From the NCBI GenBank assembly GCA_905250025.1, contig CAJNOJ010000319.1, forward strand, positions 48,964 to 82,657: a stretch of DNA of 33,694 nt, read 5' to 3'. Positions within the stretch are counted from its first letter, which is position 1, and the number at the start of each line of letters is the position of its first letter. Positions 1 through 33,694 of this stretch are shown here, in pieces. The position numbers were made by a program, and so were the translations under genes. Below the pieces are notes generated by a model. It had not been told where the DNA came from. It ran no database searches and saw only the letters and a list, made by a program, of their open reading frames with translations. This DNA comes from Adineta ricciae. Its lineage: Eukaryota.

Positions 1-342
1 ATGCACCTATGTACATCGCAACGTTTCCTCTTTTGATTGTCTTATTTCAATTTACAGATCCACTTAAAGCATCTGTTATGAAAATAATCAAATGCCGATC
101 AAATGCGATCGTCGCAAGAGTGACATAAATTATTGAAAAACATTAAGAAACATCGTGTTCAACTCTCTTGTCATTTTATTTCTGTATTAATACAAGTCTT
201 AATCATCTAATCGCTTTGAAGATGTGTCCGGTTAATGATGGTAGAATTTGAGTAAAATAATAAAAAAGAAAAGCAAAAAATCACAGGGGGAAAGATATAA
301 AAATTTAATGTTATTCAGTTTAGTTTATTATACTATGTTTGA

Positions 343-1431
343 TTATGAATCTTGTTTCGTCTTCCATTCTTGTTTGCATTTTGCCAAGAGTTGATCTTTT
401 GTTGGTTTCGCACCATTGTTTTCTTTGAAAAGTACAACTAATATTCCAATATAAGCTTCTCCAAATGCTGTAGTAATGGATGTTGCAACAGCCGCATCAA
501 TTATACCACCGGCAACTGATCCAACGCCTGGAATAAACTTTAATAGCGATGCCAAACCGAGTCCAACAATAGATGCACCACTTGCTGTTGCAAAAATTCC
601 CCATAAAGCAAGAATAACACTTCGTTCGATCTCAAAACCAAAAACTGCTGTTATAGATATAATCATTCCTATTTCAATTGGTACAAGAACTGCCATATCA
701 GAGAATGGTATTGGTATAGCTCCGGCTGCTGCCGCAGCGATTGCTGATGCTCCGACAATTCCATGTGCCTTGAGGATTTTTGCACTGAAATCGGCATTTT
801 GAGCAGCAAGAAAAGCGATCTGTTGTGCTGCTGGGAGTAATTCCTGTGTCGTTTTCACGAGGCTTGGAAGTCCTGTTGACGGAATAGGTGGATATCCTTT
901 GCGTATACTCTTCTCCTTCGCAACAACAGGTATAACTTTAGGATCTTGAAATTTTTGTTGAATTATATTAAATAAAGTGTTGTCTTCATCGTAAGATTGT
1001 GTAATAACAATAACTACTGGAATATACTTGGAAATCATTTCCACAAAGGCAATTTCCCCTTCTTCCAGTCGATTCGACGTGTGTGAAATACACATCCAAG
1101 CTATGTGAATATGTTCATTTATATCCTTATTCTTTTGACACCGCTTTATAAACGAACAAACTTCTTCCATTATTTTTTTAAATTCTTTCATTTCAAGACC
1201 ACGTGAATCAAACAGTGTTACTGAAGTACCTGGTATCGCATATTTCTGTATATTCTTGGTAACTGGTGAACCTGTGCCAGTTGTGGCTACATCTTCTTTG
1301 AATACTGCATTGATCAGAGTACTTTTACCAACACCAGTACGACCAACAACTATTATATTTGTTCGACCTAACTGCTTGATTTCGGCGTCAATATTTCGAA
1401 GTAAACTTTCATCCGTTTGAAAACCTGCCAT
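343..1431 (-). CDS. P-loop GTPase fused to a Gly/Ala-rich DUF697-like membrane domain; single exon, bacterial-type architecture
   Basis: 362-aa intronless ORF. It has a Walker A/G1 motif GRTGVGKSTLINAV and a DxxG-like LFDSRGLE. The C-terminal half is Gly/Ala/Ile-rich with predicted membrane helices (AIAAAAAGAIPIPFSDMAVLVPIEIGMIISITAVFGFE ... GLGLASLLKFIPGVGSVAGGIIDAAVATSITTAFGEAY). This resembles DUF697 (YcjF-like) domains fused to MMR_HSR1-type GTPases in bacteria. The family assignment is from memory, not from a search. Confidence 0.55.
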   Translation of the reverse strand: MAGFQTDESLLRNIDAEIKQLGRTNIIVVGRTGVGKSTLINAVFKEDVATTGTGSPVTKNIQKYAIPGTSVTLFDSRGLEMKEFKKIMEEVCSFIKRCQKNKDINEHIHIAWMCISHTSNRLEEGEIAFVEMISKYIPVVIVITQSYDEDNTLFNIIQQKFQDPKVIPVVAKEKSIRKGYPPIPSTGLPSLVKTTQELLPAAQQIAFLAAQNADFSAKILKAHGIVGASAIAAAAAGAIPIPFSDMAVLVPIEIGMIISITAVFGFEIERSVILALWGIFATASGASIVGLGLASLLKFIPGVGSVAGGIIDAAVATSITTAFGEAYIGILVVLFKENNGAKPTKDQLLAKCKQEWKTKQDS

Positions 1432-2484
1432 TCTTATTGATTTGTAAACGACAAAAAAATCAACTATAAATGAATAACAGAAACTGTATTTAAAAAAAGA
1501 GAATTGTCATGTCAGTAAAAGTTATTTTATTGTCAACCAATGTAAAGAGTTTTTGCTAATTTCAGCTATTTATTTTTATGCATCATCGCTAAAAATCCGA
1601 TTTGCTGATGTTTTTCTCCCAATAGCGCAAAAGGCAAACCTCTACAGTTTAGTTATTCTTTCGAATAAAACGCAAATGCTCGAGCATTAATCATATTTGT
1701 CTTACGAATACTATAGTAGGGAACGCCACCTATAATCTAGAGCGTCGTAGAGAGTTATTGACGATATTATTGTGAATCAAATAGACATGTAATTTTAACT
1801 CTCTGTTAATTTTGAAAGTTTATTTAAAGTTATTTTTCTTTTTGTTTGAATTGCGGTTGATCAGTAATCGGAATTTTTCTCACAATCTTATGAAATTCTA
1901 TGAAATAAAGAGAAAGAGAAAAAAATCATGTAGTCGTAATGACTAAAAGTACATTGCTTTGTTTACAGGAACACTTTTAACGATTCTATCTTCTATTGAC
2001 CGTCAATATGTGAACAGATGAAATTTATTTTGTTTAATTTGATTATCTTTATAAGAATTATACTCCATGTACATTTCGAGTATTTCAGGCTTGTCAAAAA
2101 AAGCGATGCTAACATCGATAGATGAAAAGAAAAGAAGATGGACAGAGAGAAGGCACCAGCTCTTTCTGATTCGAATTGTTTGGTATACGAACAGAGATGC
2201 ATTAGAATAAATATCAGTTATATCAAACATATTAATGGCATTATTGAATTAAATAGATTTGTTTTTTTTTCATTCAATTATGAATTGATTGAAAGAAGAA
2301 ACATTTTTCAAAGAGAAAAAAAGAACACTTTTGTCTCGTTCTATTTTTGTTTTCTCTACTGCACGACCTGATGAAAACTGGAAAATTTTCAGTTGAGAGA
2401 AAAACTATATAAAAAAAGTATCACACTTAAGCTCTGTTTTACCATTGCTTCTCTATTTATTTGACATACTAATCAAGTGAAGGA

Positions 2485-4252
2485 ATGTCTTTGAATGCCA
2501 ATGATGAATTAGATCTTTCACATCCATGGTTGATTGAGTTGCATCCGGACGACAATCAGGAAGCGAATAATGCAGTGGGCAACGTTGTACAACAAGTTGA
2601 AAGAATGAAAATCATTGAATCGCATGAAAGTGCACATCTTGGGGTTTCGAAATCATGGATGGAACATGAAAAAGTGACAGGCGAAATCATCAATCAAGCA
2701 GCGAAACGAGCTGCAGCCGAAACTTTCGAAAACATTTGTGTCTATCACCCAACTCAAAACCACAAGTCGTCGCGAAATGGATCAGATATTAGACCTGATT
2801 TTGTTATTGCATGGAGCTGCGATGGTGCTCGAGAGAATACAGCTATTGTAGATGCTAAGGATCATCATGGACACGTTCCACGCAGTGAATACGACAAAAT
2901 TCGTCGGGATATGAAAGAGACTCAAGTAAGAAGTGTTATTTTATTATCCGATGATCTTTGAATATCTTGTTATAAATAATTTTCAGGCAACACGAGGTAT
3001 TCTTGTCCTTGGAAAACATGCATCCATCAGTGATAAACTACGTGATGATATCGAAAAAGATAACAAAGTTGATATTGTTCACGTCAGTGATAATCGAGAT
3101 GAGACAATTCGTCAAGTTTCACAATATATTGGGAAAATCGTTGATCCAAACTTCGTTCTCGATGATCAACGATGGAAAACATATGAGTCACATGTTAATA
3201 TAACTGAACATCAAAAAGAACGAAGACTCAATCGACATGGAGATAGTTCTCATTACACATCCGATAGTATTTATTATCGTTTCAATTATCCTAAGAAACA
3301 AGATGGTACAATCGATGAACGATACGCAGCCAATCAAGATAGAAATAGAGATGGAGGACCCGATATGCGTATGATACATAATAAAACACAACAAGCTCAA
3401 GAACAACATTTAAATCAAGATGGATCAAATGACATGCGTAATAAAGAACATCGTGAACAACTAATCGACGTTACTGGTCATCATACAAATACAGATGGAT
3501 CACTTGATATGCGTTTTAAAGAAAATAAAGAAGAATCATCACCCACTAGTCCGTCGATTGTTAACAACGAACAAAATACAGACAATGCCGATATGCGTTT
3601 GAAAGTGAATCGAGCAAATGTAGTTGATAGTGAAGGTCATCGTCAAAATATCGATGGTTCTCCAGATATGCGTTGTAAAGAAAATCAAGAAGGTAAATTA
3701 CTATTGGAAATACACATCATTATTTCATTCAAATAGTTTTTACACATTATTTAGACGCAAATCCATCGGAAGGATATAAGCAAATAAACACAGAAATTCC
3801 AACCAAAAACGATGGTACAGCCGATATGCGATATACGATAAGCAAAGAAGCAGTTGCTTCAGGTGTAATCACATCTGACGAAAATCTTGTCCAGACAAAT
3901 GAATCATCATCAGTGAATGGAAATGAAATAACTTCGCGTAGAAATTTCCACAACATTATTCTCATAACGTTATTTAATTTGAAATTTTTATTTTGTAGAA
4001 GAATCTTTTATGAATGATATTCCAACAAAAAGCGACGGTACAGCCGATATGAGATATTCAGCTAGTCAAGATGCAGTAGCCTCTGGAGATATTAGTCGTG
4101 ATCAAGTTCTAACTGAAGGTAATGAATTTTCATCATTAAATCTCTGCTTTGAATTTGAAATGTTTTTCTCTGTAGGAACGATGGGAGGTGCTGGTGATGG
4201 TCCTTTAAAAGCGGATGGTACACCAGATATGCGCTTTAGCGCTAATCAATAA
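2485..4252 (+). CDS. Multi-exon gene for a repeat protein with about 9 copies of a DG[TS]xDMR[FYCLM] motif; N-terminal region has a possible PD-(D/E)XK-like signature
   Basis: Exons inferred from GT/AG sites and frame continuity: 2485..2925, 2987..3692, 3755..3937 (donor uncertain), 3999..4118, 4176..4252 (stop TAA). Introns are 57-62 bp. Repeated peptide modules are DGTIDERY, GGPDMRM, DGSNDMRN, DGSLDMRF, DNADMRL, DGSPDMRC, DGTADMRYT, DGTADMRYSASQ and DGTPDMRFSANQ. The last three are also near-identical at nucleotide level (gatggtacagccgatatgcgatat vs gacggtacagccgatatgagatat). The N-terminal segment RPDFVIAW...TAIVDAKDHH resembles a PD...(D/E)xK nuclease core; that is inference only. Confidence 0.5.
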
Positions 4253-4585
4253 AAACAAGAGAAGAATAAATTCTAGAATTTCAATGTTTTATCCGCGATT
4301 GGTATTTTTAATCTGTACAATATCTTGTCGGAAAAACTTGATCAACAAAATAAAATTCATCATGATTCACCTCGATCATTATGAAAGAGAAGATTTGGCT
4401 CGTTCTGTTTAAAAGTTTACTCAGCCAGTCATTGACGAACAGATACTAATTTGAGCGTCCTTCCGAGATTTGATTGAAAAGTCTCAGTTATTTATTTACA
4501 CTGTGGCCTTTGATCCACCATAAGTAGCAAAAAACAAATTTCTATGTCAATATTTTCATCCGACGTGGAAAAACAACGTAGATGT

Positions 4586-6514
4586 TTAATCGCGTTGTAG
4601 AAATGTTTTGATATCAAAATAAATTAATCCGAAAACTGATTTAATCGTTCGAAAATGTTGAATAATTGGATAAATTCCAACAATAGAAAATGAAACAAAT
4701 AACCAAATGATTCCCAAACAAATCCAACAAGTAAAAAATGTTTCGGAAAAAATATACGATGATGCAAACATTGGCCATGGCCAAATGACAATGAAACAGA
4801 TTGTTATTCCAATTGCTAAAAAACAAATGGATCGTGAATTGTCTTTTAAATAAATAATTGCACGTTCAATTTCAACAATTGTTGAATTATTTGTATTTAC
4901 TAAATCATCTTCAATTAAAGCAATTCTTCTCATTGATACAAAATCATAAGGATTTTCATTTGGTTTAATCAAATTCAATAAAGGAATAAATAAACAAGGA
5001 CTTAATAATGCAACAAGATTTCCAATGAGCATTGATAAATTTGATCCCGTTGTTTGAATATTAATTTTTTCAAAGAAATATTTTGTTGTTAATAACCAAG
5101 AAACAATTGAACATATTAAACCCAATAATGGTGAAAGACAAACAGCTAATTTGTTTTGTTTAGTCGATAAAAGTGTGAGTATAACTGGTACAACAGCACT
5201 TGATATGAGAATTCCCATTAATGTATATAAATAACCCATACTGATTGAACTATAATATAAACCAATAGATAAAATAATCATTATTAAGACAAAAATCAAT
5301 AAAGATAAATGTGAAATAAAAAATAATCGTTTTTTCGATGCATTTGGATGAAAATAAGTTCGATAAATATCAAATGTGATTATTGAAGTAACAGCAATGA
5401 ATTGTGAAGACATTGCACTCGTACATGCTAAATAGATCAAAATAAAACTTAATAAACTTCCAGTTTTTCCAAGTAAAACAATTGCAGCTGAAGGTAATGT
5501 TAAACCAGATGTTATTTCATCTACATTTAATCGATTTGGATATGTTGGAAATAAAGGATTTGTTTGAAGTGTTATAGCAACAATACCCATAGTTGTACCA
5601 GTTACAAATGGTATTGCAAACCATGCTAAACCAGCAAGAATATATGCACGTACAATCGATTTTGAAGAAGCAGCAATGACTTTATTATAATATCCATTAT
5701 CAAGAAAAACTGTTCCAAAATTTCCAACAAGATTTATTAAATAAAACATTAAACCATTTCGAGAATTGAGTGTTAAGTAAGAACCTTGAAAATTTCCATC
5801 AACTGGATGATTTAAACTTTCATTAACAAGTAAAGTATAAATTTGAGAAAATGAACCCAATAAAGATGATGTTCGATATGTTACAAAAGTAAAAATGAAT
5901 ATGATGACAACAATAATGACATTATGAATATAATTTGTTAAAAATGTTGCTTTTAATCCTCCAAATATTGTATAAATTATTGTTCCCAATGGTAATAAAA
6001 AACATATTGCAATAATATTCATTCCACATAATGAATGAATAACAGCCGAACCACCTGTTAATAACATTGATGTAACAAGAATATTTGTAAATAAGAAGAA
6101 TAGAATAAATATCCAATGTCCTTCTCGACCATATCGTGCACGAATGATTTCTAAATATGTATGAGCAAATGGTGCTCGATGTTTAAATTCAATTGCAATA
6201 ATTGAAAATAAAATAATTTGAATTGTTGCACCATTTGCGTACCAAAATGCACCGGATATTCCATAGAGATAAGTAACTGAAGTTGATTGTAAAAGTGTAG
6301 CAGCCCATGTCCATGATGAAACAATTGATGATGATAATAAACCTGATCGAATCTTTCGATTTGCTGTTAAATATGTTTCACTTGACATTTGATTTTCACC
6401 ATTGAATCTTTGTAAAAGAAGTGTTATTCCAATCATCATAGAACTAAATAATAATCCAAAACCAATTAATATTATATAACCATCGATTTGTGTTAAGAAT
6501 GATGTTGTAAACAT
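4586..6514 (-). CDS. DUR3: Urea active transporter DUR3 (sodium:solute symporter family); single exon
   Basis: 642-aa intronless ORF with about 14 predicted TM segments. Long stretches closely resemble fungal/plant DUR3: AHTYLEIIRARYG, FTNILVTSMLLTGGSAV, FLLPLGTIIYTIFGGLKATFLTNYIH, HPVDGNFQGSYLTL, LINLVGNFGTVFLDNGYYNK. DUR3 is not a typical metazoan gene family. Confidence 0.88.
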   Translation of the reverse strand: MFTTSFLTQIDGYIILIGFGLLFSSMMIGITLLLQRFNGENQMSSETYLTANRKIRSGLLSSSIVSSWTWAATLLQSTSVTYLYGISGAFWYANGATIQIILFSIIAIEFKHRAPFAHTYLEIIRARYGREGHWIFILFFLFTNILVTSMLLTGGSAVIHSLCGMNIIAICFLLPLGTIIYTIFGGLKATFLTNYIHNVIIVVIIFIFTFVTYRTSSLLGSFSQIYTLLVNESLNHPVDGNFQGSYLTLNSRNGLMFYLINLVGNFGTVFLDNGYYNKVIAASSKSIVRAYILAGLAWFAIPFVTGTTMGIVAITLQTNPLFPTYPNRLNVDEITSGLTLPSAAIVLLGKTGSLLSFILIYLACTSAMSSQFIAVTSIITFDIYRTYFHPNASKKRLFFISHLSLLIFVLIMIILSIGLYYSSISMGYLYTLMGILISSAVVPVILTLLSTKQNKLAVCLSPLLGLICSIVSWLLTTKYFFEKINIQTTGSNLSMLIGNLVALLSPCLFIPLLNLIKPNENPYDFVSMRRIALIEDDLVNTNNSTIVEIERAIIYLKDNSRSICFLAIGITICFIVIWPWPMFASSYIFSETFFTCWICLGIIWLFVSFSIVGIYPIIQHFRTIKSVFGLIYFDIKTFLQRD

Positions 6515-7287
6515 TTCTTTTTCTTTTTTTCAAATACAAAATGAAACTTTTGTAGAAAACGATGTTCGTTATATTTTCAACTGAAAAGGAAATAAATACG
6601 TAGGATTAGAATAGAAGAATCCATGCAGAATAATAACACCAGTAGACTTTGTCAGTATTGAAGGAAATCGACTTTCAAGTACTTTTCTCGAACAAAACAT
6701 TCAATTTATTTGAACAAGTACAGATACTTCAACAATTTCGACTTTTGAATCTTTATCAAACAATTCTCTTTTGATAATAAGAAAATCACAAGTGCGTGAG
6801 TACCGATACAAAATGTACACGCATCAACACATCCTCTACTCTCACCAAAGACAATACATAAGAAAAACGACAACTCCTAGCACATGCAATCGGCACATGA
6901 GGGTGAGGACCCGGAACTTGCAAAACAACAGTAAAAACGAAAAACACGCCTCATCTTCCGAGGACTGTTGGGGGTGTCCCTCACCATAACCCGATTCCTT
7001 GCCAAAACAATCCGCACTCACACCATCCATAATCCTGTACTCATGTATTTGTACTGATACCGAGGTATGTGTAGACTCATTTACTCAGTACAAAAGTATT
7101 CTTTTGTGTTAAACTCGCAATTATCGTTATATTCGAGTTGAAACATATAGTTCGATGTTTAGATTGAAAAGAATTACGATAAATTTTTATTAAAATTGAC
7201 AAAAAATGATTCGAAGAAAATCTTTTTAAAATGAAAACTGAATAAAATTTTCATCTAAAACTAAATTATTTATGAATAAAAGAGAAT

Positions 7288-7884
7288 TTAACCGGAATGA
7301 ATCTTTTTATTTGTATGATCTCTTGCAGCAATTGCTAAGAAATAAAATTCATCAGGAATTTTATTTGATAAAACTTGTAAATCATATTTATTTTTCCAAA
7401 ACAATGATGAAATTCTTTTATGAAATTTTGCTAAAATTTCTTTATTTGATTGATCAATAAAAGTTGTATTTAATGACGCTGCTTTTCCTTCCATTGTTAA
7501 ATCAATTGAATTATAATTTAAAGTGAATTTATTTCCAACAATTTTATAATTTTGATTGATTGTTCCATTTTTCCATTGATTTAGATTTTTATTAAGAATC
7601 GCAATGGTTCCTTTGTATAAAACAACACTAATCTTTGCTTTTAATAAACCAATAGGATTTTTTTTTGTTAAACCTTGAAATAATTTCACATTATGTGTCG
7701 CACCGAATTTCGATTCCATTCGAAATAAAGCATTTTTACCTTGGGTATCATAAATTGTAAATTCTCCACCTTTCAAACCACTAATTAAATCTTTTTTGAT
7801 TAAATAAGTTCGGTTTACTGCATGAGAATATTCATTACAGAGAAAGAAAAGAAACAAAACCAAAATTGTACTTGTTTGAGACAT
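7288..7884 (-). CDS. Secreted LURP-one-related (LOR/DUF567, tubby-C-like) family protein; single exon
   Basis: 198-aa ORF with an N-terminal signal peptide (MSQTSTILVLFLFFLCNEYSHA). FTIYDTQGKNALFRMESKFGATHNVKLF matches the LOR motif F-V-TD-x-G-x-LF-V...H-D-x-VLL. The C-terminal ILAKFHKR...DLQVL...DEFYFLAIAARD matches the LOR C-terminal conserved block. The family is mostly plant/fungal/bacterial. Confidence 0.45.
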   Translation of the reverse strand: MSQTSTILVLFLFFLCNEYSHAVNRTYLIKKDLISGLKGGEFTIYDTQGKNALFRMESKFGATHNVKLFQGLTKKNPIGLLKAKISVVLYKGTIAILNKNLNQWKNGTINQNYKIVGNKFTLNYNSIDLTMEGKAASLNTTFIDQSNKEILAKFHKRISSLFWKNKYDLQVLSNKIPDEFYFLAIAARDHTNKKIHSG

Positions 7885-8067
7885 TTTATTTCGTGAAAAT
7901 GAATTTCGTTCGTAAATGGATATTTCATTAACTTTTTTTCTTCTCTTTTCTTATCTAATTTTATCAAACACACAAAAAAAAAGAAAATCTCGGTTAGAAT
8001 TTCCCAATTAAATTTTGTTATTTGATCTTTCGATCAACCTTGATTTGTCATCGAACAAAATGTTCTA

Positions 8068-8462
8068 TTAAATGGCTAAACCATAAACTGATACAACCGC
8101 GTACATCGATTCATTTTCCCAACTAAAATTCAAATGAAGAAGAAACTTCTCGTAAGAAAAAAGCAAATGTTTTACTGAAATGTTGATGAACAATCTTGAT
8201 CAAAATCCCAAAAACATGAACTTGTTGTATGAAGAGCTGAATGATTCTTTTGCATAATAACACAATAAACAATGTATTTATAATGATGATTTAATTTAAC
8301 AATTGAATCTAAAATAATTTCAACAATATTTGATGTCCATTGATTCATTTGATTTGCTTGATAAGATTGATAACCGATAGTTAATTCAATTGTTTCACTA
8401 ATAATCTTTTGGATTTCTTTATCATCATATTTTTCATAATCGAATTCATTCATTCTTTCCAT
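8068..8462 (-). CDS. Tctex-1 family dynein light chain, 2 exons (8176..8462 and 8068..8122; 53-bp intron)
   Basis: Exon 1 ends ...YKYIVYCVIMQKNHSALHTTSSCFWDFDQDCSSTF, then a CA|GTAAAA donor in phase 2. The acceptor ttttag|TTGGGAAAATGAATCG gives HWENESMYAVVSVYGLAI*. This reconstitutes the canonical Tctex C-terminus (SSCFWD...WEN..MY..VS.FGL.I) in a protein of about 113 aa. Confidence 0.8.
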
Positions 8463-9422
8463 TTGTTTGTTTCTCTTTTAAATAATGAAGACAAACGGTT
8501 TTTTACCTTTCGATTCGTTTAAACAAGAAAATTCTTTCAAAAGCAAAAATATTTTTTCTTTTTCTTTTCAAGTGAAAATTGTTTTGTTGATTTTGAAAAA
8601 GAAAAACTAATTAATAGTTGATTTTCAATTTTCCTTTGATTAAGATTCAAACGAATAGTCAATTGAGTGAAAAGAAAATGAATATATAAAATCTTATTCC
8701 CAATAATAATGATTTACAATCAAAGAAGAAAACACAAAGTCGAATTTAACAATGCTGATGAAGTTATCGACAAAATTAATTTCATAAAAATCATAGTAAA
8801 TGCTGGAAATATTGTATAAAACAGAAAATATGAAGAGATTTATTTGAAAAATAATGAATGATTTGAATTAGAAAATATTTCCATGTAATTCATTGTTTAT
8901 CTTAATTTCTTAAAAACAACATAAATGTATAAATAAATGATATAGAAATGATCATTCGTCTGAAAATTTGCAAATCATCTTGATATTTTCAGCTAAACAA
9001 ATATTTTCTTGTCTTTGACGTCTTGCGCATCTATTTTCTTCTCACACCCCTCATCTATTTTTATCGACTATTTCTTATCATTTGCGTAGGATTCACACTA
9101 ATAGATCGAATATTCTTCAAAAACTAAGATGAAAACAATCTTTCATTCGTTTCCAACAAATGAAATATCTTTTCCAATCGTAATTGATCAAATGAAAATT
9201 TCCGATCGGAAACAGATTGAAAATGATTTTGTGTGAAGAAAATATTGAATAGTTTTCGAAAGATGATAAAGCTTTTTTTTTTGTCGAAAACAAATGACAA
9301 ATGAGAAAAGAATCTCATTTGTAAGAAAAGAAAAATGGCGTTATCATCGATGACATGAGACATTTTCTATTGAATATAAAATGAAATTTTGAGAAACAAA
9401 TCTTTAAAAAAAAGAAGCGAAA

Positions 9423-10679
9423 ATGAAATCGAAAAATTTGTTTTATTATTTGGCAATTACAATTGGAACATCATCATTATTATATCGATCATTTCAATTG
9501 ATTAAAAAGAAATTTTTCTTGAAAAGAAAAGTTTATTTAAATGGTTTATCATGTTCATTTCCATTGAATTGTTATTCTCAAGATGAAATGAAAGAAATGT
9601 TTATTGAAAATTATTGTGGCGGAAAAGAAAATCTTCTGGAAAAAGATTTTGATTTTATTCAACGAGTTTTTCAAGCTTCATGTATTGACACATCTTATGT
9701 GAATTTATCAAAAAATAATTTATTCAAACGAATGAAAAGAGAAGAATATACAAATTATGTTAAACAAACTTTAATTGAAATTTCATGTAAATCAGCGAAA
9801 AATGCCATTGAAAATTGTCTTCATTTAAATTCCAATGAAATTACTCATATTATTTTTGGAACAATGACAGGAACAATTGCAGCACCATCAATGGATATTC
9901 ATCTTGTTAAAGAACTTCAATTAAATTCAAATATAAAACGTTTAAATGTTGAATCAATGGGTTGTTTAACTGGTTTTCGATTAATTGGTTTATGTAATGA
10001 TATTGCATTACAAGATGAAAATAATATTGTTTTATTAATTGTTTCTGATATTCGTTCAGCTTTGGGAAATCAATTAACGCCATTTGAATCCAATCAACCA
10101 ATTGATAAATCCAATGTGATTATTTCTGCACTTTTTCGTGATTCATCTGGTGCAGCGATATTTTCTCAAAAAGCAATTTTCTCCAACGAACTTTCCTATT
10201 GTCACATTTTAAAACATCAATCAACAATTATTCCAGATACAATTGAATTGGGTCGTTTAAAAGAATTCAATGATTCAAGTATTCATCTTTATTTAGATAA
10301 ACAATTGCCTTATGCTGTTTTTGATGCTCTTCCAAATTTTGTTTCGAAATTATTAAATGAATATCAAATTGATATTTATCATTGTCAATTTGCTGTTCAT
10401 ACGGGTGGACCAAAAATTATTCGTGGAATAAAAGAATGTTTAAATTTAGATGATGAACAATTATGTTCATCATGGTATGTAATGACACATTATGGAAATC
10501 TTAGTGGATCAAGTAATCTCGTTGTTTTGGAACATTTTTGTCGATGGAAATATTCGGAAAATAAACCAAATGAAAAAGGAATTTGTTTTCCCAAAGATTT
10601 CAATCGATATAAATATATTGTTGGACTTTCATTTGGACCGGGAATTGCTGTTGAAGGTGTTTTATTCCAATTAGAATGA
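9423..10679 (+). CDS. Type III polyketide synthase (chalcone/stilbene synthase superfamily); single exon with a hydrophobic N-terminal extension
   Basis: 418-aa intronless ORF. The Cys-His-Asn catalytic triad motifs are all present: ESMGCLTGFRLIGL (active-site Cys in the GCxxG context), AVHTGGPKIIRGI (His in the H-x-GG context) and THYGNLSGSSNLVVLEH (Asn in the GN-x-SS context). GLSFGPGIAVEGVLFQ is the conserved C-terminal GFGPG loop. The N-terminal about 30 aa (LFYYLAITIGTSSLLY) look like a membrane anchor. Confidence 0.85.
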   Translation: MKSKNLFYYLAITIGTSSLLYRSFQLIKKKFFLKRKVYLNGLSCSFPLNCYSQDEMKEMFIENYCGGKENLLEKDFDFIQRVFQASCIDTSYVNLSKNNLFKRMKREEYTNYVKQTLIEISCKSAKNAIENCLHLNSNEITHIIFGTMTGTIAAPSMDIHLVKELQLNSNIKRLNVESMGCLTGFRLIGLCNDIALQDENNIVLLIVSDIRSALGNQLTPFESNQPIDKSNVIISALFRDSSGAAIFSQKAIFSNELSYCHILKHQSTIIPDTIELGRLKEFNDSSIHLYLDKQLPYAVFDALPNFVSKLLNEYQIDIYHCQFAVHTGGPKIIRGIKECLNLDDEQLCSSWYVMTHYGNLSGSSNLVVLEHFCRWKYSENKPNEKGICFPKDFNRYKYIVGLSFGPGIAVEGVLFQLE

Positions 10680-10696
10680 GAGAAAAGTCAATATGT

Positions 10697-10768
10697 GCCT
10701 CTATAGCTCAGTGGTAGAGCGCCAGTCTTGTAAACTGGAGGTCCGTAGTTCGATCCTGCGTGGAGGCA
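10697..10768 (+). tRNA. tRNA-Thr (anticodon UGU), 72 nt, no encoded CCA
   Basis: The manually folded cloverleaf has these parts. Acceptor stem GCCTCTA/TGGAGGC. D-stem GCTC/GAGC with loop AGTGGTA. Anticodon stem CCAGT/ACTGG with loop C-T-TGT-A-A. Variable loop AGGTC. T-stem CGTAG/CTGCG with loop TTCGATC. Discriminator A. Internal A-box TAGCTCAGTGG and B-box AGTTCGATCC. It is followed directly by an oligo-T tract. Confidence 0.9.
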
Positions 10769-10782
10769 TTTTCGTTTTTTTT
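10769..10782 (+). terminator. RNA polymerase III oligo(dT) terminator of the tRNA-Thr gene
   Basis: ttttcgtttttttt lies immediately 3' of the tRNA discriminator base. This is the eukaryotic Pol III termination signal and supports a eukaryotic origin for the window. Confidence 0.6.
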
Positions 10783-10836
10783 CTTGTTTTCTTTCTGTCT
10801 ATGTATTATGTTTTTATTTCGAAAAAAGAAAATCAT

Positions 10837-12084
10837 TTATTTTTCAATTGAAACTTTTTTTTTATAATTTTCATAAATCGATTGAATTTCTTCTGAAGAA
10901 ATAATTTGAGATAAATGTTGAAATGGATTTGGAGAACGATGATCAATAATACGAAGAATTTCATCAGGTCCATATTGACGTGCTAAAAGAACCATTCGAT
11001 CAGTTAAAGGATGACGAATACTTTCATAATGTTCAAGTGCTTTATTAGTAATTCCATGAAGAATAAATGATCGATATAATTGTTGAGCATCTAAAATAGC
11101 TTGTGAAGCTCCATTACCTCCATTTGGATACATAGGATGTGCGGCATCACCTATTAATGTTACACAATTAAATGTCCAACGAGGTATTTGATCACGATCG
11201 GTGATTGGAAATTGATTTATATTCATTGATGATTTGATTAATTGTTCAATATCAATGAAATCCAATTTCATTTCTTGAATTAATGGAAGAAAATCTTGAT
11301 GATTACCTTTGTTTGTCCAATCAATGGAATTTAATGATAATGAAGATGAATTTGTTTCATTTTGAATTCTCAAAACACACGCCCAATTAATTAAATTATT
11401 TGATAAAGGATATAAAATGAAATATTTCGTATCTGGATTTCCCATACAAATCATTGTTTTTCCATCAAGATAAGTATTTTCTTGATAAGTTATTCCACGC
11501 CAAATTTGAAGACCTTTCCAAACCGGTAAACCTTCATTCGGATAAAAAATTTTTCTCACACTTGAATTGATTCCATCAGCACCAATTAAAATCTTTGTTT
11601 GAATCACTTTGATTTTATTGATTTTTGTATTTAAAAATTTCAATTCAATTAGATTTGATTTTTCATTAAATTCAATTAATTTATGAGAAAGTTGAATAGT
11701 CGATGGAGAAGTTAATTTTTGTAATTGATAAAAAAGTATTTGATGTAAATATCCTCGATGTACTGAATACATTGGATGAGAATAACCTCCATCTAAACCT
11801 CGAAGATCTTCAAAAATGAATTGACCATGACGAGAATAAAACAACGCTTTTTTTGTTTGAATTCCAACTTGATTTAATTGATTTTCTAATCCAAGTTCAT
11901 AAAGACATTTTACGCAATATGGTTGAAGATTTAATCCAAATCCAACTGTATCAATATGTTCCGATTGTTCAAATAAACGAAGTCGAACATTTAAACGACT
12001 TAAATATAATGCTGTTATTAATCCACTGATTCCTCCGCCAATGATTGTTATATCAATAATATCATCATTGTCAACTGGATTCAT
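10837..12084 (-). CDS. Class A FAD-dependent aromatic monooxygenase (salicylate hydroxylase / UbiH-like, FAD_binding_3 type); single exon
   Basis: 415-aa intronless ORF. It has an N-terminal dinucleotide-binding fold IIGGGISGLITALYL...LFEQ, a DG motif GADGINSSVRK and a C-terminal GDAAHPMYPNGGNGASQAILDA FAD fingerprint. It is convergent with the type III PKS, with only the tRNA between them. Confidence 0.85.
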   Translation of the reverse strand: MNPVDNDDIIDITIIGGGISGLITALYLSRLNVRLRLFEQSEHIDTVGFGLNLQPYCVKCLYELGLENQLNQVGIQTKKALFYSRHGQFIFEDLRGLDGGYSHPMYSVHRGYLHQILFYQLQKLTSPSTIQLSHKLIEFNEKSNLIELKFLNTKINKIKVIQTKILIGADGINSSVRKIFYPNEGLPVWKGLQIWRGITYQENTYLDGKTMICMGNPDTKYFILYPLSNNLINWACVLRIQNETNSSSLSLNSIDWTNKGNHQDFLPLIQEMKLDFIDIEQLIKSSMNINQFPITDRDQIPRWTFNCVTLIGDAAHPMYPNGGNGASQAILDAQQLYRSFILHGITNKALEHYESIRHPLTDRMVLLARQYGPDEILRIIDHRSPNPFQHLSQIISSEEIQSIYENYKKKVSIEK

Positions 12085-12975
12085 TGATTCTCTGAGTGCG
12101 TTTCATTCACTTTTTTACGTATATATCCAATGATACTCTTTTCTCTTTTTTTTTCTTCTGTTCTGTGGATGTGATATGAAGAATGAAGGAAGAAAAAATA
12201 CAACGAAGTATCAATACTGTGGATGTCGCAATCGAACGATTCAATTTCTTCATTTTTTTTTTCGAATAGATTTCTTAGTCTAAGTTTACAAATTATTCGA
12301 TTTAACTGAAAGATATAATCGAACATTAAGTTCTACGCGTAATACATAGGAAAAGAATTTATTCGGAAATCCAAACATGAAAAGATGATTTCTTTTTCTA
12401 ATTCACATTTATTCATTCTCTTGTTTACCTTCTTTTCCAATCGTCGTAGTCAAATGTCTCCCTGGAGATTTCGACAATGGAATCCGTGACATTTTCGAAT
12501 AAATTCCTGTCGGATCCGATCGTTGAATCATTTATCTTCGGATGAAATATCAAATGAATTGTTCGAAGAATAACTTCTATTTCATAGGAATTTTACCAGA
12601 AGTACATCGAATATTTACAATCGAACGTTCATATTCTCTGTCATTGAATAATGTTTATTTTACAATGTGTTCTTTTGATTATCATATCAGATGTTAAAGA
12701 TATTTGCTCAGTAAACCATCATTCTGACTGTTCTTCAATAATTCCATTGTCATATTGATTATGTTATTAGTTTGTGCACAACTTTGTCTTGATTTTAAAA
12801 AACTATAATGAAATGCATTTATGTGAAGCTTTATAATTAACAAAAACATTCCATAATGTACCACATTGACTATTTCATTAGTTTGTGCAATAACTCAATG
12901 TGAAAATCAAATGCGTCTATTTCTTCTTGTTTATTTCCCCTTTTCTTTTGCATGAAAACTCATACATGATCGTCG

Positions 12976-15900
12976 ATGGTTCATAAAAGTTTTCAAATGA
13001 AACAAGCAGATATTTCCACTTTATCATCACCATTGAATGGTAAAATAATTGTACTCGAACTTGGTTATGAAATCAGTTTGAAAAGTAAACAAGAATTAAT
13101 GAAATATTTACGAGAAAAACAAGCACGTATTTCATATATATTGACATCCAGTGTATGCTCACATTGAGTTTTCTATTGATCATATATTTAAAATTGATTT
13201 CTTTAGACTGATTATGTTTTATCTACAAATAATGTCGATACTTACAAAATACGTCGTGCTAAACAACTTGGTTTACCAATAGTTGATGTTGAATATATAT
13301 GGAGATGTCGTTCTTTGTCATCTGATCAAAAACAAATTGATATTAATCAATTTATTATCAAATCAACGGAAGATCAAGAAAATTTTAGAAAAACGGGCAC
13401 TATTTCCGTGAGAAATATTTGTAATTCGTGTTCGATAGGAAGATCTCGAACGAATTTAACTCAAATGAAATTGTGGAATTCTGATGAAGTCGGTTTACCT
13501 CGTTTTGATGAATTAACTCATTGTGAAATTGGTAAATGGGCCATTTTTAAAGTAAATTTTCTATTTTATGATTTTCATAAATTTTTTCTTTTGTAAATAA
13601 TAGGAAACTAATGAAACTTTCGATGTATTTTTTGTTCTTGAACTTCAAGTTATTCCTGAACAATACTACGATCAAACAACAAGTGATTATCGATTAAGAT
13701 TTCGATATGAAAAACGTATTATTGATCAAACAGTGTTAATACAATATGCATTTAGTAATGATTCAAATGAACAACAACAATTATTTGCATCATATTATGA
13801 TCGAATAGCTAAAATGCCACGTATAACACGAATTCGTGAAATATTACATAATCAATTAGGATCAAAATTATTATTACGTGTAAATAAATAGGATTTAGAG
13901 AAAAAAGAAGAAAAGGAAAAATCAATTTGTATTTTTAGTCATTATTTACTCATTGTATTGATACACAAATACTCGATGCAAATGTGTGTCAATTAATCGA
14001 ATCACTTTGGTTGGAATCAATTGGTGATTTAAATCAAATTCTAAGTATAAAACCTGAATCATTTACTCTTAAAACGGTATTTACAAATATATTTATATGA
14101 ATTTATCAATTGAAATTATTAAATAGATTATTGAAGCTGAAGCTGCATTACTTGAACTCAAATTGACCAATGATCCTGCTGTTGCAGATCGTTTTTATTC
14201 ATTAATACCCCATCGATCACAGTATCATATTGATCTTATTAAGAATCGTCGAATATTGATTGAAAAACTCGACTTGTGTCAAGTAAAATTGTTTTTTTAA
14301 ATTTCTTCTCTTTTCTTTCTCAATTCTCTTATTCAGATGCTTCGAGATATGTTAACAGTCAATGAACTAACTAATTGGAATGTAAAAGCATCAATTGAAG
14401 CAAAATATCGAGCATTGAAATGTCATATTGAAACAATGTCAAATTCAACATCGGAATTTAAGAATATTGTGAATCTCATTCAATCATCCAGAAATAGGTG
14501 AGAAAATTGTACATAAAACAATTTTCTTCTTATTTATATAATTATAGTAATGAACAAATTGTTATTCATAATGTATTCAATGTCGTTAAACAGACAGATA
14601 CTCTCAATTTTTGTACAAAATTATCCAATCAACAACAACTTTTTCACGGATCAAAATATTCAAATTTCCTCGGAATTCTTTCACGGTAAAATATTCGTTT
14701 TATTCTTTAGAAAAGATTTTAATATTCCGATGATTATATGTATAAAGAGGTTTATCTATGCCAAAAATGGTAGTTGAAGAATTAGGTGTTGATCGCACTG
14801 ATATTGGTTGTCTTGGACATGGAATTTACTTTTCTAATTCTGTTTCAACATCTTTAAAATATACAACAGCAAGTACAGTACGATCAGGTCGTCGTTTATT
14901 ATGTATTTGTCAAGTGGCACTTGGTGAATCAGCTGATTATTATTCATATTCACCAACACTCATCAAACCTCCTGATGGTTTTCATAGTACACATGGAATT
15001 AAACAAACTGAAGATAATCATTCAATATTTAATGTAAGTTTCAATGAAAAATGAGAATCAATCTGAGAATATTTTCTAAATATTGTGATATGTAGGATGA
15101 TGAATATGTAATTTATCAAGTTGATCAACAACGTTTACTCTACATTGTAGAAGTTTCATGGATATTAAAAAATGAAATTAATATTGAATTAGAACGATTA
15201 TCAATTATTCATGATGAACAAAATCTATTTAAAACAAATGAAATTCCTACGATATTAATCGATGATGATAAAATTACTGAAATAGCTGAACAAGATTATG
15301 GTTTAATATGTTCATCATCAAGACAACTTGTTCCACTTAAATCATTTCATATTCGTGCTCAAATTATCGATACTACAGTTGAAGTAATTCGATCGATTTT
15401 TCTATTGAATTCATTTCTCATATATTTCTATTTGATTTCAAAAACAAAAGGTTGTTCTCTATCAAGTTTATCAAAATCCAAGTTCAATTCCAATTGAAGC
15501 CAAATATGTATTTCCTCTTGATGAAAATTCAATTGTTTGTGGTTTTGAAGCACATATCAATAATCAAATTATCAAAGGTATTGTTAAAGAAAAACAACAA
15601 GCGAAACAAGAATATAAACAAGCTATTGAAAAAGGTCATGGTGCTTATTTAATGCATCAAGAAGAAGCACAAGTATTTAGTGTTGCTGTTGGGAATTTAC
15701 CAGGTCATAATGAAGTTATTATTAAAATAACTTATGTTGCACAATTAGACATTGAAAATGGTGATATTATTTTTCGTTTTCCTGCTAAAATGGCTTCATG
15801 GCAATCGAAAAAAGCGATCGAAAACAAAGATCAATCAATTTTACGATCGATTAGTATTATCGATGAAAAAGTTCAATTTAGTTTGAAAGCATCAATTCGA

Positions 15901-17601
15901 ATGCCATATGAAATATCGAAATTATTTTCACCAACACATCGTCTTCGTCGAAAATTAACTGATTGTACAGCTATGATTGAACTTGTTGATAAGATTTTAT
16001 TTGATCAAGATTTTATTCTTTCAATAACACTTAAGAATCCTAATTTACCTCGAATATCAAATGAAACATCGAATAACGATGATTCTCAAGTATCGATGCT
16101 CACATTTTATCCACAATTTCAAACATTAATGAATTCAAACGAACAAATTGAAATTATTTTCATTGTTGATGTGTCAAATTCAATGGATGACAGTCAGACA
16201 CAACAAGCTAAACAATTAATTCATTTGTTTCTTATGAATTTGAAAGTTGATGATGAAAAAACATATTTTAATGTCATTTTTTTTGGATCAGGTAAGAAAA
16301 GACAATTGTCAAGTGTTATTTTATTATTTAAATTATCAATATTCATTTAGATAATGATGAATGTTTTCCTATTTCAATGTCAACAAAGAAAGAAAATCTG
16401 GATAAAGCCAAATATTTTGTTCTTGTGAGGATAATTTCTCTCTTTTTAATCAAATTTTCGTCTATTGAAATTTTAGCATTCACCTGTTCATCGTGGGAGT
16501 ACAAATCTATTTGCTGTTTTTCATCGTTATTCATTATTACCATCAACATTATCATCGAATTTCGGTCGTCAATTTATTTTATTATCTGATGGACATATTC
16601 ACGATCTTAATTCGATTCTTATTTTACTTAAACATCACCCAACTATGCAACATGATCGTTTATTTACATGTTCAATTGGTAATATCGCAAATAAACATAA
16701 TTTAAAACAATTGACTAATGAAGCAAATGGAGGTGGTTTATTCACAATATTTGATTCAAATTATCGATCAAAATGGAAAATAAAAGTATTGAATATTCTC
16801 GATAAGATTCACCAACCATGTATTACAAATATATCAATTGATTGGCATGGTTGTTTCAATAAAGAACAAAAGTTTCATATACAAGCACCAAAAAGAATTC
16901 GATCTTTGTTTAATGGAATGCGACTTACTGTTTATCGATTCATAGAAAATTGTCATAAGGCAACATTAACAGCTATTGTAAATGGACAAGAATTTGTTAC
17001 AACTGTATTTAGTAGTTCAATGACAACTAACAAAGGAAATATTTTACATTGTTTAACTACACGAGCGATCATTGATGATTATGATAATGGTCTATGGAAT
17101 GTCGATGAAAGTGAAAATGAATTAATTAAAATTCAATATAAACGAGATCTTATTGACCTTAGTATTAAACATTCTGTTATTAGTCCATACACTAGTTTTG
17201 TTGCCATTGAAGAACGTAATATTCAAATCGATCAAAATCATTCATCTTCGATTAGAAATGTTCGTTTACTTGATATTATGCTTGAACGAGATGAGGATTT
17301 ATTACCCTATATGAGTTGGGATGGTGATGTATCAAATTTGACTTTAATCAAACAAAACTTAGCCGATGCACGTCTTTTACTTCAATGTGCATCGTTTCAG
17401 AGTAAAAAGGAAACAATTGCTGATATTGAAAAACTTTGCCAAAAAATTTCGTATCGAACAGGTGGAGATGAAAAATTCAATGCAATGATGACGATCATAC
17501 GTACATATCGTTATTCATTGAGTGAATACGATCAAGCAGATGAAATTGAAGAGAAAATGCGACATGGTATCTCATTTGATTTATTAATAATATATATTTA
17601 A
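12976..17601 (+). CDS. Vault poly(ADP-ribose) polymerase (PARP4/vPARP)-like multi-exon gene: BRCT, PARP catalytic, VIT and vWA domains
   Basis: There are many short introns. A BRCT-like start runs about 12976-13330 (LNGKIIVLELGYEIS...IRRAKQLGLPIVDVEYIWRC). The PARP catalytic exons run about 14100-15130, with the H-Y-E triad in LFHGSKYSNFLGILS, GIYFSNSVSTSLKY and DDEYVIYQVDQQRLLYIVEV. The VIT domain runs about 15440-15980 (VVLYQVYQNPSSIPIEAKYVFPLDENSIVCGFEAHINNQIIKGIVKEKQQAKQEYKQAIEKGHGAYLMHQEEAQVFSVAVGNLP). The vWA exons run about 16140-16900 (IIFIVDVSNSMDD...). The TAA stop is at 17599-17601. A possible extra 51-bp intron (17567..17617) plus the exon 17618..17718 could extend the C-terminus by about 33 aa. 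Individual exon boundaries were not all resolved. Confidence 0.75.
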
Positions 17602-17883
17602 TCGAAAAAATCAATAGATATTATCATCGAAATGATTAATGCAACAGAAGAAGAACGACAAATATTGGAACAACAATGTTTCGCGAATAATTTAATAATC
17701 TCAAGCGATCAATTGTAAATCAAAGACAAATCTTTTTCGGAAAAAAAAATCAATATTCGTTTGTCTTTTAGTAAATTATTGGCTGAACATAATTCCACAG
17801 ACTTTTCAATTGCGAATAATACTAAAATAAGTGTACGTGAGTGAAACTGTAAGACGAAGAATTCTTCTATAGAAATACTCTAG

Positions 17884-18391
17884 GCTGATCAATTGACTGA
17901 AGAACAAATAGCTGAATTTAAAGAAGCGTTTTTTCTATTTGATAAACATGGTGATGGTACAATTACAATAAAACAATTAGGTACCGTAATGCGTAGTCTT
18001 GGTCATAATCCAACTGAAATTGAATTACAAGATATGATCAATGAAGTTGCTGCTGATGGTACGATTTTAATCAATCAAATTTGATTTGCTTCATTTGTTT
18101 TTGTATTGTCAGGTAATGGTACAATTGATTTTCCTGAATTTTTAACAATGATGGCACGTAAAATGAAAGATACTGATTCAGAAGAAGAAATTCGCGAAGC
18201 ATTCAGTGTTTTTGATAAGAATGGTGATGGAATTATATCAGTTGACGAATTTCGGTAACGAAAGAAAGGCAAATGTGCAAATTTATTTATTCTGTTTCTT
18301 TCTTTTTAAAGTCATGTTATGACAAATTTGGGTGAAAAACTCACCGATGAAGAACTTGATGAAATAATTCGTGAAGCAGATGTTAATGGAG
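17884..18391 (+). CDS. Calmodulin-derived EF-hand exons (3 exons: 17884..18058, 18113..18254, 18312..18391); the initiator-ATG exon is unresolved
   Basis: The translation is [133 protein letters not shown]. This is very similar to calmodulin. The introns sit where calmodulin introns are expected, including a first exon that would contribute only the ATG. The Ca-binding loops EF1 (position 12 is Q), EF2 (position 1 is A) and EF4 are non-canonical. Confidence 0.7.
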
Positions 18392-18461
18392 GTATAGACC
18401 TTTTTTTTGTAACCAAAACCCACTGAAATGAATGTTAAAACATGTTATGTTGTGATTTGAG

Positions 18462-19337
18462 GTGTCGATTTGATGGCGTTATTTGGTTCGTATAACCATG
18501 CAACTGATAAATCTGTATCGACTCCCGATAAGTCAAAATCATACGAACGATCTGAGAACATAGAAATATCTCCAAAAATCTTATCATTTGATGGTGAGAG
18601 AGAGGAAAATCTGCAATTTTCTGCAAATGAATCGAAAACTTCATTTTCAGCCAGTTCAGTATGTACATTTTCCATGGAACTTTTTTAAATAAAAATGTTA
18701 TTAACTTTTAGAGAGAACATAATGAGGATGACTTAATAACATTAGCGTCTAAAAGTGTTGAATCAAAATTCAATGTTTGTCCACTTAGTCTTGGAATAGA
18801 AGATATTTATGGTAATATGCATACACTTATTCATCGTAATACAACGATTCCAGTACAAACACAGTTTCATCAAATATTCACAAATGCTTATGCGTATCAA
18901 ACATCAGTTAATATTCGTATATTTGAAGGTGAACATAAACTTACAAAATACAATGTATGTAGTATTGGAACTTCAGAAACTTTTTGAATACAATCGTCCT
19001 CTATATTATAGATGTTTTTGGATGAATTTAGTCTTTCTGGTTTAACAAATAATTTGTTTGATCAAACACTTAAAATAGGCGTTCGTATGAATATTGATGT
19101 CAATGGAATACTTCGTGTTGATGCTGAAGAAGCTTGTTCAGGAGCAAAAGCATCATTTATTCTTTCTTCTGATAAGCCAAGTTCGAGAATTACTTTATAT
19201 GTTCCATATTATCATTGAATGTCATTTATATTTCTATAGGAATGAGCAAAGAAGATATTGAAAAACATATGACATTTGTAGAAAGTTATACAAATTCTAT
19301 AGTTGATGATGATAAATCCAATGATTCATTATATCCG
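18462..19337 (+). CDS. Linker exon plus Hsp70 substrate-binding-domain (SBD)-like exons, phase-compatible with the upstream calmodulin-like exons (18462..18658, 18712..18954, 19012..19180, 19240..19337)
   Basis: REHNEDDLITLASKSVESKFNVCPLSLGIEDIYGNMHTLIHRNTTIPVQTQ...IRIFEGEHKLTKYN matches the Hsp70 SBD-beta block (PLSLGIE...RNTTIP...Q..F.T...VYEGER..TKDN). ...NIDVNGILRVDAEE matches the Hsp70 block DIDANGIL.VSA. ...GMSKEDIEKHM matches the Hsp70 block GRLSKEDIERMV. No Hsp70 ATPase domain is encoded upstream. Confidence 0.55.
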
Positions 19338-19403
19338 GTTTGCATTAGTTTATTTATCTTTATATAAAGTTTAACATTTCACTTTGTTTTTATCTTTTCT
19401 CAG

Positions 19404-20178
19404 CTTGATGGTCAAATTACAAATATAACACATACTTTTTCTGACAAATTGGACACTTCATTCGGTAATTTATTCTTATTTACTATTTTATTGTAATGAT
19501 ATATAAATTTAGATCAAAAAGTTAACGTAACATTTCTTCGAAAAATGAAAGACATTCAATCAACAACAACAATCATTGAACAATTGCTAAAACTTCAATC
19601 TGAAGTAGAAATTTCATAAAATATATTTCTTACTTTCTATTTTATTCGAATCTATAGGATGGTTCATTTAGATTGAATTCCAATTTAGCTGATGTGTTTC
19701 GTATTGATCCTAATAGTTTAAATCATATTGAAATCTATTTAAATAAACAAGGTTTTAATTTACTTGGTAAGATCCAATGATTTTGTTTTTCACCAATATG
19801 AAATTTTTCCTATTCTAAGCTTTGAATATACAAAATGAAATTTATCATTTAATTGGTACGGGTATCGTTCTTCTTTGGTTTATACTTCAACTACCATCTC
19901 TACATCAGTATACAAACCAATTTTTATCCAACATCGAACAAATCGAAGTGAATGAGATTCTTTTTCGAACTATTTATTTTATATTCGAACTGTTTTGTCT
20001 TTAAATCTTTAAGATTGATCTTTGCAACTTTTTTCCTGATAACATAATTGAACATATTAACAAAGCGATTGAATTCTACCGACAAACAAGTCAACGTGAT
20101 GATATTTATTGTAAACAATTGGGATTGGATGATTCATCATGGAATATATTTATTCAACGTATATTTATCGGACTTTGA
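19404..20178 (+). CDS. vPARP/PARP4 C-terminal (MVP-interaction-region-like) tail exons (19404..19464, 19513..19604, 19658..19766, 19820..19947, 20014..20178; stop TGA)
   Basis: KMKDIQSTTTIIEQLLKLQSE|DGSFRLNSNLADVFRIDPNSLNHIEIYLNKQGFNLLG|ALNIQNEIYHLIGTGIVLLWFILQL...|IDLCNFFPDNIIEHINKAIEFYRQTSQRDDIYCKQLGLDDSSWNIFIQRIFIGL* aligns by eye with the extreme C-terminus of vertebrate PARP4 (LLSLQTEDGFWKLTPELG...SFLKQKGIQSLGVKGRECLLDLIATMLVLQFIRTRL...NIPWAFEAIKQASEWV...ICPRLELGNDWDSATKQLLGL). All splice phases are continuous with the Hsp70-SBD-like exons upstream. Confidence 0.6.
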
Positions 20179-20647
20179 CAATGTTAATCACTAACCGATC
20201 ATTGGAATTGATTTTTCTTTCTAAACTTGAATTACATCAAGAATAACTCTCATCTTTCTCGTTTTCAGATCAAAGATGTGAATGTAAGTGTAAGGTGAAG
20301 ATTAACTCATCAATGTGTTACCTGAAAACGTTTTTACTAAGTGAGTTCCGCCCATAAAACCTATTCCATTTAATGCAAAATTAAATTCTAAAACAAATAG
20401 ACTAAGTTTTACAGACTAGACACGACCTATTTAGTAAAATCATTTTAAGCTAATATATCGTTTCGTCAGCTTAATTTCACACTGATAGCGAAAGTTTATG
20501 ACGTAGATGTTCGTCACCGACAAGAGAATCCACTCACTTTTTCTGACATTTTGTCAACATATCGTTTAAAGTTGATATGAAGAATGAGACAAATAGTGGA
20601 CTTCACCATTCAACAACTCATTTTTCTTATATCTTCTTTCTTAAAAA

Positions 20648-21418
20648 ATGAAACAATTCTTTATGGTATTTTTAATTATCATGTTGAATATAAAGAAGAA
20701 TGAATTGAAATGTCTTCAAGCTTGGAATGGAAGTGGAACAGGTGCATGGTATCGTGTAGATACAATTTGTAATTCTTCATTTATCTCAACAGAACTCGTC
20801 AATTGTTTACCAACGATTATTTTACCTTCAAATTTAACAGCGTTTAGTGATGGATTTTATATCAGTTTAGGAGTTTTCAATCGTTTCAATGGAGTTTCGC
20901 TTGATATTGGTTTAACATTCGATTTGGGGAAAAATCGTTGGTTTTCTTACGGAAATGATCGACTGGGATGGAAGTCCGGAAGTATTTCAATTGATTCCAA
21001 TGAAAATCGTTGTATTAATGTTTCTTTAAGTATTTTTAACGATTATATTCATTATATTATTCGAAACTCGAATGGTTCAATTGTTTTAGGTGAAGATAAA
21101 TTTTATTCATTTCAAATTGATCCTCTATTGAATTTAACAAAAAATAATTCTGATTCATTTGGATTTTATCGTTTTGATAGTATTGCTCAAAGTAAAGAAA
21201 CATTGAAAAGTGGTTCTCAACTTATTCATGCGCAAATGTTCAATTGGACGCTAAAGTTTTCTTCAGGAGAAATTCTTCCAGCTAATGAATATAATATTGC
21301 TAAGAATATTAGTGGTTATTCACCAGGTATATGTTGTTCTAATCAAGAAATAAAAACGATTGAAATTCATCAACAAATCAAATGGAATCAATCGGATATA
21401 TCGATTCGATATATTTAA
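20648..21418 (+). CDS. Intronless secreted, heavily N-glycosylated protein of unknown function
   Basis: 256-aa ORF with N-terminal hydrophobic signal MKQFFMVFLIIMLNI, at least 10 N-x-S/T sequons and a C-terminal CC pair. It has no recognisable domain. The coding potential is judged from ORF length in an AT-rich background, where stops are frequent. Confidence 0.4.
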   Translation: MKQFFMVFLIIMLNIKKNELKCLQAWNGSGTGAWYRVDTICNSSFISTELVNCLPTIILPSNLTAFSDGFYISLGVFNRFNGVSLDIGLTFDLGKNRWFSYGNDRLGWKSGSISIDSNENRCINVSLSIFNDYIHYIIRNSNGSIVLGEDKFYSFQIDPLLNLTKNNSDSFGFYRFDSIAQSKETLKSGSQLIHAQMFNWTLKFSSGEILPANEYNIAKNISGYSPGICCSNQEIKTIEIHQQIKWNQSDISIRYI

Positions 21419-21522
21419 TAATCCAAATACTTCGAATTTCTAAATTTTATGAAATTATTTTATTTTCAATATTTTAATTCAATGACAGAATTACAATATT
21501 TAGATTTTCGAATAAAATGTTG

Positions 21523-23190
21523 TCAATATAATTCACTTGTATTCAGAGAAGCATTTCCATTTGATCCACTTGCAACTAATATCGTTCCATCAAGTAAAAG
21601 TGATGCGGTATGAGAATGTCGTATCGTACTCATATTCGATAGTATTGTCCAATTATTTGTTGATGGATCGTATAATTCAGCACTGTTGAGATAAACATTA
21701 TTTTTACTTTGTCCACCTGTTACTAAAATTGTTCCATTCAATAAAACAGTCGCTGTATGAAAGTATCGCGCAGTTGTCATACTCGATGTTGTTATCCAAC
21801 TATTTGTTGAAGGATTATATAATTCAGCACTGTTCAAAGAACTACTGCTACCGTAACCGCCTGTAACTAACACTTTTCCATTCTGTAGGAGAGATGCGGT
21901 ATGAGAATATCGTGCAACAGTCATGTTCGCCACTGTTGTCCAATTTCCCGTAGATGAATTATATAATTCAGCACTATACAGAGGTGCATTATTACTATAT
22001 CCACCTGCAACTAAGACTGTTCCGTTCAGTAAAACTGATGCAGAATGTCTGAATCTTGCAGCATTCATATTTCCTGTAGTTGACCAAGTGTTTATTGATG
22101 GATCATACAATTCAGCACTGTTCACATAACCACTATTAGCAGAACCACCTGCAACTAACACTTTTCCGTTTTGTAAGAGAGATGCTGTGTGATAATATCG
22201 TGTGATGCTCATATTTCTGGTTGTTGTCCAATTACCTGTAGATAGATTGAATAATTCTACGCTATTCAGAGAAGTAACACTATTTTGTCCACCTGTTACC
22301 ATTACTATCCCAGATAATAAGAGAGACGAAGTGTGATAAGATCGAGTAGTTCTCATGTTCCCTGTTATTGACCATGTATTAGTAGATGGATCATACAGTT
22401 CAGCACTGTTAAGAAAAGCGCTATCACTCTGTCCACCTACAACTAATACTGATCCGTTCGATAAAACTGATGCAGTATGTTTGTTTCGGGCAATATTCAA
22501 ATTTTTCATCGTTGTCCATCCTAAAGAACCAAAAAGTAAAAATCAGGTAAATTTACTCAATTAAAACTGTCAAATGTCGAAAGATAAATCGAAGTATTTC
22601 AATTGCTAGAAGATATTTTTCATTTATAAGAGAGTTCGTTATGCATCGATAACTATATAACATCAACATACTATTTATCTATTTTCTGAGGATTTTTCAA
22701 AAAAAAACGAACGACAAGTAATGAAAGAATTATTTCAATTTTGCCTTACCTTTCGGTGACGCAGTTGTTGTGGATGTTGATTCTATAATTTCAGAGAATA
22801 TCATAGAGAAAAACGAAGATTTCTTTGCTGTTATTTTGCTTTCTCGAAGTCTCGTCAAAATTCACTAAACTTACCATGTGTTATTATTGTTATAACGATC
22901 GATGTTCGATTAAGAAATACCATTGTAACATTCGAATAGGATTCAATTGTCAATGAATTATTATTTAAATTGAACAATTGGCACGTTTCATTTGAATGAA
23001 AATAATTGATAAGAGATACTGAATTGTTATTTAAATTGATCATTTGACAAATACATTCATCAAGTGTTCTATTGAAAAAGATCCGCGTTTCAGTACCAAT
23101 ATATGTGTAATCATATACTGTCCCAATGGCGATCGTATGAATTGTAGGTATGTAGAACAGAATCAGACTAAGAAAAATCACGTCTGTCAT
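21523..23190 (-). CDS. Secreted Kelch-repeat beta-propeller protein, 3 exons (22875..23190, 22750..22782, 21523..22520)
   Basis: Exon 1 holds a signal peptide (MTDVIFLSLILFYIPTIHTIAIG) plus a Cys/N-glycan-rich module, donor CATG|GTAAGT. A 33-nt Thr-rich exon (ESTSTTTASPK) follows. The last exon holds about 7 Kelch blades with the motif R-x-x-HTASLL-x-NG-x-VLV-x-GG...LNSAELY-x-PST-x-W. Phases are 1-1 and consistent. Confidence 0.7.
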
Positions 23191-23961
23191 TTTACGAGTG
23201 TTTCTGGAGGAAATTTCAACTGATTTATATAGGAGATTTTTTTCCTATGCAACAGTCTCATCTAATTATTTTCAAGTTAGGAGAGAGAAAGTCAGACAAA
23301 AGAAAACAAGGACATCAGCATCTTTTGATGAGTTATTGTCAGACAAAAATGCTATGAACTTATATTGTTACACATGAAATGCAATTGTCTTTGTCTACCG
23401 TCATTGTGATTAACGAATATTTGTTTATAGAATTTTTACCAAACGCGTTACAGAACCTCGATATTCATAATTTTCATGCGATTGAGTGCATATAATTAAT
23501 ACAATGCAAGCCTTTCCTTGATGAGAGTGCAAATGTTGGAAGAAAAGAAAAGAAAAGAAAACGTTGACATCAATAAGAAATATAATTTATCAAAAAGAAG
23601 CAATTGATATCTTGTTCGATTTGAGAATTAAGTTTTTTCTAAAAGACTTTTATTAGCACCAACAGAGAAATATTTGTTTAGTTTTTTTTCTCCATTGTAA
23701 TAATCAAAGTCCACGTTATGAAACCAAAGATAAAGAAGAAAATAATGCATTATCAGAACAATTGATAAGAAACAAATGAGTAACTTTACTTATTTTACCT
23801 CGTCATTTTGAAAATAGAAGATCAGAAATGAAAACACATTCATCTTCAATAAATAGTTTGAATAAAAACGGAATTCCAGTAAATTAATAAGAAATCTTCT
23901 GTTAAACTGAACTTTTCTCTTTTTTTTTTCAAAGATAAGTGTTATATCATCAGGATCACCT

Positions 23962-25898
23962 ATGAATGTCAATGATGAAACATCTGTTAATGATGTTCAA
24001 TTCAATCAAAATTCCTCTCAGGTAAGAATCTTTTATTTTGTTTTCCTTATGACAAGTGAGTTTTCGTTTAGAGAAGCTTTCTTAAGAAATTAATTCCAAA
24101 TTTTTTGCGAAAAAATTCGTCATCTGACGATGCTGACAATCCATATGCAAATGAATATGCTGATACTCAAGTTTTAGTTCAAGGAGAAAAAGTTGATTTA
24201 CATCGAAATTTACAAGAACGACATATGATCATGATTGCATTAGGTGGAACCATTGGAACGGGATTATTTTTAGCGTCTGGACAAGCTTTAGCATCGGCTG
24301 GACCTGGTGGCTCTTTAGTATCTTATTTAATCATTTCTGTTATGGTTTATTTCGTTATGACAAGTTTAGGTAAAATTATTTGATATCTTAGATGAAAAAG
24401 ACTTTTATGGTTTTTTTTAAAGCTGAATTAGCAACACAATATCCGATAAGTGGTTCCTTCAATACATTTGGAAGTCGATTTGTTGATGAAGCTTTTGGAT
24501 TTGCATTAGCATACAATTATTATTTTTCTTGGGTAACAACGATCGCAGGTGAATTAGTTGCTGCTGGTCTCATTGTTCAATATTGGTTGCCACACTTTCC
24601 CTCAATTGTTTGGTCAATCCTGGGAATGTTAGTTATGTTTTTATTAAATGCATTTACAGTGAAAGGTTATGGTGAAGCTGAATATTGGTTTGCAATGATT
24701 AAGGTCATAACTGTACTCGTATTTCTACTTGTTGGTGTTCTTGTTGATTCGGGTGCTATTGGAAAACCAAGAGAAACAATTGGTTTTAAGAATTGGAAAA
24801 TTGAAGGTGCACCTTTTGTTGGAGGAGTTGCTGGTGTTATTACAACATCGATTATATCTGGTTTTGCTTTTCAAGTACGAAGAATTTCGTTTTTTTCTCG
24901 AATATAATCTCTCAGCGAATATATAGGGAACAGAAGCAGTTGGAATTGCAGCTGGTGAAAGTTCCAATCCAAAAAAAGATGTTCCACGTGCAATGAATGG
25001 AACAATTTGGCGTATTATTTTATTTTTTGTTGGTGCTATTTTTATTATGGGTTTAATTATTCCATATAATGATAAAAAACTAAGTCAAATTAATGGTGTT
25101 GATAGTATCGCTGTTTCCCCATTTACATTAGTATTTAGTCTATCGGGTATTCCAGGAGCTGATCATATTATGAATGTTGTTATTTTAACAACAATCTTAT
25201 CAGCTGGTAATTCAGGTCTTTATTTATGTACAAGAATATTTTGGACTTTAGCAAATGAAGGCAAAGCACCGAAAATCTTTCGTCGTTTAACAAAAGGTGG
25301 AATACCAATTTATTGTTTAATTTTAACAACTGTTTTAGCAACTTCTTTGTTTGGTTTATCATTTGTTGGAAATCAAGTTATTTATATTTGGTTAGTTAAT
25401 ATGACGAGTGTTATGGGTTTCATTGCTTGGTTTGGAATCGCTATTGCACATTGGAGATTTCGTCGAGCGTTTCTCGCACAAGGTTATTCATTGAATGATT
25501 TGGTTTATAAAGCGTTATTCTTTCCTGTTGGACCATTTTTAGCATCGCTACTTATTTTACTTTGTGTTTTTGGACAAGGTTATTCAGCATTTACACAAAA
25601 AACCTTCAATTGTACTCAGTTACATGAAGAAGAAACCTATCTTTTTGAATTCAATAATCAATATTTAATCGATAGCGGAAATTCAACGACGTGTACAAAA
25701 ACAGTCTTTAATGTTCAAACATTTTTATCTGGTTATGTGATCTTACCAATCCTTGTTATTATGTTTTTCGTTTATAAATATGTTAAGAAAACGAAATTTA
25801 TTCCACTTAAAGATATTGATTTACTTACTGATAGTGTTATGGAACGTGATCGTTTGAAACGAGAAAGAATACAACAATTACAACAAACAGACGCTTAA
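23962..25898 (+). CDS. Amino-acid permease of the fungal/bacterial AAT (GAP1/LysP-like, PF00324) type, 4 exons (23962..24021, about 24072..24369, 24423..24874, 24927..25898)
   Basis: Signature ERHMIMIALGGTIGTGLFLASGQAL. Other conserved blocks are ELATQYPISGSFNTFGSRFVD, FAFQ|GTEAVGIAAGESSNPKKDVPRAMNGTIWRIILFFVG and NAGNSGLYLCTRIFWTLANEGKAPKIF. There are 12 predicted TM segments. Short introns have GTAAGA, GTAAAA and GTACGA donors. Confidence 0.8.
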
Positions 25899-26019
25899 TT
25901 TTATCTTCTACTTCAATTTCTCTTTTTTCTTCGATAGATTTTCAATAAAAATCTAAACTAATTATTTAAGTTTTGTGTGTCAATATTCTTTCTTTCATCA
26001 AGTATCATTTAAATGACAC

Positions 26020-27975
26020 AGTTGACACAAACATCTTGTGATTTGTCTTCTTCTTCATTTTGTGTTAATCTATGAAATCCTTTGTATCGATAGTTCCAAT
26101 TACTAAACATCAAATTATTTCAATTATTAATATTATTCAAATCAAACATAGTTTACCTATGAACAGCCACATGATACACAATCCAAGAAGCCAAAATCGA
26201 TAAAAATATAATCAAACATATGATGAGAAAAAAATATAGTTTTGTTATGTTAATTGTAATCGCCTGAAGATGTTTCAAATCAGTTAATAAGGATCGAATT
26301 GTAGACCAGCTTTCAACATCTGTATATGTATCTCCTTAGAAATAATAAATAAAACAAATTCAATATTTGAATAAACTAAACGTAAATTTATTTATGAATT
26401 ACTAGTAGATGATTCTATTGTAGATTTCATATGTATGTCATTATTCTTTTGTATTTGCTCAATAGTATATGGTTGGTCTGGAATAATGACACTATCAGAT
26501 GGAATTAGTCTATATATATCAAAAGTAGATATTGTATGAATATATAAAAATCAATTTTTACCTCGTTATATTACCAGGATATTCTCCCCAACAAAATTCA
26601 ATCAAAGGATTAAATCTTTCCCATTTATTATTATTTAGTACAGCTGGCTCATATGAATACATTGCATATATATTACACATTTCATCATCATGTCTTTGTC
26701 TAGTTCACGGAAATAAAATTTATTCTATTGTATATAAAACTATTCGATCTTACCCGATGTTAATAATTCTATCATCATTGTTATCATAAACACATTGACC
26801 AATAATAAAATCACCCTTTTCAATCTGTATAAGTGATGAAAGTGGATAAAATGATTGAGGCCATTGTGGATTACTTTTACCAATCTGTAAAATAGTTTTA
26901 TTTCGTACTCGATATATTGAAGATACCCTTCCTATGACAATAAATAGTTTCAATGATCTTCCATAAATATATACAAAAAATTCGAACCCCATTGATGTGT
27001 ATGATAGTGGAGAGCAAATATGGATATTGCAGGTCCAAGATAACGACATGAAAAGGGTGTTCGAATATCTAGAAGATTCAATTTGAGTGGGATAAAAGAT
27101 ACGTTAAAACCTTGTTCGAGTACCTTGTGTTCTCGGTGGTAAAGTGATATTTGATGTACCAGCTAAAAACATTCCTGCATGATACTTTCGCCTATAAGAT
27201 AAAAATAAAATCTTATTTAAAAAAGGATGGTACAGGTATTTGAAATTATTTATTACATCTTTCGAGTAAAAAGAATTTGGATACCAGAATTATCATTGGT
27301 AATAATTGGCAAATAATGAATATTCATTACAAGATATTTGTATGATGTATTATGACCAACAACAAAACCAGTATCTTAATAGAATAACATTGTGATTTTT
27401 CTTTCTTATTTAATGAAAAACACCTTTAGGTAATGCTAATGAAGATCCATTTCTTGACCAATCATAAATGATCATTTGTTTATTTCTACATGCTGTTCCA
27501 TCAAACCTATAAAAATAATTTTACTGTTTAATTTTTAAAGTCAAATTATTAAATAATACCAAATGGATTCATTAGATGTGGGAGTAACACAAGCCAACGT
27601 GAGTATATGATGAGCTGTATTCATATTAGCCAATGGTTTAAAATCAACTTCAGTTTTTAAAAGTAAATCATTTTCGCGATGAGTAAAATTTCAAACTTAC
27701 TAATCATCAATTTTTCATCAGGTAATTTATATTGGATATATACTTGTTGATCTCCCTAAAAATGTCAAGAATTATTTTTATGATCGTCGTTTTATAATCA
27801 TATTTACTTCTTTTGTTGTCACATTCTTCATAGTAAAATTAAAAGTGAAATTATCTTCATTATCATAAATATCTTGCGAATGAATGTATTTGATGTTAAT
27901 AAGAAGAAAAATTAAAATATTTTGAATAAGTAATATTTCTATATTCATTATTTTATGTAACACATTTCTTAACAT
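26020..27975 (-). CDS. Peptidylglycine alpha-hydroxylating monooxygenase (PHM/DBH-type copper type II ascorbate-dependent monooxygenase), multi-exon, with signal peptide and C-terminal TM anchor
   Basis: Exon 1 is at 27778..27975 (signal MNIEILLIQNILIFLLINIKYIHS). One exon encodes VDFKPLANMNTAHHILTLACVTP, the CuH-site HH..L..C signature. Another encodes FDGTACRNKQMIIYDW. Exon 26750..27049 encodes RNKTILQIGKSNPQWPQSFYPLSSLIQIEKGDFIIGQCVYDNNDDRIINIG, which matches the PHM C-domain block SPQLPQAFYP...CV. Downstream exons encode a TM segment LYFFLIICLIIFLSILASWIVYHVAV. The 3' end (26020 vs 26165) is uncertain. Confidence 0.7.
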
Positions 27976-28154
27976 CTAAAAATGTTAGAAACTAATACTT
28001 GTTAGTTTATTCTACTAAATAAGATGAGAAAAAAAACCCACAGATCACTTGTAAAAGCAGAAGAAACGCAGTTTTAAATGCATTAAATATTTTAAAGTCT
28101 GTTTAAACATTTGCTATCATTGTCAAGCTAGCAAATCGATTCTTCGTGCTAACT

Positions 28155-28940
28155 TCACGCTGGTGTTCGTGCTTGACAACAACAATAGAAGTTTGTATTA
28201 GAAGTGCAAATACCCTTATTACTGAGATCTATTGTGGAAGGTGGAGTTGGAAATCCTCGACGACGGCGACTCGCCATCGCCAAACTGGTCCCGGGAAAAG
28301 TCGTAACACAAGAGCCGTCGTTGCTAACAGGAACAGAGTTGATGACAGTGTCAAAACCACCTTTAGTACAATAGGTGACACAATTAGTTGAACTAGTGGC
28401 GCCGCCAGTTATAGTATAACCAACAGAACAAGTAACACCTGTTGGTTTAGATGTTGTTGTGGTTGTAGTAGTAGTAGTAGTTGTTGTTGTTGTCGTTGTG
28501 CTGGTAGTGGTAGTAGTTGTCGTTGTGCTGGTAGCGGTAGTAGTAGTAGTTGTTGTCGTTAGTGGTGTGATGACTGCATAAAAATATAATTAGTCTCATT
28601 TAATCTTAAGTCGACTAATTTGGGTATTAAACCTTGTCGAAATCCTAAGAGAGTGTAGGTGTATGCGATATTTATGACTTCTCACTTATGAATGTTTTTT
28701 TTATTTTGATAACTACATTTATGACTAGCTCATATCAGTTATTCTCAACAATTTTCAAAGAAAATCAATAATATTTTGGAGACGGGATGTGATTCATATT
28801 TTTCATGAAATGCATTTTTCAATCCGTGATATCTGTCGTATCATTCAGCGAACTAGTCTGCAACATACACATACAAACCTCTTCTAACTACGTATATCTT
28901 AGATAGGACACTCACCTTTTGTTGTAGATATTGTTTGCAT
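28155..28940 (-). CDS. Small Thr-rich (mucin-like) protein with Cys-containing C-terminal module, 2 exons (28916..28940, 28155..28573)
   Basis: Minus-strand translation: MQTISTTK|VITPLTTTTTTTTATSTTTTTTTSTTTTTTTTTTTTTTSKPTGVTCSVGYTITGGATSSTNCVTYCTKGGFDTVINSVPVSNDGSCVTTFPGTSLAMASRRRRGFPTPPSTIDLSNKGICTSNTNFYCCCQARTPA*. Donor AAAAG|GTGAGT, acceptor tttttatgcag. It sits in a locally GC-richer island. There is no obvious signal peptide in the short first exon, so the 5' end may be incomplete. Confidence 0.4.
28440..28562. repeat. Imperfect trinucleotide (GTN/ACN) microsatellite with an internal tandem duplication of about 30 nt; encodes the poly-Thr tract on the minus strand
   Basis: gtagtagtagtagtagttgttgttgttgtcgttgtgctggtagtggtagtagttgtcgttgtgctggtagcggtagtagtagtagttgttgtcgtt. 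The unit gtcgttgtgctggtagYggtagtag is repeated twice. Confidence 0.8.
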
Positions 28941-29102
28941 CGTTGTAGTTGTTGACACTAAAATAACTGTAAAAAAAACGAAGAAGGAATATTGCACACG
29001 GTTATAAACTTAGTCGTGAAAACAGCTATTCACAAAGATCTATATATAAATGTCATCAGAAAATAATTGAACGCGATCAATAAAAACAGGATGATATCTT
29101 TT

Positions 29103-30075
29103 TTATATGTCCTGTTTCAATCCGAGAGACAGACTATGTGAATAAACATGACGATAAATACCTGGTTGAATCTCATTAAACGAACAGAATGTGAGTCCGA
29201 TTGTAATTGTTGAACCATTAACCGTTGTCAGCAGTAGTTGTGTTTGTTCACGCAAGGCCGTTTCAACTCTTGCCAATGTTTCACGGAATGTCTTTTGACA
29301 ATTATTCGAGAGACATGTAGATTTAGGTTTCAATATAAATCTAATAAAGAGATAATCCCCTGATGTGCCCGGATCGATGGTACATTGTTGAGCTTTTGAT
29401 CTAGAAATAAAAAAATATATTCGATTTTAGAACAGTTACAAGTATGTACTCGATGTCTCGTCGTTTTTTGTACGTAGTTGTTGATACTGATGAAATGAAT
29501 ACAAATTTGGCTGTAGTAACAATAACATTTGGATATTGTGCTGTTAACTGTGAAATTAAAAAAAAAACCAAATGTAAAATTCTATTAATATGAAACAGTA
29601 TACTAGAGCAGCTAAACTGTCAGCATTGTCAGCTACTGCTGTATCAGTACTTTTAAAATTAGTTCCATAAGAGACATTTATCATATTGCTGACTAAAAAT
29701 AAAGAAATTAAGTTTAATACAAATTAATATGGAAAAAAGTGAGTTCGTACGCGGAGCATTGTTAGTAACAGTGAAATCACTTCTTGATATGTATGTTGGA
29801 ATTAAACTGAGCACAACAACAATTGCAGCTAAGCAAGGAATACACATTAAGCAACATAAAAAAACCAGTGGCGTTCGTTTCCTGTAAAAAAATGAAGATA
29901 TTTTCTTATAGAAGACATTGCATATTCTATTATTGATCAAGACATGAATCTGTGACTATAGTATGTTTCTTATTGGCAACTACGTAACAATAAACTGTAC
30001 TAGTCACTCGAAAAATGTGAATGTAAAATAATACTCATACCGTAACTTAATTGCTGTTCCATTATTCGTGTCCAT
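29103..30075 (-). CDS. Multi-exon gene for a predicted type II (N-in) single-pass membrane protein of unknown function
   Basis: Exon 1 encodes MDTNNGTAIKLR (ATG at 30073-30075 on the minus strand), donor GTATGA. Exon 2 encodes KRTPLVFLCCLMCIPCLAAIVVVLSLIPTYISRSDFTVTNNAPR (TM helix), donor GTACGA. Further exons end in ORF 29103..29333 (...CLSNNCQKTFRETLARVETALREQTQLLLTTVNGSTITIGLTFCSFNEIQPGIYRHVY...). No family was recognised. Confidence 0.35.
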
Positions 30076-30473
30076 TTGAAGAGTTGTCAGATGACACTTA
30101 CAGATAGTTAAAAATTCAATTATTTATCAAAACGATAAAGAAAATCTAAAAGAGATAAATTTCATTTAAGCTGGATAACAAAGAAGTGGCGCCCATACGT
30201 TGACCCTTTTCTGAAAGAGGTAGAAAAATAGTAGATAAAAATCTTCACTTTGATCTCAATCCAATCGGCTACGAACTGAAGTCTCTTTTATGCATATTCT
30301 TCCATTTTACCCCTTTCTACTTTATTCATGTCAAATTACTTCCAATTCATTTGCCCAAATACGTGTTTAAGCAAAATAAACACTGTTTCTACACATTTAT
30401 TCATCGACTTTCTTTTGACTAGTTAAAATAAAAAATTAATTTACTTCCACTTATTTTATCTCTTCTAAGTGAC

Positions 30474-30798
30474 CATATGATGCGTTATAGCGTTTACCAG
30501 GAAATTCTATATGTTTTCGGTATCAACTGATTTCCCGGAAATTGAATTTCTTGATCAGACAAACCGAACAGTCCAGATAGTTATAATGCTCATACAGGGT
30601 ATATAGGGCACAGACACTCACCCGGTACCCTCACTGAGAGAGATCCATACCGACACCCTCGCCCTCCAGATGCCCTGTATGAGCATTATAACTATCTGGA
30701 TTGTTCGGTTTGTCTGATCAAGAAATTCAATTTCCGGGAAATCAGTTGATATCGAAAACATATAGAATTTCCTGGTAAACGCTATAACGCATCATATG
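30474..30798. repeat. Perfect 126-bp inverted repeat (arms 30474..30599 and 30673..30798) around a 73-bp GC-rich spacer; hairpin/foldback element
   Basis: The left arm catatgatgcgttatagcgtttaccaggaaattctatatgttttcggtatcaactgatttcccggaaattgaatttcttgatcagacaaaccgaacagtccagatagttataatgctcatacaggg is the exact reverse complement of the right arm. Spacer: tatatagggcacagacactcacccggtaccctcactgagagagatccataccgacaccctcgccctccagatg. The termini are the palindrome CATATG. No clear target-site duplication was seen. Confidence 0.85.
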
Positions 30799-32115
30799 CT
30801 TCAGTTCAGCGTCTTGAGCAAGTGAGGGCCGAACTTGTCAATAAGTTATAAATGTTTTTCTGAAAATCGCTATCCTTGGTTTGAAAAAAGTTTCTTTAAT
30901 TCTGAAAAAAGTAACATCAGATTCGAAGTCTCCGCATCGAAATACCTCTGGAAATGTCTTTTCGGAAAAATCCATTTTCGATGTTTTTTGATCCTGTGGA
31001 CATACAAGCAAACAAACAATTTATGTTTCTAATACTCTTCTCTACGAGAAAGAGAATATAATACGATTTGTCGACGGTTGTTAAGGCAAATGAATAAGAC
31101 TCACTTTTTGGGTGCATAAAAAGGTAAATGGCCGGTATATCTACTACGTCTTTAATTACTTGCCCAGTAATACACGAAAATGTGAATAAATATTTTTGAT
31201 TTATAGAGTCGCAAATATTCTAGTTTTTGTATTTTTTCTTGTTTTTGTGAATGTTCGCTTATGCGGAGCTTTTGATGTCATTTTTTGTAGACGATTGCTT
31301 GTATCCGCTCTTATCAATCGTTGTACATAAAATAAAAAGTTGTTTTCACCAATAAGCTTACGCATCCTTCATTATATTTACAAAGAAAATGTAATAGGCG
31401 TCAAGCTGAGACACAGTTTCGTTTGAATGGCTTAACAACGCTCAAGCCAATATGATTCGGTCGGTTTCGGCCGGTTAGTTTCATTTTCCGACGATCGTTC
31501 TGGATCGATCAAAACGTACACAAAAGTTTCTTCGACAAACAGAAACAATAATAAACAAGAATTCTTTACGATTAATATTAAAATAATTTCATTAATATAT
31601 GAATATCAATAGAAATTGAAAATTTGAACCAGAGCAAGTAAATTCTTTTTAAGATTTATTTTGAGTATTTTTTTGTATAGTTCACTGTAAACCAGAGCTG
31701 AGCACATGACAGGACGGAAAATCTTGTCCTGTGCTCATCTCTGTTGTAAACACGATTGAATCTAGTAAAGTTGATGTTTACAATTCCAATATAATTCTAT
31801 AGGATTTTATCGACAAAAGACCAGTCATTGTATATGCTTTGAAAGGGTTTTTTACACATAATTTAACTCTTTGAGTCCCGCCAACGCATATATGCATCCA
31901 AATGCAATTATCTGACAAAGGTACTCCTGATATAGTTTTTAATTGTTTATAACGCCTCTCAATCGTTTTATTTGATGGTACGACTCTAGAGTAATCCCCA
32001 TTTCTTCCCTTTCTGCTTATTAATAATACATATTTATATTATATGTGCTTTTCTTCGTTCTGTATGATAGTACACACTATCTCTCATTCTAGCACATTCC
32101 AATACAGTCACTAAA

Positions 32116-32486
32116 ATGGTACAAGAAGCTATTTTTCCATGTTTTGCATATGGCACTATATATAGTGCATTTGTTATTCAAAAAATGCAGAACAATATTT
32201 CCTCTGATCTATGTGATTTTCGACTTGAAGTAATCAGACAAATTTTGACGAAGTATGGACCACAAAGATCGACTACGATTGGAAGACCATCAACAGGAGA
32301 TTCTTCTCTTCGTCTAAGTGATCGACATTTTCTTGCACTTTTTCCATAAACATCACAATCAAACCAACCTCGAAGAAAATGCGTCGCTTGTGCATCACAT
32401 AATATTCATAGTGATACACGATATATCAGGCCCGATTGCGATGTACCCCTGTGTATCGTTGATTGCTTCAGAGACTATCATAAAAA
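32116..32486 (+). pseudogene. 5'-truncated piggyBac-family transposase relic (C-terminal about 120 aa only) with an in-frame TAA
   Basis: Translation: ...EVIRQILTKYGPQRSTTIGRPSTGDSSLRLSDRHFLALFP*TSQSNQPRRKCVACASHNIHSDTRYIRPDCDVPLCIVDCFRDYHKK. The GRPS...RL..RHF block and the C-terminal Cys-rich CxxC...C..C...C...H module are typical of piggyBac transposases. A stop (TAA 32347-32349) interrupts the frame. The catalytic core is absent upstream, and no ORF was found in 31120-32115. Confidence 0.7.
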
Positions 32487-32989
32487 GATGAAATATTAAT
32501 GACTGCTCGAGACAAATATGTAATCTTTTGACGAAATATCGTTAAAAATCTTCGATTTTCGCAAAAAAAGCCGAGACTGAAAGGTTTAAGTACAATCATT
32601 TTTACCTATCTCATTAGCCCGTGACGAGAGGGGATTCTTTCTTATTTTCTCTCCTTTCATTACTTGTTCACGTTTTCATTTGCAAAAAACGTTTAGTTGA
32701 CAAGGAAAACATCAAATGCAAACAAAATAAAAATAATAAGTATCTCGTTATACGCTCCTTAGGAAAATTTTTCATTATGACCCATATTTGCGATACCGTC
32801 AAATTCAGAATACGATTGAAAAGATTTTATAAATTGACTATGATTTGTAAATTTAATTGAGTAACAAAATGAAACAGAACAGAAAATGTTCAATGAAATA
32901 AAATCAACAAAAAGAATTCTTTTCAATATTGATTTTTTGAAATGGATGCCAATTGCTTCTTTCATATCATTCATTTAATCAATATCAAA

Positions 32990-33694
32990 TGAATACTCTT
33001 ATTCAAATTTTGTTTCTTTTCAACCTTTCAAATCGATTAAATGGAAAATCTTTACAAAGATTTCCTCGAGGTTTGTTTTTTTCTTTTCAAAAAATTCTTT
33101 TTTTCACTATTTTTGTTCGTTGAAAAGGAGCCTATGCATATTCATCAAATATCTATGTTCGTTGTTTTTCATCTGATTCATTGGTAAAACTTTTCAATGG
33201 CACAACCAAATCCATATCAAATCTTAACATAGGTGATCAGTTAATGACAATCGATGACAATTCATTAAAAATTCTCTCCACTGAGATGCTTTTTATGTTA
33301 CATGAATCAAAAAATGAAACAAGTAATTCGTATAGTGAAAGAATTCGAAATGAACTTTTTTGTTGTCTTCAAGGTTTTTTTTATAAATTAAAAACAAAAT
33401 CAAATCATGAGATCAGTTTAACAGGAAATCATTTAATTCCAATAAAAGAATCTTTAAGTGGAAATTTTCTTTATATTTTGACAAAAACTATTAAAATTGG
33501 TGATTATTTAATTATTTATGAAAATGGTAAAATTGAATATTCTCAAGTGATAAAGAAAACAAAAGAAATAAAGAAAGGTTTTTATGCTCCATTGACAATG
33601 ACTGGAACATTATTTATCAATGAAATTTACTCAAGTTCATTTGCAAATATTCCAAATCATTATTTAGCTCAATTTTATTTATTTCCAATTCGAT
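32990..33694 (+). CDS. Hedgehog-type Hint (Hog) autoprocessing-domain protein, partial (continues beyond window); exon 1 32990..33071, exon 2 33128..>33694
   Basis: Exon 1 encodes MNTLIQILFLFNLSNRLNGKSLQRFPR (signal-peptide-like), donor CGAG|GTTTGT. Exon 2 encodes GAYAYSSNIYVRCFSSDSLVKLFNGTTKSISNLNIGDQLMTIDDNS...FMLHESK...EISLTGNHLIP...GFYAPLTMTGTLFINEIYSS. The Hint hallmarks are present: the catalytic C-F at the N-terminal boundary, the TxxH motif (SLTGNHLI) and the YAPLT.HGT block. Confidence 0.7.

Follow-up and report, generated by a model that had tools for sequence, protein, structure and literature searches.

Foreign-type genes interleaved with animal genes in a stretch of the genome of Adineta ricciae, a bdelloid rotifer

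The locus described here raises the question of how genes of families that are normally bacterial, fungal or plant come to lie among intron-bearing animal genes, and whether such genes belong together in function. The original prediction, made from the letters alone, read the region as rich in horizontal gene transfer (HGT) and typical of bdelloid-rotifer-like genomes. The window, i.e., the whole stretch of DNA that was analysed, comprises 33,694 nt of Adineta ricciae (CAJNOJ010000319.1, positions 48,964–82,657), and all coordinates below are those of the window. With the Kelch exon as the one exception, all tested single-exon open reading frames (ORFs) have exact matches among NCBI A. ricciae proteins, which identifies the window as A. 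ricciae and bears out the guess of a bdelloid-like genome. Families were assigned using Pfam and NCBIfam profiles with curated cut-offs. The following features were recognized.

343–1431, minus strand: GTPase fused to a DUF697-like membrane domain, 362 aa, single-exon (MMR_HSR1, E 2.6e-11)
2485–4252, plus strand: gene with repeated 'DGSxDMR' motifs (ORFs 2485–2961 and 2933–3736; called gene ends at 4252)
4586–6514, minus strand: DUR3-type urea/solute symporter, 642 aa, single-exon (SSF, E 1.4e-19)
7288–7884, minus strand: marginally LOR-like protein, 198 aa, single-exon, with a hydrophobic N-terminus resembling a signal peptide
8068–8462, minus strand: Tctex-1 dynein light chain (Tctex-1, E 2e-26)
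9423–10679, plus strand: type III polyketide synthase (PKS), 418 aa, single-exon (Chal_sti_synt N and C; hydrophobic N-terminus)
10837–12084, minus strand: class-A flavin monooxygenase (FMO), PhzS-like, 415 aa, single-exon (FAD_binding_3, PRK07538)
12997–20178, plus strand: vPARP-like gene, 1921 aa (PARP, VIT, VWA and EF-hand by Pfam on the called gene)
20648–21418, plus strand: single-exon gene, 256 aa (exact protein match; A. ricciae paralogue in a paralogous cluster)
21523–23190, minus strand: Kelch-repeat gene (Kelch_1, E 2.6e-65; six repeats in one 987-nt exon)
23828–25898, plus strand: LysP-type amino-acid permease, 619 aa, five exons (AA_permease, E 4e-123)
26392–27831, minus strand: peptidylglycine alpha-hydroxylating monooxygenase-like gene (PHM), 316 aa (Cu2_monooxygen, Cu2_monoox_C)
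28155–30075, minus strand: intron-containing called gene, 336 aa
30474–30798, no strand: inverted repeat (foldback) of 129 nt, 98% complementary, spacer 67 nt
32350–32496, plus strand: remnant of a piggyBac-type transposase C-terminal zinc finger (PF13842 zf-Tnp_2, E 1.8e-6)
33124–33693, plus strand: Hint-module exon of a hedgehog-like gene (PF01079 Hint, E 4e-29; continues beyond the window)

The segment is gene-dense, and foreign-type genes alternate with intron-bearing ones at a spacing of a few hundred bp. All six ORFs claimed as foreign were found where they had been placed, although the full permease gene starts at 23828 rather than at 23962. The five genes called single-exon are indeed uninterrupted ORFs (343–1431 (−), 4586–6514 (−), 7288–7884 (−), 9423–10679 (+) and 10837–12084 (−)), identical to annotated A. 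ricciae proteins. The accompanying claim that the neighbours carry many short introns holds for vPARP (at least 20 short introns required in a minimal-intron model, with VIT and VWA seen in an exon ORF) and for PHM (at least five in the same type of model), but not for Tctex, which has exactly one intron of 53 nt (8123–8175, a unique splice solution), or for the Kelch gene, with about two required introns located 5′ of the 987-nt exon and repeat units of 144 nt. Pfam searches returned no match for the genes at 2485–4252 (not among the claimed foreign genes, and containing an internal direct repeat, D4), 20648–21418 and 28155–30075. At 28.8 bits, the zf-Tnp_2 remnant lies above its cut-off of 24, and an out-of-frame piece is located upstream of it (32071–32346).

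The window is very probably an ordinary A. ricciae chromosomal segment, with five or more genes of non-animal ancestry set among intron-containing animal genes (Tctex-1, vPARP, Kelch, PHM and Hint), as the mosaic reading had proposed. Horizontal transfer had been claimed for six genes; nearest relatives, host-like composition and interleaving uphold it for five, the LOR-like gene being the exception. The GC3 of the foreign-type genes is 0.11–0.24 (11–24%) vs. 0.16–0.22 (16–22%) for the intron-containing neighbours, and the correlation of RSCU between candidates and neighbours is 0.86–0.96; the comparison of codon usage and GC3 that had been suggested thus finds the foreign-type genes host-like, which supports a horizontal origin without contamination. 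The candidates are physically interleaved with Tctex-1, vPARP, PHM and Hint, which gives the linkage to clearly metazoan genes, on a scaffold not foreign almost throughout, that PMC5916493 asks of HGT candidates, and a second assembly agrees, showing identical gene order over window positions 3427–31418 at 99.96–99.99% identity. Five to six foreign-type genes among about 15 in the window (about 35–40%) represent a real but modest local enrichment over the genome-wide share (PMC5916493), with a binomial P of 0.007–0.03.

The GTPase contains an MMR_HSR1 domain above its cut-off, whereas DUF697 reaches 23.7 bits, below its cut-off of 27.7; the protein nevertheless aligns end-to-end with bacterial proteins annotated at source as 'DUF697 family/EngB'. 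Besides an A. vaga orthologue (79%), its full-length homologues at 34–42% identity come from many bacterial phyla (Robertkochia, Xanthomonas, Myxococcus, Nodosilinea, Pseudomonas, and many Bacillota and Actinomycetota). By its sequence, the GTPase would be of bacterial type, with clear non-metazoan affinity.

For HGT candidates, the bit criterion used in PMC5916493 demands that the best non-metazoan match outscore the best non-rotifer metazoan match by at least 30 bits. The alien-index-style margin for DUR3 is at least 63 bits (707 vs. <644), with no non-rotifer animal among the best 120 matches; these matches (at least 644 bits) begin with A. steineri (59%), followed by urea active transporters of Ascomycota. 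An SSF domain, a score of 215.7 bits against TIGR00813 (cut-off 184), and full-length similarity (45–52% identity) to proteins that carry the name urea active transporter or Dur3 in fungi mark this protein as a predicted DUR3 urea transporter. The permease has a margin of at least 114 bits (629 vs. <515), also with no non-rotifer animal among the best 120 matches, where Kickxellomycotina, Mucoromycota and Bacillota come closest after the bdelloids, at 43–53%. Its best NCBIfam family is PRK10836, at 558.8 bits (cut-off 735), followed by the yeast-type TIGR00913 at 433 bits; the permease is thus LysP-like in predicted function and falls outside the strict curated PRK10836 subfamily. The spliced model, with four introns at 23879–23934 (56 nt), 24022–24071 (50 nt), 24370–24422 (53 nt) and 24875–24926 (52 nt), reproduces the annotated 619-aa protein (P0168) at 100% identity.

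Both Chal_sti_synt domains, N and C, are detected in the PKS (E 1e-14 and 3e-16), its relatives in the PDB are CHS-like enzymes and Steely1, and the catalytic triad is intact, with Cys181, His326 and Asn359 invariant across 16 aligned homologues. The domains together with the Cys-His-Asn triad define a type III PKS, for which polyketide-forming activity is predicted. Its nearest named relative is Plasmodiophora brassicae (40%), and low-GC metagenomes contain homologues at 64–69%. The non-metazoan affinity that had been proposed for the PKS is therefore upheld, but it falls in a protist-like clade of microbial eukaryotes and not with bacteria, fungi or plants. The FMO scores 409.4 bits against the bacterial family PRK07538 (cut-off 400), matches the PhzS structures 2rgj and 3c96 of the PDB (E 2e-61), and carries in its translation the flavin-binding motifs IIGGGISGL, GADGINS and GDAAHP (GxGxxG, DG and GD), which together point to a PhzS-like class-A flavoprotein monooxygenase. 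Its homologues are bacterial at about 36%, environmental at 46–50%, and from A. steineri at 63%. The named matches of the PKS, the FMO and the GTPase include no animal outside the rotifers, many of the other matches being environmental.

Taken as best matches rather than trees, and with many top matches being environmental sequences, the nearest relatives would indicate four or more distinct donor lineages. The GTPase-DUF697 may have come from bacteria, DUR3 from an ascomycete-like donor, the PKS from a protist-like one, the PhzS-like FMO from a bacterial-type one, and the permease from early-diverging fungi or Bacillota. The transfers are old, as the complete shift to host base composition and codon use, the bdelloid homologues (found for all six genes) and the host-type introns of the permease show. 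The permease, with its introns, was proposed to be an acquisition of older date that has since been domesticated, which agrees with its orthologues in Adineta (A. vaga 85%, A. steineri 78%) and in several Rotaria species (58–78%), and with one intron position that is common to the permease of a distant environmental relative, contig L013. The introns could in principle also have arrived with a fungal donor gene instead of being gained in the host. Each foreign gene would function alone, as a transporter or an enzyme, and the clustering would reflect the known tendency of foreign genes to gather in bdelloid genomes rather than one co-acquired functional module.

The most serious challenge to this reading, which we put somewhat short of an even chance, is that vertical inheritance, or an origin within the rotifer lineage, explains some of the six genes, chiefly the LOR-like one. 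The relatives of the LOR-like protein are exclusively bdelloid among the best 150 matches of an exhaustive search (an A. vaga homologue at 61%), and searches of the PDB and of prokaryotic (bacterial and archaeal) proteins returned no relative. Neither the window protein nor the A. vaga homologue gives a Pfam hit to LOR/DUF567 (PF04525), and the L013 orthologue scores 19.9 bits for LOR, below the gathering cut-off of 24.5. However, a precomputed record does list PF04525, a family that is mostly plant, fungal and bacterial, which counts against the lineage-specific or vertical reading, as does the strong non-metazoan affinity of the other five genes. The structure model (pLDDT 34) is unusable for a fold check. 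With a sub-threshold LOR signal and no non-rotifer relative detected, these searches lend no support to the foreign origin originally claimed for this gene.

An unlikely alternative is that the PKS and the PhzS-like FMO, possibly with the LOR-like protein upstream, form a small acquired biosynthetic cassette, in which the PKS product, a phenolic lipid or pyrone, would be hydroxylated by the flavoenzyme. This would follow the logic of bacterial alkylresorcinol/alkylquinone operons of the srsABC type, in which a type III PKS is paired with a flavin hydroxylase. The two window genes likewise adjoin, convergent and tail-to-tail with 157 bp between their stop codons, and both appear catalytically intact; unlike in those operons, the nearest relatives of the rotifer PKS and FMO differ, other bdelloids do not keep the two genes side by side, and a methyltransferase is absent. 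The closest non-rotifer homologues (PKS 49%, FMO 47%) come from one sequencing run, SRR23617210, on contigs that match in composition (GC 44%, GC3 42%), and on the environmental contigs L011–L013 LOR again adjoins the PKS. Diatoms encode fusion proteins of type III PKS and FAD_binding_3, but the window FMO shares only 23–27% identity with the FMO part of these fusions; at about 58 bits there (BLASTP) vs. 211 bits for PhzS (phmmer), the link is unspecific. Moreover, the co-localisation of PKS and FMO by which a biosynthetic gene cluster is judged is absent from L008–L013 (in L013, no FMO lies within 8 kb of the PKS) and from A. steineri, where the FMO homologue sits between ADH and P450 with no PKS within 10 kb, and L004 has a PKS homologue without an adjoining FMO. 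The A. steineri FMO homologue may carry a frameshift.

A broader version, which we offer tentatively and consider improbable, is that bdelloids carry a conserved foreign neighbourhood centred on the type III PKS of protist ancestry (LOR-like protein, PKS and LysP-type permease) with lineage-specific partners. In A. ricciae, the partner enzyme by the PKS is the PhzS-like hydroxylase, and in L013 the partners are DAHP synthase, chorismate synthase, chorismate mutase and a short-chain reductase.

It is very doubtful that DUR3 and the permease constitute an acquired nitrogen-scavenging module, as was originally suggested from their co-occurrence. Both import nitrogen compounds and both are foreign-type genes of one window, but DUR3 has its nearest relatives in Ascomycota and the permease in early-diverging fungi or Bacillota, and their spread differs too, the permease occurring in Adineta and Rotaria and DUR3 in Adineta only, among the matches listed. 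In addition, 17 kb and seven unrelated genes separate the two, and on contig L013, which is syntenic, the permease still lies close to the PKS while DUR3 is absent.

Finally, a contaminant source for the intronless genes, whether as stray DNA or as a foreign contig wrongly joined to that of the rotifer, draws on the microbe-typical families and on five genes being intronless, but its probability is negligible and it is excluded by GC3 values that match those of the neighbouring animal genes, alternation with intron-bearing genes every few hundred bp, a gene order reproduced in a second assembly, and homologues annotated in the A. vaga, A. steineri and Rotaria genomes.

The preferred reading, an ordinary bdelloid segment with old acquired genes, describes a pattern already documented for bdelloid genomes. 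HGT candidates make up 12.5% of A. ricciae genes, about 80% of 'clan' HGT candidates are common to four bdelloids, and introns have a median length of 55 bp (PMC5916493). The window genes resemble the catalogued candidates of A. ricciae, A. vaga and Rotaria (PMC5916493, PMC3499245, PMC11258130) in species, non-metazoan best matches, linkage to metazoan genes and host-like composition, and in being mostly ancient and common to several bdelloids, some with introns; they differ in no respect of kind, the local share being about 35–40% and the genome-wide one 12.5%. None of the three studies draws attention to the genes of this window in particular. Since HGT in A. ricciae has already been quantified genome-wide, the novelty is low and little biology is added.

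The PKS is closest to two reported cases. The NRPS/PKS clusters of bdelloids are horizontally acquired and induced by a fungal pathogen (PMC11258130), and the window likewise holds foreign secondary-metabolism genes in Adineta; however, those clusters are large, modular, bacterial-type type I PKS/NRPS, whereas the window PKS is a small type III enzyme whose clade is protist-like. Type III PKS goes unmentioned in the main text of that study, and one of its supplements lists an A. vaga gene annotated with naringenin-chalcone synthase activity. In the ctenophore Mnemiopsis leidyi, a type III PKS has been reported as a horizontal transfer with an inferred bacterial origin (PMC6005172), which is similarly a non-animal gene of the chalcone-synthase family in an animal genome.

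What the analysis provides is a gene-by-gene confirmation that the bdelloid signature, i.e., ameliorated and mostly intronless foreign genes among intron-rich neighbours, can be read from raw sequence. It also provides a lead, an apparently catalytically intact, protist-like type III PKS with neighbours conserved across bdelloids, which could widen the acquired secondary metabolism of bdelloids past the modular NRPS/PKS genes. If the conserved neighbourhood is real and its genes cooperate, an animal would make aromatic or phenolic polyketides via an acquired, evolving mini-pathway, distinct from the described NRPS/type I PKS clusters.

The gene map and the family searches bear out the central observation of the original prediction, namely that foreign-type genes are interleaved with intron-containing animal genes. 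The guess of a bdelloid-type genome was also right, as the map and exact protein matches show: six ORFs, i.e., the five claimed single-exon ORFs and a 256-aa ORF at 20648-21418, exactly match NCBI proteins of A. ricciae. The Kelch exon ORF as such is without an entry in the NCBI protein collection searched. The matched proteins sit on one 110,872-bp contig and recur in a second assembly, in which the called genes are 99.96-99.99% identical to the window.

Features of the window (positions, strand, description)
343-1431, minus: GTPase-DUF697, single uninterrupted ORF, MMR_HSR1
2485-4252, plus: repeat-containing gene with no family match, product with repeated 'DGSxDMR' motifs
4586-6514, minus: DUR3, single uninterrupted ORF, SSF
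7288-7884, minus: LOR-like gene, single uninterrupted ORF
8068-8462, minus: Tctex-1, one intron
9423-10679, plus: type III PKS, single uninterrupted ORF, chalcone-synthase domains
10837-12084, minus: FMO, single uninterrupted ORF, PRK07538
12997-20178, plus: vPARP-like gene, at least 20 introns
20648-21418, plus: 256-aa gene, single exon
21523-23190, minus: Kelch gene, about two introns and one 987-nt repeat exon
23828-25898, plus: amino-acid permease, four introns, AA_permease
26392-27831, minus: PHM, at least five introns
28155-30075, minus: 336-aa gene, no family named
between the 336-aa gene and the Hint exon: transposon debris (see piggyBac remnant, below)
33124-33693, plus: Hint exon only

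Profile searches supported the family assignments of five of the six claimed genes, the exception being the weak LOR call. The GTPase matches MMR_HSR1, with a DUF697 match below threshold, and DUR3 contains an SSF domain and scores above the TIGR00813 cut-off. The PKS possesses both chalcone-synthase domains, and Cys181, His326 and Asn359 are invariant in 16 homologues. The FMO scores 409 bits against the curated NCBIfam cut-off of 400 for PRK07538, and matches the PhzS structures 2rgj and 3c96 with an E value of 2e-61. The permease matches AA_permease (E 4e-123), with LysP (PRK10836) as its best NCBIfam family. As predicted, it carries introns, four in all (56, 50, 53 and 52 nt); once spliced, the modelled gene encodes a product matching the annotated 619-aa protein at 100% identity. 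Its true start is at 23828 rather than 23962. The other five claimed genes are intronless, each being an uninterrupted ORF. The 'many short introns' ascribed to the neighbours hold for vPARP (at least 20) and PHM (at least five), whereas the phrase is overstated for Tctex-1, with exactly one, and for Kelch, where about two precede the one repeat exon of 987 nt.

Several further features were observed. The 256-aa gene is a seventh single-exon gene, absent from the original list, with a hydrophobic N-terminus, one A. ricciae paralogue and no Pfam match. The second assembly breaks within the 2485-4252 gene, between window positions 3054 and 3427, and to the left of the window it carries a DUF4419 gene and a Glyco_transf_90 gene (L002:4895-11830). 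Downstream of the 336-aa gene, a foldback/MITE-like inverted repeat of 129 nt (30474-30798, 98% complementary, 67-nt spacer) is followed by a decayed piggyBac-type transposase C-terminus at 32071-32496 on the plus strand, with a zf-Tnp_2 zinc finger (E 1.8e-6) and, upstream of the finger, an out-of-frame piece carrying a 'GRPS...RL..RHF' motif. The window contains no (TGTGGG)n telomeric repeat. According to the protein records, the 110.9-kb contig also holds, upstream, a further GTPase (377 aa) and a further DUR3 (493 aa) that are nearly identical to those of the window, suggesting that the pair is tandemly duplicated.

Contamination or a mis-joined contig is ruled out by composition (GC3 of 0.11-0.24 for candidate genes against 0.16-0.22 for their intron-containing neighbours; RSCU correlations between the two of 0.86-0.96), by the alternation of foreign-type and animal genes within a few hundred bases, and by the same gene order in two assemblies. 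In A. ricciae, 12.5% of genes are HGT candidates and 20.9% are single-exon, and the median intron length is 55 bp (PMC5916493). Against these values, a share of five to six foreign-type genes in about 15 has P = 0.007-0.03, and a single-exon structure in all of five has P = 4e-4. The enrichment is real but modest, and fits local clustering of such genes.

The interpretation is supported in part. All six genes had been assigned to bacterial, fungal or plant families, and nearest relatives make an ancient transfer credible for five of them, LOR being the exception. Among the best 120 hits of DUR3 (at least 644 bits) are an A. steineri homologue (59%) and, as the other named proteins, urea active transporters of Ascomycota (45-52%). 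The permease is most similar to orthologues in A. vaga (85%), A. steineri (78%) and several Rotaria (58-78%), followed by Kickxellomycotina, Zoopagomycota and Mucoromycota fungi and Bacillota (43-53%), with no other animal among its best 120 hits. The FMO is nearest to environmental sequences (46-50%) and then to alphaproteobacterial flavin-dependent oxidoreductases (about 36%). The alignment with its A. steineri homologue (63%; L084:9629-10682) runs over two reading frames, and the annotation splits this homologue into two short genes; it may be frameshifted and decaying. The GTPase has an A. vaga orthologue (79%) and end-to-end homologues at 34-42% in Robertkochia, Xanthomonas, Nodosilinea, Myxococcus xanthus, Pseudomonas and many Bacillota and Actinomycetota.

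The PKS is not of bacterial, fungal or plant type. Its named relatives are limited to Plasmodiophora brassicae (40%), diatom proteins and an archaeal MAG; another close match lies on a contig with F-box and WD40 fragments and is thus eukaryotic; and plant, Dictyostelium and bacterial PDB enzymes score far lower. Together, these results show that the clade is protist-like. In alignment A1, the rotifer PKS (window 9423-9500) and most protist-like relatives share a hydrophobic stretch at the N-terminus that precedes the catalytic domain, suggesting that the clade may be membrane-anchored.

For the LOR-like gene, the window protein has no Pfam match at E values up to 10 and an orthologue reaches 19.9 bits, short of the gathering score (24.5), although PF04525 is present on the gene's precomputed record. 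Sequence and profile searches of the PDB returned nothing usable, and AlphaFold, given an alignment of two sequences, produced a model too poor for use (pLDDT 34). No relative turned up when bacterial and archaeal genomes were scanned, and the sole hit among the best 150 of an exhaustive search was an A. vaga protein (61%). The LOR call is weak, and these searches do not show a foreign origin.

Two functional groupings were considered. The proposal that DUR3 and the permease form a nitrogen-scavenging module is unsupported beyond the two annotations: their nearest relatives and their spread among bdelloids differ, and seven genes lie between them. The PKS and FMO, convergent and 157 bp apart, looked more promising as a small acquired biosynthetic pair. 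Searching with the two proteins joined brought up PKS-FMO fusions of diatoms, and outside rotifers the best homologues of the PKS (49%) and FMO (47%) are on contigs L004 and L007, both from Logan run SRR23617210, which are short, single-exon and of matching composition (GC 44%, GC3 42%). Further results spoke against the pairing. Adjacency is absent in contigs L004-L006 and L008-L013 and in A. steineri, where the FMO homologue is flanked by an alcohol dehydrogenase and a P450 and a stretch of 10 kb around it lacks a PKS; on the low-GC metagenome contigs, too, the PKS homologues lack a neighbouring FMO. The Rosetta-stone link through the diatom fusions was rejected as non-specific, the window FMO matching the fused FMO part at 23-27% and being far closer to PhzS.

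Part of the neighbourhood is conserved in a metagenome contig syntenic with the window, L013 (ERZ781398 NODE-1078; 26.9 kb), which is probably from another bdelloid, given its short introns and GC of 31.5%. It carries a LOR-like gene (72%) directly upstream of a PKS (64%) and, about 6 kb further on, a permease (74%) whose intron after residue 145 coincides in position with one in the window permease. On the side of its PKS away from the permease, directly upstream (L013:2011-9170), lie five genes: those for DAHP synthase, chorismate synthase (interrupted by one short intron), a protein of the chorismate mutase II type and a short-chain reductase, followed by the LOR-like gene, an arrangement that looks like a precursor-supply and PKS cluster.

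Horizontal transfer in bdelloids, including this species, has been described extensively (PMC5916493, PMC3499245, PMC11258130), so that the observation correctly recognises an already known phenomenon. Type III PKS is not mentioned in the main text of the 2024 paper on acquired NRPS/PKS clusters, and one of its supplements includes an A. vaga gene whose annotation gives chalcone-synthase activity (PMC11258130); in a ctenophore, too, transfer of a type III PKS is reported (PMC6005172). The small lead left is the neighbourhood of the type III PKS.

What the first reader, a model, noticed from the sequence alone, without database searches (positions are those of the whole stretch)
9423..12084. 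Convergent type III polyketide synthase / tRNA-Thr / FAD-monooxygenase mini-cluster: candidate foreign-derived secondary-metabolite module in an animal genome
Two intronless genes sit tail to tail. One is a type III PKS with an intact Cys-His-Asn triad (MGCLTGF, HTGGPK, GNLSGSS). The other is a class-A flavin aromatic hydroxylase (GADGINSSVR, GDAAHPMYPNGGNG). Only a tRNA gene lies between their stop codons. A type III PKS plus a tailoring hydroxylase is the minimal logic of many bacterial/fungal alkylresorcinol, pyrone and naphthalene-type pathways. Metazoa do not normally encode type III PKSs. Here both genes lack introns, while neighbouring metazoan genes have many 50-70 bp introns. This suggests acquisition from a non-animal donor, possibly as one unit. 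The PKS has an extra hydrophobic N-terminal segment that could target it to a membrane.
Basis: partly seen in the sequence, partly recalled or inferred. Interest (0 to 1): 0.8.

Follow-up and report, generated by a model that had tools for sequence, protein, structure and literature searches.

The report
Two foreign enzyme genes, secondarily adjacent
In the rotifer Adineta ricciae, an intact polyketide synthase gene and a bacterial-type flavin hydroxylase gene sit tail to tail around a tRNA gene; both are old foreign acquisitions, but they came from different sources and became neighbours only in one rotifer lineage, so this is not a transferred gene cluster.

Summary
Window 9423-10679(+) encodes an intact 418-aa type III polyketide synthase (PKS). 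Window 10697-10768(+) is tRNA-Thr(UGU). Window 10837-12084(-) encodes an intact 415-aa PhzS-like group A flavin monooxygenase (FMO).

The window is Adineta ricciae, a bdelloid rotifer. The same arrangement sits on a 13.9-Mb A. vaga chromosome, beside intron-containing animal genes, so it is not contamination.

Both genes are foreign and old. Each forms one bdelloid clade (100/100 bootstrap), has host-like GC3 (0.11-0.12) and dN/dS of about 0.3.

The "single unit" idea fails:
- **PKS relatives:** they are eukaryotic or unidentified. A motif scan of 185,579 prokaryote genomes found none.
- **FMO relatives:** the FMO nests among bacterial sequences.
- **Bacterial context:** none of about 158 bacterial-type FMO loci has a type III PKS nearby.
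- **Other bdelloids:** A. steineri, Rotaria socialis and two environmental lineages keep the PKS and the tRNA-Thr but have no FMO there. The A. steineri FMO lies elsewhere.

The adjacency is therefore most likely a secondary rearrangement in the A. vaga/A. ricciae lineage. Whether the two enzymes work together is untested. The N-terminal helix is real and conserved. This is an uncharacterised foreign enzyme family in a group already known for gene transfer: moderate interest.

The parts
9423..10679 (+). Intronless type III polyketide synthase gene, 418 aa
   Evidence: ORF. Pfam Chal_sti_synt_N/C above cut-off. 100% identical to the deposited A. ricciae protein P0001. AlphaFold2 model has mean pLDDT 93.5. 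Foldseek TM-scores of about 0.76-0.91 to 2-pyrone synthase, EnPKS1, chalcone synthase and others. dN/dS 0.36 against A. vaga.
9429..9512 (+). Codons for the N-terminal amphipathic/hydrophobic helix (residues 3-30) followed by a basic cluster (KKKFFLKRK): candidate membrane anchor
   Evidence: Predicted helix 3-30. The segment F.YLA.T.GTSSL.YR is conserved in Adineta and Rotaria orthologues. Kyte-Doolittle 19-residue maximum is only 1.0 here but 1.6-2.9 in several other bdelloid orthologues. Similar N-termini occur in the non-rotifer relatives P0050, P0065 and P0093.
9963..9965 (+). Codon of catalytic Cys181 (TGT)
   Evidence: Aligned to the catalytic Cys of EnPKS1/CHS. Invariant in 40 family members. 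Coordinates.
10398..10400 (+). Codon of catalytic His326 (CAT)
10497..10499 (+). Codon of catalytic Asn359 (AAT)
10697..10768 (+). tRNA-Thr(UGU) gene, a conserved landmark of the locus
   Evidence: ARAGORN. Rfam RF00005, 69 bits. The 72 nt are identical in A. vaga, A. steineri, R. socialis, L095 and L099, always downstream of the PKS and on its strand, 17 nt to about 4.8 kb away.
10769..10782 (+). T-run (TTTTCGTTTTTTTT) directly after the tRNA: probable RNA polymerase III terminator
   Evidence: Read from the sequence. The function is inferred from general knowledge of Pol III termination.
10813..10818 (-). AATAAA on the minus strand, 19-24 nt after the FMO stop codon: probable FMO polyadenylation signal
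   Evidence: Read from the sequence. The function is inferred.
10837..12084 (-). Intronless PhzS-like group A flavin-dependent monooxygenase gene, 415 aa
   Evidence: ORF. FAD_binding_3. NCBIfam PRK07538, 409 bits against a cut-off of 400. Best solved relatives are 2rgj/3c96, E = 2e-61. The GxGxxG, DG and GD motif residues are invariant. dN/dS 0.29 against A. vaga.

Best explanation
This is a chromosomal locus of the bdelloid rotifer Adineta ricciae. Two foreign genes, acquired independently and long domesticated, have ended up as convergent neighbours around a resident tRNA-Thr gene.

Gene 1 is a type III polyketide synthase.
- It belongs to a subfamily otherwise seen in protists, a chytrid, green algae and unidentified eukaryote-like metagenome contigs.
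- It was gained before the bdelloid radiation.
- It carries an N-terminal helix plus a basic cluster, which probably tethers it to a membrane.
- By inference it works as a homodimeric Cys-His-Asn ketosynthase. It would load an acyl-CoA starter on Cys181, extend it by repeated decarboxylative condensation with malonyl-CoA, and release a pyrone- or resorcinol-type phenolic product. Given the anchor, the product may be a phenolic lipid.

Gene 2 is a bacterial-derived PhzS-family flavin monooxygenase.
- It was also gained before Adineta and Rotaria split, and then duplicated within bdelloids.
- By inference it uses FAD, NAD(P)H and O2 to hydroxylate an aromatic or phenolic substrate, possibly with decarboxylation.

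The two genes were not transferred together. The likely ancestral order is LOR(-) / PKS(+) / Ank-PARP(-) / tRNA-Thr(+) ... AA_permease. In the A. vaga/A. ricciae lineage the gene between the PKS and the tRNA was lost, and the FMO came to lie between the tRNA and AA_permease.

Hydroxylation of the PKS product by the FMO, as in bacterial alkylresorcinol-to-alkylquinone pathways, is chemically plausible but unproven. Shown here: domain identity, intact catalytic residues, fold, foreign origin, separate affinities, purifying selection and the restricted adjacency. Inferred: substrates, products, membrane location and any coupling.
For: Identity:
- Pfam and NCBIfam matches.
- The catalytic triad aligns with solved enzymes and is invariant in the family alignment.
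- The fold is confirmed by a confident model and structural search.
- The FMO's best solved relatives are 2rgj/3c96, E = 2e-61. I identify these as P. aeruginosa PhzS from memory.

Source and linkage:
- 100% matches to A. ricciae proteins.
- A second A. ricciae contig is 99.994% identical over 17 kb.
- A. vaga chromosome CP075497.1 has the same PKS-tRNA-FMO order.
- The neighbouring Tctex-1 gene has a 53-nt intron.

Antiquity and selection:
- The bdelloid PKS clade, including Didymodactylos, has 100/100 bootstrap support. The bdelloid FMO clade also has 100/100.
- GC3 is 0.117 for the PKS and 0.108 for the FMO, against 0.12-0.16 for two neighbouring transporter ORFs (a Kelch ORF is 0.225); dN/dS is 0.29-0.36.

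Separate origins:
- The PKS clade is sister to six unnamed sequences (93/100). One of them lies on a eukaryote-like contig.
- Named PKS relatives are Plasmodiophora, Irineochytrium, Phalansterium, Coccomyxa and Tetradesmus.
- The PKS motif scan found no prokaryotic relative.
- All FMO outgroups are bacterial, and the scan found at least 599 bacterial loci.
- There are no type III PKS hits in 80 + 80 FMO loci.

Restricted adjacency.

Precedent for PKS-then-oxidation chemistry: S. griseus SrsA, M. xanthus FtpA and M. tuberculosis polyketide quinones, as summarised in PMC10896814.
Against: - No expression, localisation or product data were available.
- The trees are neighbour-joining trees on hits pre-filtered by shared words, rooted at the midpoint, and contain no characterised outgroups.
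- Relationships inside the bdelloid PKS clade are unresolved (clade X 81/200). Orthologue versus ohnologue status of the A. steineri and Rotaria copies is therefore uncertain.
- The prokaryote scan for the PKS required exact family motifs, so it could miss bacterial relatives at about 40% identity. A related 351-aa PKS group sits on compact, prokaryote- or virus-like contigs. A bacterial donor for the PKS is therefore not excluded.
- The N-terminal segment of the A. ricciae protein is only weakly hydrophobic (Kyte-Doolittle 1.0).
- The PKS-FMO pair has stayed together while the right flank changed by 11.6 kb between A. vaga and A. ricciae. This is weakly compatible with selection for linkage.
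Confidence: 0.75

Rival explanations
1. Co-transferred mini biosynthetic cluster. The PKS and its tailoring hydroxylase entered the rotifer genome together from one non-animal donor.
For: The genes sit tail to tail, 157 nt apart, and both are intronless. PKS-plus-hydroxylase logic exists in bacteria. One metagenomic ORF, P0112, even fuses a type III PKS to a FAD_binding_3 domain.
Against: The two genes have different phylogenetic affinities. The motif scans found no prokaryotic PKS relative but at least 599 FMO relatives. None of about 158 bacterial-type FMO loci has a type III PKS in its flanks. The adjacency is absent in A. steineri, R. socialis and L095-L099. The FMO part of P0112 is only 23% identical to this FMO.
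Confidence: 0.04
2. Cluster assembled anew inside the animal. The two genes arrived separately but were brought together and kept together by selection because the FMO hydroxylates the PKS product, giving for example an alkylresorcinol-to-hydroxyquinol or quinone-type membrane lipid.
For: The pair is collinear at 83% nucleotide identity between A. vaga and A. ricciae, while an 11.6-kb block differs immediately to its right. Both genes are under purifying selection. The chemistry has bacterial precedents. The intergenic space is extremely compact.
Against: Only two closely related species share the adjacency. The genes are convergent, so they cannot share a promoter. A. steineri keeps both genes unlinked. 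The FMO belongs to a multi-copy bdelloid family, which suggests broader roles. No expression data were available.
Confidence: 0.2
3. Contaminant or mis-assembled microbial DNA.
For: Both genes are intronless ORFs with non-animal best relatives.
Against: The same arrangement appears in two A. ricciae contigs and on a 13.9-Mb A. vaga chromosome. Flanking genes are animal genes with short introns. GC is 27-28% and GC3 about 0.11, like the host. Synteny with LOR, tRNA-Thr and AA_permease holds across bdelloid genera.
Confidence: 0.01
4. Decaying, non-functional foreign remnants.
For: No direct expression evidence was obtained. dN/dS of about 0.3 is not very low.
Against: Both ORFs are full-length in several species. 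All catalytic and cofactor-binding residues are invariant. The genes persist across bdelloid genera. dN/dS is well below 1.
Confidence: 0.03

Closest known systems
Type III polyketide synthases (chalcone synthase superfamily), e.g. Gerbera 2-pyrone synthase (1qlv/1ee0), EnPKS1 (7f08), alfalfa CHS2 (1bi5), the Dictyostelium Steely1 C-terminal domain (2h84), M. tuberculosis PKS18/PKS11
   Same: Both Pfam domains are present. The Cys-His-Asn triad is intact. The (G/S)FGPG loop and the Phe215 equivalent (F238) are present. The predicted fold matches with TM-scores of about 0.76-0.91.
   Different: Identity to any solved enzyme is only 19-23%. Family-specific motifs are GTMTG, DIRSALGNQL (with a six-residue insertion, SALGNQ, where CHS has cavity residues 194-197) and FRDS in place of FGDG. 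The CHS Phe265 equivalent is Leu289. There is an N-terminal helix with a basic cluster. The product cannot be assigned by homology.
PhzS of Pseudomonas aeruginosa (PDB 2rgj/3c96; identification of these entries as PhzS is from memory) and the NCBIfam PRK07538 subfamily of group A flavin monooxygenases
   Same: Full-length match: E = 2e-61 to 2rgj, and 409 bits to PRK07538, above its cut-off. All three FAD/NAD(P)H fingerprint motifs are present.
   Different: Identity to bacterial members is about 35-41%. No phenazine genes are nearby. The gene is encoded in an animal genome and belongs to a multi-copy bdelloid-specific clade. The substrate is unknown.
Bacterial type III PKS plus oxidising-enzyme operons that make alkylquinones from alkylresorcinols (S. 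griseus SrsA pathway, M. xanthus FtpA, M. tuberculosis polyketide quinones; PMC10896814)
   Same: A type III PKS lies next to an aromatic hydroxylase, with plausible PKS-then-hydroxylation chemistry and a likely membrane context.
   Different: Here the two genes have different evolutionary sources, are convergent rather than in an operon, and are adjacent in only two species. No methyltransferase sits in the pair. No chemistry has been shown.
Horizontally acquired biosynthetic genes of bdelloid rotifers (NRPS/type I PKS clusters; Nowell et al. 2024, PMC11258130) and the type III PKS-like foreign gene of the ctenophore Mnemiopsis (ML18354a; PMC6005172)
   Same: These are foreign secondary-metabolism genes integrated in an animal genome. 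The Mnemiopsis gene is a precedent for a type III PKS gained by an animal.
   Different: Nowell et al. never mention type III PKS or chalcone synthase in the main text. The bdelloid NRPS/PKS genes are bacterial-like megasynthases, and at least one is a recent, GC-rich arrival. The genes here are small, fully ameliorated, and span bdelloid genera (the PKS also Didymodactylos).

Membership tests
Type III polyketide synthase (CHS-like thiolase-fold ketosynthase) | Chal_sti_synt_N and Chal_sti_synt_C domains above Pfam gathering score | tested here: met
   55.0 and 60.1 bits against a cut-off of 27.
Type III polyketide synthase (CHS-like thiolase-fold ketosynthase) | Cys-His-Asn catalytic triad in register with solved enzymes | tested here: met
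   C181, H326 and N359 align to the triad of EnPKS1. They are invariant in 40 relatives.
Type III polyketide synthase (CHS-like thiolase-fold ketosynthase) | Thiolase alpha-beta-alpha-beta-alpha fold closest to solved type III PKSs | tested here: met
   AlphaFold2 mean pLDDT 93.5. The top 50 Foldseek PDB hits are all type III PKSs, with TM-scores of about 0.76-0.91.
Type III polyketide synthase (CHS-like thiolase-fold ketosynthase) | Gatekeeper phenylalanines (CHS Phe215, Phe265) and the GFGPG loop | tested here: inconclusive
   F238 (the Phe215 equivalent) and SFGPG 403-407 are present. The Phe265 equivalent is Leu289. The alignment is uncertain near the SALGNQ insertion.
Type III polyketide synthase (CHS-like thiolase-fold ketosynthase) | Iterative malonyl-CoA condensation on a CoA-linked starter, as a homodimer | not testable with these tools
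   Needs an enzyme assay.
Group A flavoprotein monooxygenase, PhzS-like subfamily (NCBIfam PRK07538) | Score above the curated PRK07538 cut-off over the full length | tested here: met
   409.4 bits against 400; residues 11-413 match profile positions 4-406 of 418.
Group A flavoprotein monooxygenase, PhzS-like subfamily (NCBIfam PRK07538) | GxGxxG, DG and GD fingerprint motifs | tested here: met
   GGGISGL 16-22, GADG 168-171 and GDAAHP 312-317. The corresponding columns are invariant in 26 sequences, which the alignment numbers one position lower because it omits the stop codon.
Group A flavoprotein monooxygenase, PhzS-like subfamily (NCBIfam PRK07538) | PhzS activity (hydroxylation of 5-methylphenazine-1-carboxylate) | not tested
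   Identity is only about 40%. No phenazine biosynthesis genes were seen in the window. Equivalence of function is not claimed.
Horizontally transferred biosynthetic gene cluster (PKS and tailoring enzyme moved as one unit) | Both genes trace to the same donor lineage | tested here: not met
   The PKS groups with eukaryotic or unidentified sequences. The FMO nests among bacteria. Prokaryote motif scans: no PKS relative, at least 599 FMO relatives.
Horizontally transferred biosynthetic gene cluster (PKS and tailoring enzyme moved as one unit) | The two subfamilies are adjacent in donor-type genomes | tested here: not met
   No type III PKS within about 8 kb (or the contig end) of 80 genome-derived and 78 metagenome-derived bacterial-type FMO loci.
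Horizontally transferred biosynthetic gene cluster (PKS and tailoring enzyme moved as one unit) | Adjacency shared by all descendants of the recipient | tested here: not met
   Present in A. ricciae and A. vaga only. Absent in A. steineri, R. socialis, L095-L098 and L099.
Horizontally transferred biosynthetic gene cluster (PKS and tailoring enzyme moved as one unit) | Co-expression and a shared product | not testable with these tools
   No mappable expression data. The gene identifiers in the Nowell 2024 supplements could not be tied to this locus.
Foreign (horizontally acquired) gene resident in a bdelloid genome | No homologues in other animals; nested among non-animal sequences; physically linked to animal genes; host-like composition | tested here: met
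   The only animal hits are Adineta, Rotaria and Didymodactylos. Clade support is 100/100. Linked to Tctex-1, PARP/VWA and AA_permease genes. GC3 is 0.11-0.12.

The most novel reading that the evidence does not exclude
An animal has assembled its own two-gene metabolic cluster from foreign genes of different origin: a eukaryote-type, membrane-anchored type III PKS and a bacterial PhzS-type hydroxylase. Together they would make a hydroxylated phenolic lipid or quinone not otherwise known from Metazoa. The pair would be held together by selection in the A. vaga/A. ricciae lineage.
Probability: 0.15. Interest if true: 0.7.

Novelty: new member of a known kind. Interest (0 to 1): 0.4.

Why it matters
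Bdelloid rotifers are the textbook case of large-scale gene acquisition by an animal, and their foreign NRPS and type I PKS genes have recently been linked to pathogen defence.

This locus adds a third class, not mentioned in any paper my full-text searches returned. It is a type III PKS found in Adineta, Rotaria and Didymodactylos (the last an early-branching bdelloid, from memory). It probably carries a membrane anchor, and it belongs to a subfamily with no characterised member.

If it is active, it would give animals a route to pyrone or resorcinol phenolics that they normally lack.

The comparison across species also gives a caution. Tight adjacency of two foreign biosynthetic-looking genes in one genome does not show that they were transferred together. 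Here the neighbourhood was built secondarily.

Tried and rejected
1. A motif scan of 185,579 prokaryote species genomes with the PKS family alignment found no relative. This is informative, but the patterns are strict.
2. A metagenome scan with the FMO subclade alignment returned only two short rotifer-like contigs (L100, L101). The rest were bacterial. It could not extend the adjacency survey, though it added 78 bacterial-type loci with no PKS in their flanks.
3. I searched the supplements of Nowell et al. 2024 for chalcone and naringenin terms. The hits (AVAG|g61989.t1, ARIC|g21374.t1) carry GO terms or best hits that trace to Dictyostelium Steely and are probably type I PKS genes. They could not be mapped to this locus, so they were not used as expression evidence.
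4. The apparent PKS-FMO fusion P0112 was checked as a possible ancestor of the pair. It was rejected because its FMO half is only 23% identical and its PKS half 34%.
5. I tried to infer the product from cavity residues. Identity to solved enzymes is about 20%, and an insertion falls in the cavity-lining segment, so no product call was made.
6. I tried to use the internal PKS tree to separate orthologues from ohnologues. Bootstrap support was too low (81/200).
7. Boschetti 2012 and the fungal type III PKS survey (PMC6985275) were searched for rotifer type III PKS. Nothing was found.
8. The LOR neighbour was considered as a co-transferred partner of the PKS. No LOR lies near the non-rotifer PKS loci L012 and L013.

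Full report
**1. What is in the sequence**

- **PKS.** ORF 9423-10679(+) encodes 418 aa. It carries both chalcone/stilbene-synthase Pfam domains above threshold.
- **tRNA.** A tRNA-Thr(UGU) gene lies at 10696-10769 by ARAGORN and at 10697-10768 by Rfam (69 bits). A run of T follows it.
- **FMO.** ORF 10837-12084(-) encodes 415 aa. It matches FAD_binding_3 and, over its full length, NCBIfam PRK07538 (409 bits, cut-off 400).
- **PKS active site and fold.** Cys181, His326 and Asn359 align with the catalytic triad of solved type III PKSs. They are invariant in a 40-member family alignment. An AlphaFold2 model has mean pLDDT 93.5. It superposes on 2-pyrone synthase, EnPKS1, chalcone synthase and others at TM-scores of about 0.76-0.91, but at only 19-23% identity.
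- **FMO relatives.** The FMO's best solved relatives are 2rgj and 3c96 (E = 2e-61). From memory these are PhzS of Pseudomonas aeruginosa. The GxGxxG, DG and GD fingerprints are invariant.

**2. Where it comes from, and whether it is really in an animal genome**

Both proteins are 100% identical to deposited Adineta ricciae proteins. A second A. ricciae contig matches the window at 99.994% over 17,253 nt.

In A. vaga the same order lies on the 13.9-Mb chromosome CP075497.1: Tctex-1(-), PKS(+), tRNA-Thr(+), FMO(-). The PKS-tRNA-FMO block is collinear with the window at 83% nucleotide identity.

The flanking genes are ordinary animal genes:
- Tctex-1 has a 53-nt GT-AG intron.
- To the right is a 1921-aa PARP/VIT/VWA gene spread over 7.2 kb.
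- An amino-acid permease split into exons lies further right.

GC is 27-28% and GC3 is 0.11-0.12 for both genes, like two neighbouring transporter ORFs.

**3. Are they foreign, and how old are they?**

*PKS*
- Among animals, only bdelloid rotifers appear in the hit list: Adineta, Rotaria and Didymodactylos.
- In a neighbour-joining tree of 110 relatives, the 44 bdelloid or bdelloid-like sequences form one clade (100/100).
- That clade is sister to six unnamed metagenome sequences (93/100).
- One of the six lies on an 18.6-kb contig that looks eukaryotic: fragmented ORFs, F-box and WD40 pieces, GC 45%.
- Other relatives at 35-46% identity come from Plasmodiophora, the chytrid Irineochytrium, the amoebozoan Phalansterium and green algae.
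- A motif scan of 185,579 prokaryote species genomes found no relative.

*FMO*
- The 28 bdelloid-type sequences form one clade (100/100) with two subclades.
- Every other sequence in the tree that carries an organism name is bacterial.

*Selection*
- dN/dS between A. ricciae and A. vaga is 0.36 for the PKS and 0.29 for the FMO.

Both genes are therefore old, domesticated foreign genes under purifying selection.

**4. Was it one unit?**

No. Beyond the different affinities, three further tests fail.

- **Donor context.** None of the 80 best bacterial genome loci, and none of 80 metagenome loci (78 of them bacterial-type), has a type III PKS within about 8 kb of the FMO, or up to the contig end where that is nearer.
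- **Other bdelloids lack the FMO here.**
  - A. steineri has the PKS, then the identical tRNA-Thr 1.4 kb downstream, and no FMO within 10 kb. Its FMO orthologue is intact but sits on another contig beside P450 and ADH genes.
  - Rotaria socialis has PKS(+), Ank-PARP(-), tRNA-Thr(+), a methyltransferase and AA_permease.
  - Two environmental bdelloid lineages (L095-L098 and L099) have LOR(-), PKS(+), PARP/Ank(-), tRNA-Thr(+).
- **A different pairing elsewhere.** A metagenomic FMO of the same subclade (L009) lies beside an AA_permease gene, with no PKS at its 3' side.

The tRNA-Thr is 72/72 identical in all six loci compared. It is always downstream of the PKS and on its strand. It is a resident landmark, not cargo.

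By parsimony the ancestral order was PKS / Ank-PARP / tRNA-Thr. The PKS-tRNA-FMO arrangement arose in the A. vaga/A. ricciae lineage.

Caveat: relationships inside the bdelloid PKS clade are poorly resolved (81/200). Some of the compared copies could therefore be ohnologues rather than strict orthologues.

**5. How it most likely works**

*Shown.* The PKS has everything a type III PKS needs. The FMO has everything a group A flavin hydroxylase needs.

*Inferred for the PKS.*
- It loads an acyl-CoA starter on Cys181, extends it with malonyl-CoA and cyclises the chain.
- Residues 3-30 form a predicted helix followed by KKKFFLKRK.
- The helix is conserved across bdelloids.
- It is strongly hydrophobic in several orthologues (Kyte-Doolittle 1.6-2.9) but weak in A. 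ricciae (1.0).
- Similar N-termini occur in the non-rotifer relatives P0050, P0065 and P0093.
- A membrane-tethered enzyme that makes or accepts lipophilic substrates is therefore plausible, and the anchor may predate the transfer.

*Why no product is assigned.* The family has its own motifs: GTMTG, DIRSALGNQL with a six-residue insertion in the cavity-lining segment, FRDS, and Leu289 at the CHS Phe265 position. Together with about 20% identity to solved enzymes, this rules out a product call by homology.

*Inferred for the FMO.* It probably hydroxylates a phenolic or aromatic substrate.

*Coupling.* The genes are convergent, so they cannot share a promoter. The FMO has an AATAAA 19-24 nt after its stop codon. 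Coupling of the two enzymes is chemically reasonable, as in the bacterial alkylresorcinol-to-alkylquinone pathways summarised in PMC10896814. The only support for it here is that the pair stayed together while an 11.6-kb block changed next to it.

**6. Comparison with what is known, and novelty**

Foreign genes are abundant in bdelloids. Their NRPS and type I PKS genes have been tied to antifungal defence (PMC11258130), but that paper never mentions type III PKS or chalcone synthase in its main text. A type III PKS-like foreign gene has been listed for the ctenophore Mnemiopsis (PMC6005172). Full-text searches found no paper that discusses a bdelloid type III PKS.

The proteins are already in public databases, named "chalcone synthase" and "FAD-binding domain-containing protein".

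I file this as a new member of a known kind: an uncharacterised foreign enzyme family in a lineage known for such genes. The "mini-cluster acquired as a unit" reading is not supported.

**7. Verdict**

Foreign origin, intact enzymes and the anchor hold. Co-transfer and a conserved cluster do not.
- Interest is 0.4.
- The most novel reading still open is a cluster assembled inside the animal from genes of different origin. I give it a probability of about 0.15, and an interest of about 0.7 if true.

Noticed in passing
window 7288-7884 (-); L001 8517-9104; L002 3895-4485; L095 2378-2965; L099 6522-7121: A LOR (LURP-one-related) domain gene with a signal-peptide-like N-terminus lies upstream of the PKS on the opposite strand. 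This holds in three Adineta species and in the environmental bdelloid contigs L095-L099. It is a more conserved neighbour of the PKS than the FMO is. It is absent within 10 kb in Rotaria socialis and near the non-rotifer PKS loci.
   Followed up: partly
L096 1-11206 (JGI 3300024989): In one environmental bdelloid-like contig, shikimate-pathway genes sit directly beside SDR, LOR and the PKS. They are the pentafunctional AROM, DAHP synthase, chorismate synthase and chorismate mutase. Animals normally lack this pathway, and it could supply aromatic starter units.
   Followed up: no
window 12076-23673: An 11.6-kb block lies between the FMO and AA_permease in A. ricciae. It holds a 1921-aa PARP/VIT/VWA/EF-hand gene and an intronless six-blade Kelch ORF (21523-22509, -). 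In A. vaga the FMO and AA_permease are about 0.8 kb apart.
   Followed up: partly
window 10677-10697; L001 11252-11291: The PKS stop codon is only 17 nt from the first base of the tRNA-Thr gene, and no AATAAA lies between them on the + strand. A. vaga has 20 extra nt there and an AATAAA overlapping its stop codon. Where the A. ricciae PKS mRNA ends, and whether it runs through the tRNA, is unexplained.
   Followed up: no
L008 1502-3406 (Logan SRR23287133, GC 49%): A single 634-aa ORF (P0112) fuses a type III PKS (34% identical to the window PKS) to the N-terminal part of a different FAD_binding_3 monooxygenase. A second FAD_binding_3 fragment follows it. This is a PKS-hydroxylase pairing or fusion in an unidentified organism.
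   Followed up: partly
L013 6969-11052; L014 3382-7465: A related 351-aa PKS (43% identical) is flanked by a plant-type O-methyltransferase and a vanadium-haloperoxidase-like gene. The contig is compact and prokaryote- or virus-like, yet it also encodes CHASE-RGS and F-box-like proteins. This is a possible small biosynthetic cluster in an unknown organism.
   Followed up: no
L011 9128-10822 (A. steineri CAJNON010000012.1): The A. steineri orthologue of the FMO is annotated as two genes (124 aa and 273 aa). It nevertheless gives a single uninterrupted tblastn match over residues 24-386, so the gene model is probably wrong. It lies next to P450 and zinc-ADH genes.
   Followed up: partly
window 4586-6514 (-): A 642-aa sodium:solute symporter is encoded by one uninterrupted ORF with GC3 of 0.12. 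It is another intronless gene in this neighbourhood. Its origin was not examined.
   Followed up: no

Follow-up and report, generated by a model that had tools for sequence, protein, structure and literature searches.

The closest described relatives of the protein considered here are the vertebrate PARP4 (vault-PARP) proteins, in which a BRCT domain, a PARP catalytic domain with an H-Y-E triad, a VIT domain, a vWA domain, a long linker and a C-terminal MINT domain follow one another in that order. In human PARP4, a long, disordered region separates the vWA domain from the tail. Most animals have about one PARP4 paralog, whereas bdelloid rotifers have many (PMC4245714), and Perina et al. (2014) described PARP4-like proteins with appended 14-3-3, actin and ubiquitin-related domains (PMC4245714).

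The gene analysed here, from the bdelloid Adineta ricciae, keeps the vertebrate domain order. No EF-hand or Hsp70 domain occurs in vertebrate PARP4, however (shark P0310), whereas the linker of the rotifer model holds a calmodulin block and an Hsp70 substrate-binding domain (SBD). With the proteins of Perina et al. it shares the VIT-vWA scaffold of PARP clade 5, which takes extra interaction domains after the vWA domain, but the architectures listed there omit calmodulin and Hsp70-SBD insertions (PMC4245714). It is probably a lineage-specific PARP4 variant, undescribed in the literature searched.

In the window (the whole 33,694-nt stretch of DNA that was analysed), positions 12976-20178 most likely form one continuous 26-exon gene of the PARP4/vault-PARP family with a single-chain predicted product. 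The spliced model has a CDS of 5,787 nt, starts at ATG 12976 (alternative ATG 12997), stops at TGA 20176-20178 and translates into 1,928 aa with no internal stops. The body junctions are those that best fit the bdelloid homologs P0039, P0015 and P0004; the comparison proteins are automated predictions throughout. The DNA is 30% GC, yet all 1,928 codons of the spliced model are stop-free, and the 553 codons of exons 13-26 would lack a stop with a probability of about 7e-22 at the local base composition. The calmodulin-like, linker, Hsp70-SBD-like and tail exons that an initial annotation of this DNA had proposed are all present, and the junctions of 17884-20178 keep one frame, as it had said, each of them being GT-AG; its intron sizes of 35-72 bp are replaced by measured ones of 48-70 nt. 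The features are as follows, with a slash marking a splice junction.

12976..20178, + strand: whole inferred gene, 26 exons and 25 GT-AG introns of 48-70 nt (spliced-model translation)
12976..17566, + strand: exons 1-12, PARP4 body (Pfam matches; tblastn against Rotaria sordida P0039)
12976-13152, 13207-13551, 13604-13879, 13939-14076, 14127-14282, 14337-14497, + strand: exons 1-6
14548-14685, 14748-15033, 15096-15383, 15451-16291, 16351-16424, 16477-17566, + strand: exons 7-12
17567..17617, + strand: intron 12, 51 nt, phase 1, donor CAT G/GTATCT, holding the stop at 17599-17601
17618..17714, + strand: exon 13, 97 nt, DIIIEMINATEEERQILEQQCFANNLIISSDQ, with phase-2 donor TT/GTAAAT
17715-17771, + strand: intron 13, 57 nt, GT-AG
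17772..17832, + strand: exon 14, 61 nt, (F)KLLAEHNSTDFSIANNTKIS
17833..17883, + strand: intron 14, 51 nt, phase 0, joining exon 14 to the calmodulin-like exon
17884-18058, 18113-18254, 18312-18391, + strand: exons 15-17, calmodulin-derived domain, aa 1377-1509
18462..18658, + strand: exon 18, linker, GVDLMALFGSYNHATDKS...SFSASS, homologous to a Rotaria mid-linker exon (GVELALAESFDSYDHTADTS) by ORF comparison with L001 and L002
18712-18954, 19012-19180, 19240-19337, + strand: exons 19-21, Hsp70-SBD-like, aa about 1576-1745
19404-19464, 19513-19604, 19658-19766, 19820-19947, 20014-20178, + strand: exons 22-26, homolog of the PARP4 MVP-interaction domain (MINT / MVP-ID), ending FIQRIFIGL before the stop

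Pfam places a BRCT domain at the N-terminus of the body (aa 17-93; E = 4.7e-7, 30.4 bits against a cutoff of 21.3), followed by the PARP catalytic domain (aa 403-579; E = 5.9e-27), VIT (aa 640-750; E = 3.1e-37) and vWA (aa 889-1051; VWA E = 1.9e-10, VWA_3 E = 2.1e-12), and a helical region after vWA completes the body domains. The predicted H-Y-E triad motifs are intact in LFHGS (H452), GIYFS (Y491) and DDEYVIY (E563), residues that we take to be the triad by comparison with the PARP1 motifs. The MIDAS-type motif of the vWA domain, DVSNS at 895, likewise has its DxSxS pattern intact.

The initial annotation had read the gene as split, with the body ending at a stop at 17601 or 17718. Both TAAs exist, the unspliced body frame ending at 17599-17601 and the frame with the 51-nt intron removed at 17716-17718, but in the model both are intronic, the second lying within the donor of exon 13, and other bdelloids share the bridging exons. 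Upstream of the calmodulin exon, which they connect to the body in frame, lie three further GT-AG introns of 51, 57 and 51 nt, overlooked in that annotation; because these short introns and two small exons bridge the apparent break, body to tail can be translated as a single chain. Removal of intron 12 yields KMRH/DIIIEMINATEEERQ, a junction that all bdelloid homologs have (KMRN-DILTEMISATAEERQ and similar). The exon 13 peptide (DIIIEMINATEEERQILEQQC...) is common to every bdelloid homolog (P0004, P0010, P0015 and P0039 among them), and after it the locus L002 of Rotaria sp. Silwood2 has the same phase-2 donor (GAC TT/GTAAGT). By homology, exon 14 begins like the Rotaria micro-exon (F)KSLAEYD, which the protein models P0015 and P0030 carry in frame, and ends like ...TTDNMKIT. 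It is followed by a conserved donor, AGT/GTACGTGAGTGA; in the DNA comparison, the L002 counterparts are acceptor cag/TAAATCATTGGCTGAATACGATG and donor ACG/GTGCGTGAGTGA, and the unusual donor N/GT(A/G)CGTGAGTGA is common to both loci. Intron 14 ends in the acceptor ...CTCTAG/GCTGATCAA, and L002 has the same acceptor, ag/GCTGATCAA (ADQLTEEQ), in frame. This conservation of bridging exons, splice phases and unusual donor in Rotaria DNA argues against a split. The acceptor at 17883 has the lowest score of the 25 on a PWM that hardly separates true sites from decoys. An in-frame GT-AG path over 17567-17883 arises in only 4% of dinucleotide shuffles, and one over the last 169 nt alone in 25%.

Predicted proteins of other bdelloids give a similar picture. 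Either whole or as tiles, models from Rotaria, from Didymodactylos and of an A. ricciae paralog follow the order BRCT-PARP-VIT-vWA, insert, linker, Hsp70 SBD and MVP-interaction tail, and L002 has body, calmodulin, SBD and tail on one strand in the A. ricciae order. VIT-vWA is joined to EF-hands in P0015 and P0030, vWA to the calmodulin N-terminus in P0038 (Didymodactylos), and calmodulin to linker, SBD and tail in P0018. Single models that unite PARP/VIT/vWA, SBD and tail, and thereby speak against a split gene, are P0004 (the A. ricciae paralog, at a compact 5.1-kb locus) and P0316 (Didymodactylos, 2,098 aa). In P0325, a Didymodactylos paralog, 14-3-3 sits in calmodulin's slot, followed by SBD and tail. 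The slot after vWA varies, being empty or holding calmodulin or 14-3-3, and the Hsp70 SBD lies upstream of the tail in all bdelloid paralogs seen; in the searches run, an Hsp70 SBD adjoining an MVP tail was found in bdelloid sequences only. Body, calmodulin-like block, linker, Hsp70-SBD-like module and MVP-interaction tail thus most likely make up one polypeptide, as predicted from the DNA.

It is possible, though unlikely, that the region holds two units instead: a vPARP body ending at TAA 17716-17718, with intron 13 retained or unused, and a separate calmodulin-like/Hsp70-SBD/MVP-tail gene downstream. The latter would begin with a spliced leader on the acceptor 17883/17884 or at an internal promoter, and would be translated from a Met within it, that of VMRSLG (about 17990) or that of MALF (about 18471). 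Leader trans-splicing is common in bdelloids, where a 23-nt leader is added to more than 50% of mRNAs according to a statement in PMC1925144 that cites Pouchkina-Stantcheva and Tunnacliffe (2005), and the weak score of acceptor 17883 fits this arrangement. In the Rotaria magnacalcarata locus L001, where the 10 kb upstream contain no PARP body, only half a calmodulin, the linker, the SBD and the tail are present, and therefore the C-terminal module can stand alone. In addition, many database models begin within the linker, many predicted bdelloid proteins have nothing but linker, SBD and tail, and the Didymodactylos calmodulin-like exon opens with an in-exon ATG, 2 kb past the preceding exon. 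However, a scan of 17677-17883 for ATG found zero, and an internal Met would drop EF-hand 1, though the EF-hand 1 sequence is conserved. Adineta and Rotaria share the bridging exons with their phases, the frame survives lineage-specific deletions flanking the calmodulin block, and paralogs have full-length single models. For the record, the points that we counted against a single gene are the low-scoring acceptor 17883, L001, the linker-start models, the Didymodactylos ATG, the replacement of S1614/K1618 by L/N, the lack of an annotated product and the 25% chance path.

In the single-gene model, exons 15-17 encode ADQLTEEQ...ADVNGG, corresponding to calmodulin residues 2-134 with 114 of 133 positions identical (86%); matches to PDB calmodulins reach E ~1e-70 and that to Pfam EF-hand_7 1.3e-25. 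As in calmodulin genes, the block starts at the exon-2 boundary (ADQLTEEQ) and has an intron within the Gly codon of DADG/NG. EF1 (D3H, E12Q) and EF2 (D1A) have lost Ca ligands, EF3 is the sole canonical loop of the four in this copy, and EF4 ends early, after DVNGG, being truncated in all bdelloid copies seen. Whereas calmodulin has four canonical loops, a free form of about 149 aa and its own start, the block comprises residues 2-134 only, embedded and with no ATG, and on this comparison it is calmodulin-derived, not a calmodulin. Because only EF-hand 3 has canonical ligands, Ca2+ sensing in this copy is probably weak or lost. Plant and apicomplexan CDPKs carry a cis-fused calmodulin-like domain, potentially responsive to Ca2+ without free calmodulin, and resemble the A. 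ricciae protein, by functional analogy only, in having a calmodulin-derived EF-hand block fused in cis to an enzyme. They differ in that their enzyme class is unrelated; in the A. ricciae protein, moreover, no autoinhibitory junction was identified and most Ca2+ ligands are gone.

Several linker exons that precede the counterpart of exon 18 in other species are missing from the A. ricciae locus, whose linkers are far shorter than those of the A. steineri and Rotaria orthologs, with every deletion in frame. Exons 19-21 match positions 388-565 of 599 of Pfam HSP70 (E = 4.7e-24) and encode a beta sandwich plus the start of the lid (the first lid helix), with matches to the SBDs of BiP (3.5e-24), Hsc70 (1e-22) and DnaK (~1e-16). 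As in BiP, the start is of the DVCPL type, and the exon junctions rebuild the Hsp70-like runs KYN/MFLDEF and DKP/RMSKEDIE. The assignment as a substrate-binding beta sandwich comes from the sequence matches to the BiP and Hsc70 SBDs; the AlphaFold model of the homolog P0125 is poor (mean pLDDT 44.6), and Foldseek hits to Hsp70 SBDs add little. Unlike Hsp70 and BiP, the rotifer module has an invariant signature of its own, FTNAYAYQ, and altered loops, and its peptide binding is putative. The first SBD exon opens right behind an in-frame TAG, its first beta strands are preceded by no ATG, and a search of 18392-18711 for sequence resembling a nucleotide-binding domain found none, so the Hsp70 ATPase domain is lacking here. 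Without a nucleotide-binding domain, the module would therefore have no ATP-driven cycle.

The tail was initially identified with the vPARP region that binds the major vault protein (MVP), and this identification is borne out. As a single sequence, its top PDB match is human PARP4 1575-1697 at E = 0.1, whereas a profile of 12 bdelloid tails, including that of the A. ricciae window, has human PARP4 1574-1698 as its sole match, at E = 6.5e-7. An exhaustive search with the tail recovers vertebrate PARP4 C-termini (shark, fish, bird and mammal), and its homologs are precomputed members of Pfam PF26156 (PARP4_MVP-ID), in keeping with homology to the human MVP-interaction domain, 1562-1724. Mutagenesis of human PARP4 has shown that the MVP-contact residues S1614 and K1618 are needed (PMC12280208). 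These differ from the vertebrate residues in being L and N here (GFNLLALN) and are S and N in most bdelloid copies; it is possible that the contact residues of the tail have co-evolved with bdelloid MVP. The sole and indirect hint that the protein might bind MVP or reside in vaults comes from the relative A. vaga, in which several MVP genes are expressed and, like PARPs, respond to radiation and desiccation with joint induction (PMC10809525).

We consider it very unlikely that the locus is a decaying or non-functional paralog in which the ORF is intact but the chimera is a relic rather than a working protein. The altered EF-hands (EF1 D3H and E12Q, EF2 D1A, EF4 truncated), the shortened linkers and the unconserved human MVP-contact residues could be read in this way, as could the database, whose annotated proteins include no entry for the exact product of the locus. 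Against decay, the 1,928 codons in AT-rich DNA show neither stop nor frameshift, 25/25 introns are GT-AG, the catalytic H-Y-E and vWA DxSxS motifs are intact, the SBD and tail have lost hardly any of the family-invariant positions, and the deletions are all in frame.

The calmodulin exons do lack a nearby ATG of their own, and the sole upstream ATG/GT is at 17564, as the initial annotation pointed out. This site is, however, the phase-1 donor (CAT G/GT) of intron 12, and overlapping transcription units are therefore unneeded. That ATG 17564-17566 serves as an ATG-only calmodulin exon 1 spliced to 17884 would fit the canonical calmodulin layout (ATG, intron, ADQLTEEQ), but is scarcely credible, since splicing at the GT at 17567 as the donor of intron 12 recreates a junction that all homologs share, the intron needed would be 317 nt long (4-6 times longer than the other introns of the gene), and a promoter would be demanded within a coding exon where nothing requires one.

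Within the single-gene reading, the calmodulin, Hsp70-SBD and PARP4-tail exons lie in one frame, consistent with the earlier suggestion that an ancestral vPARP gene underwent domain insertion or shuffling. We suggest that, in the bdelloid lineage, the flexible region between vWA and tail gained an SBD of the BiP/Hsc70 type just upstream of the tail, and that one paralog class may have gained calmodulin exons as well. These exons start exactly at codon 2, as would be expected of a capture through the first intron of calmodulin, and such a capture would amount to exon shuffling at the DNA level. Both linkers of this copy have been cut down by in-frame deletions. In the protein, the tail would tether the enzyme to MVP in the vault interior, where the H-Y-E catalytic domain may ADP-ribosylate targets; the SBD-like module, near the anchor, could offer a peptide-binding or structural surface, and the calmodulin-like module might add regulation dependent on Ca2+ or on a target peptide. 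A minor observation concerns the bridge: a tandem alternative donor, C/GTGAGT at 17837, together with an internal acceptor at 17980, would yield an in-frame isoform without EF-hand 1.

The locus at 12976-20178 on the plus strand carries one open, spliceable reading frame that combines the PARP4 domain order with two inserted modules, and we consider it very likely that this frame represents a single gene. The full model runs from ATG 12976 to TGA 20178 through 26 exons and 25 GT-AG introns, with 1,928 codons and no internal stop; the junctions within the body (exons 1-12) were set by homology guidance. The body contains BRCT, PARP, VIT and vWA domains (Pfam E-values 4.7e-7, 5.9e-27, 3.1e-37 and 1.9e-10, respectively), and both the H, Y, E catalytic motifs and the DxSxS motif of the vWA domain are present. 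The evidence consists of genomic DNA and, for all comparison proteins, automated predictions. The initial annotation had listed stops in the body frame followed by calmodulin-like, linker, Hsp70-like and tail exons, and each was found where it had been placed:

17884-18058, 18113-18254 and 18312-18391, plus strand: calmodulin-like exons (aa 1377-1509), 114 of 133 residues identical to calmodulin residues 2-134 (Pfam EF-hand_7, E = 1.3e-25)
18462-18658, plus strand: linker exon
18712-18954, 19012-19180 and 19240-19337, plus strand: exons similar to the Hsp70 substrate-binding domain (SBD), aa ~1576-1745 (Pfam HSP70 profile positions 388-565/599, E = 4.7e-24)
19404-20178, plus strand: tail (exons 22-26, aa ~1750-1928), homologous to the MVP-interaction (MINT/MVP-ID) region of human PARP4

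As had been claimed, every junction from 17884 to 20178 is GT-AG and keeps one frame; the introns measure 48-70 nt rather than the 35-72 initially given.

The key question is how the body is connected to these exons. When the body frame is read without splicing it meets a TAA at 17599-17601, and with one intron removed it meets another at 17716-17718. The first stop is taken out by a 51-nt intron at 17567-17617 (donor CAT G|GTATCT), so that ...EEKMRH is followed by DIIIEMINATEEERQILEQQCFANNLIISSDQ, a peptide common to all bdelloid homologs retrieved (P0004, P0010, P0015, P0039). The second stop sits within the donor TT|GTAAAT of a 57-nt intron at 17715-17771, after which a 61-nt exon encodes (F)KLLAEHNSTDFSIANNTKIS. 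A further 51-nt intron at 17833-17883 (donor AGT|GTACGTGAGTGA) links this exon in phase 0 to GCTGATCAA, which encodes ADQLTEEQ. The initial annotation had proposed that the gene is split, with possibly overlapping transcripts, and that part of its reading is not supported, the stops being intronic in the present model and the bridging exons conserved; its suggestion of domain shuffling stands, in the form of modules inserted into an open PARP4 frame.

At this base composition a random codon is a stop with a probability of 0.084, which puts the likelihood of exons 13-26 alone (553 codons) lacking a stop by chance at P ~7e-22. The splice path taken by itself is suggestive rather than decisive, because an in-frame, stop-free path across 17567-17883 (at most three GT-AG introns, each of 45-75 nt) also arises in 4% of dinucleotide shuffles, and one across the last 169 nt alone arises in 25%. 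A splice-site weight matrix trained on the gene's 22 other introns hardly distinguishes real sites from decoys, and therefore neither supports nor refutes introns 12-14. The alternative pair 17836>17981, which omits EF-hand 1 and corresponds to the splicing used in a public Rotaria model, is also in frame, and could be a genuine minor isoform.

Other bdelloid copies bear on the connection. VIT-vWA is joined to EF-hands within single models in P0015 and P0030 (Rotaria sp. Silwood2 and Silwood1), and a calmodulin N-terminus is fused to vWA in P0038 (Didymodactylos). Farther downstream, P0018 (R. magnacalcarata) unites calmodulin, linker, SBD and tail in a single model, while P0004, an A. ricciae paralog with a compact 5.1-kb locus, is one model of VIT-vWA, linker, SBD and tail. 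Two Didymodactylos proteins extend, each within a single model, from the PARP region to the tail: P0316 (2,098 aa) has PARP, VIT, vWA, HSP70 (1776-1923) and tail, and P0325 has PARP_reg, VIT, vWA, 14-3-3, HSP70 and tail.

In genomic DNA, the Rotaria sp. Silwood2 locus (L002) is collinear with the window, its body, calmodulin, SBD and tail all lying on one strand. It shares the phase-2 donor that follows exon 13 (GAC TT|GTAAGT) and has a micro-exon, T AAA TCA TTG GCT GAA TAC GAT G, whose homolog in the window is the beginning of exon 14. Two more linker exons follow, the final one ending ...AAG ATA ACG|GTGCGTGAGTGA where the window has ...AAA ATA AGT|GTACGTGAGTGA, and the calmodulin acceptor, tag|GCTGATCAATTG..., is in frame. 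In the public model P0015, splicing from the tandem donor C|GTGAGT to an internal acceptor skips the canonical EF-hand-1 exon (L002 5205-5790); its inclusion needs the donor ACG|GTGCGT and then an apparent GC-AG intron (TTG G|GCACG...ttag|GTACGGTGATG). The intron between calmodulin and linker in L002 is about 4.6 kb long and repeat-rich. Compared with Rotaria and A. steineri, the window copy is missing about 55 codons of the linker that precedes calmodulin and several of the linker exons that follow it. All of these losses preserve the frame, as would be expected if selection kept tail and body joined.

Two further loci have different organizations. In R. magnacalcarata (L001, GCA_965120335.2), a shortened paralog at 9950-14833 begins partway into the calmodulin block and continues with linker, Hsp70 SBD and tail; the PARP body and EF-hands 1-2 were not found within 10 kb upstream, where the neighbours are on the opposite strand. 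The annotated model of this locus, P0018, continues beyond the natural stop (FIQRMVIGIDHDDN*) into extra exons. In Didymodactylos carnosus (L005, 13700-13995), a calmodulin-like exon opens with an in-exon ATG (MGKPIVHDLLVEEQIAEF...) 2 kb past the previous exon. Just EF-hands 1-2 are detectable across the remaining 3 kb of that contig, which may be a decayed or rearranged copy.

These organizations are relevant to an alternative that we regard as unlikely, namely that the calmodulin-like exons and those after them form a separate downstream transcript, produced by an internal promoter or by trans-splicing of a spliced leader, a process frequent in bdelloids (PMC1925144). The stand-alone R. magnacalcarata copy without body and EF-hands 1-2, the in-exon ATG of Didymodactylos, the many bdelloid models consisting of linker, SBD and tail, and the weak score of the acceptor at 17883 would all fit such a transcript. 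Against it, there is no ATG anywhere in 17677-17883, the bridging exons are conserved and the reading frame is preserved. It is less probable again that the locus is a decaying copy. The initial annotation's overlapping unit, with calmodulin starting at ATG 17564, is very improbable: although this is indeed the sole upstream ATG|GT, the site is the splice donor of an intron verified by homology, and a calmodulin start there implies an intron of 317 nt where the gene's other introns are 48-70 nt.

The tail sequence alone matches human PARP4 1575-1697 weakly (E = 0.1), yet this is its top PDB hit; with a profile of 12 bdelloid tails, human PARP4 1574-1698 is the sole hit (E = 6.5e-7). When 1.84 billion representatives were searched exhaustively by HMMER, a bdelloid tail profile recovered just 74 proteins, which are bdelloid sequences, unnamed fragments and PARP4 C-termini from shark, killifish, emu and mole-rat. 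Monogonont rotifer and other invertebrate PARP4 tails were not recovered in that search at E < 1e-3, and a word-indexed search with the tail profile yielded just 12 fragments, all of them short and of bdelloid or environmental origin, with no distant PARP4 among them. Because the profile matches human PARP4 and vertebrate PARP4 C-termini are recovered, we identify the tail as a MINT/MVP-ID domain. The human domain (1562-1724) binds MVP repeats 3-5 (PMC12280208), and the window has L and N opposite the human residues S1614 and K1618, which are essential by mutagenesis. By homology, the window tail would be predicted to bind MVP. Unlike the window gene, vertebrate PARP4 (P0310) has neither an EF-hand nor an Hsp70 domain.

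The calmodulin block begins exactly at calmodulin codon 2 and retains an intron that interrupts the Gly codon of DADG|NG. Given the general structure of calmodulin genes, this suggests that genomic calmodulin exons were captured via the first intron. In the window copy EF1 and EF2 no longer have all their ligand residues, EF4 ends after DVNGG and EF3 alone is canonical, whereas EF1-3 are all canonical in the Rotaria copy. The Didymodactylos carnosus PARP4 paralog P0325/P0314 has a 14-3-3 domain (aa 1202-1264) in place of calmodulin, with the Hsp70 SBD and tail after it; the position after vWA thus appears to be especially prone to domain insertions, and among bdelloid paralogs it is either empty or filled by calmodulin or 14-3-3. 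A degenerate calmodulin in the linker of the calmodulin-less P0004 ('LVVEEQ...') was considered and rejected, the match being the EEQ tripeptide only.

The SBD adjoins the tail in every bdelloid paralog seen, and the signature FTNAYAYQ is invariant across 22 bdelloid sequences. The module is BiP/Hsc70-like and has no ATPase domain. A DnaK-type (bacterial or mitochondrial) origin was rejected, with the eukaryotic domains matching at 3.5e-24 (BiP SBD) and 1e-22 (Hsc70 SBD) vs ~1e-16 for DnaK and mortalin. In a predicted AlphaFold-type structure of the homolog P0125 (21-sequence alignment), the top Foldseek matches are Hsp70 SBDs, a weak result because the model is poor (mean pLDDT 44.6). All proteins found in sequence searches to combine an Hsp70 SBD with a PARP4-type tail are bdelloid.

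To our knowledge, PARP4 is the sole enzyme known inside vaults. Bdelloids, known for surviving desiccation and radiation, have multiplied PARP4, and all the paralogs seen carry a peptide-binding domain of Hsp70 type next to the vault anchor. In the related A. vaga, radiation raises the expression of 17 PARP and five MVP genes, and desiccation that of some (PMC10809525), and PARP4-like proteins of other eukaryotes take appended 14-3-3, actin and ubiquitin-related modules (PMC4245714). The tail would anchor the enzyme in vaults, the SBD could be a peptide-binding or structural element near the vault wall, and the calmodulin or 14-3-3 slot might add signal-dependent partner binding. We offer, as speculation that is more doubtful than probable, that the bdelloid vault PARP is a modular lumenal adaptor, with an SBD kept beside the MVP anchor in every paralog and a swappable signal-reading slot after vWA. 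Vaults would in that case take up clients that are unfolded or phosphorylated and modify them by ADP-ribosylation while the animal recovers from desiccation or irradiation, a phase marked by induction of bdelloid MVP and PARP genes. If true, vaults, whose function is still unclear, would gain a concrete, testable role in client handling.

The window gene is a lineage-specific PARP4 variant so far present just as unnamed fragments in public annotations, and is of moderate relevance to PARP, vault and bdelloid stress biology. In public bdelloid assemblies, automated models break this gene up into two or three parts or leave out exons, and domain-architecture surveys will therefore miss it. The protein database yielded no annotated product, allele or transcript-derived ORF of the locus and no protein identical or >90% identical to its product, even though the A. 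ricciae annotation includes a neighbouring GTPase; the best matches were paralogs and orthologs at 53-66% identity. Apparently the locus either lacks an annotation in the public data or is missing from the assembly. No description of PARP4 in rotifers, or of this architecture, was found in the literature searched.

The window as a whole is AT-rich (~30% GC) and eukaryotic, with very short introns, and around the vault-PARP gene it contains the following:

346-1431, minus strand: 362-aa GTPase ORF, identical to Adineta ricciae CAF1395984.1
2473-4249, plus strand: ORF series with a repeated 'DGT(A/P)DMR(Y/F)' motif, no Pfam match
4589-6514, minus strand: sodium:solute symporter, single ORF
9423-10676, plus strand: intron-less type III polyketide synthase (chalcone/stilbene synthase N and C domains)
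10840-12081, minus strand: intron-less FAD-dependent monooxygenase
21526-22542, minus strand: six-blade Kelch protein
24072-25895, plus strand: amino-acid permease exons
28158-28589, minus strand: Thr-rich mucin-like ORF
33124-33693, plus strand: Hint (hedgehog/intein-type) module ORF extending past the window end (E = 4e-29)

The identity of the GTPase assigns the window to the bdelloid A. ricciae or to an almost indistinguishable strain. The neighbours include intron-less, bacterial-looking enzymes, which are typical of bdelloid genomes. The polyketide synthase and monooxygenase are arranged tail-to-tail directly upstream of the vault-PARP gene, and together they resemble a secondary-metabolism unit acquired by horizontal transfer.

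Follow-up and report, generated by a model that had tools for sequence, protein, structure and literature searches.

The closest described counterparts of the locus analysed here are found among class II DNA transposons and among hairpin-RNA loci. MITEs and other internally deleted class II elements, of which the Stowaway-like relatives of Tc1/mariner are an example, are recognized by terminal inverted repeats (TIRs), small size, lack of a transposase, a target-site duplication of fixed length, insertion polymorphism and, as their defining feature, several copies dispersed over the genome. In the Foldback (FB) element of Drosophila, long inverted arms form most of the element and the central loop is short. 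Tc1-like transposons of the IR/DR type, such as Sleeping Beauty, Tc3 and Minos, have long TIRs with two transposase-binding direct repeats in each, and a TA duplication. The hpRNA loci of animals, from which endo-siRNAs derive, can form long and near-perfect intramolecular duplexes. In bdelloids, a 'foldback-like' DNA transposable element (TE) is known from fosmid contigs (PMC2861651), and a survey of bdelloid TEs reported a predominance of class II elements in the recent, low-divergence fraction and classified some repeats as MITEs (PMC7943196). The literature on bdelloid genomes also speaks of 'palindromes'; these concern collinearity at the scale of genes and not short hairpins, and were rejected as instances of the same thing.

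The window (the whole 33,694-nt stretch of contig CAJNOJ010000319.1 of the bdelloid rotifer Adineta ricciae that was analysed) contains an inverted repeat of 325 bp at 30474-30798, most probably a small remnant of a DNA transposon and as such an ordinary feature. Three intronless reading frames of the window are identical to A. ricciae proteins at NCBI. The repeat is found both by direct reading and by a repeat finder. Its left arm (30474-30599) and right arm (30673-30798) are 126 nt each and account for 78% of its length, and they enclose a spacer, or loop, of 73 nt (30600-30672); none of the three parts is assigned a strand. These coordinates agree with those of the first-pass annotation, which had also taken the arms to be 100% complementary. 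The latter is incorrect, as 124 of the 126 positions pair (98.4%). The two mismatches place G at 30520 against T at 30752 and G at 30571 against T at 30701, so that both are G·T on the + strand. Because the arms are imperfect, the argument from perfect arms to recent formation or active maintenance is weakened. The inner edge of the repeat is slightly fuzzy: after a third mismatch two more bases pair (30601-30602 with 30670-30671), for which reason the repeat finder gives arms of 129 nt at 98%. At both outer edges complementarity ends abruptly, and the boundaries are sharp.

An inverted repeat of this kind is far from what chance would produce. It pairs exactly over up to 50 consecutive nt, whereas the longest such run was 12-17 nt when the window was shuffled 30 times with dinucleotides preserved, and no other inverted repeat in the window extends beyond 39 nt at 72%. 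When folded as RNA, either strand reaches about -243 kcal/mol, with a z score of about -33. A search with TRF over 30300-31000 returned no tandem sub-repeats. A second, small hairpin is present at 31688-31748, between the main repeat and a piggyBac relic described below; its 27-nt arms are 81% complementary and its loop is 7 nt.

The spacer is 56% GC, rising to 60% in a 67-nt core, and is C-rich on the + strand, while the arms are 36% GC. The surrounding DNA is about 30% GC at the kilobase scale and varies from about 12 to 40% in 40-nt windows, with the left flank falling to 12-30%. The spacer is the most GC-rich 70 bp of the neighbourhood; the earlier description had put it at about 58% GC in DNA of about 30%. 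Base composition bears on the main rival explanation, in which the unit is a non-mobile, local inverted duplication. A double-strand break or a stalled fork would have been repaired by fold-back priming or template switching, with 126 bp copied in reverse and the 73 bp between the switch points becoming the loop. Arm and spacer should in that event be ordinary local DNA, yet the spacer is as GC-rich as described and no part of the unit resembles the rest of the window; the symmetric CATATG/TA ends would also be a coincidence. In favour of such a duplication, the unit is single copy in all sequence searched, it has no unambiguous target-site duplication, and its arms are near-identical, as expected soon after duplicating. 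The locus has, in addition, clearly been remodelled, as seen in the 7.2-kb lineage-specific block to which we return below, and bdelloids repair massive DNA breakage after desiccation. Taking both sides together, we regard a local duplication as possible but doubtful.

The unit has no coding capacity, and its longest open reading frame (ORF) is 47 aa. A 57-aa translation of the arm found no relative among 5.8 billion proteins in a word-indexed search, and an exhaustive phmmer search of 1.84 billion representatives gave one match, to a TPR-repeat ATPase, which is a chance match by composition. Rfam returned nothing relevant at gathering or at permissive thresholds. Other copies of the arm or spacer were absent from the 33.7-kb window by blastn, and none was present either in 9.5 kb of contig sequence from the other haplotype or in contigs of related bdelloids totalling about 100 kb. 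When 18-20-mers were used to scan JGI metagenomes, GTDB genomes and IMG/VR, they gave chance matches of 20-25 nt only, in unrelated bacterial or metagenome contigs, and plasmid and phage collections gave no match to the unit. That no second copy was found in the window, the other-haplotype contig, the bdelloid contigs or JGI/GTDB/IMG/VR counts against a transposon, and no transposase related to the unit was identified.

The fold and the searches together bear on another explanation, namely that the unit is a selected hairpin-RNA (endo-siRNA) gene, which would be transcribed and whose 126-bp stem would be diced into small RNAs that regulate a target gene or TE. Either strand indeed gives a stem of about 126 bp that is uninterrupted and very stable, and both mismatches would be G·U wobbles in a + strand transcript, a very weak point given that, for two transition mismatches, it has a 1 in 4 chance of arising anyway. 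Fold energies are equal on both strands, however, and no complementary target was found in the window. Nor is there conservation, as the syntenic interval of a related bdelloid is without the block that carries the repeat and the bdelloid contigs fetched (L005-L011) are without similar sequence. Any transcribed MITE would, moreover, yield siRNAs without being a gene. We consider a selected gene of this type quite improbable. The broader proposal, that the hairpin is either a maintained hairpin-RNA gene, its arms kept paired to feed the expanded small-RNA silencing machinery of an asexual bdelloid, or a fresh fold-back scar from the repair of desiccation-induced breaks, caught between the two haplotypes, would likewise be a long shot.

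The repeat might instead be an assembly or amplification artefact, either an inverted chimera from MDA or a hairpin in a de Bruijn graph. Inverted chimeras are a known product of MDA. One published A. ricciae data set (ARIC003) underwent REPLI-g whole-genome amplification before Illumina/SPAdes assembly (PMC7943196). Contig CAJNOR010001146.1 of a second assembly (GCA_905250095.1) corresponds to 3427-33110 of the window with 10 differences, none of which is in the repeat; since the two are identical there, the repeat is reproduced together with its two mismatches. Two agreeing assemblies may come from the same reads, which lends the artefact some support, as does the amplification. The arms differ at two sites, however, and an artefact would have copied them without differences. 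The repeat is also internal, with unique sequence on both sides running into syntenic genes; in a chimera, the left flank would follow again as its reverse complement. With no Ns in the window and an identical sequence in the second NCBI contig, an artefact is very unlikely.

The comparison of the two assemblies (about 29.7 kb) also yielded an observation away from the repeat. Nine of the 10 differences cluster at 25331-25688, in the last exon of an amino-acid permease gene (AA_permease); all nine are transitions at synonymous third positions, their distances being multiples of 3, and they leave the protein unchanged. The other haplotype looks like the source of this short patch, whether through gene conversion or through a mosaic consensus.

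The neighbours of the repeat are a gene on one side and a TE relic on the other. To its left is a Thr-rich gene encoding 336 aa, annotated on the NCBI contig on the - strand at 28155-30075 (L002 17508-19428, offset +10647), and the repeat is positioned 400-720 bp upstream of the start codon of this gene. The last exon of the gene contains a long (ACN)n Thr tract at 28448-28560 followed by a Cys-rich C-terminal domain. This arrangement resembles that of mucins and has no recorded Pfam match, and a homologue search with the exons returned nothing. To the right of the repeat, ORFs longer than 80 aa are absent up to a Hint-domain gene that starts near 33130, and the repeat shares a 3-kb gene-free interval with the relic.

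The relic is the C-terminal part of a piggyBac-type transposase. It occupies 32116-32497 on the + strand, 1.3 kb to the right of the repeat and outside the element, and has one in-frame stop (32347-32349). It aligns to residues 497-576 of the 578 of the piggyBat transposase (9c0f; E=1.7e-6), and its match to Pfam zf-Tnp_2 (E=2.6e-4, 21.9 bits) is just under the cut-off of 24. The piggyBat match bears out the degenerate piggyBac fragment reported in the first-pass annotation. The 'TE-derived zone' proposed with it is sustained as far as this one confirmed relic, as the six reading frames of 30.8-33.1 kb gave no further TE domain. The relic raises the question of whether the repeat is a MITE derived from piggyBac, or whether it represents the 5' end of the adjacent decayed piggyBac copy. 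A full-length ORF (about 578 aa) ending at 32497 would start near 30.76 kb, that is, at the repeat. A piggyBac origin is, however, essentially refuted by two missing hallmarks, the TTAA duplication and the CCC…GGG termini. In addition, the DNA from the repeat to the C-terminal relic shows no detectable trace of a DDE domain, and no inverted repeat joins 30.4 kb with 32.5-32.8 kb. We find this derivation hardly credible.

Comparison with a related bdelloid indicates that the setting is specific to the lineage. In contigs of this relative from metagenomes (L006-L011), the orthologous AA_permease gene is followed by the Hint gene after a gap of 134 bp (locus coordinates about 10894-11028), whereas in the A. 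ricciae window the distance between the two is 7.2 kb (25899-33130). The additional block, which contains a Cu2 monooxygenase gene, the Thr-rich gene, the hairpin repeat and the piggyBac relic, is therefore lineage-specific. Nothing resembling the repeat was found in contigs L005-L011, in which the block is absent or rearranged. Both A. ricciae haplotypes carry at least the monooxygenase part of the block, in copies 96% identical in amino acids. Alleles of AA_permease (CAF1404238.1) and the Cu2 monooxygenase (CAF1404254.1) are on a 103,994-bp contig of the other haplotype; they were found via exact gene models of the two genes, rebuilt by enumerating chains of GT-AG introns. The Cu2 monooxygenase gene (26392-27831) is annotated differently in the two NCBI assemblies, with 316 aa in one and 403 aa in the other, the longer model adding a C-terminal transmembrane tail.

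The haplotypes also provide a yardstick for the age of the repeat. Near the locus they differ by 7.8% in nucleotides, as measured between 15089-24587 of the window and contig L004, which ends 6 kb short of the repeat; the two arms differ from each other by 1.6%. This difference fits a comparatively young insertion. Over the 9.5 kb of L004 the nucleotide identity is 92.2% with 42 gap openings, a high intragenomic divergence for 'alleles'; the encoded proteins are 96-99% identical.

Several genes elsewhere in the window deserve mention in their own right. The amino-acid permease (23828-25898, 619 aa) has its best non-rotifer matches among lysine-specific permeases of bacteria and fungi (e.g., Providencia, Peribacillus, Basidiobolus, and Rhizopus) at 42-49% identity; the A. 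ricciae gene has four short introns and is a candidate for horizontal acquisition. At 9423-12084, an intronless type III polyketide synthase gene (chalcone-synthase-like, + strand) and a gene for an FAD-dependent monooxygenase (- strand) converge on a tRNA-Thr(TGT) at 10696-10769. The polyketide synthase is syntenic in other bdelloid contigs, and horizontal transfer may have brought in the two genes as a biosynthetic pair. The gene annotated at 12997-20178 (L002 2350-9531) is very large, encoding 1921 aa with PARP, VIT, VWA, and EF-hand domains.

The ends of the repeat narrow the choice among transposon superfamilies. The repeat is flanked by …GTGAC on the left and CTTCAG… on the right, and its termini read CATATG…. 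The exact direct duplications at its boundaries are TA, ATAT or CATATG only; as all are self-complementary, they merge with the repeat and are inseparable from the palindrome. The candidate left target-site duplication is TA at 30476-30477, with ATAT (30475-30478) and CATATG (30474-30479) as alternatives, and the candidate right one is TA at 30795-30796, an exact boundary duplication inside the palindrome; neither is assigned a strand. With TA as the duplication, the element proper would be 30478-30794 and would start with TGATGCG, the candidate terminus after the putative duplication being (TA)TGATGCGTTATAGCG. TA is the most economical choice, since only two more pairs of flanking bases would have to be complementary by coincidence, with odds of about 1 in 16. 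ATAT and CATATG would be less economical because a 4- or 6-bp duplication must then happen to be palindromic. There is no TTAA duplication at the ends of the repeat, nor any 7-10-bp target-site duplication there even when one mismatch is allowed, which argues against insertions of the piggyBac, hAT, P, Mutator, and Drosophila FB types. The termini (CATATGATGCG / TGATGCG) are not known to fit any canonical superfamily terminus.

Inside the arms, the motif CCNGGAAATTSWAT occurs twice on the left (30497-30510 and 30534-30547, + strand), 37 bp apart, and is mirrored on the right at 30725-30738 and 30762-30775. The two occurrences may be putative sub-terminal binding sites, a weak feature; the motif was defined post hoc from the sequences in hand.

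Considering all these properties, we put at about even the chances that the 325 bp represent what is left of a non-autonomous class II DNA transposon with long TIRs, of the MITE or foldback type and possibly with a TA duplication. A transposon fits the sharp boundaries, the composition shift at the edges and the lack of coding capacity, and it also fits a lineage-specific intergenic block that carries a TE relic and a possible TA duplication. As for the features by which MITEs are recognized, the unit has terminal inverted repeats and small size and has no transposase; for the duplication, the candidates are TA, ATAT or CATATG only, all of which merge with the repeat. The first-pass annotation had listed a foldback or MITE-type element, a hairpin-RNA locus and a breakpoint palindrome without choosing among them. 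The first of these fits best, with the qualification that the unit is neither derived from piggyBac nor a Foldback of the Drosophila type.

A transposon origin may be pictured as follows. Of the original element, two long TIRs would have been retained with 73 bp between them, the state of a MITE or of a foldback-like derivative formed by internal deletion. An autonomous relative would have supplied the transposase in trans, and the enzyme would have bound the ends, perhaps through CCNGGAAATT, present twice per arm. The unit, mobile at that stage and presumably one of several copies, would then have inserted into an AT-rich intergenic site. Its family is possibly Tc1/mariner-like. If so, TA would have been duplicated on insertion, and the empty site would have been GTGACCA-TA-TGCTTCAG; on the other haplotype, the predicted clean empty site is GTGACCATATGCTTCAG or similar. 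The copy would subsequently have gained two transitions, and would now be passive, 400 bp upstream of the Thr-rich gene.

The significance of the unit depends on which of these origins applies. A MITE-like insertion would add a further low-copy remnant to the DNA transposons of bdelloids. Its value would not go beyond that of a presence/absence marker between the A. ricciae haplotypes, which are 7.8% apart at the locus, and in that role it would contribute modestly to what can be said of TE activity and of gene conversion in an asexual lineage. The unit would matter more if it proved to be single copy and specifically absent from the other haplotype, in which case it would be a dated repair scar, or if it produced abundant small RNAs.

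Set against the described systems, the unit resembles animal hpRNA loci in that a long near-perfect intramolecular duplex is possible; it is known here from sequence alone, and conservation was not found in contigs L005-L011. With the IR/DR Tc1-like transposons it has in common long TIRs, a short motif that occurs twice per arm and ends compatible with TA. It differs from them in the placing of the motifs, which are separated by 37 bp and lie away from the extreme end, and in having no transposase; the resemblance is a lead only. Long inverted arms that form most of the element and a short central loop are shared with Drosophila FB, from which the unit differs in its unique-sequence arms without tandem sub-repeats, the lack of a 9-bp duplication and its much shorter length. 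The 'foldback-like' bdelloid element, which is grouped with FB, also has long arms and a short loop in common with the unit (PMC2861651). Compared with MITEs and other internally deleted class II elements, the unit is unusual in the length of its TIRs (126 nt), its ambiguous duplication, its unrecognized termini and the lack of a known partner transposase. It is like them in being 325 bp long, non-coding, foldable and bounded by TIRs, in its possible flanking TA, and in its intergenic, promoter-proximal position.
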